64,000 nucleotides of DNA, from positions 248,001 to 312,000 of the forward strand of contig JBMNHG010000008.1 in assembly GCA_050950285.1 (NCBI GenBank). The letters run 5' to 3'. The number at the start of each line of letters is the position of its first letter. The first letter of the stretch is position 1. Both the position numbers and the translations under genes were made by a program. Positions 1 to 64,000 of this stretch are shown here, piece after piece. The DNA is from Kiritimatiellia bacterium. GTDB lineage: Bacteria; Verrucomicrobiota; Kiritimatiellia; RFP12; JBMNHG01. The notes below the pieces were generated by a model. The model was given only the letters and a program-made list of their open reading frames with translations, had not been told where the DNA came from and ran no database searches.

Positions 1-3000
1 CGGCTGCTTCAACTCCAACGCGTATGTGGGGGATCCTGTCTGTCCGCTTGGCGACTTTGACGGCGACGGCGTTCCCGATGTTCTGCTCGGCGCATCGGGT
101 CTGACCGATGACAACGGTTCTGCGAGCGGCGGCGCGGTGATCCTGCTGCTTGAAACCAACGGGACGGTGAAGGCCGATGGCGTGATCAAGCTGGCCAATA
201 TTGCTTCGGGCACGTCAATGATAAGCGACACGGAAATGGCTTATGATATCACGGGGTTTGTCAGAGTAGCCGGCGATGTCGATGGTGACGGCGTTACCGA
301 TATCCTGCTTGGCGGCATATACGCAATCGTCGACCTCGATATTGGCTGGCTGACGGGATACTACGGGACCATGCGCCTGCTGCTGCTGAATCCCGACGGC
401 ACCGTCAAGGCGGTCACGCTCATGACAAACGGCAAAGGCGGCATGCCCGAGCCCGCGACTCCCGATGGCTCGGTCGTGTCTCATAGCAGCGCTGTGGCGG
501 GCGACATCAACGGGGACGGGATTCCCGATTATGTGTCTCTTACAGGCTTTAACTTGTTCAACCCAGAGGAATGCTTCGCATCTCTTTCGACCGTCATGCT
601 GGGGCTCGTGCCGATGTCCGAGGCCGAGCAGGAGATCGCCTTCGGCGGCCCGGCCACGATCGTGCGCAGGCTTCAGGCCGGCGACGACATCGTGGCGTGG
701 GACAAGCTGGCGCTCGTGGCGGATCTCCCCGCCGGCGCGTCGATCGCCTGCTCCATCGGACGCCTCGTGGACGGCAACCCCGTTTACGACCTCGGCCCCG
801 CCTTCACGGACATCCCGTATCCACTCCCCCAGAGCGGGCTGGACATCTCGGCCATACCGGCTGGGAACAGGGATCTCTTCGTGAAGATGGCCTACACCGG
901 CACCGAGCCGCTGACGGTGGACCATCTCTCGCTCTCCTACGCGGCATCCGACACGTGGCCGTCGTTCACCTTCACGGTGCTCGTGGACGATCCGGTCGCC
1001 GCCTGCGTGCTTCCGGACATCAACAACACCGTCACGATCAGCACCTCCACGCCCGAGAGCGACATCAGCAACAATACGGCCGAGGCCGACATCATGGTCA
1101 AAACCCTCGACCTCGAGGTGGCGAAGACCGCCGACGCGGTTGCGGTCGTGACGAACGATCTGGTGACGTTCACCCTCGCATGGCGCAACAACGGCCCGTC
1201 GCCCGCCGTCAACGCCGTGCTCGAGGATGTCCTGCCGGCCGGCCTGACCTTCGTGTCGTCCGAACCGCCGTACGACGCGGCGACCAACAACGTCTATTCC
1301 TGGAACCTCGGCGATGTCGCGGCCGGCGCCAGCGGCGTCGTCACCGTCGTCGCGCGCGTCGAGGCCGGCACCGAGGGCCGCACGCTCGTCAACGTCGCGC
1401 GCATCGGCAACGACCGCCAGGAGAGCGACTACACCAACAACGACGACTCCGTTCCGGTGGTCGTGAAGCCGCTCGCCAACGTCTGGATCCGGAAGTCCGG
1501 CCCCGCCACCGTTCGCCTCGGCGGCACGGCCGTCCATACCCTCGCCTACGGCAACAACGGCAACGCCGCCGCCGCGAACGTGGTGATCGCCGACACGCTG
1601 CCCGCCGGCATGACCTACGTCGGCGCCGTTCCGTCTGCCGCGATGACTTCGGACAATCCCAAGACCTGGTTTATCGGCACCCTTGCGGCCGGCGCCACCG
1701 GTACCGTCACCGTCACGGTCAGCGTGGACAACGACTTCGCCCTCTGCGGCACGCCGCTCGTCAACCAGGCCGAAATCACCACCGACGTCGGACCGAGGTG
1801 ACGCTCTCCGACAACACGGACGACCATTCCGTCGATCCCGTTGTCGTGCCCGCCTCGATCGGCGGCACCGTGTGGCACGACGCGAACCGCAACGCCACGA
1901 ACGACCTCGGCGAGGCGGGCATCGAGTCCGTGCGGATCGACCTCTACGAGGACGTGCCAACGGGAACGGCATCCTCGATGCCGGCGATGAATGGCTGGAC
2001 TTCCGTGAAACCGATGAAAACGGCGCCTACCTCTTCAGCGGGCTGACGCCCGGCGAAGTACATCGTGGCCGAGACCGACCCGTTCGGCTATGAGAGCACG
2101 GGCGACGTGGCCGGGGAGAACGACAACCGGATCCCCGTGACGGTCCGCGGGCCGGCGACAAGGTGACGGAGCGCGACTTCTACGACGTCCCGGTTGCCGG
2201 CGCGCCTCTACGGCTACGCCTACCAGGATGCGGATCTGAGCCTGACGCGCAACGCCGGCGACGGCGTGTGCTCGGGCATGGTCGTGCAGGTCTGGCTGCA
2301 TGGGATGCTGGTCGCCTCGACCAATGCCGCCGACGACGGATACTACGAGTTCCAGCGGGCTCGAACCGGGAACCTACCAGGTGCGCTTTATCTGCGACAC
2401 CACGGCCCTGACCGCCATCGCCTGCGGAAGGTTCCGCCGCCGCCAGGAACGAGGAACGCAACCGCGCCGTGGCGGCCGGAACCGGCTACGGCTCCGTGAT
2501 CTACGATCTCTATGCGGGCCACGGCATCGGCGACGACCCCGGCGAGCCGGTCAACGCCGGCTTCACGGGCACGGGCCCACGAGTTCGGGCATCGACCTCC
2601 AGGCCTTCCAGGGCGCGGACGGGGTCTATGTCGAGTTCGTGGCCCACGACGTCGAGGAGGACGGCGAAATCACGCTCTTCCTGATCGGGCCGGACGGCAG
2701 GCCGCTCTGGCACGGCTCCTGCGAGGTCGGGGCCGGCGGCGATTTCATCTGCCGCTTCCGCGTGCCCGGACTGCGAGGCCGGCGGCAGATACCACTTCAT
2801 GGTGCAGGACGAGGTGGGCCAGTTCTGGGAGGCCTACGGTGTCGAGGTGAAGCCCTTCGCCGCCGAGATGATCCGCATGTCGCTGGCGGGCGTGACGCTG
2901 AGCTTCGAGAGCCTGCCCGAGCGCGAGTACGCGATCCAGTGGACGCCGCGCCTCGGCGATCCCTGGCAGACGGTGGCGACCGTCTTCTCCGAGGGCCGGC

Positions 3001-3072
3001 ACACGACGGTCGTCGTGCCGCACCCCGACCGCAGCGTCGCCCAGCGGCTTCTTCCGCATCGTCCTGCAGTAG
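1..3072 (+). pseudogene. Large surface/secreted protein (FG-GAP repeats, DUF11 repeats, SdrD-B-like domain), 5' end outside window; multiply frameshifted after ~1790
   Basis: ORF 26-1801 has GDFDGDGVPD/GDVDGDGVTD/GDINGDGIPD repeats and DUF11-like DLEVAKTAD..VTFTLAWRNNGPSPA units; coding sense continues across frames (ASIGGTVWHDANRN, TDENGAYLFSGL, LSFESLPEREYAIQW) to SGFFRIVLQ* at 3072. Confidence 0.75.
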
Positions 3073-3321
3073 GCCTCGGAAGCGCGATCCGACCGATCCG
3101 CCTGATCCGCCCCGGGAGACGAGCGTCGGCTCGTCCGACCACGCTCCCGGTTGCGGCCGCACAAGACACGCACTCGCCCCGTACCCCCGCCCCTGTCACT
3201 GGCCGAATACGTGGACTTGTGCATGGGGTGCACGCCATGCTATTCTTCCCAATAATGCCGACGGCGGTAATGCGCTCGTGCGGGCACGGTTGATTCGGTC
3301 AGGAAAATCGGGACTTGGACT

Positions 3322-6228
3322 ATGATGGGAATGTTTGCACGACAGGTGGGTCTCGGCGATACGCTCAGGGTGGCATGCGCCGTATTGTTGGGCCTTGTGC
3401 TCGCGGCATCGGGCGCCCCCTTGGCCGAACGCGAAGCCCTCGACAGGCTGTCCGTCTGGATGGATGGCCACCCGGTGATGGGCTGCGTGGCGGGAGACGC
3501 CATCGCCTCGACGGTTGCGTTCCCGGAAAGCGGCGGCTCCTACAGCGTCTATGTCGTGGCGTTCTCGCCTGCCGGATATGCCGTGCTCAACAGCGACGAC
3601 CGCCTGCCGCTGGTCGTCGCCTTCAGCGCCTCGTCGGGCGTCAATCTGGCCGACCACCCCGACAACGCCTTCCGCGCCGCCCTGCTGGCCCACGTGGCAA
3701 AGGCGGCGGACGTGCTGGGCGGGATGGACGCCGCGGCCGCGCCGGACCGCTCCTACCGGCGTGCCGCCGACCTCCGTGCGACCGCAGGCACCGAGCAGTA
3801 CGGCCCCTATCTCACGACCACCTGGGACCAGTGCAACCCGTACAACCGGTTGTGCCCGGATGACCCCGGCGGCGACGCTTACTATGGATACCGCGCGCCG
3901 TCGGGATGCACTCCTACCGCCTACGCCCAGGTGCTCTATTACCACCGCTGGCCGCTACGCGGGCAGGGCACGCACAGCTACACCGACAACAGCGGCTCGA
4001 TCACCGGCACGCACAGCGCCGACTTCAAGACGCCCTTCGGCTGGGCGGCCATGCAGACCGCCTACGACCCCTGGACCACGACACCCCAGCCGGGCGACGA
4101 CGAGGTCGCCGACCTCATGTACCGCCTGGGCGTCGCCGCCGACGCCGATTACGAGAGCGACGGCACCGCCTCGAGCATTTCGACGCTGGGCGAGCGCCTC
4201 AATACGCACCTCTTCTATGAGCCTATCGGCTACGCCGGCTCGCAGGCCGCGCTGCTTCCGGAACTCAACGAGAGCCTGCGCGCGGGCTATCCGACCGTCG
4301 TGGCGGTGCCCGGCCACGCGATCGCGGCGGACGGATTGCTGGAAGACGGCGGAAGCGTGTCGTACCACATCAACTACGGCTGGGGCGGCGACAACAACGG
4401 CTGGTGGTCCGCCGACAATGTGGCCGGACAGGCGCTTTCATATGGCTGCACCTCGCTCAAGCCCATGCTGATGGCATTCCCGGCCGAGGCGACGGCGCAG
4501 GCGGTGGCTGGCGAGCCCGCCACCCTCGAGTGGCTGCTGCCGGTCCGCCGCGAGCAGGAGGCCGGACGCATCCTGATCCGGCGGCTGACACCGCAGGACG
4601 GAACGTGGAGTTCCGCCGCCGAGACGCTGGAACACACCGTGTCCAGAGGCTGGCAGCTTAAATCCGGCGGCCGCTCCGGCTCGTGCTGGTTCACCGGACC
4701 GGACGGCTACAGCGCGCTGACGCTAACCGATGTCTTTGTCCCCGACGCCTCGACTGCGCTCACCTTCTGGATGCAATACCGGCTGGGCACGGCGACTTTC
4801 CGGGTCGCGGTCTCCAGCGACGGCGGAGATACCTACACAACCCTGTTCGAGCGGAACAACAACTACTCGCTGAGCTGGCAATCCTACACGGTCGCCCTCG
4901 GCGCGTATGCCGGCAAAGAGGTTCACATCCGGTTTGAGCTGACAAGCGGGTCGTACTATCCGGACACCGGCGGCGTCTGGCTCGACGACCTCGGCGTCAC
5001 CTCCGGCACCTGGCGGCGCTGGATGCCGTTCGCCGAGGACACGACGCTCGCCTCGCGCCGGTATTCCGAGCAACGGACGGTACTGGACACTTGTGCCGAC
5101 TTCTCGATCTTTGAGGTGACGTCCACTTCGACCTACATGGACTGGGTCGTCAGCACCTCCAGCGGTGTGGATCACTGCTTCTACAAGCAGCCGGGTGGTT
5201 ATGGGAACCGCGAATACCATCTGACCACGCGAGCGCCGGTCACCCCCGACACCGGCACACGGCTGCTGATGCGCTGGAAACGCAACCTCGCGAACGACCG
5301 TTTCCGCGTGCTGGTCTCGGCGAACCGCTCGACCTTCACGGAGATCTGGAGCGCGGGTGGCTCTTCGGATTGGACAGAGCAAGCCATCCCGCTCGACGCC
5401 TGCGCCGGGCAGCCGGTCTACTTGCGCCTTGAATACGTGGTCGGCGGTTATTATTCCGACGGCGGGGTCTGGATCGACACCCTCTGGCTGCAGGAGGTCT
5501 CGAACCCGGAACTGGAGGGGCAGCCGGTACACTTCACGACGATAGAGACCCCTCTCGAGATCGGCAGCTACACGCTGGCGTCGGCCGTGGAGGGCACCAA
5601 CACGACATGCCACGCGCTTTCGCCGGCCTTCACCCTGAACGTCGTGCCCTGTTTCGAAACCCGGCTCGAAGCCGGCGGGGGCGTTACGCTGACCGGCTAC
5701 AACGGCGGTGCCGAACGGCTCGAAATCCCGTCGGAGTGGGAGGGCCGGACGGTCACGGGCATCGCATCAAATGCCTTTGCCGGTTCCCCTGTCTTTTCCG
5801 TGATCCTGCCCGCATCGGTCACGTCGCTTGAAACCGGCGCCTTTTCCGATGCCGACGCACTCGAGCGGCTCTTCTTCATGGGCGATGCGCCATCCGCCGC
5901 CGCCAACGCGCTGGCGGACTCTTCGGCGACCATCTACTACCTGCCGGGGAGAGGGGGCTGGTCGGCCAGCCTTGGCGGCCGTCCGGCCCTGCTGTGGAAC
6001 CCCGCGCCGCTCCCCGGCGCCGCGTTCGGCTTCCACGACGGGGTCTTCGGATTCACGCTGGCCGGCACGGCGATGATCCCGGTGCAGGTGCAGGCGGCCA
6101 CCAATCTTAGAGCCGCCGTCTGGTCCTCGGTCACCAACGCCGCGCTCGACGCCACCGGCACGCTCCACGTCCGCGACCCGGAATCTCCGGTCCATACGCG
6201 GCGCTTCTACCGCTTCGTCTGGCCGTGA
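3322..6228 (+). CDS. Secreted C10 (streptopain/SpeB-like) cysteine peptidase with beta-sandwich domains and BspA-type LRR
   Basis: Signal peptide; WDQCNPYN..SGCTPTAYAQVLYYHRWP (catalytic Cys), GHAIAADG (His), YHINYGWGG; C-terminal VTGIASNAF/SVTSLETGAF LRR_5-like repeats. Confidence 0.85.
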   Translation: MMGMFARQVGLGDTLRVACAVLLGLVLAASGAPLAEREALDRLSVWMDGHPVMGCVAGDAIASTVAFPESGGSYSVYVVAFSPAGYAVLNSDDRLPLVVAFSASSGVNLADHPDNAFRAALLAHVAKAADVLGGMDAAAAPDRSYRRAADLRATAGTEQYGPYLTTTWDQCNPYNRLCPDDPGGDAYYGYRAPSGCTPTAYAQVLYYHRWPLRGQGTHSYTDNSGSITGTHSADFKTPFGWAAMQTAYDPWTTTPQPGDDEVADLMYRLGVAADADYESDGTASSISTLGERLNTHLFYEPIGYAGSQAALLPELNESLRAGYPTVVAVPGHAIAADGLLEDGGSVSYHINYGWGGDNNGWWSADNVAGQALSYGCTSLKPMLMAFPAEATAQAVAGEPATLEWLLPVRREQEAGRILIRRLTPQDGTWSSAAETLEHTVSRGWQLKSGGRSGSCWFTGPDGYSALTLTDVFVPDASTALTFWMQYRLGTATFRVAVSSDGGDTYTTLFERNNNYSLSWQSYTVALGAYAGKEVHIRFELTSGSYYPDTGGVWLDDLGVTSGTWRRWMPFAEDTTLASRRYSEQRTVLDTCADFSIFEVTSTSTYMDWVVSTSSGVDHCFYKQPGGYGNREYHLTTRAPVTPDTGTRLLMRWKRNLANDRFRVLVSANRSTFTEIWSAGGSSDWTEQAIPLDACAGQPVYLRLEYVVGGYYSDGGVWIDTLWLQEVSNPELEGQPVHFTTIETPLEIGSYTLASAVEGTNTTCHALSPAFTLNVVPCFETRLEAGGGVTLTGYNGGAERLEIPSEWEGRTVTGIASNAFAGSPVFSVILPASVTSLETGAFSDADALERLFFMGDAPSAAANALADSSATIYYLPGRGGWSASLGGRPALLWNPAPLPGAAFGFHDGVFGFTLAGTAMIPVQVQAATNLRAAVWSSVTNAALDATGTLHVRDPESPVHTRRFYRFVWP

Positions 6229-6291
6229 GGGCGGGTGGCAGGCAGGATTCAGGGGAAGTCGGATCGGGCAGAGGGGAGGACAGCGGCAGGG

Positions 6292-9200
6292 ATGCACGAG
6301 ATCGAGACGCCGCGCCTCTGCATTCGCAAGACGGGAACAAAAAATGGCGTCGCCAAGGACGCCGTTTTCTGGGAGATGCGTCTCAAGGCGGGTGGCGAGG
6401 TGGTCGGGCGATGCCGTCTGGCCTGGCTATCGGGCGATGGGAAGCGGGTTGTCGAAGTAGGTTGGTCGCTCACGGCGGAATGCCAGCACAAGGGATATGC
6501 CGCGGAGGCCGTGAAGGGGTGTCTGGACTCCGTCTTTGAAAAATTGGCGGTCGAGAAGGTTATTGCGACAATCGACGGGACGAATGTCGCCGCGATGAAC
6601 GTCGCCATCCGGTGCGGCATGACCATTGAGCGGCTTCTGCAAGGGGATGGATCGGATGCGAAGACGCCCCGGTATGTGTTTGCGGCTCGGAATCCGAATG
6701 CAGCGCGTCGATCCGCTTGTCCTGCCGTGGCACCGGCCGTTGAATTGCCTGCAGCGCAAGTGGATTCTGCCACCGATGTGCTTGCCGGGGGTGGTTCGCA
6801 GACGGCAGAGCTTGAGCCGTCCGGCGGCATCAACAAATACAGTCCGCCGGATGCGAAGATTGCGTTGTTCATGTCGCTGTTCGGGGGGCGTCCGGATATG
6901 TATGCGCTGCGTCGCTATTCGCGTCGGCACGACAACGCCTACTACATGTCGGCGTGCCGCAACGAGTACGTGCCCGGGATTTGCGGGAAGCCGAAGCAGA
7001 AGTGCGGGGCGTGCAAGAATCGCGACTTCCTGCCGTTTGATGCCGAGGCCGTTCGCGCGCATCTGATGAACCAGGATGAAAACGGGCATGGGATCATTGG
7101 CGTCTATCCGTTGCTGGCGGACGAGACGTGCCGCTTTCTTGCGCTGGACTTCGACGGCGATGGCTGGATGAAGGACGTGGCTGCGGTGCGCACCGTGTGC
7201 GACGCGGTCGGGATGCCTTGCGTTGTGGAACGTTCGCGTTCGGGAAAGGGTGCGCATCTGTGGTTTTTCTTCGAGCGTCCGATTCCGGCCGCGACGGCGC
7301 GGCGTCTGGGGTCGCTGCTCGTCACCCAGGCGATGGCGCGGCGTCATGAAATCCGCTTTGCGTCCTACGACCGCATGTTTCCCAACCAGGACACGCTGCC
7401 CAAGGGCGGATTTGGGAACTTGATTGCGCTGCCGTTGCAAGGCGGCGCGCGCAGGAAGGGGAACAGCGTCTTTGTCGATGCCGATTTCGAGCCGCATCCC
7501 GATCCGTGGGCGTTTTTGTCGGGTGTCGAAAGGCTCTCGCCCGAGCGCGTGGAGGCGTTGTCGAAAGCGCTCGACACCGAGGGCGAACTGGGGGCGATGG
7601 AGGGCGCGCCGGCAGACGAGGCGGACGCGCCGTGGCTGGCGTGGCGTCCGCCGCCGAATTTGAGTCGCGACGATTTCCCCGACGTGTTCCGCTGTGTCGA
7701 AGGCAACCGGCTTTTCGTTCAGAAGCGCGGGTTGAGCCAGCGGGCGATGAACCGGATTCGGCGGCTGGCCGCGTTTCCGAATCCGGCGTTCCATGCGAAG
7801 CAGCGCATGCGGATGTCCACGTTCGGCGTTCCGAGGGTCGTTTGCGTTGCCGACGAGACGGAGCGGTGGATTGCCTTGCCGCGCGGGACGAGGCCGGCGC
7901 TGGAGGCGCTTGCCGAGGGGGCGGGGGTCGAGCCGTCGTTCGAGGATCAGCGCGAGACGGGGCAGCCGCTGGCCGTCCGTTTCACGGGCAAGCTGCGTAT
8001 GGACCAGGCTTTCGCGGTCGATGCGCTGGCGTCGGAGGACGATGGCGTGCTGGCGGCCGCCACCGCGTTCGGGAAGACGGTGGCCGCGATCGCGCTGATC
8101 GCCCGGCTTGGGCGTTCCACGCTCGTCCTGGTGCATACGCTGACGCTTCTGGCGCAATGGAAGCGGGCGCTGGCGCGGTTCCTGGTCGACGAGGCGAGCG
8201 GCGGGGCGGTCGAGGTCGGCCAGCTTGGGGGCGGCGTCAACACGCTCAACGGCCGGCTCGACATCGCGAGCGTGCAGAGCCTGGGGAACGAGGCTTTCGT
8301 GCAAACGGGCGGCGCCCGGGGGTATGGCGTGGTGGTCGTCGATGAATGCCATCACGTCCCGGCGCTGACGATCGCCCGGGCGCTGGGCGAGATGGATGCG
8401 CGGCGGATCTACGGGCTGACGGCGACGCCGATCCGCAAGGACGGGTTGCAGCCGCTGATCTTCATGCACTGCGGGCCGATCCGGTACCGGGCGGAGAGTC
8501 GGAGCCAGGCGGGGCAGGGGGGCGCACGGGTGATCCTACCGCGAATGACGCGGTTCAAGAAGTACATGGAGGTCGACGAAGAGGCGCCGGGGGCGTTGAC
8601 GCAAATCCTCCGCGACATGGTGGAGGACGAGGAGCGCAACCGGCTGGTTGTCGCCGATGCGGTCAAGGCGCTGGGGGAGGGGCGTTCGCCGTTGGTTCTC
8701 ACCCAGCGCACCGAGCATGTGGGCGTTTTGGCCGGGATGCTGCGTCGGGAGGTGGACGCGAAGGTGTTCGAGCTTGTCGGCAGCGCGACGGCCAAGACGA
8801 AGCGGGAGCGTACGGCCGAGATCGCGGCGGTGGGCGATGGCGAGCCGATGGTGGTCGTCGCGACCGGACAGTACGTCGGCGAGGGGTTCGACTTGCCTCG
8901 GCTTGATACGCTGCTGCTGGCGATGCCGGTGTCGTGGCGCGGGCTGGTTGCGCAGTATGCGGGGCGTCTGCACCGCGAACATCCGGGCAAGCGCGCGCCG
9001 ATGATCTACGATTACGTGGACGTCCATGTCGGCGTTCTGGAGCGGATGCACCAGCGGCGTCTGAAGGCCTACGCTCAGATCGGCTACTGCACGGCGCCGG
9101 CGGAAGGGGAGATCACGGGCGGCAACGTGATTTTCGACACCGGCACGTTCGCGAGCGTCATGCGTCGGGACTTCCAGGCGGCTCGGGAGCGCATTTTGAT

Positions 9201-9537
9201 CGTCAGCCCGTTCATCCGCAGGCGGCGCGCCGATGCCGTTTTCGGCTGGCTTCAGCCTGCGCTGGCGCGTGGGGTGTCCATTGAGATCGTGACCCGGCCG
9301 CCGGGCGGCTATCGGCCGGAGGCGGTTCGTGGAATTGCGGATTGCATTGAGAACCTGCGCCAGGCGGGGGTTGTGGTGACGGAGCGTGCGCAGATCCACC
9401 AGAAGTTCGTGGTCGTCGACGGCCGGCTCGTCTGGTACGGCAGCTTGAATTTGCTCAGTTATGGCACTTCGGAGGAGAGCCTGATGCGCCTGAGTTCCCG
9501 CGACGTTGCGGGCGAGCTCGAGGCATCGCTGAAATGA
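6292..9537 (+). CDS. GNAT + TOTE-type AEP primase-like + SF2 (DExH) helicase + PLD-like nuclease fusion
   Basis: EVGWSL..QHKGYAAEA (RimJ/L GNAT); ALDFD, ERSRSGKGAHLW, GFGNLIALPLQG (AEP); TAFGKT, DECHH, TAT, QYAGRLHR; HQKFVVVD..GSLN (HKD). Confidence 0.8.
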   Translation: MHEIETPRLCIRKTGTKNGVAKDAVFWEMRLKAGGEVVGRCRLAWLSGDGKRVVEVGWSLTAECQHKGYAAEAVKGCLDSVFEKLAVEKVIATIDGTNVAAMNVAIRCGMTIERLLQGDGSDAKTPRYVFAARNPNAARRSACPAVAPAVELPAAQVDSATDVLAGGGSQTAELEPSGGINKYSPPDAKIALFMSLFGGRPDMYALRRYSRRHDNAYYMSACRNEYVPGICGKPKQKCGACKNRDFLPFDAEAVRAHLMNQDENGHGIIGVYPLLADETCRFLALDFDGDGWMKDVAAVRTVCDAVGMPCVVERSRSGKGAHLWFFFERPIPAATARRLGSLLVTQAMARRHEIRFASYDRMFPNQDTLPKGGFGNLIALPLQGGARRKGNSVFVDADFEPHPDPWAFLSGVERLSPERVEALSKALDTEGELGAMEGAPADEADAPWLAWRPPPNLSRDDFPDVFRCVEGNRLFVQKRGLSQRAMNRIRRLAAFPNPAFHAKQRMRMSTFGVPRVVCVADETERWIALPRGTRPALEALAEGAGVEPSFEDQRETGQPLAVRFTGKLRMDQAFAVDALASEDDGVLAAATAFGKTVAAIALIARLGRSTLVLVHTLTLLAQWKRALARFLVDEASGGAVEVGQLGGGVNTLNGRLDIASVQSLGNEAFVQTGGARGYGVVVVDECHHVPALTIARALGEMDARRIYGLTATPIRKDGLQPLIFMHCGPIRYRAESRSQAGQGGARVILPRMTRFKKYMEVDEEAPGALTQILRDMVEDEERNRLVVADAVKALGEGRSPLVLTQRTEHVGVLAGMLRREVDAKVFELVGSATAKTKRERTAEIAAVGDGEPMVVVATGQYVGEGFDLPRLDTLLLAMPVSWRGLVAQYAGRLHREHPGKRAPMIYDYVDVHVGVLERMHQRRLKAYAQIGYCTAPAEGEITGGNVIFDTGTFASVMRRDFQAARERILIVSPFIRRRRADAVFGWLQPALARGVSIEIVTRPPGGYRPEAVRGIADCIENLRQAGVVVTERAQIHQKFVVVDGRLVWYGSLNLLSYGTSEESLMRLSSRDVAGELEASLK

Positions 9538-9694
9538 CCCACTTCCTTGTTTTCAGTTCCGGTTTCCCGGCTTTGTGGGAATGCCGTTAGGAGGTTGTTC
9601 GAATTTCGCAAGGGGCGTCAGGCGTGTCGCGCGATACGCCTGCTTTCAGGCGCCCCTTGTTTCCCCGCCCCTGGCTTTGCTATCCTGGATCCCC

Positions 9695-10969
9695 ATGAAT
9701 CCGGACACGAATGCGCCGGCGGTTTCGCCGACGGCCGCCGCGCCGCGCGGCATGAGGCCCCACATCGGCCTTTTCGGGCGTCGCAACGTCGGGAAATCCT
9801 CGCTGTACAACCGCCTGCTCCGCCAGGATGCCGCGATTGTCTCCGACGAGGCGGGCACCACCACCGATCCCGTCGAGCGCATGGCCGAGCTGCATGGCGT
9901 GGGCGCCGTGCAAGTGATTGACACCGCGGGGATCGACGACGTCGGCGCATTGGGCGAAGCCCGTGTAGAGCGCACACGCCGGACGATTGGCCGCGTGGAT
10001 GTGGCGCTGCTGGTCGTGGACGCCTGGGAGGAGTTCGAACGCGACCTCCTGGGCCGGTTCCGCGATCGCGGGACGCCGGTGGTGGTCGTCTGCACCAAGG
10101 CGGACGTCCGCGCCAACCGCCGGCTCGAGGACGCCGCGCTGGCGGACGGCGCCCCGTCGATCGTCCGCTTCAGCGCCCTCTCCGGGGAAGGGTTCGACGA
10201 GGTGCTACAGGCGATTTCTGCCGCGTTGGGCCCGTCGCAGGCGGCGGGGGCTCCTCCTGCGCTCGCCGGAGACCTCGTGCCGCCCGGGGGCGTGGCGGTG
10301 CTGGTGACCCCCATCGACCAAGGGGCCCCGCAAGGCCGGCTCATCCTTCCGCAGGTGCAGACGATCCGGGATCTGCTTGACCATGGATGCCTGCCCCTGG
10401 TGGTGCGCGACACCGAATTGGCGGATGCGTTGGCGTCGCTGCGTGCGCCCCCTGCCATGGTCATCACCGACAGCCAGGCCTTCCGGCGCGTCGCCGCCTG
10501 TGTGCCCGGGACGATTCCCCTCACCTCCTTCTCGATCCTCTTCGCGAGGCTCAAGGGCGATTTGGCTTTGTTGGCGGCGGGGGCGGCGCGCATCGAGAGG
10601 TTGCGTCCGGGCGACCGCATACTCATCGCCGAAGCGTGCACGCACCACCCGATCCAGGACGACATCGGCACCGTGAAGATCCCGCGTCTCCTCGAGGGGA
10701 AGGCGGGCGGGGCGCTTTGCATCCATCATGCGGCGGGCCGTGATTTCCCGGAAGACGCGTCGAGCTTCGACCTGGTGGTCCACTGCGGTTCCTGCATGCT
10801 GAACCGGACGGAGACCCTGTCCCGCCTGGGCAAGGCGGCCGCGTCGGGAGTGCCCGTCACCAACTACGGCATGGCGATCGCGGCGTGCCTGGGGATCCTC
10901 GACCGTGCGCTGGCGCCGTTCCCGGAAGCCCGCGAGGCCTGGCTCCGGGCGAAGGAAGAGCGGGCCTGA
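9695..10969 (+). CDS. hydF: [FeFe]-hydrogenase H-cluster maturation GTPase
   Basis: GRRNVGKSS, AGTTTDPV, DTAG, PQGRLILPQVQ, EACTHH..EDIG-like, HCGSCM, TNYG. Confidence 0.93.
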   Translation: MNPDTNAPAVSPTAAAPRGMRPHIGLFGRRNVGKSSLYNRLLRQDAAIVSDEAGTTTDPVERMAELHGVGAVQVIDTAGIDDVGALGEARVERTRRTIGRVDVALLVVDAWEEFERDLLGRFRDRGTPVVVVCTKADVRANRRLEDAALADGAPSIVRFSALSGEGFDEVLQAISAALGPSQAAGAPPALAGDLVPPGGVAVLVTPIDQGAPQGRLILPQVQTIRDLLDHGCLPLVVRDTELADALASLRAPPAMVITDSQAFRRVAACVPGTIPLTSFSILFARLKGDLALLAAGAARIERLRPGDRILIAEACTHHPIQDDIGTVKIPRLLEGKAGGALCIHHAAGRDFPEDASSFDLVVHCGSCMLNRTETLSRLGKAAASGVPVTNYGMAIAACLGILDRALAPFPEAREAWLRAKEERA

Positions 10970-10986
10970 CGGGCCCCGCGCCCGGC

Positions 10987-12150
10987 CTATTGGCTCTGCT
11001 TCCGGAAGAGGTGGAGCCCGGCGAGGAAGAAGACCACGTTGGGCGCCCAGGCGCTGACGGGAACGGGGATGGTGCCCCGTTTCCCGAAATAGGAGCATAC
11101 CTGCGTGGCGGCGTAGAAGCCGAAGAAGAGCCCTACGGCCACGAGCACGCCTTTGAAGACGCTTTGGCGCCCCGAGGCCACGCCCGCCGGCACGGCGAAG
11201 AGGGTGATCACCAGACAGGCCCAGGGCGAGGCGAGGCGGTTCCAGATGTCGCACCGGTAGTCCGCGACCACGGCAGGGGCCAGATTCGGGCGCATCTCGA
11301 GGTATCGCCGGAGGTCGCGCAGCGAGAAGGCGTTCTCCAGCTTGAGGGCGCCGGCATTCAACATGTTCGCCTCGAGGGCGAAATCGCGGGGCTGCTCGTT
11401 GAACTCCGGCCGGCTTTCCAGCGGGCGGACGGGCGGTTGCGGCCGGGTTGTGTCAATTTCGCCTTTTTCGTTGAAGAACGTGAGCTTGGCATCGTGGAAC
11501 CACCAGCATCCGTCGTAGTACGAGGCGTTGGTGCTCACCAGCGAGGCGGTTTTCACCCGCGTCGCGATGTTGGTGCCGAGGGATGCGGCGGGCGTGGCGC
11601 CGGGCTCCCCGAAGAAGTCGATGGTGACGTCGTGGATGGTCTCGGGATGGTTCACGTCGAAGCTGCCGATGCGCCAGACGCGTCCGGCGGCTTCGTTGTT
11701 GTAGGGCAGGTTCTCGTAGAGGTAGGGGGGTAGCGGGTGGAATTTGTTGTCGGCGAGGCGCCGGGTGAAGACGACGGCTTTGGGGGCGATGAACTCGTTG
11801 TTCAGCGCGGACAGCACGCCCAGCACGACCGAGGCGAGCAGCATGGGGGTGGCGATGGAGCGGAACGAGACGCCGCTGGCCTTCATAGCGATGATTTCGC
11901 TGTGGCGCGAGAGTTGCCACGTGGCGTAGAGGGCGCCGAGGAGGAGCGAGGCGGGGAGCATCCATTCGAGGACGGGCGAGAGGTAGCCCAGGAAATAGAG
12001 GACGAGGGTCTTGGCCGGGGGATGGGCGGCGGCGATTTTGGGCTGCTTGTCGAAGAAGTCGAAGAGCAGGTAGATCGAGGCGAAACCGACGAAGCAGTAG
12101 GCCACCGGAACCAGGAATTCCCGGAGGACGTGGCGGGAGAGGATTCTCAT
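10987..12150 (-). CDS. LptF/LptG (YjgP/YjgQ) family LPS export permease
   Basis: MRILSRHVLREF, LSRHSEIIAMKASGVS, AWAPNVVF; 3+3 TM pattern. Confidence 0.88.
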   Translation of the reverse strand: MRILSRHVLREFLVPVAYCFVGFASIYLLFDFFDKQPKIAAAHPPAKTLVLYFLGYLSPVLEWMLPASLLLGALYATWQLSRHSEIIAMKASGVSFRSIATPMLLASVVLGVLSALNNEFIAPKAVVFTRRLADNKFHPLPPYLYENLPYNNEAAGRVWRIGSFDVNHPETIHDVTIDFFGEPGATPAASLGTNIATRVKTASLVSTNASYYDGCWWFHDAKLTFFNEKGEIDTTRPQPPVRPLESRPEFNEQPRDFALEANMLNAGALKLENAFSLRDLRRYLEMRPNLAPAVVADYRCDIWNRLASPWACLVITLFAVPAGVASGRQSVFKGVLVAVGLFFGFYAATQVCSYFGKRGTIPVPVSAWAPNVVFFLAGLHLFRKQSQ

Positions 12151-13289
12151 GGGGAGGGCTCCAGCGTACGCCGCACGATGGCGGCGATCTCGGAGAGAAA
12201 GCGTTCGGGGCCGAAGGTCTCGGCGTGGGCCCGGATGGCGGCGGGTTCCCACGTGGACGCGGCGGCGCGCGAGACGGCGTCGAGCAGGCTGTCTTCGGAC
12301 GAATCGAGGAAGAAGAGGCCCGACACGCCGTCCGAGACGGTCTCCAGCGCGCCGCCGCGGCCGTAGGCGACCACGGGGCGGCCGCAGGCCATGGCTTCGA
12401 GGGGCACGATGCCGAAGTCCTCTTCGCCCGGGAAGACGAGCAGGCGGCAGGCGCGGTAGAGGTCGCGGATCTCGTCGTTGCTGCGCCAGCCGAGGAACTC
12501 GACGGTGGGTCCGGCCATCGCGCGCAGGCGGTCGAGGCCGGTTCCGGCGCCGACCACCTTGAGGGGCCACTTCGCGGCGGAGTAGGCGCGCACGGCGAGA
12601 TCGACCCGCTTGTAGGGCACGAGGGCGGAGACGACGAGGTCGAAACCGCCGGAACCGGTGGCGGCGGGGTCGGGATGAGGGGTGTAGAAGCGGGTGTCCA
12701 CGGGCGGATGCACCATGTCGCACTCGCGCCCGTAGAAGTTCTCGATGCGGCGGGCGACGGCGCGGGAGATGGCCACGAAGCGATCGACGCCGTCGCTGGT
12801 GCGGCGATCCCAGCGCCGCAGGCGGGCGAGCAGGGGGTACGCGAGGAGGCGTCGCAGGCCGCGTCCGAGATACTCTTCCTGGAAGAGCCAGGCGTAGCGC
12901 ATGGGGGTGAAGCAGTAGCAGAGGTGCCTGGCGCCGGGGGGCGCGCGGAAGCTCTTGGCGACGCAATGGCTGGTGGTGAGGAGGAGGTCGGCGGGCGGGA
13001 TGCGCAGGCGGCGCGCCGCGGAAGGCATCAGGGGAAGGAAGGAGCGGTAGTGGCGGGTGATGCCCGGGATGCGCTGGAGAAAGGAGCAGGCGAGCGGGTG
13101 GGAGCGGAGGTCGTCGTCGATGGCGTCCGGATTGGCGAGGAGCGTGGCGATGGGGGCGTCCGGGAAGGCTGCGGCGAAGTGCTGGAGCACCTTTTCGCCG
13201 CCGCGCATGCCGGTGAGCCAGTCGTGGCCGAGCACCACGCGGCGTCCGGCGGCGGCCTCGGAGAGGGGGTTGGCGGACGGGATGCTCAT
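12147..13289 (-). CDS. Glycosyltransferase family 4
   Basis: HDWLTGMRGGEKVL, YCFTPMRYAW, EEDFGIVPLEAMACGRPV; ATGA overlaps with neighbours. Confidence 0.9.
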   Translation of the reverse strand: MSIPSANPLSEAAAGRRVVLGHDWLTGMRGGEKVLQHFAAAFPDAPIATLLANPDAIDDDLRSHPLACSFLQRIPGITRHYRSFLPLMPSAARRLRIPPADLLLTTSHCVAKSFRAPPGARHLCYCFTPMRYAWLFQEEYLGRGLRRLLAYPLLARLRRWDRRTSDGVDRFVAISRAVARRIENFYGRECDMVHPPVDTRFYTPHPDPAATGSGGFDLVVSALVPYKRVDLAVRAYSAAKWPLKVVGAGTGLDRLRAMAGPTVEFLGWRSNDEIRDLYRACRLLVFPGEEDFGIVPLEAMACGRPVVAYGRGGALETVSDGVSGLFFLDSSEDSLLDAVSRAAASTWEPAAIRAHAETFGPERFLSEIAAIVRRTLEPSP

Positions 13290-14491
13290 GGGCGGCCTCC
13301 CTGGCGCGCCATCGCGATGCGGCGGAAGGTCGAGTCCTTGCGACCGACCACGCGGTAGGCGGCGAGCGTTTCGGCGGCGGTGCGGTCCCAGGTGAACTGC
13401 GCGGCGCGAGCGAGACCGCGGGCGGCGAGGTCGCGGCGGAGCGCAGGGTCGGAGAGCACGGAGAGGATGCTCTTCGCGAGGGCGGACGTGTCGCCCGCCG
13501 GCACGATGCGGGCGGCGTCCCCGGCGATTTCGGGCTGTGCGCCGCCGTCGGTGCAGACCACGGGTGCGCCGTGCGCCATGGCTTCGAGGATCGGGAGGGC
13601 GGAGCCTTCGTAGCGGGAGGGATTCACCACCACTGCGGCTTCGCGGTAGAGCGCCGACAGGTTGGAAGGGGACAAGAGACCCGGGAAGAGCACATGGTCC
13701 TCGATTCCCAGCGATTCGGCCATGCGGCGGGCCGCGGGGTGGTTTGGATCTTCGGGACCGACAATCACGAGACGGGCGTTGGCGGCACCGCGATGGAGCA
13801 CCTCTTTGAAGGCGCGGACCAGGTCGGGAACCTGCTTGTGGGGACCGCAACGCCCCACGTAGAGCACGAGCGGGGCGGAAGGGCCGGGAGGTGGGGAAGA
13901 CGCACCGACTCCCAGTGCATCGGCGCCGTGGAAGATCACGTGGAATTTTTCCAGCGCGACGCCGCGAAGGCGGAGGGAGGAGGCCAGATCGCGCCGGAGG
14001 GTTTCGCTCGGGACGAGCACGACGCAGGACCGATCGATGGTCCCGCGCAGGGTGGCGCGGCGGAAGGCCCGGCGGCGCGCCGCCCGTGCGCCGGTACCGT
14101 CGGCATTGCGGACAAGGAGAGGGTCGGCGTCGTGGATGGTCGCAATGGCGCGGCCGGCGGAGCATCGGCGCAATCCGTTGAAGGCCAGGTAGGGCAGGGT
14201 GGCGCCGGGGCTGTGGAAGACGTCGCAATGGTGCACCCGCAGCCAGATGGGCAGGAAGAACTGGCCGAGGAACGAAGCGGGCGAATAGGGGAAGACTACG
14301 CCTCGGACATTCGGGAGAGAAGCGATGCCCAGATCGGAGAGCGTCCGGTCGCGCAGGTCGGCGTCGCGAAACAGCAGGGAAAAGCGTTCGCTTGGGGCGA
14401 GCAAGGGGATGCGCCGCGCGAGTTCGCGGGCGTACACCTCGACGTCGGACGGAGGATCGCCGACCCACCGCATATCGAGGACGATGGTCAT
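13286..14491 (-). CDS. Glycosyltransferase family 4
   Basis: MTIVLDMR, ATIHD, PSRYEGSALPILEAMAHGAPV, QFTWDRTA. Confidence 0.87.
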   Translation of the reverse strand: MTIVLDMRWVGDPPSDVEVYARELARRIPLLAPSERFSLLFRDADLRDRTLSDLGIASLPNVRGVVFPYSPASFLGQFFLPIWLRVHHCDVFHSPGATLPYLAFNGLRRCSAGRAIATIHDADPLLVRNADGTGARAARRRAFRRATLRGTIDRSCVVLVPSETLRRDLASSLRLRGVALEKFHVIFHGADALGVGASSPPPGPSAPLVLYVGRCGPHKQVPDLVRAFKEVLHRGAANARLVIVGPEDPNHPAARRMAESLGIEDHVLFPGLLSPSNLSALYREAAVVVNPSRYEGSALPILEAMAHGAPVVCTDGGAQPEIAGDAARIVPAGDTSALAKSILSVLSDPALRRDLAARGLARAAQFTWDRTAAETLAAYRVVGRKDSTFRRIAMARQGGRP

Positions 14492-14759
14492 GGATGGGAG
14501 GATGATAGCGGGAAACGCCCCGTGCCGCAAGCCGACCGAACGGCGGCGTGCGCCCCAGTCTTTCCCCGGTGAACCCCAAGCACAAAACGCGCCGGGAAAC
14601 GCGCTCGGGATGGACGGCTGTTCCGGCACGCTCGGCCAGTGCCGCCATTCTCCAGCGCATCGCACAGGCGACCGTAACCAAAGGACTACGGCCGAAGAAG
14701 AACGGATCCAATGACAACAGGCAAGTGACAGCTGCAGCCGGTTGTGGTTCAATACATGC

Positions 14760-14903
14760 ATGAAACCGACGCTTCTGGTGCTGGCTGCCGGCATGGGCAG
14801 CCGCCATGGTGGGCTCAGGCGGATCGACCCGGTCGGCCCCGGCGGCGAGATCGAGCGCCCGATCGCCTCCGGCATCTACCCCGCGCATCTCCGGAACAAC
14901 TGA
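14760..14903 (+). pseudogene. Internally deleted sugar-phosphate nucleotidyltransferase remnant (47 aa)
   Basis: MKPTLLVLAAGMGSRHGGLRRIDPVGPGGE (nucleotidyltransferase N-terminal signature) joined to IASGIYPAHL*. Confidence 0.7.
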
Positions 14904-14931
14904 GTTGGCAGATGCCGCTGCGGACGCCCCT

Positions 14932-17646
14932 ATGGAACTGACCCTGCTGCCGGAAGGCCACTTCCGCCTCATCGAGGGGGATGGTGCCGACCTCCTGCTG
15001 ACCGACGCCGCCGCGGCCCGCATCCGCAAGGCCTTTGCCGCCTCGACGGCCGAGGGCTTCCTCTGCCTGGCGGCGTATGACGGCACGCTAATCTCCTCGC
15101 TGGCCTTCGGCCGTGCCTTCGCCCGCTACTACCTGACGGCGCTCTGCCAGTCGCCGCGCGACGGGGAGAACGCTTTTCCGGCTGTCGCGCCACCCGACGA
15201 GGCCGCCTGGGACGACTGGATCGAGCGCGCGCCACCCCTCAGGGGACTCGAGTTCCTTGACGCCGCGCGCGCCAACGCCCTGTGGGCGGAGCTTGATGCG
15301 GCGACCCGCGAGGCGGCGGAGCGCACCCTCGGGGGACTCGACGGCTTTCTCCAGTCCATCGACCCGGTCTGGCGCACCGTGGGCCGCGTCACGTTCCATC
15401 TGGCCGAGAACAAGAAGCATCCTGAGCGCCCCTTCGCCTTCATGGCCACCTATGCCAGCAGGCTCTCCGATATCGGGCGTGTCCAGCATCTGCCCCTTGG
15501 ACGCGCGCTGACCGAATATGCCGGCGCCCGCAACCGCAAGGCCCTGCTGCACCTGCTGGCGCCGATCCAGCAGGCGGTCGGCACCAGCGAGCTGGTGCGC
15601 GAGCTCTTCGAGTCGGGCCGGCTCTACCAGCCGGCCGCCTGGACCACGCAGCAGGCGTACCGTCTGCTCCGCGACCTGCCGGCCATCGAGGCGGCCGGCG
15701 TGATCGCGCGCGTGCCCGACTGGTGGAACGCCCGCCGGCCGCCGCGGCCGCGGGTCACGGTAAAGGTGGGCGACGGCAAGCCGGCGCAGCTCGGCGCCGC
15801 CGCGCTCCTCGACTTCAACCTGAGCGTGACGCTCGGCGACGCCGAGCTTTCGCCGGAGGAGATACAGGCGCTGCTGAATTCGGGATGCGGCCTCGTCTCG
15901 CTGCGGGGCCAGTGGGTCGAGGTGGATGCCGGACAGCTCAAGGACGTGCTTGACCACTGGAAGGCGGTCGAGCGCCGCGCCGCCCGCGAGGGCATCCCCT
16001 TCGCCGAGGCCATGCGGCTGCTGGCGGGACTCTCCGCCGAGAGACCCGGGGGCGATGCCGATGATGCGGCCGGTACCGAGCGCATCCAGGCCTGGACGGG
16101 CATCCGCGCCGGCCGCTGGCTGGATGAGACGCTGGCCCGCCTGCGCCAGCCCGAGATGGCCGGCGGCACGCTGCCCTGCGCCGACGAACTGCAAGCCACA
16201 CCGCGCCCCTACCAGGAGACCGGCATCCGCTGGCTGCACTTCATGGCCAGCCTCGGCCTGGGCGCCTGCCTGGCCGACGACATGGGCCTCGGCAAGACCC
16301 TGCAGACGCTGGGCCTGCTGCTGTGGCTGCGGCGCGAGGGCACCGCGCACGCGCCCTCCCTGCTGGTCGCGCCCGCCTCGCTGCTGGCCAACTGGAAGGA
16401 CGAGGCCCGGCGCTTCGCCCCCTCGCTCCGGCTGCTGGTGGTTCATCCCTCCGGGGATGACCAGGAGCGGCTGCAGGCCTGCGCCGACGATCCCGAAGCC
16501 GGGCTCGCGGGGGTTGATCTGGCCGTCACCTCCTACGGCATGGTTGCCCGCACCCCCTGGCTGGCGCAGGTGCCGTGGCGCCTCGTCGTGCTCGACGAGG
16601 CCCAGGCCATCAAGAATGCCGCCACGCGCCAGGCGCGCGCCGTCAAGGCCCTGCAGTCGCGGACGCGCCTCGCCCTGACCGGCACACCGGTGGAGAACCG
16701 CGCCGGCGACCTCTGGTCGCTCTTCGACTTCATCAACCCCGGTCTGCTCGGCGACGCGCGCCGCTTCGGCGCCTACATCCGCAACCGCGGCGACCAGCCC
16801 GGCGCCTACGCGCCCCTGCGCCGCCTGACGCGCCCCTACATCCTGCGCCGCCTCAAGACCGACCGCCGCGTGATCGACGACCTTCCCGAGAAGACCGTCA
16901 TGCCGGCCTACTGCGGCCTCACCCCGGCGCAGGCGGCCCTCTATGCCGACCATGTGCGGCAGCTCCGCGAGGCGCTCCAGAACGACGACGCATCCGAACC
17001 CATGAAGCGCCGCGGCGTGATCCTGGCCGCGCTCATGCGCTTCAAGCAGATTTGCAACCATCCCTCGCAGGTCACGGGCGACGGCGACTTTGCCGAGGAG
17101 CGCAGCGGCAAGTTCGCCCGCCTGCGCGAGCTCGTCGAGGAGATCGCCGAGCGCCAGGACAAGCTGCTGGTCTTCACCCAGTACCGCGAGATGACCGAGC
17201 CGCTGGCCGCCTTCCTGGCGACGATCTTCCGGCAGCCGGGGCTGGTGCTGCACGGCGGCACGCCGGTGGCGCGGCGCCGCGAGCTGGTCGCCGCCTTCCA
17301 GCGCGACGACGGCCCGCCCTTCTTCGTCCTCTCGCTCAAGGCCGGCGGCACGGGGCTGAACCTCACCCAGGCCTCGCACGTGATCCATTTCGACCGCTGG
17401 TGGAACCCCGCCGTCGAGAACCAGGCCACCGACCGCGCCTTCCGCATCGGACAGCGCAAGCATGTGATCGTGCATCCCTTCATCTGCCGCGGCACGGTGG
17501 AGGAGCGGATAGACGCCATGCTGGCCGAGAAGCGCGGCCTGGCCGACGAGCTGCTGGAGGGCGGCGGCGAGAAGCTGCTGACCGAGATGGGCAACGACGA
17601 GCTACTCCGCTTCGTCGCGCTCGACTTGGCCGCTGCCGGAGAGTAA
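14932..17646 (+). CDS. SNF2-family helicase/ATPase
   Basis: LADDMGLGKT, DEAQAIKN, TGTPVEN, SLKAGGTGLNLT, WWNPAVENQATDRAFRIGQ. Confidence 0.93.
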   Translation: MELTLLPEGHFRLIEGDGADLLLTDAAAARIRKAFAASTAEGFLCLAAYDGTLISSLAFGRAFARYYLTALCQSPRDGENAFPAVAPPDEAAWDDWIERAPPLRGLEFLDAARANALWAELDAATREAAERTLGGLDGFLQSIDPVWRTVGRVTFHLAENKKHPERPFAFMATYASRLSDIGRVQHLPLGRALTEYAGARNRKALLHLLAPIQQAVGTSELVRELFESGRLYQPAAWTTQQAYRLLRDLPAIEAAGVIARVPDWWNARRPPRPRVTVKVGDGKPAQLGAAALLDFNLSVTLGDAELSPEEIQALLNSGCGLVSLRGQWVEVDAGQLKDVLDHWKAVERRAAREGIPFAEAMRLLAGLSAERPGGDADDAAGTERIQAWTGIRAGRWLDETLARLRQPEMAGGTLPCADELQATPRPYQETGIRWLHFMASLGLGACLADDMGLGKTLQTLGLLLWLRREGTAHAPSLLVAPASLLANWKDEARRFAPSLRLLVVHPSGDDQERLQACADDPEAGLAGVDLAVTSYGMVARTPWLAQVPWRLVVLDEAQAIKNAATRQARAVKALQSRTRLALTGTPVENRAGDLWSLFDFINPGLLGDARRFGAYIRNRGDQPGAYAPLRRLTRPYILRRLKTDRRVIDDLPEKTVMPAYCGLTPAQAALYADHVRQLREALQNDDASEPMKRRGVILAALMRFKQICNHPSQVTGDGDFAEERSGKFARLRELVEEIAERQDKLLVFTQYREMTEPLAAFLATIFRQPGLVLHGGTPVARRRELVAAFQRDDGPPFFVLSLKAGGTGLNLTQASHVIHFDRWWNPAVENQATDRAFRIGQRKHVIVHPFICRGTVEERIDAMLAEKRGLADELLEGGGEKLLTEMGNDELLRFVALDLAAAGE

Positions 17647-17697
17647 GATGCGCGTACCTGTTTCCATATCGGCCGTCCGTCGTCCCAGGAGCATTAC

Positions 17698-19026
17698 ATG
17701 AGCCGCTACAGTTACCGCTACGACCGCTACAGCATATTTCCCCAGAGCAAGAGCAAGGGCGAGCGCATGGCCGACGCCGCCCGCAAGCGGCAGGCGCTGG
17801 AGAAGAAGGGGCAGAAGCTCGCGCCCGTTGTCCTGCAGGGCTTCGCCATCGCCACGACCTTCTGGGGCAAGGCCTGGTGCAAGAATATCGAATCCTATCA
17901 CGACTACTCCAACCGGCTGCCGCGCGGCCGCTCCTATGTCCGCAGCAACAGCGTCATCGACTTGCAGATCGAACGCGGCGTGATCCGGGCGCAGGTGATG
18001 GGCAGCTCGCTCTATCGCGTGGAGATCAAAATCCGTCCGGTCGCGGCGGAGCGCTGGCAGGCCATCTGCAAGGAGTGTACCGGCAAGATCGGCTCGATGA
18101 TCGAGCTGCTGCAGGGGCGCCTCTCCAACGAGGTCATGTCGGTGATGACCAGCCAGGAGACAGGGCTCTTCCCGCAGCCGGCGGAGATCCGCTTCACCTG
18201 CTCATGCCCCGATTCCGCCGGCATGTGCAAGCATATCGCCGCCGTGATGTACGGCATCGGCAACCGTCTCGACACGCAGCCCGAGCTGCTCTTTCTCCTG
18301 CGCGGCGTCGACTCGGCCGACCTGCTTGCCAACATCGCCGCGGCACCTGATACCGCAACGCTTCCCGATACCGAGGCACTGGTCGCGGAGGAGCTTTCCG
18401 ATGTCTTCGGCGTCGAGATCGACACTTCGGTACCCGCCGTACCGCCCGCTGCCGCCCCGGAGCCCGCGGCCGTACCCAAGCGTCCGCGTGGGCGTCCGCG
18501 GAAGAGCACGGCCGCCGCTGTGCCGGAAACCAAGGCAGCCCCCAAACGCCCTCGTGGGCGTCCACGTAAAGTTGCGTCAACCGCCGCGCCGGAGCCTGCG
18601 GCCGCCGCTGCGCCGAAGTCCGAAGCAGTTCCCAAACGCCCTCGCGGTCGTCCGCGGAAGGAGGCATCCGCCACCGCCGCGCCGGAGCCCGCGGCCGCGC
18701 CGGAAACCTCCGCCGCCCCCAAGCGCCCGCGTGGTCGTCCGCGGAAAGACGCGTCAACCGCCGCCGCGCCGGAGCCCGCCGCTCCCAAGCGTTCACGGAA
18801 GAGCACGACCGCCGCTGCACAAGAAAGCGAGACAGCCCCCAAACGCCCTCGCGGTCGCCCGCGTAAAGTTGCGTCAACCGCCGCCGCGCCGGAGCCCGAG
18901 ACTGCCCCCAAGCGCCCGCGTGGTCGTCCGCGGAAAGACGCGTCAACCGCCGCCGCGCCGGAGCCCGCCGCCGCGCCCAAGCGCCCTCGCGGTCGTCCGC
19001 GCAAAGACGCGCCCGCCGCGACGTGA
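17698..19026 (+). CDS. SWIM zinc-finger protein with C-terminal AT-hook repeats
   Basis: NRLPRGRSY, CSCPD..CKH (SWIM); seven PKRPRGRPRK repeats. Confidence 0.88.
   Translation: MSRYSYRYDRYSIFPQSKSKGERMADAARKRQALEKKGQKLAPVVLQGFAIATTFWGKAWCKNIESYHDYSNRLPRGRSYVRSNSVIDLQIERGVIRAQVMGSSLYRVEIKIRPVAAERWQAICKECTGKIGSMIELLQGRLSNEVMSVMTSQETGLFPQPAEIRFTCSCPDSAGMCKHIAAVMYGIGNRLDTQPELLFLLRGVDSADLLANIAAAPDTATLPDTEALVAEELSDVFGVEIDTSVPAVPPAAAPEPAAVPKRPRGRPRKSTAAAVPETKAAPKRPRGRPRKVASTAAPEPAAAAAPKSEAVPKRPRGRPRKEASATAAPEPAAAPETSAAPKRPRGRPRKDASTAAAPEPAAPKRSRKSTTAAAQESETAPKRPRGRPRKVASTAAAPEPETAPKRPRGRPRKDASTAAAPEPAAAPKRPRGRPRKDAPAAT
18465..19020 (+). repeat. Coding imperfect tandem repeats (AT-hook + Ala/Pro/Glu linker)
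   Basis: Recurrent CCCAAGCGCCCGCGTGGTCGTCCGCGGAAA-like units. Confidence 0.9.
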
Positions 19027-19052
19027 CGGTAGCCGAATACTGCATGTTTCAA

Positions 19053-19108
19053 AGCCCCGAAGGGGCGGTCTCACCATAGCCCGGGGCAAGCGGAGCGCAG
19101 CCCCGGGA
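19053..19108. repeat. REP-like palindromic element
   Basis: GCCCCGAAGGGGC and CCCGGGGC AAGCGGAGCGCA GCCCCGGG hairpins. Confidence 0.55.
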
Positions 19109-19175
19109 TCCGGAGCGAGGACATCGTGGCCTGAAGGGCCACTTCAAGGAGGTTTGAGATTTTAGCGAATCGAAT

Positions 19176-19196
19176 GATAAGGTGTAATCAGTCAAG
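19176..19196 (+). repeat. 21-bp direct repeat copy 1 (candidate recombination site)
   Basis: GATAAGGTGTAATCAGTCAAG; 20/21 match to 23917-23937. Confidence 0.6.
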
Positions 19197-19596
19197 TAAG
19201 TATCGTGCCCTTGCCCGGTTTGCCCGGCATACGTGGCGTGGTCGCCGCGTGGCCGCCGCCCCATCCCGCACGCGTCGTGGTCGCCGCGTCTATCACCTCA
19301 TCCTTTTACACTCTCCGATCATACGACCGAGTCGCATGATCAAAAAGCGAGACAGAGGCAGGCATAGGCGGCTGTGCAGCGCAGTGCCTTGTGTGCGGCT
19401 CGCCGGTCATGCCGCGTAGCGGCAGACAGGGACGGCTCGCCCTACCCTGCACTTCACCGTACCGTGAGCTTGTGCCGGCGCGGCGGGCGGGGTGGTTCGG
19501 TACAGGGCAATGTATGATTCGGCTTGCATTTGGCTCGCAGTTCTGTAGGCTTTGTTTTCAACTTTATTGGAAGTCCTGCCAACTTGAAAGGATTCC

Positions 19597-20919
19597 ATGG
19601 AAATCGAACGAAAAATCCATCTTGATCGACTCGTCGCAGCGAAACACGACGGATTCATCAAAATATTGACGGGGATTCGTCGTTGCGGAAAGAGCTTTCT
19701 TCTTTTTCGTCTCTTCAAGCGGCATCTCCTTGCATCGGGTGTTCCCGCAGAGCGCATTGTCGAAGTGGATTTGGAGCAACGGGAATCCGCACATCTTCGC
19801 AATCCGATTGCGCTGGCCGCCTTCATCCGTTCCCAAATCCGCGATGCGCAGTCGTGGACCTATGTGCTGATCGACGAAATTCAACTTTGCCACAAGGTCC
19901 TTCCGGAAGGCATAGACCTGGCCAGAATCCACCCAGACGACAGGGAGGGGGCCTATGTCACGTTTTATGACACGCTTTCAGAACTGAAGGCCCTGCCAAA
20001 TGTCGACGTCTACGTGACAGGTTCCAACTCGAAACTGCTTTCCTCCGATGTTGCCACTCAATTCCGGGGACGCGGCCACGTCATCCGCGTCCAGCCGCTG
20101 TCCTTCGCCGAACGGCTCTCCGTTGCCGGGGGTTCCGCCGATCGGCAGCGGGTTTTTGCGGACTATCTCATTTACGGAGGGCTTCCGGAATGCGTCCTCA
20201 TGCAAAATGACGCGGAACGCAGGAACTATCTTTCCGGGCTCCACGAAACCATCTACCTGCGCGACATTGAAGAACGGAACAAAGTCCGCAACCCTGCCGT
20301 CCTTGAAGCCTTGCTGGACATGGTGATGAGCAATATCGGGGGGCTCACGAATCCGACGAAACTCGCCAATTCGATGAAAAGCGAGATGCGGGCGGACGTC
20401 AACCATGTCACGGTTCGTTCCTACCTCGGGCATCTTGAGAGCGCTTTCCTCGTCGAAAGAGCCCTTCAATGGGATGTCAAGGGGCGTCGATACATGGAAT
20501 ATCCGTTCAAGCTCTATGCATCCGACCTGGGGCTTCGCAATGCAAGAACCGGGTTCCGCCAGACCGAGCGCGCCCACCTCATAGAAAACGCCATCTTCAA
20601 CGAATTGAGGCTCCGGGGCTTCGGGGTCGATGTCGGCTCCGTTGTGCTCGATACGGGCAAGGGCGGCAACAGGGGTGCTTCACGGCACGAAATCGACTTC
20701 ATTGTCCGCCGGGGTTCCGAAACAATCTACATCCAGTTTTCGACGGCGCTCTACGACGAGGACAAGCACAGGCGTGAAATCGCCCCGTTACTCCGCGTCG
20801 GCGACTCGTTCAGGAAAATCATGGTCGTGAACGATCCGCTGCAACTTCCGTCTTTCGACGACAACGGCATTGCCTACATAGGACTGCTTGACTTCCTGCT
20901 CGACCCGGGTTTTCTGTAG
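19597..20919 (+). CDS. AAA_14 ATPase with DUF4143 domain
   Basis: GIRRCGKS, IDEIQ, TGSNS, YGGLPE, KLYASDLG, HEIDFI. Confidence 0.88.
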   Translation: MEIERKIHLDRLVAAKHDGFIKILTGIRRCGKSFLLFRLFKRHLLASGVPAERIVEVDLEQRESAHLRNPIALAAFIRSQIRDAQSWTYVLIDEIQLCHKVLPEGIDLARIHPDDREGAYVTFYDTLSELKALPNVDVYVTGSNSKLLSSDVATQFRGRGHVIRVQPLSFAERLSVAGGSADRQRVFADYLIYGGLPECVLMQNDAERRNYLSGLHETIYLRDIEERNKVRNPAVLEALLDMVMSNIGGLTNPTKLANSMKSEMRADVNHVTVRSYLGHLESAFLVERALQWDVKGRRYMEYPFKLYASDLGLRNARTGFRQTERAHLIENAIFNELRLRGFGVDVGSVVLDTGKGGNRGASRHEIDFIVRRGSETIYIQFSTALYDEDKHRREIAPLLRVGDSFRKIMVVNDPLQLPSFDDNGIAYIGLLDFLLDPGFL

Positions 20920-21059
20920 CGGCGGATGAAACGAGCGAACCACTGCCTTGCCACGAACTTACAACAGGTGATGTCGCGTTTCAAGTTGCCTTCCCGCCAA
21001 TCGTTGTGCTACTCTGCAACATCGGGAAAAACGAGGTTCACATCTGCGGGAAATGGCTC

Positions 21060-21428
21060 ATGAGGAAACTTGCATTCTTGATTATGACGATGGCAGCCGC
21101 CGTCTCGATTCTCGCGCCCTCGAACGCCGCCGCCGACACCGAAGGCCCCTACACCTACACCATCGCCGACGGCAAGGCCACCATCACCCGTTTCAACACC
21201 TCGTATGCGGGCGCATTGGCGATCACAAACGAACTCGGCGACCGCTCCGTCACCGCCATCGGCTCCTACGCGTTCGAAAACTGCACCTGCCTGTCGGCAG
21301 GCAGATCCCCGGCGGCACCGTTCTCCACCCTGCGGAGAGCGCGGGCTCCTATGGCACTTGCTCCCTTTGCGGGAACTGCTCAAGCACTCGACGACACTCG
21401 ACGACTGCCCCCTTACGCGAAAGATTGA
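21060..21428 (+). pseudogene. Truncated BspA-type LRR surface protein
   Basis: Signal peptide, YTYTIADGKATIT, VTAIGSYAFENCT then loss of repeat pattern and early stop. Confidence 0.65.
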
Positions 21429-21576
21429 ACGGGTTACACGACTGTGCTAACGTTGTGCCGAACGAAGCATGGCGAAAGAGGCAGAGACGGATAACTGCCT
21501 GGGGCTTTCGTTGGAGCAACGTGAGCCGAGAAACTGGCAAAGAAGAAATGATCCTTGAGCACAGGAGACCAGAAGC

Positions 21577-22347
21577 ATGATCGGAGCAATTGCTGGCGAC
21601 ATCATTGGTTCGGCGTACGAGTTCTCGCCAATCAAGACCAAGGATTTTCCACTGTTCCATCCCCGGTGCGAATTCACCGACGACACCGTGCTTACCGTCG
21701 CCATTGCGGAAGCGATCCTCGATGGCACGCCATACGGGGGCGCCGTGCGCCGATACGGTCGCCGTTACCCTAGCGCCAGTTATGGTTTAAAATTCGTCCA
21801 GTGGCTCCGTTCGGAGGATGCCGGACCGTACAACAGTTGGGGCAACGGTTCCGCCATGCGCGTGAGCCCTGTGGGCTTCGCGTTCTCGACCGAGGAAGAA
21901 GTGCTGGCCCAGGCCAAGGCGACGGCGGAGTTTACCCACAACCACCCGGAGGGTATCAAGGGCGCGCAGGCAACGGCATTGGCCATCTTCCTCGCCAGAA
22001 CCGGCAGCGACAAGGAGACCATCCGCTCGCGTGTCGCCGCCTTGTCCGGGTATGACCTGGACCGTACCGTGGACGAAATCCGCCCCGCATACTCTTTTGA
22101 CGAGTCATGCCAAAGGACGGTGCCGGAGGCGATCATTGCCTTCCTTGAGTCCGAGTCGTACGAAGACGCAATTCGCAACGCGGTTTCGCTGGGTGGCGAC
22201 AGCGACACGCTCGCATGCATCACCGGCGGGATTGCCGAGGCGTTCTACGGCGGCGTTCCACCCGAAATCCGCGAGAAAGTTAAAGAGCTGCTCACACCCG
22301 ACCTCTGGGCGGTGACGGAACGCTTCTGCGGGCAGTTCATCATCTAA
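21577..22347 (+). CDS. ADP-ribosylglycohydrolase family protein
   Basis: GAIAGDIIGS, FTDDT, GNGSAMR, THNHPEG, GGDSDT. Confidence 0.92.
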   Translation: MIGAIAGDIIGSAYEFSPIKTKDFPLFHPRCEFTDDTVLTVAIAEAILDGTPYGGAVRRYGRRYPSASYGLKFVQWLRSEDAGPYNSWGNGSAMRVSPVGFAFSTEEEVLAQAKATAEFTHNHPEGIKGAQATALAIFLARTGSDKETIRSRVAALSGYDLDRTVDEIRPAYSFDESCQRTVPEAIIAFLESESYEDAIRNAVSLGGDSDTLACITGGIAEAFYGGVPPEIREKVKELLTPDLWAVTERFCGQFII

Positions 22348-23300
22348 AGGGCGAGACGCTGGAAGCAAAGCTTCCGTTGCGCGACGAGTGCGCGAAGCCG
22401 GCCTTGAAAACCGGCGGACAGGAAGGAACGCGCCAGCACGGCGTCCAGATTCTCGCGCATTGCGCTCAATATACGTTGCTCGGCGCGCTCTCTCTGCTGC
22501 GGAGTCAGCCCGAGGTTGGCGGCGAAACGTTTGAAATTCCGATGGGAAAAGTTGCTCTTCTTGCCGTCGAGAGTGAGCGCGAGCTCCTCCTTTTCATCAG
22601 GCATGTGGAGGCTGGCCGGAACGAGATCGTAGGCGGGCGCCAGATTCCATGCTCCATCGGGATGCCGCAGGAGAGAAAAGTTCTTGAGGTGCATGTCGGA
22701 GTTGCCCGTGAGGAAGCAAAAGAGGACCAGCTCGTAAAGCCGGATAGCATCCAGACCCGGAGCCGAGGAGTATGCGCGGAGGGCTTTGCCGACGGACTCC
22801 ATCGAGGCGCGGTATTTCTCGGTCGTGATCCGGTCGGAGAGTTGGCAGAAGTCCTCCATGTGGAGCACGCCGCCGTCCGGGCGATCCATGCGCCGCGACA
22901 GATAGGCCAACGCGCCGGACTGCAGACGGACGAGCCCGAAATCGGCGGTCGCAATCCCGGCGACCCGCGCAAGCGACATGCAGGCGTGCTCGGACTCGGG
23001 CAGCTCGGGAAAACGTTCCGTGGGGAGCTTGAGGATGTAGTTGCCTTCCAGCCCGACCAGTGTCAGCCGGTCGGGCGTGCCCGTCCCCTTCCGTTCAAGA
23101 TGAACGGAAAGCTTGGCCTGAACGCCGGGAACCGACATGCGGTTGCGGATGATGCGTTCGGCCATGGCGTTGAGTTCTTCGGTGGTATAGTCGAAACGCG
23201 GCGCTTCGGGACGGCCAAAGAGCTTTCTTGCGCAAGCCGGATGGTATCCGCGGTCAACTTCGGAGGCTTCTGCTCCGCATATCAGGCAGCGGGTTGTCAT
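22344..23300 (-). CDS. HipA C-terminal (HipT-like) kinase toxin
   Basis: SVPGVQAKLS, YILKLP, GNSDMHLKNFS, LAPAYD. Confidence 0.9.
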   Translation of the reverse strand: MTTRCLICGAEASEVDRGYHPACARKLFGRPEAPRFDYTTEELNAMAERIIRNRMSVPGVQAKLSVHLERKGTGTPDRLTLVGLEGNYILKLPTERFPELPESEHACMSLARVAGIATADFGLVRLQSGALAYLSRRMDRPDGGVLHMEDFCQLSDRITTEKYRASMESVGKALRAYSSAPGLDAIRLYELVLFCFLTGNSDMHLKNFSLLRHPDGAWNLAPAYDLVPASLHMPDEKEELALTLDGKKSNFSHRNFKRFAANLGLTPQQRERAEQRILSAMRENLDAVLARSFLSAGFQGRLRALVAQRKLCFQRLAL

Positions 23301-23620
23301 GGTGCGACCTCCCGGATGCTCGCGGCACCGATGCAGTCCTTGCAGCAGGCCATCAACAGCCCCATGCGGTCATTCGGATCCAGTTTCCAGGATTGCGTGG
23401 CCACATTCAATAGCCAGCCTTCCGGAATCAGCCCGTCGAAAAACGGGAACAGAAAACGGCTCCGATAGGGTTCAGCCCGCAGAGGCAGGCGCGCGCTAAC
23501 GGGAATAGCATCCGGGCGGGCGATGTAGTCGCGGTCATACTGGAACGTAAAGCCGCCTTCGGCTTCCTCGGCGAGGCGACCGGCTAGCGTTCCGAACAGG
23601 AAGACATCAGCTCTGCGCAT
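23297..23620 (-). CDS. HipA N-terminal domain protein (HipS-like)
   Basis: AGRLAE..FTFQYD..PVSARLP..FPFFDGLIPEGW..DCIGA. Confidence 0.87.
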   Translation of the reverse strand: MRRADVFLFGTLAGRLAEEAEGGFTFQYDRDYIARPDAIPVSARLPLRAEPYRSRFLFPFFDGLIPEGWLLNVATQSWKLDPNDRMGLLMACCKDCIGAASIREVAP

Positions 23621-23825
23621 CGGGCACCTCCCGTTGTTGCGGGACAGGGCCGAGTTCGGCACCGAACAGGTTCAGCACGATGTTGACCTTGTCCATGCGC
23701 AGGGTCGGCTTGCCGCTCTCCAGTTCACGGAGGAACCGCAGGCCGACGCCGGCGCGGTCGGCCAGTTGCATCTGGGTCAGTCCATACTGTTTCCGCTTGC
23801 CGCGGACAAACGATTGAAGCGTCAT
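23607..23825 (-). CDS. HipB-like XRE HTH regulator
   Basis: LTQMQLADRAGVGLRFLRELESGKPTLRMDKVN. Confidence 0.87.
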   Translation of the reverse strand: MTLQSFVRGKRKQYGLTQMQLADRAGVGLRFLRELESGKPTLRMDKVNIVLNLFGAELGPVPQQREVPDAQS

Positions 23826-23829
23826 TACT

Positions 23830-23926
23830 GTATCCTCATCGGGTACGAAAGTGCCCTGTTTCTCAGATTTAACCCCGATAGGGTATAATGTCTGAAAAGA
23901 CGACCGAAATGTACCCGATAAGGTGT
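23830..23926. promoter_or_regulatory. Candidate HipB-like operator boxes
   Basis: Three imperfect copies of palindrome TACCCGATCGGGTA upstream of the HTH gene (~23833, ~23872, ~23912). Confidence 0.45.
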
Positions 23927-23937
23927 AATTAGTCAAG
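23917..23937 (+). repeat. 21-bp direct repeat copy 2
   Basis: GATAAGGTGTAATTAGTCAAG. Confidence 0.6.
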
Positions 23938-24222
23938 CGTGTCGCGCATTGATTTCTTTGATTTATCGAGGCGCTTGCAAAACCCCTTGCCGGTCGGGAC
24001 AGAGCCCGACCCTCCAGATCCGCCCCTGGGGACCGCCGTCCCCGGCGGGCCGGGCGGAGGGACCGGGTTTTGCAAGAGCCTCTTCTCTTGTGGGCGGGAT
24101 GTAAGTGGGGGTAGGGGCGACGCATTGGTTGCGCCGCCCCTACCCCTACGCGACCGCCCACTTTATACGGTTCCAAGATTGAACTTCCGTTTGGTATGAT
24201 TATGGTGTATGGTTTCCCTGTC

Positions 24223-25410
24223 ATGAAAACGGGTGACCGCGTCTTAATCCAGCGTGAAATCGCACCGCATCTGCTGCATCTGGCGCAGATGTACCCGATC
24301 GTCACAGTTACCGGGCCGCGCCAGTCGGGCAAGACCACGCTGGTGCGCCTGCTTTTTCCTTCGTTTGATTATGTTAATCTGGAAATTCCCGATGTCCGCG
24401 CGGAGGCGCTGAGTGATCCGCGCGGCTTCCTGCTCCGCCATGCCGCTCCAGCGATCCTTGACGAGATCCAGCACGCCCCGGCGCTGCTGAGCTACCTCCA
24501 GGCCGTGGTGGACGAAACCGGACGCAACGGCATGTACATATTAACAGGCAGCCATCAGCCCGAACTGCAGGCGGCCATCACCCAGTCGCTCGCCGGGCGA
24601 ACAGGAATCGCAGAATTGCTGCCGCTCTCGATCTCCGAGTGGAAGGCTGCCGGAGCCTCAAAGGGGCGCGACCTCTGGATGCTGCAGGGGTTCATGCCGC
24701 GGCTGGCCGGAAACGACGTGGCACCGGTTCAGCTCTACCGGGACTATTTCCGCACCTACGTGGAGCGCGATGCCCGTCAGTTGATCAACCTGCGCAACCT
24801 CCGGGCTTTCGAGACCTTTGTCCGCCTGCTGGCGGGACGGGTCGGCCAGATCATAAACTTCGCTTCGCTGGCCGGGGATATAGGCGTCTCGGCCGCCACC
24901 CTGCGGGAGTGGCTGAGCGTGCTTGAGGCATCCTATGTGGTCTGGACAATTACGCCCTACTTCAGGAATTTCGGCAAGCGGCTGATCAAGTCGCCGAAAA
25001 TCTATTTCACGGAGACCGGCCTGGCCGCCTATCTGCTGGGGCTGCGCACGGAAGATCAGGTCGGGCGCGACCCGCTGCTCGGCAACCTTTTTGAGAACAT
25101 GGTGGTCATGGAGGTGCTGAAGGCGCGTCTGAATGCGGGCAAGGATCCTGACTTGTACTTCTTCCGCGACAGCCAGGGCTTCGAGGTGGATCTGCTGCTG
25201 GCCTCGGGGCGCACACTGGTGCCTATCGAGATCAAGGCCGCCTACACGCCCGGCGAGGATCTCAGCAAGGGGGTGCGGCGCTTCGCCGCCCTTACAACCG
25301 AGGCGGTGCGCCCGACGGTGATCTATGCCGGACGCGATATTCCCTCGCAGGATGCCCCATCCTTTCTCAACTTCGAGCACACGGCCGGGTTTATTCGCGA
25401 ATGTCCGTGA
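24223..25410 (+). CDS. AAA_14 ATPase with DUF4143 domain
   Basis: GPRQSGKTT, LDEIQ, LTGS, SLAGR, KSPKIYF, FEVDLL. Confidence 0.9.
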   Translation: MKTGDRVLIQREIAPHLLHLAQMYPIVTVTGPRQSGKTTLVRLLFPSFDYVNLEIPDVRAEALSDPRGFLLRHAAPAILDEIQHAPALLSYLQAVVDETGRNGMYILTGSHQPELQAAITQSLAGRTGIAELLPLSISEWKAAGASKGRDLWMLQGFMPRLAGNDVAPVQLYRDYFRTYVERDARQLINLRNLRAFETFVRLLAGRVGQIINFASLAGDIGVSAATLREWLSVLEASYVVWTITPYFRNFGKRLIKSPKIYFTETGLAAYLLGLRTEDQVGRDPLLGNLFENMVVMEVLKARLNAGKDPDLYFFRDSQGFEVDLLLASGRTLVPIEIKAAYTPGEDLSKGVRRFAALTTEAVRPTVIYAGRDIPSQDAPSFLNFEHTAGFIRECP

Positions 25411-25531
25411 GGACGCCCCTACTGCGCCCTCTCCTCCGCCAAGATTCGCAACCAGCGTCATCCCCGGCATCACCAGCCGCCGGAAATTTCCGTTTTCACG
25501 AGTTCCCGATAAAAAAAGTTCACCGCCCCTC

Positions 25532-25575
25532 TTGACAAGTACGGTCACCCGTGATAAGTTCGGCGCGCCAAACTT
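25532..25575 (+). promoter_or_regulatory. Sigma70 promoter with overlapping palindromic operator (candidate DtxR-family box)
   Basis: TTGACA(25532)-17 bp-TAAGTT(25555); AAGTTCGGCGCGCCAAACTT at 25556-25575. Confidence 0.7.
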
Positions 25576-25608
25576 TTAAGAGGCGAAGGAACTTGGAAGG
25601 ACGTTGCG

Positions 25609-26367
25609 ATGACGGAAGCGTTGAGCATCAGCATTGAAAACTATCTGGAGACGATCTTTCTCCTCATTCGGGAGCATACGGTTGCCCGGTCGAAGGATAT
25701 CTCGGATCGTCTCGAGGTGAACCGGTCGTCCGTGACCGGCATGTTGCAGACCCTGCGTGACCGGGGACTGGTGAACTACGAGCCCTACGGTTTCGTCACC
25801 CTGACCGCCGAGGGCGAGAAGATCGCCAGCCGCGTCCTGCGGCGGCATGAGGCGCTGCGCGACTTCATGGTGCATGTGCTGGCCATCGACGAGGCCGAGG
25901 CCGACAAGGCCGCCTGCCACATGGAGCACGGCATATCGTCGCGCGTCGTGGAGCGATTCGTCGAGTTCGCGGATTTCGTCAAGACCTGCCCCAGGGCGGG
26001 CGCGAAGTGGGTACACGGCTTCGGGTACCGTTGCGAGGAGGCGGCGGTCGAGCCGCATAACTGCGAGCGGTGCATCGAGCAGTGCCTCGAGGATGTCAGG
26101 AAGAACCAGAGGAAAGGAACAGAGAGTGTCATGACCATTCCACTCAGTGAGTTAAAACCCGGCGAGAAGGCGCAGATTGAGAAGGTCGCCGGTCAGGGTG
26201 CCGTGAAGCGGCGCATCCGCGACATGGGCGTCACCACGGGCAGCCTGGTCGAGGTGGTGCGCGTGGCCCCGCTGGGAGACCCCATCGACGTGAGGATCAA
26301 GGGCTACCATCTGTCGCTCCGCAAGGGGGAGGCGGCGGATATCAGCGTGAAGAGGGTCAACGCATGA
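25609..26367 (+). CDS. DtxR/MntR-family metal-dependent regulator with C-terminal FeoA domain
   Basis: ENYLETI, ARSKDIS..SVTGML, RRHEAL, ACHMEH; C-terminal LSELKPGEKA..RVAPLGDPI..LSLRKGEA. Confidence 0.9.
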   Translation: MTEALSISIENYLETIFLLIREHTVARSKDISDRLEVNRSSVTGMLQTLRDRGLVNYEPYGFVTLTAEGEKIASRVLRRHEALRDFMVHVLAIDEAEADKAACHMEHGISSRVVERFVEFADFVKTCPRAGAKWVHGFGYRCEEAAVEPHNCERCIEQCLEDVRKNQRKGTESVMTIPLSELKPGEKAQIEKVAGQGAVKRRIRDMGVTTGSLVEVVRVAPLGDPIDVRIKGYHLSLRKGEAADISVKRVNA

Positions 26368-26633
26368 GGTGCGCAGCCATGAACCCGGCCTTGTGGATGC
26401 CTCTGAGCCTGGTGCCGGCAGGGCACTCGGTGCGGCTGCGGCGTGTGCAGGCCGGCAGTGGGCTGGCCGCCCGGCTGACCGCCATGGGTCTGCTGCCGGG
26501 AACACAGATACAGGTGTGCCACAACGACCGCAACGGGCCGGTGATTCTCGGAATCAACGGCAACCGGCTGATGCTGGGACGCGGCATGGCGGAGAAGGTC
26601 TCGGTAGAGGATGAAGGGGTGCAGCCGTCATAA
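26364..26633 (+). CDS. feoA: Ferrous iron transport protein A (start may be 26379)
   Basis: RLTAMGLLPG..GPVIL..RLMLGRGMAEKV; between DtxR and feoB. Confidence 0.85.
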   Translation: MRCAAMNPALWMPLSLVPAGHSVRLRRVQAGSGLAARLTAMGLLPGTQIQVCHNDRNGPVILGINGNRLMLGRGMAEKVSVEDEGVQPS

Positions 26634-26665
26634 GACGGACATCCCCACTCTTTTTTTTGTGTTTA

Positions 26666-26685
26666 AAGTTTGGCGTGGCGAACAA
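26666..26685 (+). promoter_or_regulatory. Second candidate DtxR-family operator upstream of feoB
   Basis: AAGTTTGGCGTGGCGAACAA, 16/20 to reverse complement of the 25556 palindrome. Confidence 0.55.
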
Positions 26686-26733
26686 TTATCGCCTTGCCGT
26701 ACTACAGGACGCGTAACGCGCAAAGGGAAATCA

Positions 26734-28797
26734 ATGAAGACGATCATGGTTGCACTGGCCGGCAACCCGAACTCCGGCAAGACAACGCTGTTCAACAACA
26801 TCACCGGCTCGCGCCAGCATGTCGGCAACTATCCCGGCGTGACGGTCGAGAAGAAGGAAGGCACCTGCCGCCACGCGGGGCAGGATCTGAAGGTCGTGGA
26901 TCTTCCGGGCACCTACAGCCTCACCGCCTACTCGATCGAGGAGCTTGTGGCGCGCAACTTCATCATCGACGAGAAGCCGGATGTGGTTGTCAACGTGGTG
27001 GATGCCTCGAACCTCGAGCGGAACCTCTACCTCGGGGTCCAGCTTCTGGAACTCGGCGTCCCCGTGGTCTTCGCCTTCAACATGAGCGATGTGGCCCGGT
27101 CGCGGGGGATCGAGTTCGATCTCGACGCGCTGGCCTCGCGGCTGGGGGCGCCGATCGTCCCGACGGTCGGCAACAAGAATGTCGGCACCACCGAACTGCT
27201 GGACGCGGTGATCCGCGTTGCCGGGGCGGGCCAGCCCGCCTCGGCAACGGAAATCAACTACGGCGCCGATATCGAGCGCTCCATCGGGGCCGTGCGCGAG
27301 GTGGCGCAACGCCATTCCGGTCCCGCCGACGACACGGAAGCCCGCTGGACGGCCGTGAAGCTCCTCGAGAACGACAAGGAGGTCGCCGGGCGCTTCACCG
27401 CGCCGGAGGTGCGCGAGACCGTCCGCGCCGAGCAGGAGCGGATCGCGAAGCTCCTGGGCGACACGGCGGAGATGATCATCGCCGACCGCCGCTACGGCTT
27501 CATCTCCGGCGCGTGCCGCGAGACCGTGCGCTCGACGGTCGAGGCGCGGCGCACGCGCTCGGACCGCATCGACGGGATCGTCCTGCACCGCTTCTGGGGC
27601 ATCCCGATCTTCCTGGTTCTGATGTACCTGGTCTTCTGGCTCACCTTTACCGTGGGCACCCCGCCCATGGAGTGGATCGAGGGGTTCTTCGGTTGGCTGG
27701 GCGAGACGGTGTCCGGCTGGTGGCCGGCGGGCTCGGAGAGCCTGCTCAAGTCGCTGCTGGTGGACGGCATCATCAGCGGCGTCGGCGGGGTGCTCGTCTT
27801 CCTGCCGAACATCCTGCTGCTGTTCCTGGCCATCGCCGTGCTGGAGGATTCCGGCTACATGGCGCGGGCGGCCTTCCTGGTGGACCGGCTCATGCACAAG
27901 ATCGGGCTGCACGGCAAGAGTTTCATCCCCATGCTGACGGGCTTCGGCTGCTCGATTCCCGGCATCATGGCCACCCGCACGCTGGAGAGCCGGCGCGACC
28001 GGCTCACGACGATGCTGGTGCTGCCGCTGATGAGCTGCGGCGCGCGGCTGCCGATCTACGCGCTGATCATCCCGGCCTTCTTCCCGCAGGCCTGGCACGC
28101 GCCCATGCTGTGGATCATCTACCTGACCGGCATTGTCCTGGCCATAGTCTGCGCCAAGCTGCTGCGCTCGACGCTCTTCAAGGGCGAGTCCGTGCCGTTC
28201 GTCATGGAGCTGCCGCCCTACCGCATGCCCACGCTCAAGGGCGTGCTGATCCACATGTGGGAGCGCGGCAGTCTCTACCTCAAGAAGGCCGGCACGGTCA
28301 TCCTGGGTATTTCGATCCTCCTGTGGGTGCTGACCAGTTTCCCGCGGCTGAAGAGCGTGGATCCCGGCCTCTCCCCCGGGGAGCGGCAGGCCGCCGAACT
28401 CTCGCACACCATCGCCGGAAGGATCGGCCACGCCATGGAGCCGGTCATCAAGCCGATGGGGTTCGACTGGCGCATCGGCACGGCCATGATCGGCGCGTTT
28501 GCGGCGAAGGAGGTCTTCGTGGCGCAGATGGGCATCGTGTATTCCGTGGGCGAAGCCGACGAGGAGTCGGAGCCGCTGCGCGACAAGCTGCGGGCCAACT
28601 ACTCGCCGCTGGTCGGGTTCTGCATCATGCTCTTCATGCTGATCTCCGCGCCGTGCATGGCGACCATCGCGGTCACGAAGCGCGAGAGCAATTCATGGAA
28701 GTGGGCCTTGTTCCAACTGGGCGGCCTCACGGCGCTGGCCTACGTGGTGACGTTGGCCGTGTACCAGATCGGCTCGGCCCTCGGAATCGGAATCTAG
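26734..28797 (+). CDS. feoB: Ferrous iron transporter B
   Basis: GNPNSGKT, VGNYPGVTVEKK, DLPGTYSL, GFGCSIP, MSCGARLP, AAKEV. Confidence 0.96.
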   Translation: MKTIMVALAGNPNSGKTTLFNNITGSRQHVGNYPGVTVEKKEGTCRHAGQDLKVVDLPGTYSLTAYSIEELVARNFIIDEKPDVVVNVVDASNLERNLYLGVQLLELGVPVVFAFNMSDVARSRGIEFDLDALASRLGAPIVPTVGNKNVGTTELLDAVIRVAGAGQPASATEINYGADIERSIGAVREVAQRHSGPADDTEARWTAVKLLENDKEVAGRFTAPEVRETVRAEQERIAKLLGDTAEMIIADRRYGFISGACRETVRSTVEARRTRSDRIDGIVLHRFWGIPIFLVLMYLVFWLTFTVGTPPMEWIEGFFGWLGETVSGWWPAGSESLLKSLLVDGIISGVGGVLVFLPNILLLFLAIAVLEDSGYMARAAFLVDRLMHKIGLHGKSFIPMLTGFGCSIPGIMATRTLESRRDRLTTMLVLPLMSCGARLPIYALIIPAFFPQAWHAPMLWIIYLTGIVLAIVCAKLLRSTLFKGESVPFVMELPPYRMPTLKGVLIHMWERGSLYLKKAGTVILGISILLWVLTSFPRLKSVDPGLSPGERQAAELSHTIAGRIGHAMEPVIKPMGFDWRIGTAMIGAFAAKEVFVAQMGIVYSVGEADEESEPLRDKLRANYSPLVGFCIMLFMLISAPCMATIAVTKRESNSWKWALFQLGGLTALAYVVTLAVYQIGSALGIGI

Positions 28798-28807
28798 GAG
28801 GGCGGCC

Positions 28808-28975
28808 ATGTGGGAGAATCTAATCGTGGTTGTCGTTGTCGGCGCGGCAGTCTTGTTCGTCGGGCGCGCGTTGTGGCGCGACATGCGGGACGAGGCCGGC
28901 CGCGGATGCCGGGGCTGCAGGGGCTGCGACCGTCGGGACAATGCGAAAGGAGCGTGCCATGGCATCGACGCATGA
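28808..28975 (+). CDS. FeoB-associated Cys-rich small membrane protein (55 aa; not in ORF track)
   Basis: MWENLIVVVVVGAAVLFVGRALW..GCRGCRGC..C; AGGAG RBS after feoB. Confidence 0.75.
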   Translation: MWENLIVVVVVGAAVLFVGRALWRDMRDEAGRGCRGCRGCDRRDNAKGACHGIDA

Positions 28976-29315
28976 GGCCGTGTTGGCGCGGATCGAAGAG
29001 CTCTACCGCATGCTGTTCGCGCATAGCGGTTACGGCGAAATGGCGATCGAGATTCGCTTTCTGCGCAAGCACGAGAAAGAGGTGTTGATCAAGTGCGGCA
29101 AGCAGTACCGCTTCATTGTGCCTTGCGACAGTCCGACGGAAGCGGTCGACCCGGGTTGCGAAGCCGACGCGGGCGCGCATGGAAGAATTGAAAGCAGCGC
29201 GGGCGCAGGGCGTCCGCCGGAACGACGTGTACAAAAGACGAAGGAAGCACGGAACAAAGCCGATCCCGCAGGGCGGGCGGCGGCCGTGTCGGGAAAGGAG
29301 TTGCGCATCGAGTGA
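28959..29315 (+). CDS. Small hypothetical protein
   Basis: AAGGAG RBS; MASTHEAVLARIEELYRMLFAHSGYGEMAIEIRFLRKHEKEVLIKCGKQYRFIVPC. Confidence 0.7.
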   Translation: MASTHEAVLARIEELYRMLFAHSGYGEMAIEIRFLRKHEKEVLIKCGKQYRFIVPCDSPTEAVDPGCEADAGAHGRIESSAGAGRPPERRVQKTKEARNKADPAGRAAAVSGKELRIE

Positions 29316-29321
29316 AACATC

Positions 29322-29426
29322 GGTTGCGGGAGCGGTTCCCGCGCCATGGAATCTGCAAGACATGCCGGACGGGCTGACCGAGGCGGGAGCCGTCCATGAA
29401 AGAAAAACGGGCATCGAACGATGCTC
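29322..29426 (+). ncRNA. Candidate structured cis-regulatory RNA, copy 1 (5' of prepilin 1)
   Basis: 71 nt 69/71 identical to 31786-31856, plus a 3' GGGCA hairpin in both copies. Confidence 0.5.
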
Positions 29427-29449
29427 CATCAAGTGAAAGAAAAAACAGC

Positions 29450-30292
29450 ATGAAAACGAAAACGAAAACGAAAATGAACAAAAGTGGTTTCACCCTGATC
29501 GAGCTGCTGATTGTGATCGGCCTGCTCGGTGCGCTGGTCGCGCTGATCCTGCCCAGGCTGACGGCCGACCGCGAGGAGGCCATGGGCGACGTGTGCGACT
29601 ACAACCAGGCCGGCACCGTGCGCGTGCTGACCCAGTACGTGGACATGTTCGGCGCCTACCCCGCCGGCATGCACAACGGCATGCAGACGGCGTCGGGCTC
29701 ACCGGAGGCGATGGAAGGCCTCCCCGAGGCGCAGGAAGACCACATGGTCACCCAAATCGCGACCACGCGGCTGACGCTCGACGCCAACCAGGCGAAATCG
29801 CTGGTGGACGCAGGCATCAAGTCCATCGCCTACGGCACGGGCTACAACATCGTCGACGTGGCGCAGGATGTCGTCGTGGCGCAGGCTTGCGCCGCCGATG
29901 GCTCCAACCCCTGGTTTGACGACTCCGACCCTGCGGTGGAGATGACGTTCGACGGCATCGCGATCAGCGACTGGGCCCAGGCCACGGCGGGGGCGACCCC
30001 GATCTGGAACGAACAGGGCGGCGCGGGCCCGGTGGTCTGCCTCTGGATCACGCCGACCATCGACTGGGCGAAGGGCGACGGCGGCAACACCGACTGGACC
30101 AAGGGCGCCGTCGAGTACGGCATCAGCATGGAAGGCAAATGCCCGATCCCGACGGTGGCCACCAGCCAAGGCGGCGCCGACGTCGAGGTGGACTTCGCCT
30201 ACTACATGGCGTACTTCAAGGTGTACAACGACGGCACCCCCGCGCGCATGATCGGCAGCACCTGCCCGGAATGCGGCGTGCTGAATCCGTAA
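29450..30292 (+). CDS. Large type IV prepilin-like protein 1
   Basis: KSG|FTLIELLIVIGLLGALVALILP class III signal; ends TCPECGVLNP. Confidence 0.88.
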   Translation: MKTKTKTKMNKSGFTLIELLIVIGLLGALVALILPRLTADREEAMGDVCDYNQAGTVRVLTQYVDMFGAYPAGMHNGMQTASGSPEAMEGLPEAQEDHMVTQIATTRLTLDANQAKSLVDAGIKSIAYGTGYNIVDVAQDVVVAQACAADGSNPWFDDSDPAVEMTFDGIAISDWAQATAGATPIWNEQGGAGPVVCLWITPTIDWAKGDGGNTDWTKGAVEYGISMEGKCPIPTVATSQGGADVEVDFAYYMAYFKVYNDGTPARMIGSTCPECGVLNP

Positions 30293-30304
30293 CCTGAACG
30301 CAAA

Positions 30305-30359
30305 ACCCCGGCTGCGGGGGTTCACGCCCCCGCAGGCTTCACGCCCCCGCAGCCCTTTT
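30305..30359 (+). terminator. GC hairpin after prepilin 1 with duplicated 3' arm and T tract
   Basis: GGCTGCGGGGG TTCACG CCCCCGCAG...CCCTTTTG; 31 bp identical to 31731-31761. Confidence 0.6.
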
Positions 30360-30384
30360 GGAATTTTTCGTGCGCAGACATCAC

Positions 30385-30804
30385 ATGAAGACAACAACCG
30401 GAACCAACAGGCCGCTTTGCACGGCCGTGCTGGTCTTGTATGTGGCGGGGGCGTTGCTGCTACCCGCCCTTCACAAGTATTTTTCCGGGTGCGTCTGCGC
30501 CGACGGCATGAACGGCCTGGTCCGGCGGTGTTGCCCGGCCTCCCATGCGCATGGCGACAACATCGCGGACGACCCGCAAGACGCCAAGCCAGACAAGCCA
30601 CCCCACGATCCGGCCACCTGCGCGATCTGCCAGCTCGCGAACATCCCCATCCACACGGCGTCCATGGCGATCGCGACGCCGCAAAACGGGCCTGTTGAAC
30701 CCGTTCCGCCCGCCGTTTTCCGGCAACCTGACATCCAGACGCCCCGTCTGCACCCCTTCTCCTGCGGTCCTCCCGCCTGGCTTCATTCCCCAGGCATCAT
30801 CTAA
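30385..30804 (+). CDS. DUF2946-like His/Cys-rich protein
   Basis: N-terminal hydrophobic helix, LH, SHAH, HDPATCAICQL, Pro-rich tail ending SCGPPA. Confidence 0.6.
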   Translation: MKTTTGTNRPLCTAVLVLYVAGALLLPALHKYFSGCVCADGMNGLVRRCCPASHAHGDNIADDPQDAKPDKPPHDPATCAICQLANIPIHTASMAIATPQNGPVEPVPPAVFRQPDIQTPRLHPFSCGPPAWLHSPGII

Positions 30805-30896
30805 CACGAACAGACGGTCGGCGCGAACGCGCCGAGCCCGTCGATACTACGCGGCTTCCCGAAGAACGCCGCGAAAGACCAAAGGAAAATCAAGGA

Positions 30897-31721
30897 ATGA
30901 ACACAAACAAAACGATGAATTTGACGACGAACAAGAACGGCTTCACCCTGATCGAACTGCTGATCGTGATCGGCTTGCTCGGGGCGCTGGTCTCGCTGAT
31001 CCTGCCGCGACTCTCGGCCGACCGCACAGAAGCCCTGGGCGACGTGTGCGACTACAACAAGGCCGGCACGGCCCGGGCGCTCATGCAGTACGAGAACGTC
31101 TTCGGCCGCTACCCGGCCGACCTGCACAACGGCTTGCAGGGAACCGACGCCGCCGCGCTGGCGATGGAAGGCCATGCGTCCCCGCAGACGGAACGCATGG
31201 TGACCCACATCGATACGACCCGGCATCAACTGACGGCCGAGGAGGCGGCCTCGCTGTCTTCGGCGGGCATCACCAGCATTTGCTCCGGCACCGGTTTCAA
31301 CAGCACGCCGGTTGCCGCCGGCGTACACGTGGCGGTCGCGGCCGCGGCCGACGGATCCAACCCCTGGGCCGGCGGCGGGAAGCCCGAGATCACCTTCGAC
31401 GGCGTTCTCGTCAGCGACTGGGCCGACGGCTCCGGCGGGCCAAGCTGGAATCAAGGCAAGACGGGGCCGATCGTCGTGCTCTGGGTCGCGCCGACCGTCA
31501 ACTGGGCCGGTGGCGGCGGGGGCAACGGCGACTGGACCAAGGGGGCGGTCGAGCTGGGGATCAGCCTGGAAGGGCAGTGCCCCGTGCCGACGAAATCGAC
31601 GACGGGCGGCGATCCCGACTTCGCCTACTACATGGCGTACTTCAAGGCGTTCAGCGACGGCGTCACGCCGGCGCGCATGATTGGCTTGACGTGTGCCGGA
31701 GGAGGCACGCTGAACCCGTAA
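30897..31721 (+). CDS. Large type IV prepilin-like protein 2 (paralog of 29450-30292)
   Basis: NG|FTLIELLIVIGLLGALVSLILP; shared GDVCDYN, DWTKGAVE, FAYYMAYFK, PARMIG. Confidence 0.88.
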   Translation: MNTNKTMNLTTNKNGFTLIELLIVIGLLGALVSLILPRLSADRTEALGDVCDYNKAGTARALMQYENVFGRYPADLHNGLQGTDAAALAMEGHASPQTERMVTHIDTTRHQLTAEEAASLSSAGITSICSGTGFNSTPVAAGVHVAVAAAADGSNPWAGGGKPEITFDGVLVSDWADGSGGPSWNQGKTGPIVVLWVAPTVNWAGGGGGNGDWTKGAVELGISLEGQCPVPTKSTTGGDPDFAYYMAYFKAFSDGVTPARMIGLTCAGGGTLNP

Positions 31722-31730
31722 TATCACTGC

Positions 31731-31763
31731 ACCCCGGCTGCGGGGGTTCACGCCCCCGCAGCC
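31731..31763 (+). terminator. GC hairpin after prepilin 2
   Basis: GGCTGCGGGGG TTCACG CCCCCGCAGCC; no T tract. Confidence 0.45.
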
Positions 31764-31785
31764 TGTCTCGGACATGATGGCTATT

Positions 31786-31883
31786 GGTTGCGGGAGCGGT
31801 TCCCGCGCCATGGAATCTGAAAGACATACCGGACGGGCTGACCGAGGCGGGAGCCGACCGCAAACGACGGGCACGGATGTGCC
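31786..31883 (+). ncRNA. Candidate structured cis-regulatory RNA, copy 2 (5' of flavodoxin)
   Basis: Near-identical to 29322-29392; GGCAC GGAT GTGCC 3' hairpin. Confidence 0.5.
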
Positions 31884-31914
31884 GCGAAACCAAAGGACAA
31901 CAGAGAAGAAAAAG

Positions 31915-32424
31915 ATGAAGATCGGAATCTATTACGGAAGTACAACCGGCAACACGAGGAGTGCCGCCGCCGCGCTAGCCGATGCGTTGAAAGGCGCGGG
32001 CGAGGTCGCCCTGCATGATGTCGGAAGCGACGGGCTCGCGGGCATGGCCGACTGCGACCTGATCCTGCTCGGCAGCTCGACGTGGGGTCTCGGAGACATG
32101 CAGGACGATTGGGTCGCACACCAGGATTTGCCGGGGATCAACCTCGAAGGAAAGACCGTTGCCGTCTTCGGCACGGGCGATCAAACGGGGTTCTCGGATT
32201 CGTTTGTCAATGCGATCGGCACCCTCGCCGATTCCGCCGAGAAGGCGGGGGCGCACCTGGTCGGTGCCTGGCCGACCGACGGCTACGACCTCCTGGAATC
32301 CACCGCCGTTCGCAATGGGCGCTTCGTCGGGCTGGCCTTGGACGAAGACAACCAGGCCGACCAAACCCAGACCCGCATCGCGCAATGGGTGGCGCAACTG
32401 AAGACGGAACTCGGACTGTGCTGA
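31915..32424 (+). CDS. fldA: Long-chain flavodoxin
   Basis: IYYGSTTGNT, LGSSTWGLG, VFGTGDQ, FVGLALDEDNQ, RIAQW. Confidence 0.92.
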   Translation: MKIGIYYGSTTGNTRSAAAALADALKGAGEVALHDVGSDGLAGMADCDLILLGSSTWGLGDMQDDWVAHQDLPGINLEGKTVAVFGTGDQTGFSDSFVNAIGTLADSAEKAGAHLVGAWPTDGYDLLESTAVRNGRFVGLALDEDNQADQTQTRIAQWVAQLKTELGLC

Positions 32425-32425
32425 C

Positions 32426-32794
32426 ATGAGAGTCTTCTGCCACCACATTTACGAGTACCAGAAAGGGGTACGCAACCTTGTGCTGCACACGCTTCCCGCC
32501 TCGACCCGCCCGGAGGTCGAGCGCAAGCTCGAAGCCAAGGGCATCGCCTACCTGGTTTGCCCCCTCGGAAAACACCAGATCAACGTGTTCTTCGGGGACG
32601 GGCACTGCGTTGAGGTCGTGCGACGCATCGGCAAATCCAGCTTGTGCGACTACACGCCGGAGGAGGACTTCATGCTGGGGATCATGCTCGGCTACGACCG
32701 GCTGCGCCAGTGCAAGCGCTATCTGGAACGCAGCCGCCTGCGGAAGCCGTCCGCGCAAGGGCCGTCCATTCTGGAGAAAGAGAAGGCGGGATGA
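32426..32794 (+). CDS. DUF2023 family protein
   Basis: HHIYEYQKGVRNLVLHT, INVFFG, TPEEDFMLGIMLGYD; adjacent to flavodoxin. Confidence 0.8.
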   Translation: MRVFCHHIYEYQKGVRNLVLHTLPASTRPEVERKLEAKGIAYLVCPLGKHQINVFFGDGHCVEVVRRIGKSSLCDYTPEEDFMLGIMLGYDRLRQCKRYLERSRLRKPSAQGPSILEKEKAG

Positions 32795-33543
32795 ACACGA
32801 AGGGGACAGGGAGCCGTCAAGGCATGGCGCCCCGACCGGCGCCGGTCGGCGGCGGGCATCGGTGCGGGGGAGGCGGCGCCTGCACGGGCTGCCTGACCGG
32901 AAACCCCTGCCCCGCCTGCCGCGAACGACAGAACGGGGCGACGGCCGCCGGTGCACAGCCGCTGGTTCGCGGCGCGGCCGGGCGTGCTGGCGGCTTCACC
33001 CTCATGGAGATGCTGATCGTGATCGGCCTTCTCGGGGCGCTGGTCGCCTTGATCCTGCCGAAGCTGACCGTGCAGAAGACCTGGGCGGTCGACGAATCCA
33101 TGGCGCCGGCCGAGATGATGGACATCCGCCGCGCCTACGCGGCGTTTCAGGCCGACTGCCTCCCGACGGCGGCGGACCGCGCCCAGATCGGGCGCTACGG
33201 CCTCGCGGTTCTGATGACGACCAACCTCGCCTGGTCAACGGGGTGGTCCTTTCCGATGACTTTCGATCCGCGCCGCGGCAAGGGCTGGCGCGGCCCCTAT
33301 TTGCAGCCGGAAGGCGTCCGCCGCGTCTATCTCGACGAGGAGGGGCAGTCCCTGGCGGGCACGGGGCCGACCGCCGAAATCCCGGTCGTTCACGACCCGC
33401 GCCATGCCACGGACGCCGCCGACGCCGCGGAACGCTTCTACCGGGTGCAGATGCGCACCAACACCCTTTACCTCGTCTATGTCGGCGCCGACGCGGTGTT
33501 CGGCTCCGACGACGACGTTGCTCAGCCATTGGAGACGCCATGA
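32791..33543 (+). CDS. Type IV prepilin-like protein 3 with long Cys-rich leader
   Basis: ATGA-coupled start; GG|FTLMEMLIVIGLLG; GWRGPYL (GspG-like motif). Confidence 0.85.
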   Translation: MNTKGTGSRQGMAPRPAPVGGGHRCGGGGACTGCLTGNPCPACRERQNGATAAGAQPLVRGAAGRAGGFTLMEMLIVIGLLGALVALILPKLTVQKTWAVDESMAPAEMMDIRRAYAAFQADCLPTAADRAQIGRYGLAVLMTTNLAWSTGWSFPMTFDPRRGKGWRGPYLQPEGVRRVYLDEEGQSLAGTGPTAEIPVVHDPRHATDAADAAERFYRVQMRTNTLYLVYVGADAVFGSDDDVAQPLETP

Positions 33544-34529
33544 GCCTGCCCTGCCATGGAACCGGTTCCAGATCCGGGCTGACGCTCATCGAGCTCGTGG
33601 TCGTGCTGGCGTTGCTGGCCGGGCTCGCGGCGATGACCTTGACCGGGGTGGGCGACCTCGGCAACCGCGGGCGGTACGACGAGACCGCCACGCGCCTGCG
33701 GCTGATCCGCGAGGCCGTGGTCGGCAACGGCGTCGAGCCCGGGCGCTTCGTGCGCGACATGGGGCGGCTGCCGATGGTGCATGACGACGCGGACGGCGTG
33801 CGGCTGGAGGAATTGTGGCGCGACGCGGGCGGCATTGGCTACGGTTCGGTGACGAACAGCCTGGCTTCCGGAGCGTGGCAATGGCCCGGGTGGGCCGCTT
33901 TCGGCGGTCAATTGCCGGGTTCGGTCGAGCTTGCCTGCGGCTGGAACGGCCCCTACCTGATGGTGGACGACCCTTCCACGGCCAAGAGCTACGACGGCTT
34001 CGGAAACGCATGGCGGGTTTCGGGAAGCGGGGCGGGCGACGTGATTGCGAGGGTGACAAGCCTCGGCTCCGACAACGCGGTCGGCGGGACGACCTGGGAC
34101 GAAGCGGACCAGACGCTCGACCTGGGCGCCCTGCTGCCGGAAACCGAGCTGACCGTCGTCGTCAAGGCCCGGAACAGCACCAACGCGCAAGACGTCGTCT
34201 GGCGCCCCGTGGAGCCGATCGATGCTTCCGCGACGGCGGCGGACACCCCGCCCTACCGGTTGCACAAATTGCACGTCGCCCTGTTCGTTCCCGAGGTCGG
34301 CGCCGACGCCGCCGCGTTGCGGCGCGCCATCCTGCCGGCGGTTTCGACCGATGTGGCCGGGTCGGTGACGTTCACCGGCCTGGCGCCGACGCGGTGCCGG
34401 GTCTTCGCCTACGGCTACCTCGGCGATCCGCCTGAGGCCGCCTCGCTTCAGACAAGCGGCCTGGAGCTTGAGCCGATGACGCTGAACCCCGGGCGCAACA
34501 TGATCACTTTGCATTTGAGGAAACCCTAG
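33540..34529 (+). CDS. Type IV prepilin-like protein 4
   Basis: RSG|LTLIELVVVLALLAGLA; FVRDMGRLP, GWNGPYL, DGFGN. Confidence 0.85.
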   Translation: MSLPCHGTGSRSGLTLIELVVVLALLAGLAAMTLTGVGDLGNRGRYDETATRLRLIREAVVGNGVEPGRFVRDMGRLPMVHDDADGVRLEELWRDAGGIGYGSVTNSLASGAWQWPGWAAFGGQLPGSVELACGWNGPYLMVDDPSTAKSYDGFGNAWRVSGSGAGDVIARVTSLGSDNAVGGTTWDEADQTLDLGALLPETELTVVVKARNSTNAQDVVWRPVEPIDASATAADTPPYRLHKLHVALFVPEVGADAAALRRAILPAVSTDVAGSVTFTGLAPTRCRVFAYGYLGDPPEAASLQTSGLELEPMTLNPGRNMITLHLRKP

Positions 34530-35915
34530 ATGAAGCTTTTTGGACACGGAGGAGCGCGGGTCGTCGCCGTTCACGACGGCCTGGCATGGCGCGCATACGA
34601 CATGCGACCGGCCCGCAGGGGGTGGGTCTGCGACGGATGCGCGGAGGAGCCCGCGCGCGGCGGGCGGCAGATGCCGAAGACGATTCTCGATTTCATCGCG
34701 AAATCCCGCGCGAAACGCCTGAGGGTGCTGCTCACGGGCGACGTACACGCCCTGGCCCCGGCCATCCCCGAGGACGCCACGGACGAGGAGCTTCACACGG
34801 CTCTGGCCTACGAGGCGCAGGGCGAAGCGGGGCTGGAGGCGGCGGGGCACCGCCTGGCGGCGGCGCGAGCCGACTTGTACGAAATGGGGGGCGAACGCGC
34901 GACGCTGCTGGCGGCGGGCGTCGAGATCGAGCGGATGGAGCGCTTCGCCTCGGACGCCGAGGGCGAAGGGGTCCGCTTCGAGGGCGCGGGCTCGCTTGAG
35001 CTGGCCGTGCTGGCCGAACATGCCCGCCGCGCGCCGAACCGGCGCTTGCTGCTGGTGCGCGAGCGCACGAGCTTCTATGCCGTGCCCGCGAACGACCCGC
35101 AGTCGTTTCTGGTCGCCACCCTGCCGCTGGGGCTCGATGCGGCGTCGGATCCGACCGCGCGGGAGCGCGCCGGACGCGCACAGGAACGGCTGCGCATGCA
35201 CGACGCCATCCCCATGACCGTGGTTCTTTGCGGCGAGGCCGAGGGGCGGCGCGAGCGCCTGGCCCCGTTTCTGGGCGCATGCGCGGATGTGGAATTTCTG
35301 GATCTCCGCGACATCGAGGAGGCCGCGCTGCGGGCCGGCGCGGGCGGTCGTGTGGGCGGCGTCGTGGAAACGTGCCCGTGGATCGGGCTGCCGCCGCCCC
35401 CGCGCGATCCGCACCGGCATGGCACCGTGATCCTGTTTGTCATTCTGGCCGCCTCGCTCGTCTGGGCCGGCGCGAGCAAGCATGGCCTGGAGGAGGACTT
35501 GTGCGCCGCGCGCGCCAGGCGCACGGCCTGGAAATCGCTGGAAGGCGAGCGCGAGAAGGCCGCGAACGAAACCAAGGCGCTGCGGGATCGCCAGTCCGCC
35601 ATCCTGGAGAGGAAGGCGCTGCTGGAAAACCGGCGCCGCCTGCCGCACGGGCTGCTGCCGCTGCTGGCGACGCTGGCGGAACGCATGCCCGCCTATTCGT
35701 GCCTGCTCTCCGTGAAGCAACGCGACGACGACGGCTTTGACGTGGTCGGCCTCACCCAATGGCAGGACGGGCTGCCCCAGCTCGACGCCGCGCTGCGCGA
35801 CATGGGGGAGCGCGAGGGCCTGAGGCGCGAATTCGGCGGACTGGAGGCGGTTGAAGAACGGCGGTACGCTCAGCGCTTCAAGTTCTCCGTGTCGCCAGGA
35901 GGGAGCCGGCCATGA
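34530..35915 (+). CDS. PilM/PilN-like (GspL-like) platform protein
   Basis: Cytoplasmic domain, single TM (VILFVILAASLVWA), coiled coil, PilN-like tail; synteny. Confidence 0.6.
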   Translation: MKLFGHGGARVVAVHDGLAWRAYDMRPARRGWVCDGCAEEPARGGRQMPKTILDFIAKSRAKRLRVLLTGDVHALAPAIPEDATDEELHTALAYEAQGEAGLEAAGHRLAAARADLYEMGGERATLLAAGVEIERMERFASDAEGEGVRFEGAGSLELAVLAEHARRAPNRRLLLVRERTSFYAVPANDPQSFLVATLPLGLDAASDPTARERAGRAQERLRMHDAIPMTVVLCGEAEGRRERLAPFLGACADVEFLDLRDIEEAALRAGAGGRVGGVVETCPWIGLPPPPRDPHRHGTVILFVILAASLVWAGASKHGLEEDLCAARARRTAWKSLEGEREKAANETKALRDRQSAILERKALLENRRRLPHGLLPLLATLAERMPAYSCLLSVKQRDDDGFDVVGLTQWQDGLPQLDAALRDMGEREGLRREFGGLEAVEERRYAQRFKFSVSPGGSRP

Positions 35916-36568
35916 TCAGGGCGATTCGACGCGCCTTGCGCCAGTGGAAGCGCGAGTTCCTGGCCTTCTGGAGCCGTTTCACGGCGTTCCACCGGATCGT
36001 GATCGGCATCCTGCTCGCTATGGGCGTTGTCTTCCTCGCCCGCACGCGCATGCTGGATCCGCTCGAAAGGGAGCTGGCCGCCGTGCGCAAGGAGCTGGCC
36101 GACAAAGGGGTTCCCGCCCGGGTGCCATCGGCGGACGCGGACGAGGAAGTCCAGCAGGAGCTGCTTCGCGCGGAGAACCTCCGGCGCAGCATCGAAAACC
36201 AGATGGGCGAGCTGGCCGCCATCGAGGCGACGACCGATTTGCGCCTGGACGCGGGCAAGGCGGACGCCCATGCCGCCCTCCTCGCAATGGCCGGCCGCCA
36301 CGGGCTGCGCGTGTTGAAAAACGCCGCCGCCGAGCCGCCGGCGGGCGGGACGATTCCCGTGGAGGCTTCCACCTACGAGCTGGCGGGGCGCTTCGCCTCC
36401 ATCTACGGATTCCTGGACGATGTGCGGCGCGGGCCGATTCTCTGGGAGCTGCGCGATCTGTCGATCGTGTTGCTGGACGAAGGCGATCGCCCCGGCGGCG
36501 CCGCCGCCCCGCCGTTGAAGCTCGGCTTCACCCTTGTGCTGCGCCGCTACGACGGAGGCGGGAAATGA
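35912..36568 (+). CDS. PilO/GspM-like protein
   Basis: TM, coiled coil, YELAGRFASIYGFL ferredoxin-like fold motif; synteny. Confidence 0.6.
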   Translation: MIRAIRRALRQWKREFLAFWSRFTAFHRIVIGILLAMGVVFLARTRMLDPLERELAAVRKELADKGVPARVPSADADEEVQQELLRAENLRRSIENQMGELAAIEATTDLRLDAGKADAHAALLAMAGRHGLRVLKNAAAEPPAGGTIPVEASTYELAGRFASIYGFLDDVRRGPILWELRDLSIVLLDEGDRPGGAAAPPLKLGFTLVLRRYDGGGK

Positions 36569-38022
36569 GCGCCAGGCGCGTCGTCGATCTTTCAAAGGTG
36601 GTCGCCTCCGAGGCGGCGCTGGCCAAGGTGCCCGGAAGGCTGGCCCGGCGCTACGGCCTCCTCCCGGTGGGGCTGGACGGCGAGACGCTGAGCGTGGTGC
36701 TGGCGAACCCCGACGACCCGATGGGCGTGATGGAGCTCGAAAGCCGCCTGGGCCTGCATGTCAAGACGCTCGCCGCATCCCGCCCGGAAGCCGTTGCGCG
36801 CGCCATCGAGCGCTACTATGCGGGCGCGGATGGCGACGAGCCCCCGACCGCGCTGGCCGCGCTCGAGCGGCTGGTCAACCGGGCGATCCAGATTCACTGC
36901 TCCGACATCCACCTCGACCCCGAGGACGGCGCGGGCGTTGCGCGCATGCGCGTGGATGGCATGATGCGCGTCGTCGGCGAATACCCGCCCGCGTTCATGG
37001 CCGACTTGGTCTCGGCCGTCAAGGTCGCCGCGCGGCTCGACATTTCCGAGCGTCGTGTGCCGCAGGACGGCCAGATCGTGATGGACAGCCTGGGCGAGTC
37101 CATCGCCATGCGCGTGGCGGTCGTCCCGACCACGCACGGGGAGAAGGTCACGCTGCGCATCCTGGCCACCGCCGCCGTGTCGGAGGAGCTCGACCGGCTC
37201 GACGCCCTGGGCATGACTGAACGCCATTACGGCATGATGCACGCGGCCCTCGAGCAGCCCTACGGCGTGATCCTCCTGTCCGGCCCGACCGGGAGCGGCA
37301 AGACGACCACCCTCTATGCCGCGTTGCGCTATTTGCGCGAACCGGGCACGAGGCATATCCTGACAATCGAGAATCCGGTCGAAATCCCGCTGAAGGGCGT
37401 CAACCAGATCCAAATCGACGGCGAGCGCATCACTTTCGCGAAGGCGCTGCGCAGCGCGTTGCGGCACGACCCGGACGTGATCATGGTGGGCGAGATCCGC
37501 GATCCGGAGACGGCCGACATCGCCGTCAAGAGCGCCCTGACGGGCCACCTGGTCCTGGCCACCCTGCACGCCAACACGTCGGTGTCCGTCATCACCCGTC
37601 TGCTGAACCTCGGGATCACCCGCGAGCTGGCCGCCTCGACCCTGCGCCTGGTCGTGGCCCAGCGGCTGGTGCGCCGCCCCTGCCCGCACTGCTCGGTCCT
37701 GGAGCCGGCGACCGAGGCCATGTGCGCGGAGTTCGGCTGGGATCCCGCCGCGCCCCCGCCGGTGCCGCGCGTGCGCGGCTGCGCGTTTTGCGGACAGCTT
37801 GGCTATGCCGGGCGGTTCGGGCTTTACGAGATGGTGCCGGTGGACCGGGAGCTGCGCGACCTGATCGTCGCGGGGGCGGCCGAGGACAGCATGGCCGACT
37901 TCGTCTTCGGGCGGCGCAAGCTCGCGACGCTGGCGCAGGATGGCGCCGAAAAGGTGAAGGCGGGGGCGACCACGCCCGAGGAAGTGCGGCGCGTGACGTT
38001 TCTCGGGGAGGATGAAAGCTGA
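36565..38022 (+). CDS. pilB: PilB/GspE assembly ATPase
   Basis: SDIHLDP, LDISERRVPQDG, GPTGSGKTTT, LRHDPDVIMVGEIRD, CPHC..CAFC. Confidence 0.9.
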   Translation: MSARRVVDLSKVVASEAALAKVPGRLARRYGLLPVGLDGETLSVVLANPDDPMGVMELESRLGLHVKTLAASRPEAVARAIERYYAGADGDEPPTALAALERLVNRAIQIHCSDIHLDPEDGAGVARMRVDGMMRVVGEYPPAFMADLVSAVKVAARLDISERRVPQDGQIVMDSLGESIAMRVAVVPTTHGEKVTLRILATAAVSEELDRLDALGMTERHYGMMHAALEQPYGVILLSGPTGSGKTTTLYAALRYLREPGTRHILTIENPVEIPLKGVNQIQIDGERITFAKALRSALRHDPDVIMVGEIRDPETADIAVKSALTGHLVLATLHANTSVSVITRLLNLGITRELAASTLRLVVAQRLVRRPCPHCSVLEPATEAMCAEFGWDPAAPPPVPRVRGCAFCGQLGYAGRFGLYEMVPVDRELRDLIVAGAAEDSMADFVFGRRKLATLAQDGAEKVKAGATTPEEVRRVTFLGEDES

Positions 38023-39257
38023 TGCCGGCCTTTCGATACACGGTGTTGCAGAACGGCGCCCGGCGCGAGGGGGTCGTCGAGGCGGAATCCGAGCGCGCGG
38101 CGGCCGAGCGTCTGCGGGCGGACGGGGCGAGCGTCCTGTCGCTCGCGCCGGCGCCCGCCGGAGCGGCTCCCCGGCAATCGCCCCGCTGGCTCGACTCCCT
38201 TGCGGATCGCATGTTGATCCGTTCCCAGAGCATCGAGCTGACCTTGCGCCAGCTCGGATCCCTCCTGCGCGCCGGCGTCCCGATCCTGACCGCGCTGACC
38301 GCGCTCGCGCGCACCGCCACGCCCCGGTTGAGCCGGGCGCTTGAGCGCACCGCCGGCGTCATACGCGAGGGCAAGTCCTTCAGCAAGGCCCTGGCCATGA
38401 ACCTGCCTGGCGTGGATCGCGTGACGATCGGCCTGCTGGGGGTCGGGGAATCCAACGGCACGCTGGACGCCATGGCCGTGCATGCCGCCGGCCTGAAGGA
38501 ACGTTCGCGCAAGACGCGCGAGCAGATCGTCCAGGCGTTCAGCTACCCCGTGGTGGTGATGCTTGCGGCCATGGGCGTGGGCGCCTACATGGTCCGGAGC
38601 GTGTTTCCCGTGATCATGAAGTTCATCGCCTCCACCCGGAAGACCGCGGAGCTCCCCCTGCCCACGCGCATGGTCGTCGCCCTGGACGGCTTCCTGTCGA
38701 CGTACGGAGTCTATGTGCTCATCGCGCCCTTTGCGTTGGCGGTGCTGGTTGTGGCGCTGCGGCGCTCCCCCCGCACCGGCGAGCTGGTGGATCGGGCCGC
38801 GCTGCGGCTGCCGCTGCTGGGCGGCGCGTTCAAGTTCCACGCCAACGCGATGTGGTGCTCGACGCTTGGTTCGCTGCTGGCCAGCGGGCTGGACGTCCTG
38901 GCCGCCGTGGACCTCGTGCGCGGCACGATGGGCAACATGTTCTACGCCGCGCAATTCGAGCGCGTGCGGGAGATGCTGCGCGGCGGCTCCAGCCTGAGCA
39001 AATGCATCGAGGCGACGGAGCTTCAGCGGCTGACGCCCATGGCGCACACGCTGGTCAGCGTTAGCGAGGAGGGCGGGCACATGGACGACAGCCTGCTTGA
39101 GGTCGCGCGTTTTTCGGAAGACGAGCTCAACCGCCGCGTGGCGCTGCTGAGCAAGCTGGTGGAACCCGCCATGTTCGTGTTGGTGGGGGGATTCGTCGGA
39201 CTGGTTTATTTCGGCTTCTTCCTGGCGGTGCTGACGGCAACGCGGGCGGGGCGGTAA
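38022..39257 (+). CDS. pilC: PilC/GspF inner-membrane platform protein
   Basis: RQLGSLLRAGVPI, GESNGTL, FSYP, LVEP; two T2SSF repeats. Confidence 0.9.
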   Translation: MPAFRYTVLQNGARREGVVEAESERAAAERLRADGASVLSLAPAPAGAAPRQSPRWLDSLADRMLIRSQSIELTLRQLGSLLRAGVPILTALTALARTATPRLSRALERTAGVIREGKSFSKALAMNLPGVDRVTIGLLGVGESNGTLDAMAVHAAGLKERSRKTREQIVQAFSYPVVVMLAAMGVGAYMVRSVFPVIMKFIASTRKTAELPLPTRMVVALDGFLSTYGVYVLIAPFALAVLVVALRRSPRTGELVDRAALRLPLLGGAFKFHANAMWCSTLGSLLASGLDVLAAVDLVRGTMGNMFYAAQFERVREMLRGGSSLSKCIEATELQRLTPMAHTLVSVSEEGGHMDDSLLEVARFSEDELNRRVALLSKLVEPAMFVLVGGFVGLVYFGFFLAVLTATRAGR

Positions 39258-39276
39258 GGGAAAAGGAACGCAGAGA

Positions 39277-39777
39277 GTGAAACGATCAGGTGTTTGGATA
39301 CGGATTGCCGTTGTGGCCGCCGGTCTTGGAGTGCCGGTCATGGCCCCGGCGGCGGATGCCGCCGCCGCGACCAATGCGCCGGCGGAACCCGTTGTGCAGG
39401 CCGGGAGCCCGGCGCCCGGCGCGGGCCGGGATGCGGCGGAACCCGCAATTCCGATCGGCGACCCGTTTGCCATGCGGGGGCTTGCGGAAGGCGACGGGTT
39501 CGTCAGCGCCGGCCCCGCGGCGATGCCGCCGGGTATCCGCGTCGTCGCGATTCTGGCGGTCGCCGGCAGGCCGCCGGTCGGGGCGCTGTCGATTCCCGGC
39601 GCCGCCACCCTGCATTTCATCCGCGAGGGGGACGTGATCCAGGTGGATCCCCCTGAAGAAACCGCGGCCAAGGGCGCGGCCGGCTCGCAGTTGTATCTGC
39701 TGGTGAAGTCCATCACGCACAACCAGGTGGAACTCGCACCACGCACGCGCCCGCAGGATGTGAGGATCTACCGATGA
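39277..39777 (+). CDS. PilP/GspC-like periplasmic protein
   Basis: Signal peptide, DPF motif, FIREGD; immediately upstream of secretin. Confidence 0.55.
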   Translation: MKRSGVWIRIAVVAAGLGVPVMAPAADAAAATNAPAEPVVQAGSPAPGAGRDAAEPAIPIGDPFAMRGLAEGDGFVSAGPAAMPPGIRVVAILAVAGRPPVGALSIPGAATLHFIREGDVIQVDPPEETAAKGAAGSQLYLLVKSITHNQVELAPRTRPQDVRIYR

Positions 39778-41714
39778 AGAGACAAGGATTGGCAGGCGTG
39801 ATGAAATCGCACAGGAGCATCATGGTCTTGAGTCTGGCCGCGGCCCTGGCGGGGGCGTTGGCTTCCCCGGCGGCGGCGCATACGGAAGCGGTGCAAACGG
39901 CGGCCGAACCGGTGGTTATCGAATCCGTGTTCGTCCGCGACATGGCCTTGCGCGACTTCGCCGAGCTGATGACCCGCGGATGCGAGTCGGAATGGAAGGT
40001 GCTGGTCAGCGAGCAGGCGGGGGACAAGCGCATCAGCTTCTACCTCTCCGACACCGGCATCGAGGAGACGCTGCGGTCGATTTGCGCCACCTACGGCCTG
40101 TGGTATCGCCAGGCGCCACGCTCGGATATCGTGCAGATCATCACGATGGACGAATACCGCAAGGGGCTGAACCTGTATGCCGACGAGGCCGTCGAGGTCG
40201 TTCCGGTCATGTATCCGGCGCCGGAGGAAATCGGCGACACGCTCGCGCGGCTGTTCCAGGACCGGGTGGTCTGGGATCCGCCCCCCGAGGACATCGCCGA
40301 CGACATGCCGCACATCGAGAGCGCCCTCGACCGCATGGACACCATGGCCGATCGCGCCACGCTGGTGGATACCGAGAATCTTGACGGCACAGGCGGCAGC
40401 TCTTCCTCTTCCTCTTCCTCGTCCTATCGCTGGCGGTCGGACGATTCGTGGAGCCGCTCGGACCGCTATGGCCGCGGGAGCCGCTCGGACCGCTACGGGC
40501 GCGGATACGGGTCGGGTCGGCATGGCGGCGGAACCGGCAGATCCGGCGAGGAGCAAACGGTCGAGCAGGTGGTCGAGCAGCAGCGCCGCGCCATGGAGGC
40601 GCAACAGGCGGCCAAGGGAATCCCCGAGGATCTCGCCGGACGCAACGACCGGCCGGGGCTGGTCTACATCTCCGCCTCGCGGTCGGCAAACGCCCTGATT
40701 CTACGGTCGAGCGATGCGGCGTCGGTCGAGACCATCAAGAACGTCATCCGCGATCTGGACAAGCCCAAGCCGCAGATCCTGCTCGAAGTCAAGGTGCTCG
40801 ACATCCAGCTCGGAGACGAAGAGGCGCGCGGCGTGGACTGGCTGTTCCAGCGCGAGCTGAACTCGGACGGCGTCATGTTGAGCGGCGGCCGCGCGACCGG
40901 CATCACGACCGAACCCGGCAACGTGATCCGCTCGTCGGACCCCCTGTCGCTGGTCCCCCAGGGCACGGGGCTGGATACCCTGGCCGCCGTCTTCTCCGTT
41001 GTCAGCGACGAGGTCCGCGCGCGACTCCAGTTGCTGGAGGACCAGCGGCGCGTCCGCACCCTGGCGACGCCGAGCCTGCTCGTGGCCGACAACGAGGCGT
41101 CCCGCATCTTCATCGGCAGCGAGGTGACGGTGCTGGAGAAGGTCGAGCCGGAGACGAGCTTCATCGGCACGGAGAACCCGCAGCCGGTGACGACGTACAC
41201 CGTCACCTCCCCGCGCAAGCGGATCGGAACCACGTTGCTGATCACCCCGAAAATCCACGCCGACCGCACGGTCACGATCCGGCTCTTGCAGGAGGAAACG
41301 CAGCTTGGCGCGCAACGGACGATCGCGTACGGGCAGACGGCCTCCGATCAGTTCACCTCGCAGGACGTCGAGGAACGGTCCGTCACCACGACGGTGCTGG
41401 CCAAGGACGGCAACACCATCGCGATCGGCGGCCTGATTCGCGAACGCGCGGAGGAACGCGAGACCGGCGTGCCGGTCCTCATGCACATCCCCCTCCTGGG
41501 GCAGCTCTTCAAGCGCACCGTCCGCTCCGAGACGCGCAGCGAGCTGCTGGTGCTGATCCAGCCCCGCATCCTGCTGGCGCCGGGGGAAGGCGAGACCGTT
41601 TCCCGCGCCGCGATGGAGCGGGCGGCCCGGAGCGCCGAGGAGCTGGGCCGGAAGTGGAGGGATTTTGAAAAATCGGCCGAGGAACACGCAAAGGAGGTTT
41701 CAGATGCCGAGTGA
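39774..41714 (+). CDS. Secretin (PilQ/GspD family)
   Basis: NALIL..IRDLDKPKPQILLEVKV, LATPSLLVADNEAS, ITPKIH, IGGLI, GVPVLMHIPLLGQLFK, SELLVLIQPRI. Confidence 0.92.
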   Translation: MKRQGLAGVMKSHRSIMVLSLAAALAGALASPAAAHTEAVQTAAEPVVIESVFVRDMALRDFAELMTRGCESEWKVLVSEQAGDKRISFYLSDTGIEETLRSICATYGLWYRQAPRSDIVQIITMDEYRKGLNLYADEAVEVVPVMYPAPEEIGDTLARLFQDRVVWDPPPEDIADDMPHIESALDRMDTMADRATLVDTENLDGTGGSSSSSSSSSYRWRSDDSWSRSDRYGRGSRSDRYGRGYGSGRHGGGTGRSGEEQTVEQVVEQQRRAMEAQQAAKGIPEDLAGRNDRPGLVYISASRSANALILRSSDAASVETIKNVIRDLDKPKPQILLEVKVLDIQLGDEEARGVDWLFQRELNSDGVMLSGGRATGITTEPGNVIRSSDPLSLVPQGTGLDTLAAVFSVVSDEVRARLQLLEDQRRVRTLATPSLLVADNEASRIFIGSEVTVLEKVEPETSFIGTENPQPVTTYTVTSPRKRIGTTLLITPKIHADRTVTIRLLQEETQLGAQRTIAYGQTASDQFTSQDVEERSVTTTVLAKDGNTIAIGGLIRERAEERETGVPVLMHIPLLGQLFKRTVRSETRSELLVLIQPRILLAPGEGETVSRAAMERAARSAEELGRKWRDFEKSAEEHAKEVSDAE

Positions 41715-42810
41715 CCTGGATCGCTGGCTCGATGAGCTGACCGCCCGCGGAGGCAGCGACCTGCATCTTGCAACGGGCAACCACCCCATCATCCGGCTGC
41801 ACGGACGCCTCGAGGCGCTTGACCAGCAGAACGCGCCGCTGAGCGCCGAGGCCATCACCGCCGCGATCGCCAGGGTCGTCGGCGAGGACGCCCTGGACAG
41901 CCTGCGGCACACCGGCGAGCTCGACGCCGCGTTCGAACGGAAGGACGGCACGCGCCTGCGCATCAACGCCTACCGGCAGCAAGGCGACTTCGCCGCCGCG
42001 ATCCGGCTTTTGCCCAACCGCTTCTTCGAGCTGGACGAGCTGGGCCTCGACGTGAACCTCCTGCGGCGCATCTGCGCCATGCAGTCCGGCCTGATCCTCG
42101 TCACCGGGGCGACCAGCAGCGGCAAGTCGACCACGATCGCCAGCCTCGTGAACGAGATCAACAAGACCCAGGCCCTCCACATCCACACCATCGAGGATCC
42201 GATCGAATACCGGCATGTAAGCCAGCGGTCCTTTGTGACGCAGCGCGAGGTCGGGCGCGACACCGCGAGCTTCGCCGAGGCGCTGCGGCGCAGCATGCGG
42301 CAGGATCCCGACGTGGTCGTCGTGGGCGAAATGCGGGATCTCGAAACCATGACCGCCGCCTTGACGCTGGCCGAGACCGGGCACTTGACGTTCGCGACGC
42401 TGCACACATCCGACGCCGTGCAGTCCGTCTCGCGCATCATCAGCTCCTACCCCGCCGTGCACCAGGCCCAGGTCCGCGTGCAGCTTGCGTCCACGCTGCA
42501 AGTCGTCATGAGCCAGAAGCTCGTGCCGTGGGCCGACGGCAAGGGCCGCTCCCTTGCGGCCGAGATCCTCGTCGCCACGCCAAACGTGCGCGCGATGATT
42601 CGCGAGGAGAAGACCCACCAGATGCGCACGGCGATGCAGACCGGCGGGGAATACGGCATGCAGACCCTCAACCAGTCGCTGCTCTCCCTCCTGAACCGCC
42701 GGGTGATCGATCGCGCCACCGCATTGGAATACAGCGAGGACAAGGCGCACTTGCTCGAGGAACTCGACCTCCAAACCAGCCAAAAGACAAAACGGAAAAG
42801 TGTACGATGA
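41704..42810 (+). CDS. pilT: PilT retraction ATPase
   Basis: SDLHL, GATSSGKST, TIEDPIEY, QREVGRDT, RQDPDVVVVGEMRD, AETGHL, NVRAMIRE, GMQT. Confidence 0.92.
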   Translation: MPSDLDRWLDELTARGGSDLHLATGNHPIIRLHGRLEALDQQNAPLSAEAITAAIARVVGEDALDSLRHTGELDAAFERKDGTRLRINAYRQQGDFAAAIRLLPNRFFELDELGLDVNLLRRICAMQSGLILVTGATSSGKSTTIASLVNEINKTQALHIHTIEDPIEYRHVSQRSFVTQREVGRDTASFAEALRRSMRQDPDVVVVGEMRDLETMTAALTLAETGHLTFATLHTSDAVQSVSRIISSYPAVHQAQVRVQLASTLQVVMSQKLVPWADGKGRSLAAEILVATPNVRAMIREEKTHQMRTAMQTGGEYGMQTLNQSLLSLLNRRVIDRATALEYSEDKAHLLEELDLQTSQKTKRKSVR

Positions 42811-43181
42811 AACGATATTGCAAGATTCTTCTTCCCCTGCTGCCGCTCGCGCTTCTGTTTTCGGGGTGCGAACCCGGCGAAGACGACGTGCGCGGCGAGC
42901 TGCCTGTGACGCCCGCCTCGACGACCCTGGGCGGCGACCAGGACACCGTGATCTTGACGGCGGACGTTTCCGCGGGCGGCGCGGACCCGGATCCCATCGT
43001 CTATCCGTTGAAATGGTCCGTCAGCAACCCCGCCGCCGGACGCATCGACGCGCAGTCCGCGAACAGTGCCGTCTACACCCACGTGATCAGGAAAACGTCT
43101 TCCAACGTCATCACTGTCCGCGACGGCCTGGCCCGCAAGGGCGTCGCCACCGTCCATTGGAGCCCGGCAGGCAAGGACTAG
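42807..43181 (+). CDS. Small lipoprotein (Ig-like)
   Basis: MKRYCKILLPLLPLALLFSG|C lipobox; ATGA-coupled to pilT. Confidence 0.75.
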   Translation: MKRYCKILLPLLPLALLFSGCEPGEDDVRGELPVTPASTTLGGDQDTVILTADVSAGGADPDPIVYPLKWSVSNPAAGRIDAQSANSAVYTHVIRKTSSNVITVRDGLARKGVATVHWSPAGKD

Positions 43182-43200
43182 CGGAAGTGAGGAAGTGAAC

Positions 43201-43863
43201 ATGGCAGTCGTCCCGTTTAAAAGGCTCATCAAAAACGCGGGCAGGCCTTCCGACACATTTTGGGGCCGGCTCATGCTCGCCGGCATGAACCGCGGACATC
43301 AGAAGATGGCCTTGTGGTGCATCGACACTTGCATGGATTTGTCCGGGAGCGAGGATGTTCTGGACATCGGTTGCGGCGGCGGGCAAAACATCGCGAATTT
43401 TTTGAAGCGCACGGGCGGCAAGGTCTATGGCATGGACTACTCGCCAACGAGCGTGGCGAAGTCGCTGAAGAAAAACAAGCGGGCCGTGGCCGGAAAACGC
43501 GCCGTGATCGTGCAGGCCGATGTTGCGGCGATTCCGTTTGAGAACAGCGCCTTCGACGTGGCAACCGCCTTTGAAACCATCTATTTCTGGAAGGACATCA
43601 TCGCCGGCTTCAAGGAAGCGAAGCGCGTGCTGAAGCCCGACGGGAAGTTCGTGGTGTGCAACGAGGCGTCGAAGTTGGACGGCAATGAATATTTGCTGGA
43701 TATTCTGGACATGCGAATCTACACGGTCGAGGAAATAACCGAAGCCATGCGACAAGCCGGTTTTGCCGACGTGCAAGCATACAGGCGCGACAACACGCAG
43801 CACATCTGCGTGATCGGACGGCGACGGCCTGGCGGGCACGACGATCGAGGCCGCCGACAATAA
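43201..43863 (+). CDS. Class I SAM-dependent methyltransferase (copy 1)
   Basis: VLDIGCGGG, GMDYS, FDVATAFETIYFW, RVLKPDG. Confidence 0.88.
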   Translation: MAVVPFKRLIKNAGRPSDTFWGRLMLAGMNRGHQKMALWCIDTCMDLSGSEDVLDIGCGGGQNIANFLKRTGGKVYGMDYSPTSVAKSLKKNKRAVAGKRAVIVQADVAAIPFENSAFDVATAFETIYFWKDIIAGFKEAKRVLKPDGKFVVCNEASKLDGNEYLLDILDMRIYTVEEITEAMRQAGFADVQAYRRDNTQHICVIGRRRPGGHDDRGRRQ

Positions 43864-43966
43864 TCTCGAAGAAATCTTCAAGATTACAGCTTTCGAACGC
43901 CCCCGCCGAAGCCGGCGGGCTCAAACGTCCCGGCTTTTGGTTCGCCCATCACGGGCCGTGTCGTTG

Positions 43967-44775
43967 GGGACCGCGGTCTCCACGGGCAAATGGATTGCGT
44001 TCCCGTACTCGTACACGTACTCGTACACGTTCACGTTCACGCCCCCCCTGTCTACGTTTTTCGTGAACGCGAACGTGAACCGCTTCGCTGGGTACGGGTA
44101 CGTGAACGGCCGAAAGGCGGACGGTGCGTGAATCAATCGCCACGCAGACGAAGCGGCTCGCCGGGACGGCGTCGCCCCACCTCCCGAGGCGCACCGCGCT
44201 GGGGCGCGGGCGAGTGGGAAGCCCGCCGGGACGGCGGTCTCCAGCAGAGGCGCCCTGTGGGGCGAGTGGAGCGGGTACGGAGCCCCGCGCTCCCGGGGCG
44301 AACGGCCCAGATTTCGACGTCACCGACGAAACCGATGCCATCGGCGCCGCCCCGTCCACAAAGTCCACCCCGTCCACAAAGTCCACCCGAGCGCTGCCTT
44401 TCCCTTGGCGAAATTGGCGAGCTTGGCGTGACGGGGGTTTCACGCAAAGACCGCGAAGACCGCAAAGCCACGGGAAATTGGGGACAGACCCCATCGGTGC
44501 CCTGACACACCCCGCCGGGACGGCGGTCTCTGCGGGCGAATGGATTACGTGCCCGTTCGCGTTCACGATTCCCCGTGTCTACGTTTGTCGTGAACGTGTA
44601 CCGCCTCGCTGGGAACGGGTACGTGAACGGACGAAGGGCGATCGGTGCGCCGATGATTCGCCATGCAGGGGAGGCGGCTCGCCGGGACGGCGTCGCCCCA
44701 CCTCGCTTCGCACATGACTCGCGCACCCGCAACTCGTGAACGCGAACCGCTTCGCTGGGTGCGGGGACGCAAACG
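43967..44775. repeat. Intergenic mosaic of REP-like palindromes and short tandem repeats
   Basis: ~200-bp unit duplicated (43967-44183, 44517-44703) ending in CGGCTCGCCGGGACGGCGTCGCCCCACCT; CACGTT/CACGTA hexamers; 9-bp period GTCCAC repeats. Confidence 0.7.
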
Positions 44776-44804
44776 GCGAAGGACGAAATCCCGTCGGGCG
44801 GGGG

Positions 44805-45668
44805 CTATTCCAGCCAGCCGTCGACGAGATCCTGGTTTTCGGCGATCCAGGCGCGCACGGCGGCTTCTTCGCCGGCGGTGGCGTTTTCCATCGCGTCCAT
44901 GAGCGAGCCGATCTGCGCGCCATCGAACATCATCTTCTTGAAAAACGCCGCCACTTCGGGATACTCCGCGCTGAAGCCGAGGCGGGCGGCGGCCTGCACG
45001 ACCTCCGAGCCGCCGAAGACGCCCTTGGGGTCGTCGAGGAACTTGAGGTCGTAGCGGGCGAACTTCCAATGCGGCGCCCAGCCGGTGACGGCGATCCAGT
45101 CGCCCTTGTCGATCGCCCCTTGGAGCGCAGCGGTCATGGCGGGGCCGCTGGAGGCGACCAGCTCATAGTCGAGGGCGTATTCCTTGATCGCCTTGTCCGC
45201 GCAGCTCATGACCCCGGCGCCGGCGTCGATGCCGGTGAGGCGGCCCTTGAAGCGATCCTTCACCTCGTTGAGCTGTTCAATGCTGTCGATCTCGACGTAG
45301 GCGGGCACGACGAGGCCGATCCTGGCGTCCTCGAACCAGGTGGAGATGAACTCGAGCCTGTCGCCGTACTGTTCGTAGTAGGCCTTGTGCGTGGTGGGCA
45401 GCCACGTTTCGACAAGGACGTCCTGCTGGCCTTCGGCGACGGCCGTGTAGATGGGCGCGGCGTCGGCCATGGTCGTTTCAACCTGGTAGCCCATGTCGCT
45501 GAGAAGGACGTCGAGCAGATGGGTGACGGCGACGCCTTCGGCCCAGTTGACGTAGGCGAGGCGGATGGTGCCCTTGGAGGCGGTATCGGGGGTCTTGCCG
45601 CAGCCGGCGGCGGCGAAGACGACCGCGCAGCAGGCGGCGGCAATGGTGAGTCGTGAAGCAGTTTTCAT
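44805..45668 (-). CDS. Glycine betaine ABC transporter substrate-binding lipoprotein (ProX/OpuAC)
   Basis: AAGC lipobox, YVNWAEG, WLPTTH, GIDAGAG, WAPHWKFARYDLKFLDDPK. Confidence 0.92.
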   Translation of the reverse strand: MKTASRLTIAAACCAVVFAAAGCGKTPDTASKGTIRLAYVNWAEGVAVTHLLDVLLSDMGYQVETTMADAAPIYTAVAEGQQDVLVETWLPTTHKAYYEQYGDRLEFISTWFEDARIGLVVPAYVEIDSIEQLNEVKDRFKGRLTGIDAGAGVMSCADKAIKEYALDYELVASSGPAMTAALQGAIDKGDWIAVTGWAPHWKFARYDLKFLDDPKGVFGGSEVVQAAARLGFSAEYPEVAAFFKKMMFDGAQIGSLMDAMENATAGEEAAVRAWIAENQDLVDGWLE

Positions 45669-45725
45669 GTCGGTTTTCCTTCGTGTTTCGTGTTTTCGTG
45701 TTCGGGGGTTCGAAGCGGGGCGGGA

Positions 45726-46571
45726 TCAATCGGTCTTCGCGCGCGATCCGCGCGAACCGATCGCCTGCGTGACGCGGTCGAGGTACATTGCGAGCACCAC
45801 GATGGCCAGGCCGCCTTCGAAGCCCTGGCCGATCTTCATCTGGGTGATGCCGCGCAGGACGACGCCGCCGAGGCCGCCGGCGCCGATCATGGCGGCGATG
45901 ACGACCATCGAAAGCGCGAGCATGATGGTCTGGTTGACGCCGGCGAGGATGCTGGGCAGCGCCATCGGCATCTGCACCTTCGCCAGTTGCTGCCATGATG
46001 TGGCGCCGAACGCATTGGAGGCCTCGATCAGCTCAGGCGGGACCTGGCGCAGCCCCAGCGCGGTGAGACGCACGCTTGGCGGCATGGCGAAGATCACCGT
46101 CGCCACCGCGCCGGGCACCTTGCCGAGCGAGAAGAACAGCACGGCGGGGATGAGGTAGACAAACGCGGGCATCGTCTGCATGAAGTCCAGCACGGGGCGG
46201 ACCATCCGCTCGGCGCGGGCGCTGCGCCCGCAGGCGATCCCGAGCGGCACGCCGATGGCCAGCGCCAGCAGCGTCGCGGAGAGCACGAGCGCGAGCGTCT
46301 CGATCGTGTGCCCCCACAGCTCCATCGCCCACACGAGGGTGAAGCCGAGGAGGGTGAAGAGGGCCAGCCCCCATTTGCGCAGGCCGCAGGCCCACCAGGC
46401 AAGCGCCGCCAGCAGCAGGATCATGACTGGCGGCGGCAGGATCGAGAGCGTCTGCTCGAAGCCCTCGATGCCGCTTTCGAGCGAAGCCGCGACGGCGTCG
46501 AAGAAGCCGTCGAAGTTGCGCTTCATCCCGTTGACGAGCGATTCGAACCACGGGCCGACATGGAAGGTCAT
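45726..46571 (-). CDS. Glycine betaine ABC permease (ProW/OpuAB)
   Basis: PVLDFMQTMPAFVYLIP, AGVNQTIMLALSMVVIAAMIGAGGLG. Confidence 0.93.
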   Translation of the reverse strand: MTFHVGPWFESLVNGMKRNFDGFFDAVAASLESGIEGFEQTLSILPPPVMILLLAALAWWACGLRKWGLALFTLLGFTLVWAMELWGHTIETLALVLSATLLALAIGVPLGIACGRSARAERMVRPVLDFMQTMPAFVYLIPAVLFFSLGKVPGAVATVIFAMPPSVRLTALGLRQVPPELIEASNAFGATSWQQLAKVQMPMALPSILAGVNQTIMLALSMVVIAAMIGAGGLGGVVLRGITQMKIGQGFEGGLAIVVLAMYLDRVTQAIGSRGSRAKTD

Positions 46572-47797
46572 GGCGCCACCTCCGTTTCCGCGGCCAGGCC
46601 GTCGAGCAAGGCCGCGCGCGTGACGATCCCGGCAAGCCGCCCCCTGGGGTCGAGCACGGGGATCGGCGCCTTCTGGTTGCTGGCCAGCGGAATCATCTCC
46701 CGCAGCAGCGTATCGCGGGACACGGTCGGCAGATCCCGGACGACGATCGCGTCGAGGGACTTGACGCCCTGCCGACTCGATTCAAGCGCCGCGTCGATGG
46801 TGACGAGGCCGACGTAGCGGCGTTCGGCGTCCACAACGAAGAGGGACGAAATGGCGTGCTGCCGCATCAGGCGCACGGCGTGGTTGGGGCCGTCCTTGTG
46901 CGTGGCGACGGCGGGCGTCTTCTTCATCACGCCCTCGGCGGTGAGGACTTTGCTGCGATCCACGTTCTTCACGAACGCGCGCACGTAGTCGCTGGCAGGC
47001 TCCGTGAGGATCGTCTCGGGCGAGCCGATCTGCTCGATGACGCCGTCCTTCATGATCGCGATGCGATCCCCGAGCTTGAGCGCCTCGTCGAGGTCGTGCG
47101 TGATGAAGACCACGGTCTTGCGGAGCTGAGCCTGAATGTCCACGAGTTCGTCCTGCATCTGCGTGCGGATCAGCGGATCGAGCGCGCTGAACGCTTCGTC
47201 CATGAACAGGATTTCCGGATCGGTCGCCAGCGCCCGGGCGAGGCCCACGCGCTGCTGCATGCCGCCGCTGAGAGTCTGGATGCGGCTCGTCTCGTAGCCT
47301 TCGAGGCCGACGACGCGGATGGCCTCCACGGCCTTTTCGCGGCGTTCCGCAGCGCGCACGCCGCGGATTTCAAGGCCGAACGCCACGTTGTCGACCACGT
47401 TGCGATGCGGCAGCAGGGCGAACTGCTGGAACACCATGCCGAACTTGGTCCGGCGCAGGTCGCGCAGCGCCGCGCGGTCGAGGCTCGTGATCGGCTCGCC
47501 GTCGACGAACACGTCGCCGAACGTCGGCTCGATGAGCCGGTTGAGCAGCCGCACCAGCGTCGACTTGCCGCTCCCGGAGAGCCCCATGATGACGAACGTC
47601 TCGCCGCGCTGGATTTTGAAGGCGGCGTTGACGACCGCCGCCGTGCTGCGCGTCCTTTCGAGGATTTCGGCGCGCGGCGCGCCCTGGTCGGCGAGCGTGC
47701 GGGCTTTTTCCGGGTTCGGCCCGAAGAACTTGTAGAGACCGCGCGTCTCGATGACGGGCGGAGCCCCCGGAGGGGCTTGCTCGGCGGATGCTGCCAT
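46568..47797 (-). CDS. Glycine betaine ABC ATPase with CBS pair (ProV/OpuAA)
   Basis: GLSGSGKS, LSGGMQQRVG, MDEAFSALD, ITHDLDEA. Confidence 0.93.
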   Translation of the reverse strand: MAASAEQAPPGAPPVIETRGLYKFFGPNPEKARTLADQGAPRAEILERTRSTAAVVNAAFKIQRGETFVIMGLSGSGKSTLVRLLNRLIEPTFGDVFVDGEPITSLDRAALRDLRRTKFGMVFQQFALLPHRNVVDNVAFGLEIRGVRAAERREKAVEAIRVVGLEGYETSRIQTLSGGMQQRVGLARALATDPEILFMDEAFSALDPLIRTQMQDELVDIQAQLRKTVVFITHDLDEALKLGDRIAIMKDGVIEQIGSPETILTEPASDYVRAFVKNVDRSKVLTAEGVMKKTPAVATHKDGPNHAVRLMRQHAISSLFVVDAERRYVGLVTIDAALESSRQGVKSLDAIVVRDLPTVSRDTLLREMIPLASNQKAPIPVLDPRGRLAGIVTRAALLDGLAAETEVAP

Positions 47798-47812
47798 TGG
47801 ATAATCCCGCAG

Positions 47813-49030
47813 TTAGAAATAGTAGCCGAAATTGATGTTGAACCGGCCGTTCCACCGATCATTGCGGTTGGCGCCCAGATCGCCGACCGAGGAGTCGGCG
47901 TACGTGTCGCCGTAGACGTCGTCGCGGTTGCCGACAAACAGGTTGCCGTTGGAGAGCGCGTAGTCCACGTAGATGAACCAGCCCCCGCGCGCGATCGACA
48001 TCCCCGTCGTGTTCAGCGCGCTGTCGTTGAACGACGCGTCGTCCTTGATCACGACGCTGAAGTCATTGTAGAAGGTTACGGCGTCGATCCACTCGAACGG
48101 CTTCTCGATCGTGTAGGAGACGGCGACGGAGGGGACGAGGCCACGCGAGGCGACGGGCCAGGCGAAGTCGTAGGCGCCGAGGTTGATCAGGTCGTTGGAG
48201 GGGCGAACGCCGTCGGCGCCGGGGCGGTAGTCCGCGTCGAACGCATAGCCCGTGAGCTGGAGCATCAGGCCGAGCGCGCCCCACTGGCCTTTTGCGTGGA
48301 TCGCGGCCGCCCAGGCGTCGCTGTCCTCGGCCCGGGCGTCCCGGGCGTCCAGCACGGACCACTGGGCGGAGGCGCCCAGCGTGGCGCCGATTTCCTCGAT
48401 GTCGTACGTCGCCCGCGCGTTGAACTGGTGTCGCTGCTCGTAGGCGCCCGGGATGCCGCCGACGTCCTCCGCGACAACCGCGTTGGAATAGCGCGCGCTC
48501 TCGTCGGAGGCGCCGTTGCCGTTGACCATGTCCGCGGGGTAGTAGCCGATGTCGAAGGCCCAGCGGCCGAACCGGCGCGAGTACGTGGCGCCGAGCTTCA
48601 TCATGTCCGCGAGGCCGAGATAGTAGTGCTGGTCGAAGAACCAGCTGTTGGCCGGGCCGTAGGGACCCACGCCGAAGGGCGTGCGCACAAGGCCCGCCTC
48701 GAGGCGGCCGAACGCATCCGATTCGTAGCCGAGCCAGCCGGTGTGCAGGAAGTTATACCCGTCGTACCAGCGGTACTCGCCCTTGCCGATCCAGTTTTCA
48801 CAGGCGAAATCCGCGTTGAGGCGGAAGACGTCCAATTCGAAGTTGCCGCCGTTGCCGCCGCGCTGGGGCGCGCCGGAGCCGTCCTTTGCGTAGTCCCCCT
48901 GCGTGTAGCTGGCGCGGATCGCGCCGCCGATTTTCAGGGGGCCCGCCTCGATGGCGGAAACGGTGGTGGTTGCCAGGAGACCGAGGACGGCTCCGAAAGC
49001 AAGGGCGTGACGATGAAGATCGATCTTCAT
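47813..49030 (-). CDS. Outer-membrane beta-barrel (porin-like) heading the betaine transporter operon
   Basis: Signal peptide, aromatic-rich amphipathic strands, C-terminal INFGYYF. Confidence 0.7.
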   Translation of the reverse strand: MKIDLHRHALAFGAVLGLLATTTVSAIEAGPLKIGGAIRASYTQGDYAKDGSGAPQRGGNGGNFELDVFRLNADFACENWIGKGEYRWYDGYNFLHTGWLGYESDAFGRLEAGLVRTPFGVGPYGPANSWFFDQHYYLGLADMMKLGATYSRRFGRWAFDIGYYPADMVNGNGASDESARYSNAVVAEDVGGIPGAYEQRHQFNARATYDIEEIGATLGASAQWSVLDARDARAEDSDAWAAAIHAKGQWGALGLMLQLTGYAFDADYRPGADGVRPSNDLINLGAYDFAWPVASRGLVPSVAVSYTIEKPFEWIDAVTFYNDFSVVIKDDASFNDSALNTTGMSIARGGWFIYVDYALSNGNLFVGNRDDVYGDTYADSSVGDLGANRNDRWNGRFNINFGYYF

Positions 49031-49427
49031 TTTCTTCCTTTTTGTTTGAGTTGAAACCGAAAACTAAAACGCAACTCAATTGAGCAACACCCTAGCTCGA
49101 ACGGCGAAAATTCGCGGGCTGCACATGGCTGTTCCGCGATGCACGAAGAGATACTTTCTCACATTCCCTCGGTTTAGTCAATTATTTTTTTTGAGGGGCG
49201 CAGCTTTGGACAGAGTGGACGAGGTGGACTTTGTGGACGTCTGGCGTCGATGACGTCGGTTTCGTCGAAGGCGCGGCTGTTCCCAGGGTGGAGACCTTGC
49301 CACGCGGCGGGGACGCCGCGTCCAGTGTGCTGCTGTGAAATATTGATCGGTCGAATCGGTCGAATCAGACTGATCGGACGGATCATGGCTTCGACAAAGT
49401 TTTCGACAACGCTGCCTTTCGGCTCCC

Positions 49428-49891
49428 CTAGCCCGAAGTTCCAGCGGCTTTTTCACGGAAAAATCTTTGTGAAAGCCTGATGGAGAAGGATTTGCAGTCT
49501 TCGGGCAGGGCGTTTTTCGTTCCGATGTGTCCATGCAAATGAATTTATTTTAGTTCTTTTCATGTTGATTCGCAGAAACATGATTTGATATATTGCGGTC
49601 ATGTACGTCGATGTAGTTCCCAACCGCAACTCCCTGCCCGCCGTCCTCCTGCGCGAAAGCATCCGAAAGGGACGGAAAACCCGCAAGCGCACGCTTGCAA
49701 ACCTCTCGGCGCTGCCCGAGGAGGGCATCGCCACGTTGCGCGTCGTCCTGCGCGGCGGACGCCTCGTGGAGCCCGAAAGCGTGCCCAGTGGGCGGAACGG
49801 GAAACCAAAGCCGGAATAAGACCTAATCCATTGAAAATCATAAACTTAAAAGACATTCAGTCCGTGATTTTTCGCTGAAACTTCGGACTGG
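49428..49891 (+). mobile_element. Internally deleted IS1634-like element (464 bp)
   Basis: Terminal IRs CTAGCCCGAAGTTCCAGCG / CGCTGAAACTTCGGACTGG (16/19); ORF 49601-49819 MYVDVVPNRNSLPAVLLRES..KRTLANLS = transposase N-terminus only. Confidence 0.75.
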
Positions 49892-50123
49892 CGACTAGCG
49901 ACTCAATCGGGCAGGCGACGGGGCGTGTTCGAGACTGGGCGGAAAGCGCTCCGGGGTCAACCCCCGTCGACCAACCGATTACGGCAGATGTTGACACCTG
50001 GCCGAAGAAAGGCTAGAGTTTCCTTTATTCGCATGGGAAGGTTCCTTTTGCGAGATGGTTTCAAAAACATTGTTGGTCAGGAGAAAAAGAGAAGCGTGTA
50101 ATCGACGCATGGGCTTTCGGGAT

Positions 50124-50759
50124 ATGGGCAAATTCACAGTGGCAGAGTTTTGCGTTGGCGGAGGCGGGCAAGCCCTCGGGCTGGAGGCCGCAGGGTTTGA
50201 TTGTGTCGCGGCCGTTGAAATCGATCCAGACTGCTGCACGACTTTGCGCCTCAACCGTCCGCAGTGGAATGTGCTGCATGAAGACATGCGTGAAGTTGAC
50301 GGCAGCCGATGGCGCGACGTCGACTTGTTTGCGGCAGGCGGTTGGAAGGGGGTTGATCGCTGGGCGGCCAATGCCCAGACCATCGCGCCAACGGTTGTCG
50401 GAGGATCAAAAAGCATGGCGGCCCGGATTTGGGCCACACGCGTTCGGAACCAATGGCGGGAATTGGGCGTTGATGGGTTGGGGATAGCAAACGAGCCGCC
50501 AGCCGAGGATTTCCCCATTGATGGACATCCTCGTTTGACGGTGCGGATGGTGGCCCGGATTCAGGGGTTTCCGGATTTTTGGAAATTCAGCGGGAAGAAG
50601 ACCGCGGCTTATCGGCAGGTTGGGAACGCCTTCCCTCCACCGGTTGCATCCCAAGTCGGCTTGGCCATTGCAAACGCGCTTGAAGGAAAGCGGCCAACGC
50701 AAGATTCGCGGAAAGCGATCCAATGGCGGCTTTTGGAGCATACCGTTCCATATTGTTGA
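50124..50759 (+). pseudogene. C5-cytosine DNA methyltransferase lacking catalytic core
   Basis: Motif I (FCVGGGG), VDLFA, then jumps to TRD; motifs IX/X (RIQGFPD, QVGNAFP) present; no PC or ENV. Confidence 0.8.
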
Positions 50760-50780
50760 TCATCGCATGACAGGGCATCT

Positions 50781-50972
50781 ATGAAAAAGATTGGGAAAGA
50801 CGAACTGTCCAACTTGCGGACGTTGTGCTCGACCTGCAATCAGGGGGCGAAGAACATCACCACGGAGAAGCCCGGTGCGATATGGTTGTTGTCGCAAGTT
50901 CGTCGCGCCGGTCGAGACGAGCAGAAAGCCGTCTATGAATGGCTGAAAACAAAATTCAAGGATGACAAATAA
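50781..50972 (+). pseudogene. C-terminal fragment of HNH endonuclease
   Basis: DELSNLRTLCSTCNQGAKN. Confidence 0.6.
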
Positions 50973-51071
50973 AACGTCGAACTCCATGCCGTGCCTTGTC
51001 CGCCCCCCCTGCGCCATAATGGGCGCACCCCGTACGACAAAGTCCACGCAAAACGAAACGACGCCAGAACC

Positions 51072-51725
51072 ATGAGCCTGCTCAACAACCTCATCAAAAA
51101 CGCGGGCAGGCCTTCCGACTCCTTTTGGGGTCGGCTGATGCTTGCAAAGATGAACCGCGGACATCAGAAGATGGCCTTGTGGTGCATCGACACTTGCATG
51201 GATTTGTCCGGGAACGAGGATGTTCTGGACATCGGTTGCGGCGGCGGGCAAAACATCGCGAACTTTTTGAAGCGCACGAGCGGCAAGGTCCATGGCATGG
51301 ACTACTCGCCAACGAGCGTGGCGAAGTCGCTGAAGAAAAACAGGCGGGCCGTGGCCGGAAAACGCGCCGTGATCGTGCAGGCCGATGTTGCGGCGATTCC
51401 GTTTGAGAACAGCGCCTTCGACGTGGCAATCGCCTTTGAAACCATCTATTTCTGGGAGGACATCATCGCCGGCTTCAAAGAAGCGAAGCGCGTGCTGAAG
51501 CCCAACGGGAAGTTCGTGGTGTGCAACGAGGCATCGAAAATGGAAGGCCACGAGCATTTGCTGGATATTTTGGACATGCGAATCTACACGGTCGAGGAAA
51601 TAACCGAAGCCATGCGACAAGCCGGTTTTGCCGACGTGCAAGCATACAGGCGCGACAACACGCAGCACATCTGCGTGATCGGACGGCGACGGTCTGGTGG
51701 GCACAACGGTCGAGGCCGCCTATGA
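51072..51725 (+). CDS. Class I SAM-dependent methyltransferase (copy 2)
   Basis: 51090-51720 near-identical to 43225-43855. Confidence 0.88.
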   Translation: MSLLNNLIKNAGRPSDSFWGRLMLAKMNRGHQKMALWCIDTCMDLSGNEDVLDIGCGGGQNIANFLKRTSGKVHGMDYSPTSVAKSLKKNRRAVAGKRAVIVQADVAAIPFENSAFDVAIAFETIYFWEDIIAGFKEAKRVLKPNGKFVVCNEASKMEGHEHLLDILDMRIYTVEEITEAMRQAGFADVQAYRRDNTQHICVIGRRRSGGHNGRGRL

Positions 51726-52254
51726 AGGGCTTGCCCTTAGCCTTTACCACGCCTCGAGTCCCGACGAGGACTACCGCGAGGTGAATGTCGGCGCGTCCTA
51801 CACGCTCGAATGGAACGACTGGGAGGCCGGCGTCTCCTACACTTTCCTGCGGTTCCTGACCGACAGGGAGAGCGACCACGAGGTCGGCCTGGGCCTATCC
51901 TATTCAGGACTGCCCGGCGGCTTCGCGGCCGGGGTGGACGGCTGCTACTCCTTCGATGCCGAGGGCGTGTTCATCGAGACCTTCGTCGAGAGGGAGTGCG
52001 AGGCCGCCGAATGGCTTACCCTCACGCCCTCGGCGGTAGTGGGCTGGAACGCGGACTACGTTGCCGATGGCCACAACGGTGCCAACCACGTCGCGCTGTC
52101 GCTGGAGGCGGCCGTGCCGCTCAAGGCCGGGCTCGAGTTGGCAGGCAGCGTCGCCTACTCGTGGGCGATCGACAAGGACGCCGGCAAGTATGCCGACGAC
52201 GAGAGTCTGCGCAACATGTTCTACGGCGGCGTGGCCTTGAACGCGTCGTTCTGA
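51697..52254 (+). pseudogene. 5'-truncated outer-membrane beta-barrel
   Basis: Amphipathic strands (EVNVGASY, EVGLGLSY), ends GGVALNASF; no signal peptide. Confidence 0.55.
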
Positions 52255-52280
52255 GGGATGCGCTGCTGAAAAATGCAACC

Positions 52281-52337
52281 ATTCCGCATATCACTGCGGA
52301 ATAGTCTCGGCCAATCCGCAGCGCGCTGCGGATTGGC
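52281..52337. terminator. Twin hairpins between convergent genes
   Basis: ATTCCGCA..TGCGGAAT and perfect 28-bp palindrome GCCAATCCGCAGCGCGCTGCGGATTGGC. Confidence 0.45.
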
Positions 52338-52467
52338 ATCACGTTGCCGTTTCGAAATGATCCGCAGGAAGAAGTCGGTGTCCTTGAAGCGGCCCGTCTG
52401 CGACACCGTTTCAAGGAACCCTTGATTGCGGTTCCGCGCGGCGTCGTAACGGACCAAGGGGGCGCGG

Positions 52468-53124
52468 TTACAGCCCCAAGTCCTCGTCAACCACCAGCAC
52501 GGTGATGTCGCTGAGCGAGGGCTTGCGGTCCAGGATGACCGTGATGCGGCAGATGCGCTCGGGGGAATCGCAGTCGCTGCATACTCCGGTGCGGGCGCAC
52601 GGCGTGTTCCTGCTCAGCCGGATGGCGTTGCCGGGGGCGGCGACATTCTTCACGCGCTGGATGGCCTCGGCGACGCCACCCTCCACGATCTTGTTGCGTC
52701 CGGCGACGAGGACGATCTTCGCAGGGCCGAAGAACGAGGCCGCCACGCGGTTGCCTGTGCCATCGACGTTGACGATTTCGCCTGCGGCGGTGACGGCGTT
52801 GACGCTGCAGATGAACAAATCGCACGTCTGCTGGGCGCGCATGATGGCGACCCTCTCCTCGAGGGTGGCATCGGGAGCGCTGTGGTCGAGGATTTCCGCG
52901 CCGTTGGCGGCGAGCCGCTCGCGGACGCCGAGAACCCCCACGGAGAGCGAGCCTCCGAGGCCGACGGTCTTCGCGTCGGCACCGAGTTCGACCACGGCAT
53001 CCGCCGCTTCGGCGGCGGTGGCGCAATAGCGCGCCGCGAAACCACGGCGATTCAAGGCATCGACGGTGCGACGGCACTTGCATTCCGAAAGCCGGGCGAG
53101 GGTCGTAATGGTTTTTTCTTTCAT
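52468..53124 (-). CDS. LUD-domain (LutC/YkgG) protein
   Basis: GLGGSLS, SVNAVT..NVDGTGNRVA, GRNKIV, TPCARTGVCSDCDSPERIC. Confidence 0.88.
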   Translation of the reverse strand: MKEKTITTLARLSECKCRRTVDALNRRGFAARYCATAAEAADAVVELGADAKTVGLGGSLSVGVLGVRERLAANGAEILDHSAPDATLEERVAIMRAQQTCDLFICSVNAVTAAGEIVNVDGTGNRVAASFFGPAKIVLVAGRNKIVEGGVAEAIQRVKNVAAPGNAIRLSRNTPCARTGVCSDCDSPERICRITVILDRKPSLSDITVLVVDEDLGL

Positions 53125-53298
53125 ACGTTCAGTATAGCATTTGTGCATCAAGAAGGGAAGAGACGCCATGGGAGAATGGGCCATCCTCACTTGTTGCCTT
53201 GAACGAACGACGGCAACCCCCGGTTTTCGTCTGGCAGATGCTGCTACGATGTGCCAAAATCACCTTTTTGCTGAGTAAAGTTCTGTTGGCATGGCTCT

Positions 53299-54621
53299 AT
53301 GCGTAAACGCTTGCTCATTCTGCTGCCTGGCGGCCAGCCGCACATACTACGGCTGCCGGGGATCCGTCTCTCGTTCCGCGAGGCGCCGCTGACCGGCCCG
53401 CTGCTGGCCGCGCTCGTGCCGCCGGAGCTGGAACTGGACGTGCGCTACGTGGACGGCAGTGTCTCGCCAATCCCGCTCGGGGAGCCCTTCGATCTGGTCG
53501 CCATCAGCGTGATCACCGGCATGGCACCGCGCGCCTACGAGCTCGCCGCGCTGTTCCGCGCGCGCGGCGCCACAGTTATACTGGGCGGCATCCATGTAAC
53601 GCTACTGCCGGATGAGGCGGCACAGCACGCAGACGCCATCGCCGTAGGCTACGCCGAGACGCTCTGGCCGCGGATGCTGCGCGACTGGGTCGCAGAGCAC
53701 TTGAAACCACGCTACGAGCATCGCGGGCCGCCGGTTCTCGATGGGCTGCCCGCGCCGCGCACCGACCTGCAGAAACCGTTCGGCTATGCCATGCCGCGGA
53801 CGGTGAACGCGACGCGGGGCTGCCGTCAGCAGTGCGACTTCTGCGTCGCCCCCGCTGCCCCGCTAAGCTGGGCGACACGCCCCGTCGGTGATGTCATCGC
53901 CGACATCCGCCGCCTGCGGGGCCGCTCGTTCGTCTTTCACGACCTCAACCTGACGGACGATGTCGAGTACGCGAAGGAACTCTTCGCGGCGATGCTGCCT
54001 TTGCGCCGGCGCTGGGGCGGCCTTGTCTCGACCCGTGTTGTCCGCGACAAGGAACTGCTGGATCTGATGGCGCGCGCGGGGTGCTCCTATCTGCTGATCG
54101 GCTTCGAGACGGTCAACGCGGAGGCTCTCGGCACAATGCGCAAGCGTTTCAACTCCGCAGTTCCATACGCGGATGTGGTCGCGGCGCTGCACGCGCGCAG
54201 GATCGTCGTCCAGGGCTGCTTCATCTTCGGCCTCGATGAGGACACGCCAGAGGTCTTCGACGCCACGGTTGACGCCATTGATGCGCTAGGCATCGACATC
54301 CCGCGCTTCGCGCTCTACACGCCGTTTCCCGGTACCGCCGCCTTCAACCGTCTGCAGGCGGAAGACCGTCTGCTCCACCGCGACTGGTCCTTCTACGACA
54401 CGCAGCATACCGTGATCCGCCCGGCGCGCATGACCCCGGCCGAACTGGATGCGGGATTCATCCGCGCCTGGCGCGACTGCTACCGCCTGCCGCGCATTGC
54501 CCGCCGCCTGCGCCTGCGCCGTCATCCCGGCATCGTGGGGGTGGGCAATCTGGCCTACCGGCTCTATTCGCGCAAGCTCGGCCATGACAACAACCGCTTC
54601 CCCGATGGGGTGACAACATGA
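53299..54621 (+). CDS. B12-binding-domain radical SAM protein
   Basis: ILGGIHVT, RGCRQQCDFC, IGFET, TPFPGT. Confidence 0.9.
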   Translation: MRKRLLILLPGGQPHILRLPGIRLSFREAPLTGPLLAALVPPELELDVRYVDGSVSPIPLGEPFDLVAISVITGMAPRAYELAALFRARGATVILGGIHVTLLPDEAAQHADAIAVGYAETLWPRMLRDWVAEHLKPRYEHRGPPVLDGLPAPRTDLQKPFGYAMPRTVNATRGCRQQCDFCVAPAAPLSWATRPVGDVIADIRRLRGRSFVFHDLNLTDDVEYAKELFAAMLPLRRRWGGLVSTRVVRDKELLDLMARAGCSYLLIGFETVNAEALGTMRKRFNSAVPYADVVAALHARRIVVQGCFIFGLDEDTPEVFDATVDAIDALGIDIPRFALYTPFPGTAAFNRLQAEDRLLHRDWSFYDTQHTVIRPARMTPAELDAGFIRAWRDCYRLPRIARRLRLRRHPGIVGVGNLAYRLYSRKLGHDNNRFPDGVTT

Positions 54622-54706
54622 TCATTTCTGCATGGCTGCCACCTTTCCTGGCTCAAAAGCCCATGAAGAGACGCATGGGAGTTGCTAAACCCCGAAGGAA
54701 TCCGTC

Positions 54707-55828
54707 ATGTTTGCACTGCCCTGGACCCGCGATACCGTTCCGCACGCCGTCATCGAGCTTACGCGCGACTGCAATCTCGCCTGCCGGGCCTGCTACCGCA
54801 AGAAGGAGCCCGGGATGCGGACGGTCGCCGAAGTCTTGCAGGACGTGGAAATCATTGAGAAGCACCAGCGCGTGCATACGATCTCGCTTGCCGGCGGCGA
54901 ACCCACCCTGCATCCCGAACTCCCCGAAATTGTCCGCCGGGTGAAGGCGCGCGGACACTGCGTCTCGCTCGTCACCAACGCCGTGCTGCTGGACGACGCG
55001 ATGCTGTCGGAGCTTGCCGCCGCCGGGCTCGACATCGTCATGATCCACGTCGACGAGGGGCAGACGCGCCCAGATCTGCCGGAGAACGCCGGCATCACCG
55101 CCCTGAACGCGCTGCGCGAGCAGATCGCCGCGCGGGTCTGCGCCCACGGCATCACCGCCGGGCTCTGCACCACACTCTATCCGGAATCGCTGGCAAATCT
55201 GCCGGCCCTGGTCAGCGTCTTCCTCAACAACCCCGACATCAATTTCCTCTTCGCCACTCATGCCGTCGCGATTCCCGAACTCGTTGCCCGGTCCGCAGGC
55301 GGAGCAACGGTGATGACGGACCACGCCACGTGCTGCGGAACCTCGAACCGCGGGGTTATGGAGTCGTTGCGCCAGGCCTTCGGGCTTGAGCCCTACGCGT
55401 ATATCGCGCCGGCCGCCCCCATGCCCGACGGCGAATTGCCGTGCATCACCTACTCGGTTCCCGTGGCGCACCGGACGCGGCCGCGGTTCCTGAGGATGAA
55501 GTCGGGACGCATGGACCGTGCCCTCGTGCAGGCCAGCCGTCTGATCGCCGGACGCTACCTCTACTTCACGCCCAACCGTGTTCTGCCCAATGCGCTACAG
55601 ATTCTCTTCAACGGCCTCGGCTCCGGACGCCCCCTGCGCGCCCTGGCCTTCCTGATCGGCGCCATCGGCGCCCCGCTGCGGATGAAGCGTCTGGTGTTCG
55701 AAAACGCGCCGCGCATCACCGCCGGGGGCACCGTCAACTGCTGCGACTTCTGCCCTAACTCCACCGTGCGGGACGGCGCAGTTGTTCCCGTCTGTCTGGC
55801 GGATCACCGCGCGGAGTTGAACCTCTGA
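54707..55828 (+). CDS. Radical SAM protein
   Basis: CNLACRAC, GGEPTLHP, VTNA; C-terminal CCDFCP..PVC. Confidence 0.88.
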   Translation: MFALPWTRDTVPHAVIELTRDCNLACRACYRKKEPGMRTVAEVLQDVEIIEKHQRVHTISLAGGEPTLHPELPEIVRRVKARGHCVSLVTNAVLLDDAMLSELAAAGLDIVMIHVDEGQTRPDLPENAGITALNALREQIAARVCAHGITAGLCTTLYPESLANLPALVSVFLNNPDINFLFATHAVAIPELVARSAGGATVMTDHATCCGTSNRGVMESLRQAFGLEPYAYIAPAAPMPDGELPCITYSVPVAHRTRPRFLRMKSGRMDRALVQASRLIAGRYLYFTPNRVLPNALQILFNGLGSGRPLRALAFLIGAIGAPLRMKRLVFENAPRITAGGTVNCCDFCPNSTVRDGAVVPVCLADHRAELNL

Positions 55829-55830
55829 CC

Positions 55831-57153
55831 ATGCGTATTGTCTTCATCCAGCCATCTGTGGGGCGCAAGGCCGATGGCACGCCCTATCCGGCCGCCTGGC
55901 GCATGGAGCCGCTGGGCATCGCCCGCCTCGCGGCGCTCACACCGCCCGATGTGGAGCGGGTCTTCTTCGACGACCGGCTGGAACCGGTCGATACGGAGAC
56001 GCCCGCCGATCTGGCCTGCCTCACTGCGGAGACTTTCACCGCCCGCCGCGCCTACCAGCTTGCCGACGCCTTCCGGCAGCGCGGCGTGCCGGTGGTGCTT
56101 GGAGGCTTCCATCCCACCTTCCTGCCCGACGAGGCGGCGGCGCATGGCGACGCGGTCGTGATCGGCGAGGCCGAGAACATCTGGAGCCGGGTGCTGGCGG
56201 ACGCCGCCGCGCACCGCCTCAAGCCGCGCTACAAGGCCGCCACCCGCCCGCAACTCAAGACCCTTGCGCCCGACCGTTCGATCTTCGGCCGACGCAACTA
56301 CGGGCTGGTCTCGCTTGTCGAGACCTCCCGCGGCTGCGGCTTCGATTGCGAGTTCTGCTCCATCTGCAACTTCTTCGGCCACCGCGCCATCGACCGCCCC
56401 GTCGGGGAAGTGGCCGAAGAGGTCGCGGGTCTGCGCAAACCGGTCTTCTTCGTGGACGACAACCTCGGAGCCGACACCGCGCGCCTGCGCGCACTGTGCG
56501 AGGCTCTGCTGCCGCTGCGGCGTCTCTGGGTCGGCCAGATCAGCATCCACGTCGCCCGCGACCGCGACCTGCTGAAGCTCATGCGCCGTTCCGGCTGCGA
56601 GGGGGTGCTGATCGGCTTCGAGTCGCTCGACCCCGGCACTCTCAAGGCCATGGGCAAGTCCGTCAACCGCGCCGCCGACTACGCCGCCGCCGTCCGCGCC
56701 TTCCGCAGGGAGGGGCTCTCGATCTACGCCACCTTCGTCTTCGGCTACGACGGCGACACGCCGGAGACCTTCCGGCGGACGCTGGAGTTCGCCCTGCAGC
56801 AGCGCTTCTTCTTTGCCGCCTTCAACCACCTCGTCCCCTTTCCCGGCACTCCGCTCTACCGGAGACTGGAGGCGGAAAACCGGCTGCTCTCGCCGGCCTG
56901 GTGGCTCGACCCGCGCTTCCGGTTCGGCGATGTGGTCTTCCAGCCCGCCGGCATGGCGCCGGAGACACTCGCCGCGCTTTGCAGGCAGTACCGCGGTGCC
57001 TTCTACGCGAACTCATCCATTGCCCGCCGCGCCCTCGATTTACGCGCCAACTGCCGGACACCCTTCAAGGCGCTGATCTTCCTCACGCAGAATATCCTGC
57101 ACCGGCGCGAGATTGTCCGCCGCCAGGGTCTGCCACTGGGTTTCCACATCTGA
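55831..57153 (+). CDS. B12-binding-domain radical SAM protein
   Basis: MEPLGIA, LGGFHPT, RGCGFDCEFC, FVDDN, IGFES, VPFPGT. Confidence 0.9.
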   Translation: MRIVFIQPSVGRKADGTPYPAAWRMEPLGIARLAALTPPDVERVFFDDRLEPVDTETPADLACLTAETFTARRAYQLADAFRQRGVPVVLGGFHPTFLPDEAAAHGDAVVIGEAENIWSRVLADAAAHRLKPRYKAATRPQLKTLAPDRSIFGRRNYGLVSLVETSRGCGFDCEFCSICNFFGHRAIDRPVGEVAEEVAGLRKPVFFVDDNLGADTARLRALCEALLPLRRLWVGQISIHVARDRDLLKLMRRSGCEGVLIGFESLDPGTLKAMGKSVNRAADYAAAVRAFRREGLSIYATFVFGYDGDTPETFRRTLEFALQQRFFFAAFNHLVPFPGTPLYRRLEAENRLLSPAWWLDPRFRFGDVVFQPAGMAPETLAALCRQYRGAFYANSSIARRALDLRANCRTPFKALIFLTQNILHRREIVRRQGLPLGFHI

Positions 57154-57166
57154 ACGCCAGGCCGCG

Positions 57167-58279
57167 ATGAGATTCGTACTCGCCACACAGCAACACGACG
57201 CCGCCCTGCGACGGCTGGCCCGCGACGAGGGCATGCCCGGCCCGATCCGCCTCGCCTACACCCGCGAGCCCGACTGGTTTGCGGGGCAGGCCGCGCTGGG
57301 GCACTTCCAGCAGACCGTGGTCGGCCTCGATGCGCAAGGCGAGGTCGCGGCTTCTGGTGTCCGCGCCCTGCGCAGGGTCTTCGTCAACGGCGAGCCGCGC
57401 GAGATAGGCTACCTGGCCGGGCTGCGCTCGCTGCCGCGCGTTCGCGGCGGACTGGGACTGGCGCAGGGCTTCCGCTTTGTCCGCGCGCTGCACAAGGCCG
57501 ACAACCGCGTGCCCGCCTATCTCACCACAATCATCGAGTCCAACACCCTGGCGCGGACGCAACTGGTTGGCGGCCGCGCCGGTCTCCCCGCCTATCACGA
57601 CCTCGGCCGCATATATACGCGCCCCTGGCTGCGTCTGCCGTCGCCCCGCGCACGCCTTCCGGCAGGCGTGACGCTCCGCCAGGCCCCCACTCCGCCACCC
57701 GGCGACCTGCTGGCCTTTCTCCGGAACGAGGGTGCCAAACGGCAGTTCTTCCCAGTGCTGGACGAGGCATCCTTCTCCGGCAACCCATGGTGTCAATTCA
57801 ATTCCGGCGGGTTCTGCCTCGCCATGCGCGGGAACGAGATCATCGGGGTGGCGGGCTACTGGGATCAGCGCGCCTTCCGTCAGCTTCATGTGACCGGCTA
57901 CGCCCCGTTTCTCGCCGCTCTGCGGCCCGCGTTCAACGGCCTGGCCCGTCTGGTCGGCCGCCACGCCCTGCCTGCTCTACCGCCCGCCGGCCGGGTGCTT
58001 GACGTCTGCTTCGCCACGTGCGTCTGCGTAAGGGATAACGATCCTGTTATTTTTGACGCCCTGATGCGCCACCTCTGCCGCCGCGCGCGCGACGGCGGCC
58101 ACGGGCTGCTGCTGGTCTCCCTGCATGAGCGCTCGCCGCTGAATGCCGCCTTCAGCCGGCCCGAACAGTTCCTCGAATGCCGCAGCCGTCTCTACTGCGC
58201 CTGCTGGGAGGATGGAGAACCGTTTGTGGGGGCGCTCGAACCGGCGCGTATCCCGCATGTCGATGGAGCGATGCTATGA
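57167..58279 (+). CDS. GNAT-like (probably tandem) acyltransferase
   Basis: IGYLAGLRSLPRVRGG acyl-CoA-binding-like motif; operon-coupled. Confidence 0.55.
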   Translation: MRFVLATQQHDAALRRLARDEGMPGPIRLAYTREPDWFAGQAALGHFQQTVVGLDAQGEVAASGVRALRRVFVNGEPREIGYLAGLRSLPRVRGGLGLAQGFRFVRALHKADNRVPAYLTTIIESNTLARTQLVGGRAGLPAYHDLGRIYTRPWLRLPSPRARLPAGVTLRQAPTPPPGDLLAFLRNEGAKRQFFPVLDEASFSGNPWCQFNSGGFCLAMRGNEIIGVAGYWDQRAFRQLHVTGYAPFLAALRPAFNGLARLVGRHALPALPPAGRVLDVCFATCVCVRDNDPVIFDALMRHLCRRARDGGHGLLLVSLHERSPLNAAFSRPEQFLECRSRLYCACWEDGEPFVGALEPARIPHVDGAML

Positions 58280-59004
58280 CGACGATCATGCCGTCCATAG
58301 TGGCACGTCCACGCCTCGATGCCCGCACCCGCGAGGAGATGTTCGCGCTCCACAGCCGGCATTTCGCGAACGTCAGCCGTGAAAAGTTCCTCGCCGATCT
58401 GAGCGAGAAGGACTGGGTCATCCTGTTGCGCGATGCCGACGGACGCACAGCGGGCTTCTCCACGCAGCAGTTCATCGCGGAGGTTCCCGGCACCGGCGGT
58501 GCCGGTTTTCTATTCAGCGGCGACACGATCGTCGCGCCGCAGCATTGGAACACACCATATCTCGCGGGGTGCTTCGGACATATCATGCTGCGGCTGATCC
58601 GCGGGCATCCGCATACACCGCTCTACTGGTTCCTGATCTCGAAGGGCTACCGCACCTACCGTTTCCTGCCGGTCTTCTTCGTCCGTTTCTGGCCGCACCC
58701 GGAAAATCCCGCGCCCCCCGGCGGCGCGGAGCTGCTGCGGAGCGTGGCCGTCTGGAAGTTCGGCACCCGCTACGACGCCACCGACGGGCTAGTAAAGGAT
58801 GCCGCCGGAGACCGTCTCGCGAAGCCACTCGCAGCAGTGCCGGAGGCGAGACGCCGCGAACCCTATACGCGGTTCTTCCTCGAACGCAATCCGCAGTACA
58901 CCCTCGGACACGAACTAGCCTGCCTCGCGCCCATCACCACCGACAACTTCACCGCGCCAGCCCGCCGCGTCATCGCCCATACCGATCCCGAATGGATAGA
59001 ATGA
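58276..59004 (+). CDS. Hypothetical protein, possible GNAT/acyl-ACP transferase fold
   Basis: FSGDTIV..HW, YWFLISKGYRTYRFL, NPQY..GHEL; ATGA-coupled. Confidence 0.55.
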   Translation: MTTIMPSIVARPRLDARTREEMFALHSRHFANVSREKFLADLSEKDWVILLRDADGRTAGFSTQQFIAEVPGTGGAGFLFSGDTIVAPQHWNTPYLAGCFGHIMLRLIRGHPHTPLYWFLISKGYRTYRFLPVFFVRFWPHPENPAPPGGAELLRSVAVWKFGTRYDATDGLVKDAAGDRLAKPLAAVPEARRREPYTRFFLERNPQYTLGHELACLAPITTDNFTAPARRVIAHTDPEWIE

Positions 59005-60434
59005 AGCCGACGGCCGCCAATCTGCTCTGGTATCTCGCCTGTCTGCCGCGCTGGCGGCGTTTCCGCGCGGCGCTGCGCAATCCGGCCGCCGCGCAGCGCC
59101 AGGTGCTGGCGCGGCTGCTGCACGACAACCGCGACTCCGAGTTCGGCCGGCGACACCAGTTCCGCACCATCCGCTCGCCGGATGAATTTGCGGCGCGCGT
59201 GCCGCTCGCCGAGTACGACGATTTCGCACCGGCCATTGAAGAGGCCCGCCGGACAGGGCATTACGCGCTAGCCGCCGAGACGCCCTTCCTGCTGGAACCC
59301 ACCAGCGGCACATCGGGAACACCAAAGCTCATCCCCGCCACACGCGCCTCGCGGCGCGAGTTCGCGCGCGCCGTCCAGCCCTGGATCGCCGATCTGTACC
59401 GCGAGTATCCCGCACTGTTCCGCGGACGCCAATACTGGGTGGTCAGTCCCGCGGCACCGGTGCCAGAATCGCTGCGTGACGGCGCGATCCGTGTAGGCTT
59501 CTCGGCCGATGCCGACTACCTCGGCCCGGTGGCACGCCGGGCGGCACGGCATGTGCTGGCGTCCTCGCTGGACGAGACCGAAAACCTGCGTCTCATCTCC
59601 GTATGGCATCCCTCGTATCTCGCACGTGCCACCAGCGATTTCCAGACAGGCGCCGGGGCACGATGGCCACGGCTGCGGCTCGTGAGCTGCTGGACCGACG
59701 GCAACGCGCGCCTCTGGGCGGAACGCCTGCGCGGAGCGTTTCCAGATGTCTCGGTACAGGGCAAGGGGCTGCTGGCGACCGAGGGCTGCGTCACCATCCC
59801 GTTCCAGGGCGGCCTGCCATGCGCGGTCAGGTCGCACTTTCTCGAATTCATTGATGCGCGGACGCATTCCGTCCACGGCGTGGCGGATTTGCAGGCGGGG
59901 AGCGAATATTCGGTGGTGCTCACAACCGGCGCGGGACTCTGGCGCTGCCGCCTGCACGACCGGGTGCGCGTGACCGGATTCATGGAGGCGACCCCCTGCC
60001 TGGAGTTTCAGGGAAAGGATAACGCCGTTTCCGATCTGGTCGGCGAGAAGCTCTCCGAGGCGGATGCTGCCGCGGCACTTGCCGCGGCGGTGGCGCAGAC
60101 GGGCATCCACCCGCAATTCGCCATGTTGATTCCAGATAACACTGCGGCTCGCGGTACAGCCGGCTACGATCTGTTCCTCGAGCTCGCTCCTGAGGAGGAA
60201 GGAACCGGGGCGGCCACGACCTTCGCCGAAGCCGTCGAGGGGAGTCTGTGCGCCACGAATTACCACTACCTGAACGCGCGCCGGCTCGGACAGCTCCGCT
60301 CTCTCCGCCCAGTACCGCGCCGGCAGGCGTTGCAGGAGTGGCTGGACGCCGCGCGGCAATCCGGCGCGCGGGCCGGAACCATGAAGATACCGGCGCTGCA
60401 CGTGCCTGCTTCTAACGTGCTGCCGAAACGTTAG
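59001..60434 (+). CDS. GH3-family adenylate-forming enzyme
   Basis: SEFGRRHQF, RVPLAEYDDF, EPTSGTSGTPKLIP, LLATEG, VVLTTGAGLWR, GEKLSE. Confidence 0.85.
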   Translation: MKPTAANLLWYLACLPRWRRFRAALRNPAAAQRQVLARLLHDNRDSEFGRRHQFRTIRSPDEFAARVPLAEYDDFAPAIEEARRTGHYALAAETPFLLEPTSGTSGTPKLIPATRASRREFARAVQPWIADLYREYPALFRGRQYWVVSPAAPVPESLRDGAIRVGFSADADYLGPVARRAARHVLASSLDETENLRLISVWHPSYLARATSDFQTGAGARWPRLRLVSCWTDGNARLWAERLRGAFPDVSVQGKGLLATEGCVTIPFQGGLPCAVRSHFLEFIDARTHSVHGVADLQAGSEYSVVLTTGAGLWRCRLHDRVRVTGFMEATPCLEFQGKDNAVSDLVGEKLSEADAAAALAAAVAQTGIHPQFAMLIPDNTAARGTAGYDLFLELAPEEEGTGAATTFAEAVEGSLCATNYHYLNARRLGQLRSLRPVPRRQALQEWLDAARQSGARAGTMKIPALHVPASNVLPKR

Positions 60435-60634
60435 TCGGACTTTCGCTATTCGCGGTCGGCAAAAACTTTTACTGGGTATGCAGTTGGCTCAACCAGACAC
60501 AACATCTTGTGGCGGCACGATTTTTATCGCGGGTTGGGGGCTGTGACGACCGCCAATAATGCTGCTAACCCGGCCACAAATAGCGCTGCTCACGGAGATT
60601 CAGGCATGAGGAGCTGGAATTTGGAGTTGGGAAA

Positions 60635-60765
60635 GGGGCACGGACATTCCTGTCCGTGTCACGGGTTGGAAAACCCGTTCCCCTGTTTTGCAGTATGAAT
60701 TGTGGCCGCCCGCCAGCCAGTAGCCAGCGCAACGCACTGGCTACTGGCTGGCGGGAGCGTTTTGT
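60635..60765. repeat. REP-like palindromes and 19-bp perfect inverted repeat
   Basis: CACGGACATTCCTGTCCGTG, ACGGGTTGGAAAACCCGT; IR 60709-60727/60737-60755 followed by T tract. Confidence 0.6.
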
Positions 60766-60955
60766 TGGTTTCCAACGACTTACGTCGTCTTTTCCGCTCG
60801 AATAGCGAAAGTCCGGCTAGTCAGACCTGTCCGACTCGTCCGACTCGCCTGACTCTTGAGCCCGCCACGCATGCAGCCTGGGGACGGCGGTCCCCGCGGG
60901 CAAATGGGGAACGGCGGTCTCCGTGCACCCCTGTCGCCAGCCGATTGCCATCCGC

Positions 60956-61825
60956 CTACCGGATCGGAACGGTATGCGGATCGGCCGGCAGGCCGGCGGC
61001 CTTGGGCACGGTGATCGTCAGCACGCCGTTCTCGTAGTGCGCGTCGACCTTGTCGGCCTGTACCGGACCGGGCAGGCTGACGGTACGCTGGAACCGGCCG
61101 GAACGCCGCTCGCGGCGCAGGGTCTTGCCGTCGGCATCCTGACTCTCGCTGTCGCTCTCGGAACTCCCGCCGATCGTCAGCAGCAGCCCCTCGACCTTGA
61201 CGTTGATATCGGACTTGTCGAGCCCCGGCATGTCGAGGCGCACGACGTAGGCATCGTCGCTTTCGGTCAGATCCATGCGCGGCGACAGCGCGCGGCCGCG
61301 AAACGCCTGCGGATCGGCACGCATCCAGTCGGATTCGTCCATCATGCGGTCCATCTGTTCCTGCATCTCGCGCAGAGCCATGAAGGGATCGCGTCTGTCG
61401 AAGAATCCGCCGCCGAAGAAGTCATCGTCGTCGAACGCATCCGGCCAGAAGCGGCCCCATCCTGGCGCGCGGTTCGGCGCCAGCCGTCCGCCCGGTCGGC
61501 GACCGACCTGCGGCGCGCGGGCATCGTCGCGGGCGGCATCGGCGCCCTGCAGGAAGTCGCGCGTCAGCGTAAAGACCCGGTCGGCCCGCGTGAAGGCGTC
61601 GCGCGCGGCCTTGCCGTCGTTGCGTTCCACGGCTTCCGAGGCGTCCTTCAGATGGCGCTGCATCTGCCCGATCATCGGAGCGACGGCCTGCAGATCGTAA
61701 TCCGCCTCGGACTTTTCCTTGTTTTCGGCTCCCGCAGCCGGAAGCGCGCCGTGTACCAGGATCAGTCCCGCCATCAGCAGGGCCGTGGTTGGACGGCTCG
61801 ATTGGGTGTGAAACGTTGTTGTCAT
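60956..61825 (-). CDS. Hsp20/alpha-crystallin protein with signal peptide and N-terminal helical extension
   Basis: PRMDLTE..YVVRLDMPGL, ERRSGRFQRTVSLP, AHYENGVLTITVPK; ALLMAGLILVHGALPAAGA. Confidence 0.88.
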   Translation of the reverse strand: MTTTFHTQSSRPTTALLMAGLILVHGALPAAGAENKEKSEADYDLQAVAPMIGQMQRHLKDASEAVERNDGKAARDAFTRADRVFTLTRDFLQGADAARDDARAPQVGRRPGGRLAPNRAPGWGRFWPDAFDDDDFFGGGFFDRRDPFMALREMQEQMDRMMDESDWMRADPQAFRGRALSPRMDLTESDDAYVVRLDMPGLDKSDINVKVEGLLLTIGGSSESDSESQDADGKTLRRERRSGRFQRTVSLPGPVQADKVDAHYENGVLTITVPKAAGLPADPHTVPIR

Positions 61826-62150
61826 TATATTTTTCCTTCCTTTCTTGTTTACGCATAAGCATCGTCTGTGCCAACCCGTTTTCCGGCGATTCTGGCCCGT
61901 TTCCCGGTCTTCCCGTGGAACATCCTGTCACGTTGCGCCCCGCCTCGGTGCGACATATTGACGCACCGCGGGGTGCAGAAGATTGCCGTCCTGGTCGCCG
62001 TCGGCAGGCGTATCATCTGGACGGCCCGCCGGGGACGTCGGTCTCCAGACGAACGGCGGCAGTTCCGGTGTCGTGAATTGTGAGACGACGGGCAAACGTA
62101 GCACATCGGCAATTCGCGGCGTGCCGTTTTTCTTTGTTTGCGGATTCGGC

Positions 62151-62921
62151 CTACAGCGTTTGGATGCCCATGCCTCCGTCCACCAGGAACACCTGGCCTG
62201 TGGAGTAGGGGAAGGCGCCGGTCGCGATGGCGGAGACGGCCTTGCCGATGTCCTCGGGGAAGCCCCAGCGACGGAGCGGGATGCCACCCTCCGCGATCAC
62301 TTGGTCGTACTTGGCCTTCACGCCGGAGGTCATGTCCGTGGCGATCACGCCGGGACGCACCTCGTACACGCCGATGCCGAACTCGGCCAGCCGCGCGGCC
62401 CACAACTGCGTGGCCATCGAGACGCCGGCCTTCGAGAGGCAGTACTCCCCGCGGTTCACCGACACCACGGTGGCCGAAATCGAGGAGATGTTCACGATGC
62501 GGCCCTGGTAGGCGGGGTCGGCCTTCTTCTGTTCGACCATCCAGCGGGCGACGGCCTGCGTGAGGAAATACGGACCCTTGAGGTTGGTCGTCATCACGAA
62601 GTCGTAGCTCTCCTCCGTGGCATCGAGGAGGTCGTTGCGGGTCTTGGGTGCAACCCCCGCATTGTTCACGTGCACGTCGAGGCGTCCGAATTCCGTCTTG
62701 GCGAAGGCCACCAGGGCCTCGCGGTGGGCGCGATCCGCCACGTCGCAGACCGCGTAGGCCACCTTGCCGCCGCAGGCGCGGAGGGCCTCGAGCGCCTCCT
62801 GGCACTCCGCCTCGGGGCGTCGTCCCGCCGCGAGCAGGTCGAAGCCCGCCTTGGCGAGCGCCGTGGAGATTCCGTAGCCGATACCCCGGCAGCCGCCGGT
62901 TACAATCGCGACTTTACGCAT
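62151..62921 (-). CDS. Short-chain dehydrogenase/reductase (3-ketoacyl-ACP reductase-like)
   Basis: TGGCRGIG, NNAG, YCLSK, PGVIATDM. Confidence 0.9.
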   Translation of the reverse strand: MRKVAIVTGGCRGIGYGISTALAKAGFDLLAAGRRPEAECQEALEALRACGGKVAYAVCDVADRAHREALVAFAKTEFGRLDVHVNNAGVAPKTRNDLLDATEESYDFVMTTNLKGPYFLTQAVARWMVEQKKADPAYQGRIVNISSISATVVSVNRGEYCLSKAGVSMATQLWAARLAEFGIGVYEVRPGVIATDMTSGVKAKYDQVIAEGGIPLRRWGFPEDIGKAVSAIATGAFPYSTGQVFLVDGGMGIQTL

Positions 62922-62979
62922 GGGGGAAGTCCTTCCGAAAGGGTGGGGGGTGAGTGGGTGGGAAGCGCTGGGCGGCGTC

Positions 62980-63933
62980 CTAGAATCCCAGGAGCCGTTC
63001 CAGCTGGAGGTCTCGGGCTCCGCCGAGCCGGACAGCCTCGCGATAGTGGGCTTCGGCGGACGCCTCCTCGCCGCGGGAAAGCATCAGCGCCGCCATGTCG
63101 AAGTAGGCGGCGGGGAGTTTCGGGTTCAAGCGGATCGCCTTGTCCAGCGCCAGCAGGGCGTAGTCGAAGCGCCCCGTGGACTGGTAGACGGCGGCCAGGG
63201 CCAGGAGCACGGCCTCGTCCTTTTCTTCGGCCAGCAGATCCTCGAGGGCCACGAGCGCTTCGTCGTACCGGTACTGGCGGCAGCGGATCACGCCCATCAT
63301 CAGCCTTGCCGAACGGTTCTGCGGGTCGGCGCGGAGAACCTCGACCATCGCGGCGGCGGCGGCATCGAGCCTTCCGGCCTCGAACAGCGAGTGGGCCTCG
63401 TGGAAGAGGGGGGCGGGATCGAAGGCCGCCGGCGGTGGACGCCCGTCCTCCTGGCCCGGGATGCTCCCGGAGTCCACGAAGGTTTCCTGGGCGCCATCGT
63501 CTAAAACGGCGGCGAGCCCGCCGCCGGCCGCAGCGCCTTCGTCTTCCGGCCAGGCGAACGGGGGAGGGGCGTCCAGGTCCAGGGAAGGCGCGGAGGGTAC
63601 GTGGGGGAGCGTCTTCCCCTCGATCAGGCGGATCTGGTCCTGGCAGTACGCGAGATGGAGGCGGGCGGTGCCGTCGTCGATGCCGGGGAAGTCCCCCTCG
63701 ACGCGCTCGAAGATGTCCGTGGCCTTCCGGTAGAGGGCGAGCGCCTGGTCGGGATTCCCGCCGTCGTAGGCGGAATCGGCCCGGGCCATGATCTTGTCCG
63801 CCTTGCGGATCGCGGAGAGGGCCTCGGACTTCGGGTTTTTGCCGAACAGCGAAAACGCCTTCGCCGAAGGCGCAAGGAGGAGGGCGGCCGCAGCCGCCAG
63901 CACCACCGGAAGAGATCTGGACAAGGATGACAT
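62980..63933 (-). CDS. Secreted tetratricopeptide-repeat protein
   Basis: Signal peptide; TPR helices (ALALYRKA, ARLMMGVI, ALDKAIRLNP, AEAHYREA). Confidence 0.8.
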   Translation of the reverse strand: MSSLSRSLPVVLAAAAALLLAPSAKAFSLFGKNPKSEALSAIRKADKIMARADSAYDGGNPDQALALYRKATDIFERVEGDFPGIDDGTARLHLAYCQDQIRLIEGKTLPHVPSAPSLDLDAPPPFAWPEDEGAAAGGGLAAVLDDGAQETFVDSGSIPGQEDGRPPPAAFDPAPLFHEAHSLFEAGRLDAAAAAMVEVLRADPQNRSARLMMGVIRCRQYRYDEALVALEDLLAEEKDEAVLLALAAVYQSTGRFDYALLALDKAIRLNPKLPAAYFDMAALMLSRGEEASAEAHYREAVRLGGARDLQLERLLGF

Positions 63934-64000
63934 GGCGGCACATAGAGTAGCAAGCCGCGGCGGCGGCGTCAAAGTTGTTCGTGCCAAGTGACCAACGATT

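Follow-up and report, generated by a model that had tools for sequence, protein, structure and literature searches.

TonB-dependent receptors are the textbook route for import of heme and iron complexes across the outer membrane, and retraction of pili is a known means of taking up DNA. Closest in working principle to the locus described here is the Sulfolobus bindosome (Bas), in which, according to PMC4371748, type IV machinery with its own PilB and PilC assembles large prepilin-like subunits for nutrient uptake. The bindosome differs in being archaeal, in using sugar-binding ABC proteins, and in having no secretin or PilT. Type IV pilins have also been tied to low-iron growth, namely PilA1 of Synechocystis and PilA2 of Legionella (PMC4144903; PMC13170364). 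As described in PMC13170364, the Legionella pilin aids iron uptake independently of PilT and PilD and is not iron-induced, so links between pilins and iron need not involve retraction. These pili are general purpose, whereas the cassette is a separate machine embedded in iron operons. Nothing on iron was found in the accessible text of PMC7690835, and no description of the cassette was found in the main texts searched, most subscription papers lying outside the search.

Relatives of the locus share with anaerobic heme operons HutW/HmuW and its flavodoxin-family partner, as described for Fusobacterium hmuTRUVWF (PMC10404700), and the CobN-ExbB-DUF2149 block of Bacteroidetes hmuYRSTUV (PMC10434189). 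Unlike those operons, the operons of the relatives showed neither a TonB receptor nor HmuY, and a pilus cassette or prepilin stands there instead. Compared with the hmuYRSTUV layout in PMC10434189, the prepilin of Lentisphaeria-like loci occupies the position of HmuY and the TonB receptor. By gene content, a complete retractable pilus machine resides in iron-starvation operons of several phyla, and its first pilin tracks the iron source (ferrous iron, heme, or imelysin-type), which suggests a mechanism, as yet undescribed, for drawing iron through the outer membrane.

A filament machine interleaved with iron genes

The window is a 64,000-nt stretch of Kiritimatiellia bacterium DNA; it contains no heme genes. 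At 25532..43181, Pfam and NCBIfam matches bore out the gene content, the order, and the interleaving of iron genes with pilins that a first-pass annotation had described, with all genes co-directional (+) (Table 1). The run opens with DtxR-FeoA, feoA, and feoB. Next come four prepilins, among which lie flavodoxin and DUF2023, and then PilM-PilN as a fusion, the PilO/P-like genes, PilB, PilC, the secretin, and PilT. From DUF2023 to the lipoprotein, neighboring genes overlap or abut except for a 19-nt gap 5′ of the PilP-like gene; the overlap of secretin and PilT was read from the sequence. The first-pass annotation had missed the small gene, the duplicated 77-nt leader, the two 20-bp palindromes, and the PilT start at ATG 41704. 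The stem-loops after pilins 1 and 2 are possibly stabilizers or partial terminators; the consensus scan made no + strand call at the first of them. In many relatives, a TPR lipoprotein precedes pilT in place of the lipoprotein found here. The flanks of the locus have lower GC and carry HipA-like and AAA/DUF4143 genes.

Table 1. Features of the iron-linked filament locus (window coordinates)
Feature	Position	Strand	Basis or remarks
Putative promoter and DtxR-type operator	25532..25575	+	-35 hexamer 25532-25537; 20-bp palindrome 25556-25575 over -10 region
DtxR/MntR-family repressor, C-terminal FeoA domain	25609..26367	+	PF01325, PF02742, PF04023
FeoA	26364..26633	+	PF04023
Second operator-like site, 5′ of feoB	26666..26685	+	20-bp palindrome; matrix score 16.8
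FeoB	26734..28797	+	TIGR00437, 629 bits (cut-off 316)
FeoB-associated Cys-rich peptide	28808..28975	+	PF12669
Small gene between Cys peptide and pilin 1	28959..29315	+	Conserved 58-residue core; no Pfam/NCBIfam match
Leader RNA element copy 1, before pilin 1	29319..29395	+	77 nt; bulged hairpin with G-rich loop, second similar hairpin
Prepilin 1, probable major subunit	29450..30292	+	PF07963; mature 267 aa, acidic
GC-rich stem-loop 3′ of pilin 1	30310..30359	+	Sequence; repeated at 31736-31763 after pilin 2
DUF2946-like His/Cys protein	30385..30804	+	PF11162, E 0.002, 19.3 bits, below cut-off 23.7
Prepilin 2, pilin 1 paralogue	30897..31721	+	61% identity to pilin 1
Leader RNA element copy 2, before flavodoxin	31783..31859	+	95% identical to copy 1
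Long-chain flavodoxin	31915..32424	+	TIGR01752, above cut-off
DUF2023	32426..32794	+	PF09633
Prepilin 3 (minor), long Cys-rich leader	32791..33543	+	N-methyl prepilin match
Prepilin 4 (minor)	33540..34529	+	N-methyl prepilin match
Fused PilM-PilN, GspL-like architecture	34530..35915	+	AF2, Foldseek, profile
PilO/GspM-like	35912..36568	+	Mainly position; conserved in cassette
PilB/GspE extension ATPase	36565..38022	+	T2SSE (PF00437), MshEN
PilC/GspF platform	38022..39257	+	T2SSF, PF00482
PilP/GspC-like	39277..39777	+	Weak profile match
Secretin	39774..41714	+	PF00263
PilT retraction ATPase	41704..42810	+	TIGR01420, 409 bits (cut-off 319)
Lipoprotein, possible pilotin	42807..43181	+	Overlaps PilT gene

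The core combines features of type IVa pili and type II secretion systems

An extension ATPase, a platform protein, and a secretin are present in the locus. No prepilin peptidase lies within it; one is encoded on the same contig (C8:83953), in agreement with the earlier proposal that PilD acts in trans. PilB has a Walker A motif, a His box, two CxxC motifs, and an Asn variant in the Asp box; a broken PilB was rejected because several homologues have this variant. PilT has its Walker A, Asp, and His boxes and was found in the majority of loci that extend far enough to contain it. The PilM-PilN fusion (AF2 pLDDT 92.5) matched PilM (Foldseek E 2e-9) and the GspL family (E 5e-7), and its profile matched the gene at the PilN position in two operons with pilMNOPQ order (1e-12 and 3e-10). 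Against genes in the corresponding positions, the PilO-like gene reached only E 0.05-0.08 and the PilP-like gene gave weak matches (E 9e-4 and 4e-3) in a small set.

With type IVa pili the cassette shares class III prepilins, the PilB CxxC motifs, PilC, PilT above cut-off, the PilM fold, PilN homology, a secretin, and PilD in trans. It differs from them in its fused PilM-PilN, in a secretin nearer GspD than PilQ with no AMIN domain detected, in 260- to 400-aa first pilins with no close solved fold, and in its single compact iron-linked operon, in which no PilY1 or PilU was seen. With type II secretion systems (T2SS) it shares the GspL-like fusion, a single locus, and the best HMM scores for pilin N termini, ATPase (GspE 424 versus PilB 404), platform (GspF 225 versus PilC 187), and secretin (GspD 211 versus PilQ 128), none above cut-off (676 for PilB, TIGR02538; 284 for PilQ, TIGR02515). 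Unlike a T2SS, it has PilT, passes no Gsp cut-off, has no GspK/N match, and has a large, variable first pilin. PilT fits the initial reading of a dynamic pilus rather than a plain T2SS; a long surface pilus is putative, given core scores nearer GspE/F/D.

These likenesses, together with GspD as the best solved relatives of the secretin and PulG/EpsG as the top weak fold matches of pilin 1, would suit an iron-regulated, T2SS-like export piston, in which a short periplasmic filament exports or displays an iron-scavenging protein (hemophore, reductase, or lipoprotein) and PilT resets the piston. We consider this unlikely. PilT of the cassette passes its cut-off and the T2SS is described in PMC6668835 as having lost PilT, no conserved cargo gene was seen across loci, and a first pilin of 260 to 400 aa that varies with the iron module is expected of a receptor, not of a piston.

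The cassette is linked to iron genes in relatives

At least 4 kb of upstream DNA was available for 30 homologous cassettes; in 26 of these an iron gene lay nearby (DtxR, Fur, Feo, flavodoxin, HutW, HemS, ferritin, or imelysin). The corresponding count was 0/79 for control prepilin loci (0/48 for those of at least 4 kb), which were scanned with queries from cassette loci and a four-sequence Fur profile, so that distant iron genes could escape. The controls matched at the prepilin N terminus only and came from a metagenome scan that gave one true homologue. Homologous clusters are thus mostly iron-linked; the opposite outcome, clusters mostly unlinked to iron genes, was the one that the first-pass annotation had named as contrary to its proposal. 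Four loci lacked a strict iron gene (G274, L063, L067, and L074), and G274 and L074 also lacked DUF2023 and an operator match.

The iron genes themselves vary. FeoB occurred in 11 of the 22 cassettes with a pilin-1-type first pilin, and strict coupling to Feo was rejected on this count. In seven other cassettes a different, Met-rich pilin accompanies HutW plus an ECF importer, a content indicating heme use; HutW of L190 passes TIGR04107 (411; cut-off 400) and that of L191 falls just under (394). One cassette (L192) follows imelysins and has a di-heme oxidoreductase, L054 has ferritin and HemS, and Fur lies inside or before the cassette in L035, L043, and L077. A PilM-N profile, blind to pilins and iron genes, found six new genomes, and all five with upstream DNA had the order hutW-ECF-flavodoxin-pilin-machine; these five unbiased heme loci are one genus and not independent. 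Judged by gene content, the link of the cassette is to iron generally, not to Feo specifically. Of the proposed dedicated pilus feeding FeoB, the iron-linked, non-housekeeping type IV system stood, and the tie to FeoB gave way to a wider set of modules.

The cassette is patchily distributed (17 of 301 genomes in the phylum); when two further phyla were sampled (251 each), the centre genome had the only full-length match in either sample. This pattern, the lower-GC flanks noted above, and IS-broken copies in G277 and L063 favor an incidental linkage, in which a mobile pilus cassette once inserted downstream of an iron promoter and has since moved together with it. That explanation is very improbable given at least four different iron modules and two regulator families, operator-type sites that persist after loss of the iron genes (L066, L067, and L076), and in-frame fusion of DUF2023 to prepilin 3 in L063 and L064.

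Putative DtxR operators

The DtxR-FeoA protein matched MntR best among NCBIfam models (89 bits) and DtxR next (50 bits), both below cut-off. An operator matrix was trained on nine dtxR-promoter sites. The palindrome at the dtxR promoter was its top match in the genome (score 22.9) and is itself a training site; the one 5′ of feoB, outside the training set, was among the top five of 24 matches in the 4.05-Mb genome. The control loci gave 4 matches in 560 kb. Similar palindromes occur at dtxR promoters of related loci, and 11 of 30 loci, one of them through a training site, had one upstream of the first pilin at a distance of at most 2.5 kb. A consensus promoter scan made no call at 25532, where the -35 hexamer was read off the sequence. 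Computationally, this is the arrangement of a DtxR-family repressor with a conserved palindromic operator at its own promoter and at putative target genes. The operon content of relatives (flavodoxin, DUF2023, ferritin, HemS, HutW, and imelysin) points to iron rather than manganese as corepressor, yet the HMM names favor MntR, below cut-off. No Fur was found in this genome.

First pilins differ between iron modules

All four prepilins have a class III signal and E5 (PF07963/TIGR02532); three clearly pass TIGR02532 and the fourth does so marginally. The pilins are very acidic. The model of pilin 1 (AF2 pLDDT 87) had no Foldseek match at E≤0.001, the best Z being 2.9, to PulG and pilins. Pfam and fold searches found no recognized metal- or heme-binding fold in pilin 1 and no substrate-binding-protein homology in the pilins, searches that an unlisted family could escape. 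His75 (70/79), Tyr251 (73/79), and Tyr252 (65/79) of pilin 1 are conserved, which may be structural. The first pilin differs between iron modules: homology of pilin 1 to the Met-rich heme-type pilin past the N terminus was unsupported (HHalign probability 0.7% and 2.3%), and ESM Atlas leads for the latter were all below 0.9. Searches of this genome gave no HutW orthologue, HemS, or CobN, which makes non-heme iron the most likely ligand of its pilin 1.

Other pili and outer membrane receptors in cassette-bearing genomes

Besides those of the cassette, the genome encodes at least five PilB/GspE and two PilT proteins. In quick trees built with no characterized references, and omitting duplicates (L065, L068, and L069) and an apparent PilB/PilT chimera (L070), cassette ATPases formed clades apart from these (PilB, 36 rows, SH-aLRT 98; PilT, 17 rows, SH-aLRT 95). 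The genome has other pilus systems, and the reading of the cassette as its only housekeeping type IVa pilus, which the first-pass annotation had named as contrary to its proposal, was rejected.

No TonB-dependent receptor or TonB was found in this 99% complete genome. In the same order, all 10 cassette carriers fall among the 18 of 33 genomes without such a receptor, and one Lentisphaeria-like family has a receptor in 0/48 genomes. TonB-dependent receptors are present in nine genomes that bear the cassette or the pilin (G020, G128, G277, G299, and G301-G305), and strict replacement of these receptors as a general rule was rejected.

The filament might instead be a pilus for adhesion or twitching, induced by iron, that would carry cells to iron minerals, heme-rich particles, or other cells, with iron entering through separate porins and importers. 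PilB with PilT would suit surface attachment, the pilins are very acidic, Synechocystis PilA1 helps growth on iron oxides (PMC4144903), and impairment of a similar kind is reported for a pilT mutant, as cited by PMC13170364. This is improbable: the genome has other PilB/PilT sets, and heme-type operons unite the machine with an importer and an enzyme that degrades heme; in these genomes no outer membrane receptor was found, so that heme has no other evident entry route.

A proposed route for iron

We favor, as probable, a dedicated type IV filament machine, induced by iron starvation, that picks up an iron source beyond the outer membrane and brings it inward. Extension and retraction ATPases, one conserved cassette, its placement in iron operons, operator-like palindromes, and a module-dependent first pilin are consistent with it. 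Low iron would free the DtxR operator, and the small protein and hairpin leader would tune first-pilin output. PilD would mature the pilins in trans, and PilB would build a pilin 1/2 filament, primed by pilins 3/4, through the secretin. Large pilin heads would bind the iron source, PilT retraction would bring loaded subunits into the periplasm, and the linked importer (FeoB here; ECF transporter with HutW in heme-type relatives) would complete uptake. Flavodoxin and DUF2023 would be iron-sparing, co-regulated genes, not machine parts; Bacteroidetes DUF2023-flavodoxin is described as induced >100-fold on iron depletion (PMC10434189).

More tentatively, with the balance slightly against it, the system may be a TonB-independent, ATP-driven outer membrane uptake route for iron and heme: a retractile filament, with an exchangeable major pilin as its receptor, would be pulled through the secretin and its load handed to Feo or ECF importers, under control of DtxR and an undescribed small-protein/dual-hairpin RNA module. 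If true, retraction-driven uptake would extend to a micronutrient, and there would be an explanation for the iron supply of diderms that lack a TonB system, among them this genome and many Lentisphaeria-like ones. As a clean single-operon system, the cassette makes older, indirect pilus-iron links (cyanobacteria, Legionella) testable, and its pilin variants predict different ligands.

A small protein and a duplicated leader RNA

The 77-nt leader element had no Rfam match, and its single-sequence folding was unremarkable (z -0.4 to -1.5); a covariation count is partly circular, its rows having been chosen by pairing pattern. The small protein fell in no Pfam or NCBIfam family and only in unnamed ESM Atlas clusters. 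Of 49 cassette loci, 37 have its gene no more than 10 kb from the first pilin, usually directly upstream; the gene also precedes LbtU porin-feoAB and hmu-like operons. It is a marker of iron operons, with a possible role as an RNA-binding regulator.

Gene content and classification of the locus

The first-pass annotation had claimed 20 genes, and all were found on the + strand, together with one gene that it had overlooked. Family scans verified DtxR-FeoA, FeoA, FeoB, the FeoB-associated peptide, flavodoxin and DUF2023, as well as four prepilins, the extension ATPase, the platform protein, the secretin and PilT. Among named relatives, the nearest is a record from Kiritimatiellia, which matches at 87% across the head of pilin 1. 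Because the predicted model of an unannotated 461-aa protein (pLDDT 92.5) matches PilM (E 2e-9) and GspL-family domains (5e-7), and because its profile retrieves the gene at the PilN position in pilMNOPQ-ordered operons, the protein is identified by model and profile as a PilM-PilN fusion. The putative PilO and PilP are more weakly identified. The system is a member of the type IV filament superfamily; with PilT in the locus, it does not class as a type II secretion system under the criteria in PMC6668835, and its fit to the type IVa pilus class is less clear-cut.

Features of the locus and its flanks in the window
Feature	Coordinates	Remarks
Island-like stretch	19597-25410	Directly upstream of locus; lower GC; two AAA_14/DUF4143 ATPases, ADP-ribosylglycohydrolase, split HipA-like pair
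Genes of locus	25609-43181	+ strand
Small gene	28959-29315	Conserved 58-residue core
Pilin 1	29450-30292	
Cys-rich motif	32860-32925	On prepilin 3 leader
SAM methyltransferase	43195-43863	13 nt past lipoprotein gene
Direct repeats	44068-44777	Past locus; short, 43-116 nt; DNA apparently non-coding
Methyltransferase paralogue	near 51081	91% identical

The Cys-rich motif is a separate ORF in relatives L031, L046 and L048, and lies on the DUF2023 C terminus in L047 and on a pilin leader in L054. Methyltransferases adjoin the cassette also in L031, L056 and L075.

Distribution of the cassette

The head of pilin 1 is shared by a small protein family (95 proteins; 107 representatives in a set at 50% identity). 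One member, P0037, carries the source label Kiritimatiella glycovorans L21SP4_01601, a species in culture. In pilin 1, the conserved His75, Tyr251 and Tyr252 are candidate ligands, though they may serve the fold instead. Thirty-six loci turned up when species genomes were scanned; they come from Verrucomicrobiota (Kiritimatiellia, Lentisphaeria and Opitutales), Planctomycetota, Sumerlaeota, Hydrogenedentes, Omnitrophota and Thermodesulfobacteriota. Where the contig suffices, the genes run from the first pilin through pilin 3, pilin 4, PilM-N, PilO, PilB, PilC, PilP and secretin to PilT. This cassette is rare: it was present in 17/301 genomes of the phylum, and in two other samples of 251 it was full length in the source genome of the window only.

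That genome (4.05 Mb, 99% complete) carries at least five other PilB/GspE genes, two other PilT genes and several PilC and secretin genes outside the locus, so the pilus is not its only one. In a quick tree whose rows were without characterised references, cassette PilB (36 rows, SH-aLRT 98) and PilT (17 rows, SH-aLRT 95) formed clades apart from the genome's other ATPases. The genome has a second feo locus and, away from the cassette, one prepilin peptidase.

One genome contains the cassette twice; the second copy (L216, G145:C56) again has a divergent first pilin, and its upstream region ends at the contig end. Other copies are disrupted: L070:7241-8641 is damaged, an apparent PilB/PilT chimera; L060/L033-L034 is split by an IS, with pilin 1 truncated; and L063 has an ISL3 element within pilin 4.

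The cassette is linked to iron genes

After removal of six repeats of genomes already included, the set comprised 51 non-duplicate loci, 49 with measurable upstream DNA and 30 with at least 4 kb. A strict iron gene (DtxR, Fur, Feo, flavodoxin, HutW, HemS, ferritin or imelysin) lay near the cassette in 26 of these 30, and a strict iron gene or DUF2023 in 28, compared with 0/79 for either among unrelated prepilin loci sharing the N terminus only. Homologous clusters are mostly iron linked. Mere hitchhiking of the cassette beside iron genes seems very improbable.

The proposed partnership with iron genes held; FeoB as the specific partner did not, being present in just 11/22 pilin-1-type loci. 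Elsewhere the neighbour is Fur, DtxR without Feo, flavodoxin or DUF2023, and L054 additionally bears ferritin and HemS. The interleaving of iron genes with pilins also recurs in relatives, with DUF2023, flavodoxin or Fur between the first pilin and pilin 3; in two Planctomycetota DUF2023 is fused in frame to pilin 3. PMC10434189 describes strong induction of a Bacteroidetes DUF2023-flavodoxin pair on iron depletion. DUF2325 proteins recur next to flavodoxin/DUF2023 upstream of the cassette (L032, L038, L048 and L202), and in L190 a DUF3793-flavodoxin pair lies 3′ of it.

Pilins of general pili are reported to be linked to iron in Synechocystis (PMC4144903) and Legionella (PMC13170364). The literature searched, which includes few subscription papers, gave no account of the present cassette.

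Regulatory elements

The dtxR promoter has a 20-bp palindrome across its −10 region, and relatives have it at their dtxR promoters too. A matrix built from nine such palindromes found matches no more than 2.5 kb upstream of the first pilin at 11/30 loci (one being a training site), some without Feo or DtxR nearby; background was 4 matches in 560 kb of controls and 24 in the source genome.

A hairpin leader (77 nt in the window) precedes the first pilin in 29/47 upstream regions (some duplicates), versus 8.6% of shuffles. Double-sided changes occur at 7/8 pairs, a partly circular count. Its covariance model gave 16 matches at E ≤ 0.057. They lie at leader positions, some of them in LbtU and hmu-like operons not in the training set; controls gave no match under E 0.35. 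Five genomes without a small-gene match also lack the leader, but several small-gene loci gave no covariance-model match. The small protein may bind RNA, by analogy with HmuP. Since the small gene also heads LbtU-family porin-feoA-feoB operons that have no pilus, small gene and hairpin are a portable module of iron operons. These LbtU operons come from one genus (L164, L166, L167, L169, L170, L185 and L201), with the hairpin in at least two.

The first pilin varies with the iron module

The small gene matched in 25/301 genomes. Three of them (G071, G113 and G203) have the same machine with a different first pilin, Met rich and roughly 390 aa, beside HutW, an ECF transporter and a Flavodoxin_3 protein. 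A search that used just PilM-N as query added six genomes: all five with upstream DNA, of one genus, are ordered hutW-ECF-flavodoxin-pilin-machine, and in the sixth the cassette stops at the contig edge. Operator scores at these heme-type promoters were slightly below threshold or less, at 5.8-12.1 for those with hutW in the lead. ECF units of the kind found beside HutW import heme. Met pairs can ligate heme, and conserved Met residues of the Met-rich pilin are candidate ligands. In Fusobacterium, HutW degrades heme anaerobically together with a flavodoxin-family partner (PMC10404700). In G299, a partial cassette with a third pilin type lies downstream of two imelysins and a di-heme oxidoreductase.

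The evidence for an iron-regulated and dedicated system is much stronger than that for its mode of action. The simplest account, which we favor as probable, is that iron starvation would induce the filament, the large variable pilin would bind an iron source, and retraction would carry that pilin through the secretin to the importer. In working principle it would come nearest to the archaeal bindosome (PMC4371748). A piston for export would fit the resemblance to Gsp in the model scores and to GspL in the fused protein, but PilT and the varying first pilin argue against it, and we regard it as unlikely. Adhesion to iron-bearing surfaces appears a little more doubtful again.

TonB receptors and lone prepilins

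Searches of the source genome found no TonB-dependent receptor, TonB C-domain, Fur, HemS, CobN, imelysin or LbtU, and for HutW a single 28% radical-SAM match only. Within its order, 15/33 genomes have a receptor and none of these 15 has the cassette, which is present in 10/18 receptor-free genomes, an association inflated by kinship. A strict rule that the cassette occurs only without a TonB receptor was rejected: receptors are present in the cassette- or pilin-bearing G020, G128, G277 and G299 and in 5/5 carriers tested via the species-genome-scan loci.

In six Lentisphaeria-like loci, one scanned against Pfam and the others assigned because their layout and sequence starts are similar, an operon begins with the small gene and a prepilin and continues with ExbB, DUF2149 and, if the contig is long enough, CobN. 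The layout is like that of hmuSTUV operons as given in PMC10434189, with the prepilin in the usual place of HmuY and the receptor. No pilus machine was seen within the sequenced stretches of these six loci. The family to which the DUF1559-like prepilin loci belong showed no TonB receptor in any of 48 genomes searched. The DUF1559-like prepilin may be a hemophore on another pilus. It stands alone with the small gene at the head of hmuSTUV-like operons (ExbB, DUF2149, CobN) in L194, L196, L197, L198 and L200; in L195 and L199 the pair adjoins feoB.

What the first reader, a model, noticed from the sequence alone, without database searches (positions are those of the whole stretch)
29322..31883. 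Twice-repeated 71-nt candidate RNA switch in front of prepilin 1 and flavodoxin
Seen: GGTTGCGGGAGCGGTTCCCGCGCCATGGAATCTG(C/A)AAGACAT(G/A)CCGGACGGGCTGACCGAGGCGGGAGCCG at 29322-29392 and 31786-31856 (2 differences), in the leaders of two unrelated genes. GGTTCCCGC can pair either with the upstream GCGGGA (local hairpin) or with the downstream GCGGGAGCC, which otherwise closes GGACGG(G)CT-GA-CCG-AGG-CGG-G-AGCCG with a GA-rich internal loop, so mutually exclusive folds are possible. Both copies are followed by a hairpin whose sequence differs but whose pairing is kept (GGGCATC-GAAC-GATGCTC vs GGCAC-GGAT-GTGCC). Inference: a metal/Fe-responsive riboswitch or a protein-binding antitermination site. 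It does not match a riboswitch class I recognise.
Basis: partly seen in the sequence, partly recalled or inferred. Interest (0 to 1): 0.78.

Follow-up and report, generated by a model that had tools for sequence, protein, structure and literature searches.

The report
New folded RNA leader before pilin genes
The 71-base stretch repeated in front of a pilin-like gene and a flavodoxin gene is a conserved, folded piece of messenger-RNA leader found in six related uncultured bacteria. It matches no described RNA family and is a candidate new gene-control element whose trigger is still unknown.

Summary
The repeat is real: 29319-29395 and 31783-31859, 77 nt at 95% identity, with a 71-nt core differing at 2 bases. 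It is not a dispersed repeat. The genome holds 2 copies, and five other genomes hold one each. It matches no Rfam family.

In 6 of 7 copies it lies between a conserved small ORF and the major pseudopilin gene of a Feo/DtxR-linked type II secretion-like island. That island is shared by six GTDB families. The flavodoxin copy occurs only in this genome.

The element is far better conserved than its surroundings: 97% against 83% with G216, and 90% against 65-84% with G337.

A covariance-model alignment of the 7 copies supports three plus-strand hairpins, P1, P2 and P3. All 146 of 146 cells pair, and 6 of 21 pairs change on both sides. Five of those six pairs rest on one divergent copy, G797.

A further hairpin before the start codon is kept in 6 of 7 copies with five different stems (G216's is el1's).

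The divergent copy lacks it.

Best reading: a new cis-acting structured leader RNA, probably a conformational switch. Its effector and output are unknown, and metal sensing is untested. No sigma-70 promoter is conserved inside it.

The parts
29322..29392 (+). Element copy 1 (el1). P1 is 29322-29345: 3 bp, a one-base bulge, 6 bp and a 5-nt loop. P2 is 29352-29369: 4 bp with a 10-nt loop. P3 is 29370-29392: 3+2+3 bp with G and GA bulges.
   Evidence: Repeat. Covariance model R1 scores 105.7 bits.
31786..31856 (+). Element copy 2 (el2): P1 31786-31809, P2 31816-31833, P3 31834-31856. It sits between the pseudopilin-2 terminator and flavodoxin.
   Evidence: R1 scores 105.3 bits. This segment is absent from the orthologous island in G216. 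G337's flavodoxin leader has no copy.
29409..29426 (+). Hairpin C of copy 1: 7-bp stem with a GAAC loop, A-rich on both sides, no U tract. It ends 23 nt before the start codon.
   Evidence: G216 has the same stem with loop AGAA. Different stems sit at the same place in G337, G757 and G771.
31870..31883 (+). Hairpin C of copy 2: 5-bp stem with a GGAT loop, unrelated in sequence to that of copy 1.
28959..29315 (+). Small ORF with a conserved core of about 60 aa (helix plus three strands) and no known family. Its stop codon lies 6 nt before P1. It precedes the element in all six genomes.
   Evidence: No Pfam or NCBIfam hit. Homologues occur in 36 of 401 genomes of the class. The model has pLDDT 69 and no PDB match at E<=0.001.
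29450..30292 (+). Pseudopilin 1, the probable major pseudopilin, GspG-like at its N-terminus. It is the gene behind copy 1.
   Evidence: Pfam N_methyl. NCBIfam GspG at E 2.1e-8, below its cutoff.
30310..30365 (+). Intrinsic terminator-like GC hairpin plus T run after pseudopilin 1.
   Evidence: Read. The scan tool did not list it. It shares 30 nt exactly with the terminator after pseudopilin 2.
30385..30804 (+). DUF2946-like ORF (weak match). It is part of the segment absent from G216.
   Evidence: Pfam E 0.002, below cutoff. Absence from G216.
30897..31721 (+). Pseudopilin 2, a paralogue 62% identical in protein to pseudopilin 1.
31736..31763 (+). Terminator-like hairpin after pseudopilin 2, ending 22 nt before copy 2.
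   Evidence: Read.
31915..32424 (+). Flavodoxin, the gene behind copy 2.
   Evidence: Pfam Flavodoxin_1, E 2.1e-20.
32426..32794 (+). DUF2023 protein, the usual partner of flavodoxin.
   Evidence: Pfam E 5.5e-42. The pair is induced by low iron in three Bacteroidetes (PMC10434189, passages seen).
25532..28975 (+). Head of the island. It starts with a promoter-like TTGACA-17-TAAGTT at 25532-25560. Then come the DtxR-type regulator with FeoA domain (25609-26367), FeoA (26364-26633), FeoB (26734-28797) and the FeoB-associated Cys-rich protein (28808-28975).
   Evidence: Pfam. The promoter was read by eye and is not listed by the scan, because the second hexamer matches only 3 of 6.
32793..42810 (+). 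Downstream type II secretion or type IV pilus-like genes on the same strand: two more pseudopilins, a T2SS E ATPase, T2SS F, a secretin and a second ATPase.
   Evidence: Pfam.

Best explanation
The element is a previously undescribed cis-acting structured RNA. It lies in the untranslated stretch just upstream of the major pseudopilin gene and, in this genome only, also upstream of flavodoxin. It is transcribed on the gene strand as part of an operon that starts at or before a conserved small ORF.

The RNA can form three hairpins in a row: P1, six bases, P2, then P3 directly. An A-rich linker follows, then a fourth hairpin of free sequence, then an A/G-rich ribosome-binding stretch.

In six of the seven copies, the 3' strand of P1 can instead pair with the 3' strand of P3 in a 9-13 bp long-range helix. 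The RNA can therefore take two exclusive shapes. I infer that a trans-acting factor chooses between them and so sets how much of the downstream gene is expressed after transcription has begun.

Shown:
- the repeat and its strand;
- its conservation and its fixed place;
- base-pair covariation for the hairpins;
- the two competing folds.

Inferred:
- that it is regulatory;
- that it switches.

Unknown:
- the effector (the neighbouring small protein, a metal or another ligand);
- the output (transcript elongation, stability or translation).
For: 1. Conservation exceeds the flanks.
- Against G216 the element window is 97.3% identical. 75-nt windows across 15.2 kb of aligned island average 82.7% (sd 7.6), and 2.1% of 14,700 windows reach 96%.
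- Against G337 it is 90% identical, while FeoB is 65%, the pseudopilin 71% and the small-ORF core 84%.
- The edges of conservation are sharp.

2. The place is fixed.
- All 7 copies lie on the gene strand.
- P3 ends 49-58 nt before the start codon in six copies and 31 nt before it in G797.
- 6 of 7 copies lie between the small ORF and the pseudopilin gene.

3. The stretch lies within the transcription unit.
- G757 and G797 have promoter-like sites upstream of the small ORF.

4. Structure.
- In the model-based alignment of 7 copies, 146 of 146 cells pair.
- 6 of 21 pairs change on both sides.
- 0 of 500 shuffles reach the observed percentage paired, number of double-change pairs or covariation score.
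- Slid controls give 38-54% paired and 0-2 such pairs.
- G797 folded on its own gives the same three hairpins.

5. Strand.
- 15 of the 146 paired cells are G-U, and hairpin C also has G-U pairs. These would be A-C mismatches on the other strand.

6. Hairpin C is kept with five different stem sequences in 6 of 7 copies.

7. Two states.
- Energies in kcal/mol, long-range helix forced against three hairpins forced, are:
  - el1: -30.5 / -26.6
  - el2: -31.8 / -23.3
  - G216: -32.7 / -22.5
  - G337: -33.9 / -21.4
  - G771: -25.3 / -21.5
  - G757: -30.8 / -22.2
- P1 plus an extended P3 is the minimum-energy fold for el1 and G771.
- In the six close copies, the four strands that take part in the competing pairings never vary. 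P2, the loops and the linker do vary. Mutually locked alternative pairing predicts this pattern.

8. No Rfam family matches.
Against: - Five of the six double-change pairs come from one sequence (G797), and that alignment was fitted to the model.
- Without G797 and the two copies found, four copies give 84 of 84 cells paired but only one double-change pair, and 246 of 500 shuffles do as well.
- P1 and P3 are invariant in six copies whose islands differ by 15-35%. This also fits recognition of the sequence itself, as DNA or as RNA.
- Folding energies are not unusual for this composition: z = -0.41 and -1.70 for the 85-nt copies.
- The long-range helix has no covariation support. G797 lacks it, and of its three variable positions one keeps a wobble and two break.
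- I found no conserved way for either fold to reach the ribosome-binding site, and no terminator follows the window copies.
- There is no expression data. No RNA run holds this DNA, so transcription of the element is inferred.
- The element was found in only 6 genomes, which are related by a shared island.
Confidence: 0.55

Rival explanations
1. Two-part module with the small ORF. The conserved small protein encoded just upstream binds the RNA, or binds RNA polymerase together with it. The pair would then work like a processive antitermination system, or like an autoregulatory protein-RNA pair. It would let transcription pass the terminators behind the pilin genes into the secretion genes.
For: - The small ORF precedes the element in all six genomes.
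- P1 starts 1, 6 and 23 nt after the small ORF's stop in G797, G000 and G771.
- Terminator-like hairpins follow both pseudopilin genes, and the downstream genes are tightly packed on the same strand.
- In another genus the same small-ORF family is followed by a different two-hairpin leader. Its first hairpin has the same build as P1, and 9 of its 13 pairs change on both sides.
- A protein-plus-RNA antitermination system at the head of long conjugation operons is in print (conAn, PMC8191782; abstract, outline and section 22 read).
- The small protein has invariant or near-invariant His, His and Cys residues.
Against: - Copy 2 works, if it works at all, 2.5 kb away from the small ORF and downstream of both terminators.
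- The small protein has no known RNA-binding or polymerase-binding family. Pfam shows only sub-threshold hits (E 0.02-0.26), the fold model has pLDDT 69, and no PDB match reaches E<=0.001.
- In G216, G337 and G757 the small ORF's stop lies 129 to about 550 nt from P1.
- Distant pseudopilin loci keep the small ORF but not the element.
- No binding test was run.
Confidence: 0.2
2. Riboswitch proper. The RNA itself binds a small ligand or metal ion such as Fe2+, and this binding shifts the balance between the two folds.
For: - Conserved unpaired bases flank conserved helices: GAA in the linker, AAG.CA in the P2 loop and a bulged G in P3.
- There are two competing folds.
- In G797, P3 is followed by five U, like a terminator used as an expression platform.
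- The context is a ferrous-iron uptake island with DtxR-type regulators, and flavodoxin is a low-iron substitute for ferredoxin. Flavodoxin-DUF2023 is strongly induced by low iron in Bacteroidetes (PMC10434189, passages).
Against: - No multi-helix junction or pseudoknot was found.
- The stems are invariant rather than covarying in the six close copies.
- Neither window copy has a terminator or a sequestered ribosome-binding site.
- A pilin and a flavodoxin share no obvious metabolite.
- Transcription of the island may already have a DtxR-type control at its promoter (a regulator gene at 25609 and a palindrome at the promoter, read by eye).
- G337's flavodoxin lacks the element.
Confidence: 0.12
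3. DNA-level site. The element would be a promoter and/or operator, for instance a repressor binding the GCGGGA-N5-TCCCGC palindrome. It would have been copied in front of flavodoxin to put that gene under the same control.
For: - Copy 2 begins 22 nt after a terminator-like hairpin, so flavodoxin would seem to need its own promoter.
- The palindrome arms are invariant while its spacer varies (GCGGT, GAGGT).
- The same hexamer recurs a third time at 29383.
- TTGCGG-17-TGGAAT matches 7 of 12 promoter positions in both copies.
- In G216 an insertion of about 500 nt separates the element from the small ORF.
Against: - The scan tool finds no sigma-70-type site here.
- The -10-like hexamer lacks the A at position 2. 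It is not kept in G771, G337 and G757, which read CTGAAT, TTGAAC and CTGAAC.
- No sigma-54-like spacing is conserved.
- In G797 the palindrome becomes asymmetric as DNA but still pairs as RNA through G-U. P3 there is rebuilt with four compensatory pairs.
- G-U pairs make the structure strand-specific.
- The hairpin next to the element is conserved only as a structure.
- The palindrome over the feo promoter shares nothing with the element.
Confidence: 0.1
4. A constitutive processing or stability module. The folded stretch would direct RNase cleavage in the A-rich linker. The downstream mRNA would then carry a protective 5' hairpin (hairpin C) and, for the pilin, a 3' terminator hairpin. This would give very high expression of two abundant proteins from inside a long operon.
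For: - Both downstream genes encode proteins usually needed in large amounts.
- Hairpin C is conserved only as a stem, between A-rich single strands.
- Terminator hairpins close the pilin cistrons.
- Differential decay within operons is well documented (PMC5927463, search listing only).
Against: - A stabiliser needs a stem, not 71 nearly invariant bases.
- It does not explain the competing pairings.
- G797 has no clear hairpin C (-0.8 kcal/mol).
- There are no RNA-end data.
Confidence: 0.1
5. No function of its own. The element would be a leftover of a local duplication or gene conversion, or the end of a mobile element.
For: - Pseudopilin 1 and 2 are tandem paralogues.
- Their 3' ends (93%) and terminators (30 nt identical) look homogenised.
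- The island moves between families.
- A strain variant joins the pilin stop to just before copy 2.
Against: - The element is conserved at the orthologous site in five further genomes, well above the flanks.
- There are compensatory changes.
- Each genome has one copy, or two here, whereas a true dispersed repeat in this genome has at least 47 copies.
Confidence: 0.03

Closest known systems
Orphan riboswitch candidates and other cis-regulatory leader RNA motifs (the kind of entry Rfam holds)
   Same: A conserved, strand-specific, folded stretch in 5' leaders. It has covarying stems, conserved loop and linker bases, competing folds, and in one copy a hairpin plus U run.
   Different: No Rfam 15 family matches, even at E<=10. 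No junction or pseudoknot was found. The stems are invariant in six copies. The ligand and the expression platform are unknown. The distribution is narrow, 6 genomes of one class.
conAn bipartite processive antitermination system of Gram-positive conjugative plasmids (PMC8191782)
   Same: A gene for a protein is followed directly by an intergenic RNA with a GC-rich part and stem-loops. Both sit at the head of a long operon for a secretion or pilus-type machine that has terminators inside it.
   Different: conAn2 is about 380 nt and AT-rich overall, while this element is 71 nt and GC-rich. No sequence or family link was tested or seen. Copy 2 lies after the terminators. Antitermination is not shown here.
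HK022 put RNA and the Bacillus EAR element (RNA-only processive antiterminators; recalled, plus the search listing for PMC9378689)
   Same: Short cis-acting RNAs made of stem-loops, highly conserved in sequence, acting on the polymerase that made them. EAR lies between genes of a surface-polymer operon.
   Different: No similarity was detected (no Rfam hit). No evidence of polymerase binding. This element has a second, competing fold.
REP/BIME/MITE dispersed intergenic repeats
   Same: A GC-rich repeated stretch with inverted repeats in intergenic DNA.
   Different: This genome has 2 copies and the other five genomes 1 each, always in one orientation and one gene context. The genome's real dispersed repeat (window 60600-60708) has at least 47 copies.
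Operator-in-promoter palindromes of metal repressors (DtxR/Fur type; recalled)
   Same: A perfect 6-5-6 palindrome with a free spacer, in an iron-uptake island, in front of a flavodoxin gene.
   Different: No conserved promoter surrounds it. It shares nothing with the palindrome over the island's own promoter. G-U pairs and rebuilt stems in G797 point to RNA.

Membership tests
Any Rfam 15 family (including NiCo/czcD, yybP-ykoY and other metal riboswitches) | Match to the family's covariance model at or near its gathering score | tested here: not met
   There were 0 matches at gathering thresholds in the whole window. At E<=10 over 29200-32000 there were only two chance rows elsewhere, mir-1181 and P10, and none on the element.
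Dispersed REP/MITE repeat | Many copies per genome, in varied contexts and orientations | tested here: not met
   G000 has 2 copies. G216, G337, G757, G771 and G797 have 1 copy each. All copies lie on the gene strand.
Riboswitch / cis-regulatory RNA switch (generic) | Conserved secondary structure supported by covariation, on the mRNA strand, in a 5' leader | tested here: met
   146 of 146 cells pair, 6 of 21 pairs change on both sides, and 0 of 500 shuffles reach this. Caveat: five of the six pairs rest on G797, and the alignment is fitted to the model. G797 alone folds the same way.
Riboswitch / cis-regulatory RNA switch (generic) | Direct binding of a ligand that changes the fold | not testable with these tools
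   Needs in-line probing or a similar assay.
Riboswitch / cis-regulatory RNA switch (generic) | An expression platform: a terminator, or a sequestered ribosome-binding site, coupled to the sensor | tested here: inconclusive
   No U tract follows P3 or hairpin C in the six close copies. In G797, P3 is followed by five U. No conserved pairing with the ribosome-binding stretch was found by eye.
Intrinsic terminator / attenuator | GC-rich hairpin followed directly by a U run on the transcribed strand | tested here: not met
   The scan lists none on the + strand at either copy. It lists the first hairpin C only on the minus strand, because the leader is A-rich. G-U pairs in that stem argue for the plus strand.
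Sigma-70 promoter | -35 and -10 hexamers with the A at position 2 and T at position 6 of the -10, kept among homologues | tested here: not met
   The scan finds 0 sites in 28700-32500. The best by-eye site matches 7 of 12 and has G at -10 position 2. The hexamer changes in 3 of 5 other genomes.
Processive antitermination RNA (put / EAR / conAn2 type) | Lies upstream of terminators inside a long operon and makes polymerase read through them | tested here: inconclusive
   The position is met for copy 1, with terminator-like hairpins at 30310-30365 and 31736-31763. It is not met for copy 2, which lies after both. Read-through activity cannot be tested here.

The most novel reading that the evidence does not exclude
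The small conserved protein and the folded RNA right behind its stop codon form a two-part control module. The protein has near-invariant or invariant His, His and Cys residues and may bind a metal. The module would be peculiar to Kiritimatiellia and would exist in at least two RNA versions. One version stands before pseudopilin genes (this element). The other stands before a signal-peptide protein gene in another genus. The protein would read a signal such as iron status and, through the RNA switch, set transcript elongation or translation of genes for abundant envelope proteins. In this genome the RNA half was copied to capture flavodoxin.
Probability: 0.2. Interest if true: 0.8.

Novelty: new variant of a known kind. 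Interest (0 to 1): 0.62.

Why it matters
Regulatory RNAs are almost unexplored in Kiritimatiellia and the wider PVC group. This would be a new structured leader class, and it has a natural experiment built in: the same RNA copied in front of an unrelated gene.

It sits in a horizontally shared island that couples ferrous-iron uptake, a secretion or pilus-like machine and flavodoxin. Its effector would therefore say how these anaerobic-digester bacteria tie surface filaments to metal supply.

If the small ORF proves to be the partner, it would add a protein-plus-RNA control module outside the Gram-positive plasmids where such a pair is known. If not, it is still a clean candidate for ligand screening.

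Tried and rejected
- **Rfam.** The whole window at gathering thresholds, and 29200-32000 at E<=10, gave nothing on the element.

- **Dispersed repeat.** Rejected.

- **Third copy in G000.** The match at C8:228439-228508 (25.6 bits) lies antisense inside the signal-peptide coding part of a plus-strand gene. I rejected it.

- **Chance BLAST fragments.**
  - G006 hit: read by eye as lying in a coding region.
  - G849 hit: read by eye as lying in a coding region.
  - G015, G013, G054 and G282 fragments: 21-29 nt, not inspected.
  - Two weak model rows: L120 9752-9846 at E 0.1 and window 46179-46238 at E 0.26. I did not count them.

- **Coding reading.** The short frames across the element change non-synonymously at 2 or 3 of the 3 variable sites, by my own reading. 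They also lack a purine-rich leader. The ATG at 29396 is missing in G216.

- **Promoters.** I looked for sigma-70, sigma-54 and, by eye, ECF-like sites. None was conserved.

- **The search for related loci.** The search with the pseudopilin alignment on genome contigs was swamped by the generic pilin N-terminus. The best of its 79 loci matched at E 5e-9, mostly over the first 30-100 residues, and I inspected none further. The call gave no help.

- **Sequencing runs.** No RNA holder was listed. Contigs of four DNA runs were laid. They show strain variants but give no element variants that I could read out.

- **Small ORF.**
  - Pfam and NCBIfam: nothing above cutoffs.
  - Atlas: only unnamed clusters.
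  - Fold model: pLDDT 69.
  - Foldseek against PDB: no match at E<=0.001.

- **Flavodoxin in other genomes.** It was not found in G216 with this query; that genome is 78% complete.

- **More divergent copies.** 45 relatives of G797 searched with model R2 yielded only G797 itself.

- **Earlier notes of this scan.** Nothing near the place or like the sequence.

Full report
**Observation**

The repeat is as described. The repeat finder reports 29319-29395 and 31783-31859, 77 nt at 95% identity.

In the whole 4.05-Mb genome, BLAST finds the second copy at E 1.1e-28. The other 20 of 22 rows are fragments of 14-28 nt. A scan of every 20-mer with up to three mismatches finds runs only at the two loci.

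By contrast, a true dispersed repeat of this genome (window 60600-60708) has at least 47 copies.

Rfam 15 gives nothing at gathering thresholds for the window, and nothing on the element even at E<=10.

**Context**

All genes run on the + strand (Pfam). In order they are:
- a DtxR-type regulator fused to a FeoA domain (25609);
- FeoA, FeoB and the FeoB-associated Cys-rich protein;
- a small ORF of no known family (28959-29315);
- copy 1 of the element;
- pseudopilin 1 (29450-30292) and a terminator-like hairpin;
- a weak DUF2946-like ORF;
- pseudopilin 2 (30897-31721) and a second terminator-like hairpin that shares 30 nt exactly with the first;
- copy 2 of the element;
- flavodoxin (31915) and DUF2023;
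- two more pseudopilins, a T2SS E ATPase, T2SS F, a secretin and a second ATPase.

By eye, the island starts with TTGACA-17-TAAGTT at 25532-25560. The scan tool does not list this site, because the second hexamer matches only 3 of 6.

Earlier notes of this scan call the organism an uncultured Kiritimatiellia bacterium. I did not check that.

**Homologues**

BLAST with the element gave these results:
- no full-length match among 60 relatives;
- one in 319 genomes of the order (G216);
- one in 401 of the phylum (G337);
- one more among 150 relatives of G337 (G757);
- one more in 401 of the class (G771).

These genome sets overlap.

An exact 22-mer scan of metagenome contigs gave four contigs, all the G216 type.

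A search with the small ORF found it in 36 of 401 genomes of the class. One of these, G797, carries a strongly diverged copy of the element, which BLAST missed but covariance model R1 finds at 42 bits, E about 1e-6.

With model R2 each of the five other genomes has exactly one copy and G000 has two. A weak third row in G000 lies antisense in a coding region, and I rejected it. Forty-five relatives of G797 gave nothing more.

The six genomes belong to six GTDB families. The island of G000 is 83-87% identical to that of G216, while the rest of the window is not alike, and the only other genome of the same genus lacks the island. So the island is shared horizontally.

**Where the element sits**

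In G000 (copy 1), G216, G337, G757, G771 and G797 it lies between the small ORF and the major pseudopilin gene.

| Copy | nt from P3 end to the start codon | nt from the preceding ORF's stop codon to P1 |
|---|---|---|
| G000 el1 | 57 | 6 |
| G000 el2 | 58 | 64 (from pseudopilin 2) |
| G216 | 55 | about 550 |
| G771 | 49 | 23 |
| G757 | 52 | 129 |
| G337 | 56 | 224 |
| G797 | 31 | 1 |

In G757, G337 and G216, extra or inserted sequence separates the small ORF from P1.

G757 and G797 have promoter-like sites upstream of the small ORF, so the element lies inside the transcription unit there.

The segment 30335-32425 (DUF2946-like ORF, pseudopilin 2, terminator, copy 2, flavodoxin) is missing from G216, where DUF2023 follows the pilin terminator directly. 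G337 has flavodoxin-DUF2023 elsewhere in its island, behind a different leader with no copy. The flavodoxin copy is thus a late addition in the G000 lineage.

**Conservation**

Against G216 the element window is 97.3% identical. The mean for 75-nt windows over 15.2 kb of aligned island is 82.7% (sd 7.6). Only 2.1% of 14,700 windows reach 96%, and all the other top windows are coding.

Against G337 the element is 90% identical, while FeoB is 65%, the pseudopilin 71% and the small-ORF core 84%.

The edges are sharp: the flanks on both sides vary freely.

Copy 1 and copy 2 differ at 2 of 71 bases, while the two pseudopilin genes between them are 70-82% identical.

**Structure**

Numbering counts from 29322 as position 1. 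The copies support three hairpins:
- P1: 1-3 with 22-24, and 5-10 with 16-21.
- P2: 31-34 with 45-48.
- P3: 49-51 with 69-71, 53-54 with 67-68, and 57-59 with 63-65.

On the first four copies, all 84 cells pair but only one pair changes on both sides, and 246 of 500 shuffles do as well. That result is not significant.

With all seven copies aligned to the model:
- 146 of 146 cells pair;
- 6 of 21 pairs change on both sides;
- 0 of 500 shuffles reach the observed percentage paired, number of such pairs or covariation score (64 of 500 for pair types);
- sliding the partners by 1-3 columns gives 38-54% paired and 0-2 such pairs.

The caveats are plain. That alignment is fitted to the model, and five of the six double changes come from G797 alone.

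Two points offset them. G797 folded on its own gives the same three hairpins, with the same 3-bulge-2-bulge-3 build in P3. The P2 series is spread over lineages: U-A in three copies, U-G in G216, and C-G in G337, G757 and G797.

Fifteen of the paired cells are G-U, which would be A-C on the other strand. The structure therefore belongs to the mRNA strand.

Behind the element, an A-rich linker leads to a further hairpin. It is present in 6 of 7 copies with five different stem sequences. G216 keeps the stem of copy 1 with another loop. G757 differs from it by three one-sided changes that keep pairing. G337, G771 and copy 2 are unrelated in sequence. No U run follows it.

**The alternative fold**

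The 3' strand of P1 can pair with the 3' strand of P3.

| Copy | Long-range helix forced (kcal/mol) | Three hairpins forced (kcal/mol) |
|---|---|---|
| G000 el1 | -30.5 | -26.6 |
| G000 el2 | -31.8 | -23.3 |
| G216 | -32.7 | -22.5 |
| G337 | -33.9 | -21.4 |
| G771 | -25.3 | -21.5 |
| G757 | -30.8 | -22.2 |

P1 plus an extended P3 is the minimum-energy fold for copy 1 and G771.

In those six copies the four strands involved never vary, whereas P2, the P1 loop, the linker and the P2 loop do. That pattern is expected if each strand has two partners. It is equally expected if the sequence itself is read by a protein.

G797 has no such complementarity. Of the three variable positions in the helix, one keeps a wobble and two break. 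The switch is therefore thermodynamically plausible but not shown by comparison.

Folding energies are ordinary for this base composition: z = -0.41 and -1.70.

**What it is not**

- *A sigma-70 promoter.* The scan finds no site. The best by-eye site, TTGCGG-17-TGGAAT, has G at the key second position of the -10. Its second hexamer changes to CTGAAT, TTGAAC and CTGAAC in other genomes. No sigma-54 spacing is conserved.
- *A coding frame.* The short frames across it show no sign of coding constraint, and an ATG at 29396 is absent from G216.
- *A terminator, in the window copies.* Neither has a terminator on the + strand. Only in G797 is P3 followed by five U.

**Mechanism**

My best reading, at confidence 0.55, is a new cis-acting structured leader RNA that governs the gene just downstream. 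It probably switches between the local hairpins and the long-range helix under the influence of a trans-acting factor. The effector and the output remain unknown.

The main rival in spirit (0.2) is a two-part module with the small ORF.
- The small ORF always precedes the element, often with its stop codon against P1.
- In another genus the same protein family is followed by a different two-hairpin leader. This occurs in 14 of 25 distinct loci examined.
- Its first hairpin has the same build as P1, and 9 of its 13 predicted pairs change on both sides.
- A protein-plus-RNA antitermination pair at the head of long operons is known from conjugative plasmids (PMC8191782; abstract, outline and section 22 read).
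- Against it: copy 2 acts far from the small ORF and after both terminators, and the protein's fold gave no lead.

The other readings are:
- a true metal riboswitch (0.12), which rests only on context, including the strong low-iron induction of flavodoxin-DUF2023 in Bacteroidetes (PMC10434189, passages);
- a DNA operator or promoter (0.1);
- a constitutive processing or stability module (0.1);
- a functionless remnant (0.03).

**Verdict**

It is a new class within a known kind of system. It is narrow in range (6 genomes of one class, tied to a mobile island), and its evidence for structure still leans on one divergent sequence.

Interest is 0.62.

Noticed in passing
window 60600-60708 (also L169 and many contigs of G216): A dispersed repeat of about 109 nt has at least 47 copies at 94-100% identity in this genome. 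These include a tandem array with a 121-nt period on contig C6 and copies spaced 559 nt apart on C11. A core of about 55 nt also occurs on more than a dozen contigs of G216.
   Followed up: partly
L139-L163 (genus g68, another family of the class), just after the small-ORF stop codon: In 14 of 25 distinct loci the same small-ORF family is followed by a different leader of about 90 nt with two hairpins. 9 of its 13 predicted pairs change on both sides. A gene for a signal-peptide protein follows instead of a pilin. The first hairpin has the same build as P1: 3 bp, a one-base bulge, 5 bp and a 5-nt loop.
   Followed up: partly
window about 25530-42800, compared with G216:C16, G337:C1, G757, G771 and G797: The Feo/DtxR, small-ORF, pseudopilin and T2SS island is shared by genomes of six GTDB families at 65-87% nucleotide identity. 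The flanking DNA is not alike, and the same-genus genome G001 lacks the island. It looks horizontally mobile.
   Followed up: partly
L033 2440-2865 (G216); also G337 upstream of its element: An insertion of about 500 nt lies between the small ORF and the element in G216. It carries short tandem 'cacttagtc'-type repeats and duplicates about 60 nt of the flank. G337 has a different insertion at the same place.
   Followed up: no
window 30292 joined to 31776 in a contig of run X18: A strain variant about 93% identical in the pilin gene joins the end of pseudopilin 1 to just before copy 2. It therefore lacks the DUF2946-like ORF and pseudopilin 2. Recombination between the two identical terminators would produce this.
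   Followed up: no
window 30191-30340 and 31617-31765: The 3' ends of the two pseudopilin genes are 93% identical and their terminators share 30 nt exactly, while the gene bodies are 70-82% alike. This pattern looks like gene conversion.
   Followed up: no
window 28959-29140 (small ORF), alignment A9: Across 16 homologues His23 and Cys47 are invariant, His6 and Glu28 nearly so, and a CGKQYR motif is invariant. Some members add a Cys-rich tail. This may be a metal site in an iron-uptake island.
   Followed up: partly
window 25555-25580 and L130 150-215: The island promoter TTGACA-17-TAAGTT is overlapped by an imperfect 20-bp palindrome. G757 has TTGACA-18-TAAGTT before its small ORF, followed by a sequence that I recall as resembling DtxR-type operators. 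That resemblance was not tested.
   Followed up: no
window 18446-19040: There are seven tandem copies of a 94-nt unit, spaced 66-120 nt apart, inside a gene whose product has AT-hook motifs and a SWIM zinc finger.
   Followed up: no
window 43212-43511 and 51077-51376: A 300-nt direct repeat at 93% identity with copies 7.9 kb apart. The first copy overlaps the start of a methyltransferase gene.
   Followed up: no

Follow-up and report, generated by a model that had tools for sequence, protein, structure and literature searches.

A conserved five-cysteine module encoded as a type IV prepilin leader, a free protein or a DUF2023 tail: a putative metal-binding peptide probably released by the prepilin peptidase

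Cleaved signal peptides can have a second function, as in the enterococcal pheromones derived from lipoprotein signal peptides and the zinc-binding stable signal peptide of arenaviruses. Those peptides are of class I or II and are handled by other peptidases, and the product proposed below would resemble them in being functional once cleaved. Pilins of Synechocystis have reportedly been linked to iron uptake. The class III leaders of type IV pilins (IPR012902, TIGR02532) are treated as disposable, and we found no report in the open-access literature of one carrying a functional domain. As described in passages of PMC10191384 and PMC4471445, a class III leader is cytoplasmic and is cleaved after its Gly; the leaders reviewed in PMC4471445 measure 6-26 aa. 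FeoC of E. coli, according to PMC8749426, binds [4Fe-4S] through C-x4-C-x2-C-x5-C. The fldA-DUF2023 pair is, according to PMC10434189, strongly induced under iron starvation in three Bacteroidetes, among the most induced genes. This operon is represented by PG1857/PG1858 and structure 2GUK, and the P. gingivalis DUF2023 protein has 120 aa and lacks a tail of the kind described here.

We analysed a 64,000-nucleotide stretch (the window) of a Kiritimatiellia genome (contig JBMNHG010000008.1, positions 248,001 to 312,000). Here the same gene pair lies directly upstream of a prepilin gene but, unlike in Bacteroidetes, within a pilus locus, where it is followed by a Cys module that is fused to DUF2023 elsewhere. 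Genes from the DtxR-type regulator to PilT occupy one strand, in the following order.

25556 to 25575, plus strand: 20-bp palindrome over the -10/start region of a sigma70-like dtxR-feo promoter, with similar palindromes at the same place in loci L006, L007 and L112.
25609 to 28975, plus strand: DtxR-type regulator with a FeoA domain, FeoA, FeoB and FeoB-associated Cys-rich protein, from domain matches.
28959 to 31721, plus strand: small conserved gene, two paralogous larger pilins and a DUF2946-like ORF (below cut-off), from sequence and domain search.
31918 to 32424, plus strand: long-chain flavodoxin (TIGR01752, above cut-off).
32426 to 32794, plus strand: DUF2023 gene (PF09633, 142 bits), ATGA-coupled to the prepilin and carrying the module as a C-terminal tail elsewhere.
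32791 to 33543, plus strand: prepilin ORF of 250 aa, or 239 aa from the alternative start Met12 at 32824.
32791 to 32994, plus strand: hydrophilic class III leader of 68 aa ending in Gly-1 (maximum 19-residue hydropathy 0.49).
32863 to 32928, plus strand: five-Cys module, C25-x5-C31-x2-C34-x5-C40-x2-C43-x2-R46, from alignments of homologues.
32995 to 33540, plus strand: mature pilin with FTLME, Glu+5 and a 21-residue hydrophobic helix, from sequence, hydropathy and model.
33540 to 42810, plus strand: further prepilin, three PilM/PilO/PilP-like genes (labelled from position alone, with no family match), PilB/GspE ATPase, platform protein, secretin and PilT.

With PilB, platform protein, secretin and PilT in the locus and PilD in the genome, the system resembles a type IV pilin system. 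The earlier note on this DNA had suggested a link between pilus assembly and iron status, and the locus indeed looks iron-related. The palindrome is a candidate DtxR/MntR-type operator of the DtxR-FeoA regulator; a similar one in L085 lies upstream of the small conserved gene. Within the pilin block, the gene at 28959-29315 has a conserved core of about 60 aa without a Pfam or NCBIfam match. In most related loci, those without Feo, DUF2023 or the Cys module among them, it immediately precedes the first pilin, and it makes a better locus marker than the module. The larger pilins (29396-30292 and 30897-31721) and their orthologues end in a conserved, TCPECG-like Cys tail with a second Cys-Pro motif upstream, which could form a disulfide or a metal site in the extracytoplasmic head. 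Before or after the pilin genes (29280-29400, 30295-30360 and 31720-31900), recurring non-coding elements and hairpins suggest duplicated pilin cassettes with terminators.

The ORF at 32791 has the sequence features expected of a type IV prepilin. Its hydrophilic leader ends in Gly, followed by Phe+1, Glu+5 and about 21 hydrophobic residues (mean hydropathy 2.56), which AlphaFold2 models as a helix at 71-91 (pLDDT 86-90). The protein scores 16.9 bits against TIGR02532 (cut-off 16.3) and matches PF07963 below cut-off (E 0.0024), and a prepilin peptidase (PF01478, G000:C8) accompanies the ATPases, platform protein and secretin of the locus. From its position, the product is probably a minor pilin. 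The head domain gave no Foldseek match at E<=0.001 on a low-confidence model (mean pLDDT 57.5).

The length of the leader sets it apart: 57-68 aa, compared with 6-26 aa in the reviewed class III leaders of PMC4471445 and a median of 14 in homologues without the motif. The earlier note had described a 68-aa leader containing C-x5-C-x2-C-x5-C-x2-C and ending in G|FTLME, translated by ATGA coupling to DUF2023 and expected to stay in the cytoplasm. These points are borne out: the Cys lie at 25, 31, 34, 40 and 43, the start ATG (32791-32793) overlaps the DUF2023 TGA (32792-32794), and the leader is hydrophilic. The note had missed a second in-frame ATG, Met12 (32824), which is the start called in the database entry (P0002). 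The leader measures 68 aa from Met1 or 57 aa from Met12, with all five Cys in either. We favour Met1 because the 87%-identical orthologue keeps the same ATGA coupling. In-frame ATGs occur at -68 and -57 and none nearer the cleavage site, and the interval from the Cys to that site is free of ATG, GTG and TTG, as the note had stated, which rules out a downstream start that would exclude the Cys.

The reading frame also holds in independent assemblies. Contigs from other runs covered 32643-33316 without differences (X7), 32533-33173 with 13 substitutions and no gap (X12), and 32467-33018 in a variant with 75 substitutions and a sole, frame-preserving indel of 3 nt (X13); a further run covered 32870-33119 without differences (X16). 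Together with P0003 and nine more fused homologues, this rules out an assembly artefact. At least half of the stretch's words were present in 13 of the 24 listed runs, mostly from digesters and bioreactors; none of the runs listed was an RNA dataset containing the stretch.

Alignment of the homologues defines a module of about 22 residues with the pattern C-x4-7-C-x-G-C-x2-G-[NH]-P-C-x2-C-x2-R, in which the five Cys, Gly33, Gly37 and Pro39 are invariant across 15 rows (alignment A5). A search of all six frames of the 4.05-Mb genome gave a single occurrence of the strict motif and six of a loose five-Cys pattern. This rarity, with the conservation in homologues, argues that the motif exceeds chance. 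AlphaFold2 predicts two short helices over the motif, with pLDDT 75-78 across residues 31-50 and a poor model elsewhere.

The module is not confined to pilin leaders. We read six loci as DNA, all of them type-IV-filament loci with flavodoxin/Feo-type neighbours and all with the module at a constant position, upstream of the second pilin or the assembly block. It forms the leader of a pilin in two (the window and L085), a free ORF just upstream of a pilin in two, and a C-terminal fusion to DUF2023 in two. In L086, the free form has 62 aa, with a ribosome-binding site and a stop of its own, and the ORF directly after it encodes an orthologous pilin without the motif. The free form of L105, a locus of the single-contig genome G079, has 80 aa and likewise its own ribosome-binding site and stop; it overlaps the start of a pilin that is also preceded by a separate ribosome-binding site. 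The DUF2023-tailed forms are L126, encoding P0094, and L127; both have a thioredoxin-like gene after the module. A membrane-anchored gene of this kind also lies beside the module in L105 (2278-2781, minus strand), with a His-rich tail there and in L127; the window locus has no counterpart.

Protein searches returned the same three forms. Among the 69 homologues in the matches listed, 11 (the window's own included) carry the motif in the leader, 54 have motif-less leaders with a median of 14 aa (4-97), and 4 are motif-less proteins with no recognisable site as called. Among 645 candidates, a profile search picked out 8 free proteins, 62-81 aa long and including that of L086. A search of 1.84 billion representatives gave nine matches: five free proteins, one pilin fusion, one DUF2023 fusion, one transposase-interrupted copy and one unrelated repeat protein. 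At least four DUF2023-module fusions appeared among the best 8000 candidates scored, a search that missed several known ones, and the majority of the DUF2023 genes encountered have no such module. The totals are 11 pilin fusions, 9 free proteins (two read as DNA, seven as gene calls only) and 5 DUF2023-tailed proteins. As far as these sequences tell, the module is an unannotated Cys microprotein family that exists independently of leaders.

It is also rare, accessory and dispensable, and all its known carriers are uncultured or little-studied bacteria. The orthologue with 87% identity (L006-L009 and L084, the nearest named one being L084, from a Kiritimatiellia MAG) has the same ATGA junction, followed by a 9-aa leader without the module. 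The module was not found in any of the five genomes searched that carry related pilin loci, namely that of this orthologue and four more, nor in genomes G175, G309, G108 and G404. A metagenome scan returned 78 loci with four true orthologues, all of one short-leader type. Across the class, at least 7 of 401 genomes gave matches to the module at E<=0.001, three with strong matches (G000, G079 and G457) and four with weak ones (E 4e-4 to 8e-4). Further scans found it in at least 1 of 319 genomes of the order, 1 of 6, at least 1 of 89 and at least 2 of 301; the counts from the larger scans, in which part of the candidates were scored, are lower bounds. The earlier note had proposed conservation of the leader Cys in orthologues as a check and had held that short, Cys-less leaders would speak against its reading. 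The Cys proved conserved, under amino-acid constraint, in the aligned carriers of the module. The proteins of 58 of the 69 homologues listed have no such motif, and the closest orthologue has precisely such a short leader at the same position, which speaks in part against the note's reading.

The fused pilins are not monophyletic, and the fusion state has switched repeatedly. To place the 10 fused rows, a tree of 67 mature pilins requires 8 changes, and well-supported branches force at least 6 of these; the tree, which leaves out P0002 and three fragments, does not distinguish gains from losses, and some short leaders counted as unfused may be truncated gene calls. A single clade of fused pilins was rejected with p-AU 9.3e-31 (25 close rows), and with 1.8e-07 when P0023 was removed. 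One leader gives a direction to such a switch: that of P0005 resembles the free proteins P0083-85 along its own length and still has their AVN tail ahead of GG|F, as would be expected after fusion through a deleted stop/start junction.

Family and fold searches yielded little for the module. At E<=1, neither the leader nor the free proteins matched a Pfam family, and a PDB sequence search with the module gave two matches only, at E about 0.4 and over the CxxC alone. In the ESM Atlas, P0085 led to two low-score unnamed clusters, residues 18-56 had no usable feature match, and structure rows stayed at TM<0.4. Fold searches used low-confidence models (mean pLDDT 57.5 and 60.5); Foldseek found none at E<=0.001 and the best VIA-align Z was 2.5, results that are no sign of a new fold. 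The nearest likeness is to FeoC, which shares the spacing of the first four Cys, the small size and the Feo neighbourhood; unlike FeoC, the module has a fifth Cys, no Pfam match, no winged helix and none of the FeoC domain, and genome G079 contains a separate FeoC-like ORF (recognised by eye) besides it. Nor does the leader match the FeoB-associated Cys-rich family (PF12669), from which it differs in being hydrophilic and in lacking an N-terminal membrane helix; the PF12669 member of the window is another gene, at 28808. Five Cys are one beyond the need of a [4Fe-4S] cluster, and Zn or Cu would be possible ligands.

We propose, at somewhat better than even confidence, that the module is a detachable cytoplasmic metal or Fe-S microprotein, released from the prepilin by PilD and acting in trans. 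It would be an accessory gene of an iron/manganese-regulated type-IV-filament locus, sited between DUF2023 and the pilin. The gene is often translationally coupled to its neighbours, so that small deletions could have fused it, repeatedly, upstream as a tail of DUF2023 or downstream as a leader of the prepilin. The prepilin would insert with its leader left in the cytoplasm, and the genome's prepilin peptidase would cut after Gly68. Since class III leaders are cytoplasmic and cut after their Gly, cleavage would free a peptide of 57-68 residues, similar in size and content to the free 62-81-aa proteins of relatives, and leave an ordinary mature pilin. Processing of so long a leader is an extrapolation, because the reviewed leaders have 6-26 aa; if correct, PilD handles leaders of more than twice the reviewed length. 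If it survives, the peptide would most likely use its Cys and nearby His to bind a divalent metal or an Fe-S cluster, and would serve as a metal or redox sensor or carrier, the pilin being its vehicle. We infer an iron-regulated operon and a partner for the peptide as parts of the same scheme. Action in trans is most likely because the module also occurs free and on a soluble protein. The release of a metal-binding peptide, one of two possibilities raised in the earlier note, is in this respect strengthened by the free and DUF2023-tailed genes; metal binding itself is a prediction. Unlike the usual class III leader, that of the window holds a conserved domain that is a separate gene elsewhere. 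If such a leader domain and a free gene can replace each other, PilD would be shown to be capable of setting free products that function in the cytoplasm.

A more specific version, which we consider possible but hold to be doubtful, casts PilD as a polyprotein processor that cuts out the Fe-S or metal microprotein, supplies it 1:1 with pilin maturation and delivers it to DUF2023, the arrangement having arisen several times from the free gene. Complex modelling bears on the partner. A model of DUF2023, the module and 4Fe-4S reached 0.39, against 0.02 for the best control, with the ligand unscored; repeated DUF2023-module runs had at least 75% of contacts in common and a partner pLDDT of at least 58. 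Of 157 solved pairs, 116 reached the mark used for such models, as did 2 of 215 mismatched pairs; those that reached it with scores of 0.60 or less are 18 of the solved pairs and both mismatches. The models thus lend weak support to DUF2023 as the leading candidate partner of the module. DUF2023 was not found in two of the five module-bearing genomes, G457 (91% complete) and G1137, both fragmented assemblies, which weakens it as an obligatory partner. The module offers a handle on DUF2023, whose gene is among those most induced by iron starvation in Bacteroidetes.

The other possibility raised in the earlier note was a gate on processing, in which PilD would gain access according to how the attached module is loaded with metal or Fe-S, so that the pilin matures only at the right iron level. 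Fusion to the pilin is the commonest form seen, and its recurrence across the tree could reflect selection for attachment. However, a gate in cis is impossible where the module is free or on DUF2023, the linker between module and cleavage site can be anything from 16 to 28 residues long and is unconserved, the nearest orthologue manages with a 9-aa leader, and in L127 a thioredoxin-like gene lies between the module and the pilin. With the fusion also switching repeatedly, we consider such gating unlikely.

A fused prepilin that stays uncleaved could instead tether a cytoplasmic metal-binding domain to the membrane by its single pass and handle iron outside the filament. There is precedent in Legionella, where, according to PMC13170364, a prepilin can aid iron acquisition without PilD cleavage, and the FeoB-associated Cys-rich proteins are likewise membrane-anchored Cys clusters. 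Yet Gly-1 and Glu+5, with the hydrophilic leader, are kept in 11 of 11 fused leaders, and the free and DUF2023-tailed forms have no membrane anchor, making this a poor prospect.

It is similarly improbable that the fusion is a tolerated accident, in which a gene of little function was joined in frame and its product is cut off and degraded without a role. The patchy distribution and clean loss among close relatives would suit such an origin. So would two aberrant sequences. P0062 reads from DUF2023 directly into a related pilin without the module, which points to labile junctions at this site, and may be a frameshift on its 1-kb contig. P0089, whose N-terminus is nearly identical to the P0023 leader, continues into an ISAzo13-type transposase fragment, an insertion just behind the module. 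Against this, the 13-residue core is 77% identical among 10 fused leaders, compared with 15% and 11% for the flanks, and the sole indel of the diverged strain keeps the frame. The motif DNA of the window differs from that of L105 at 5 positions, all third-position and synonymous, and from that of L085 at 10, of which 7 are third-position; it is therefore the peptide that is conserved, and a conserved DNA or RNA element in its place is ruled out.

The module might also act during translation, as a metal-sensing nascent peptide or a coupled upstream ORF that tunes the downstream pilin or assembly genes. It does lie at the same point of the operon in six of six loci, and genome G079 has kept it even though its adjoining pilin is only 36% identical, as against 87% for PilB. 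The downstream sequences and distances nevertheless differ among the three architectures, and the predicted helical structure over residues 31-50 looks more like a folded metal site, which leaves this a very slim prospect. Finally, a RiPP precursor modified by a radical-SAM maturase is scarcely credible: the NCBIfam RiPP_CPAC match (NF033629) is weak (best E 0.0026; 17.9 bits against a cut-off of 60) and confined to 2 of 11 members, the window's not among them, no SPASM maturase is adjacent, the SPASM-domain enzymes searched for are distant from the locus or on separate contigs in three of three genomes, and fusions at either end suit a domain more than a precursor.

Two further regions of the window were recognised by eye. 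About 20 kb downstream, 53299-60434 holds radical-SAM-like and other biosynthetic genes, with no link to the module seen. Upstream of the locus, the minus strand at 22344-23888 encodes a HipA-like kinase, a small HipA N-terminal-like gene and an HTH gene, a probable HipBA-type toxin-antitoxin module.
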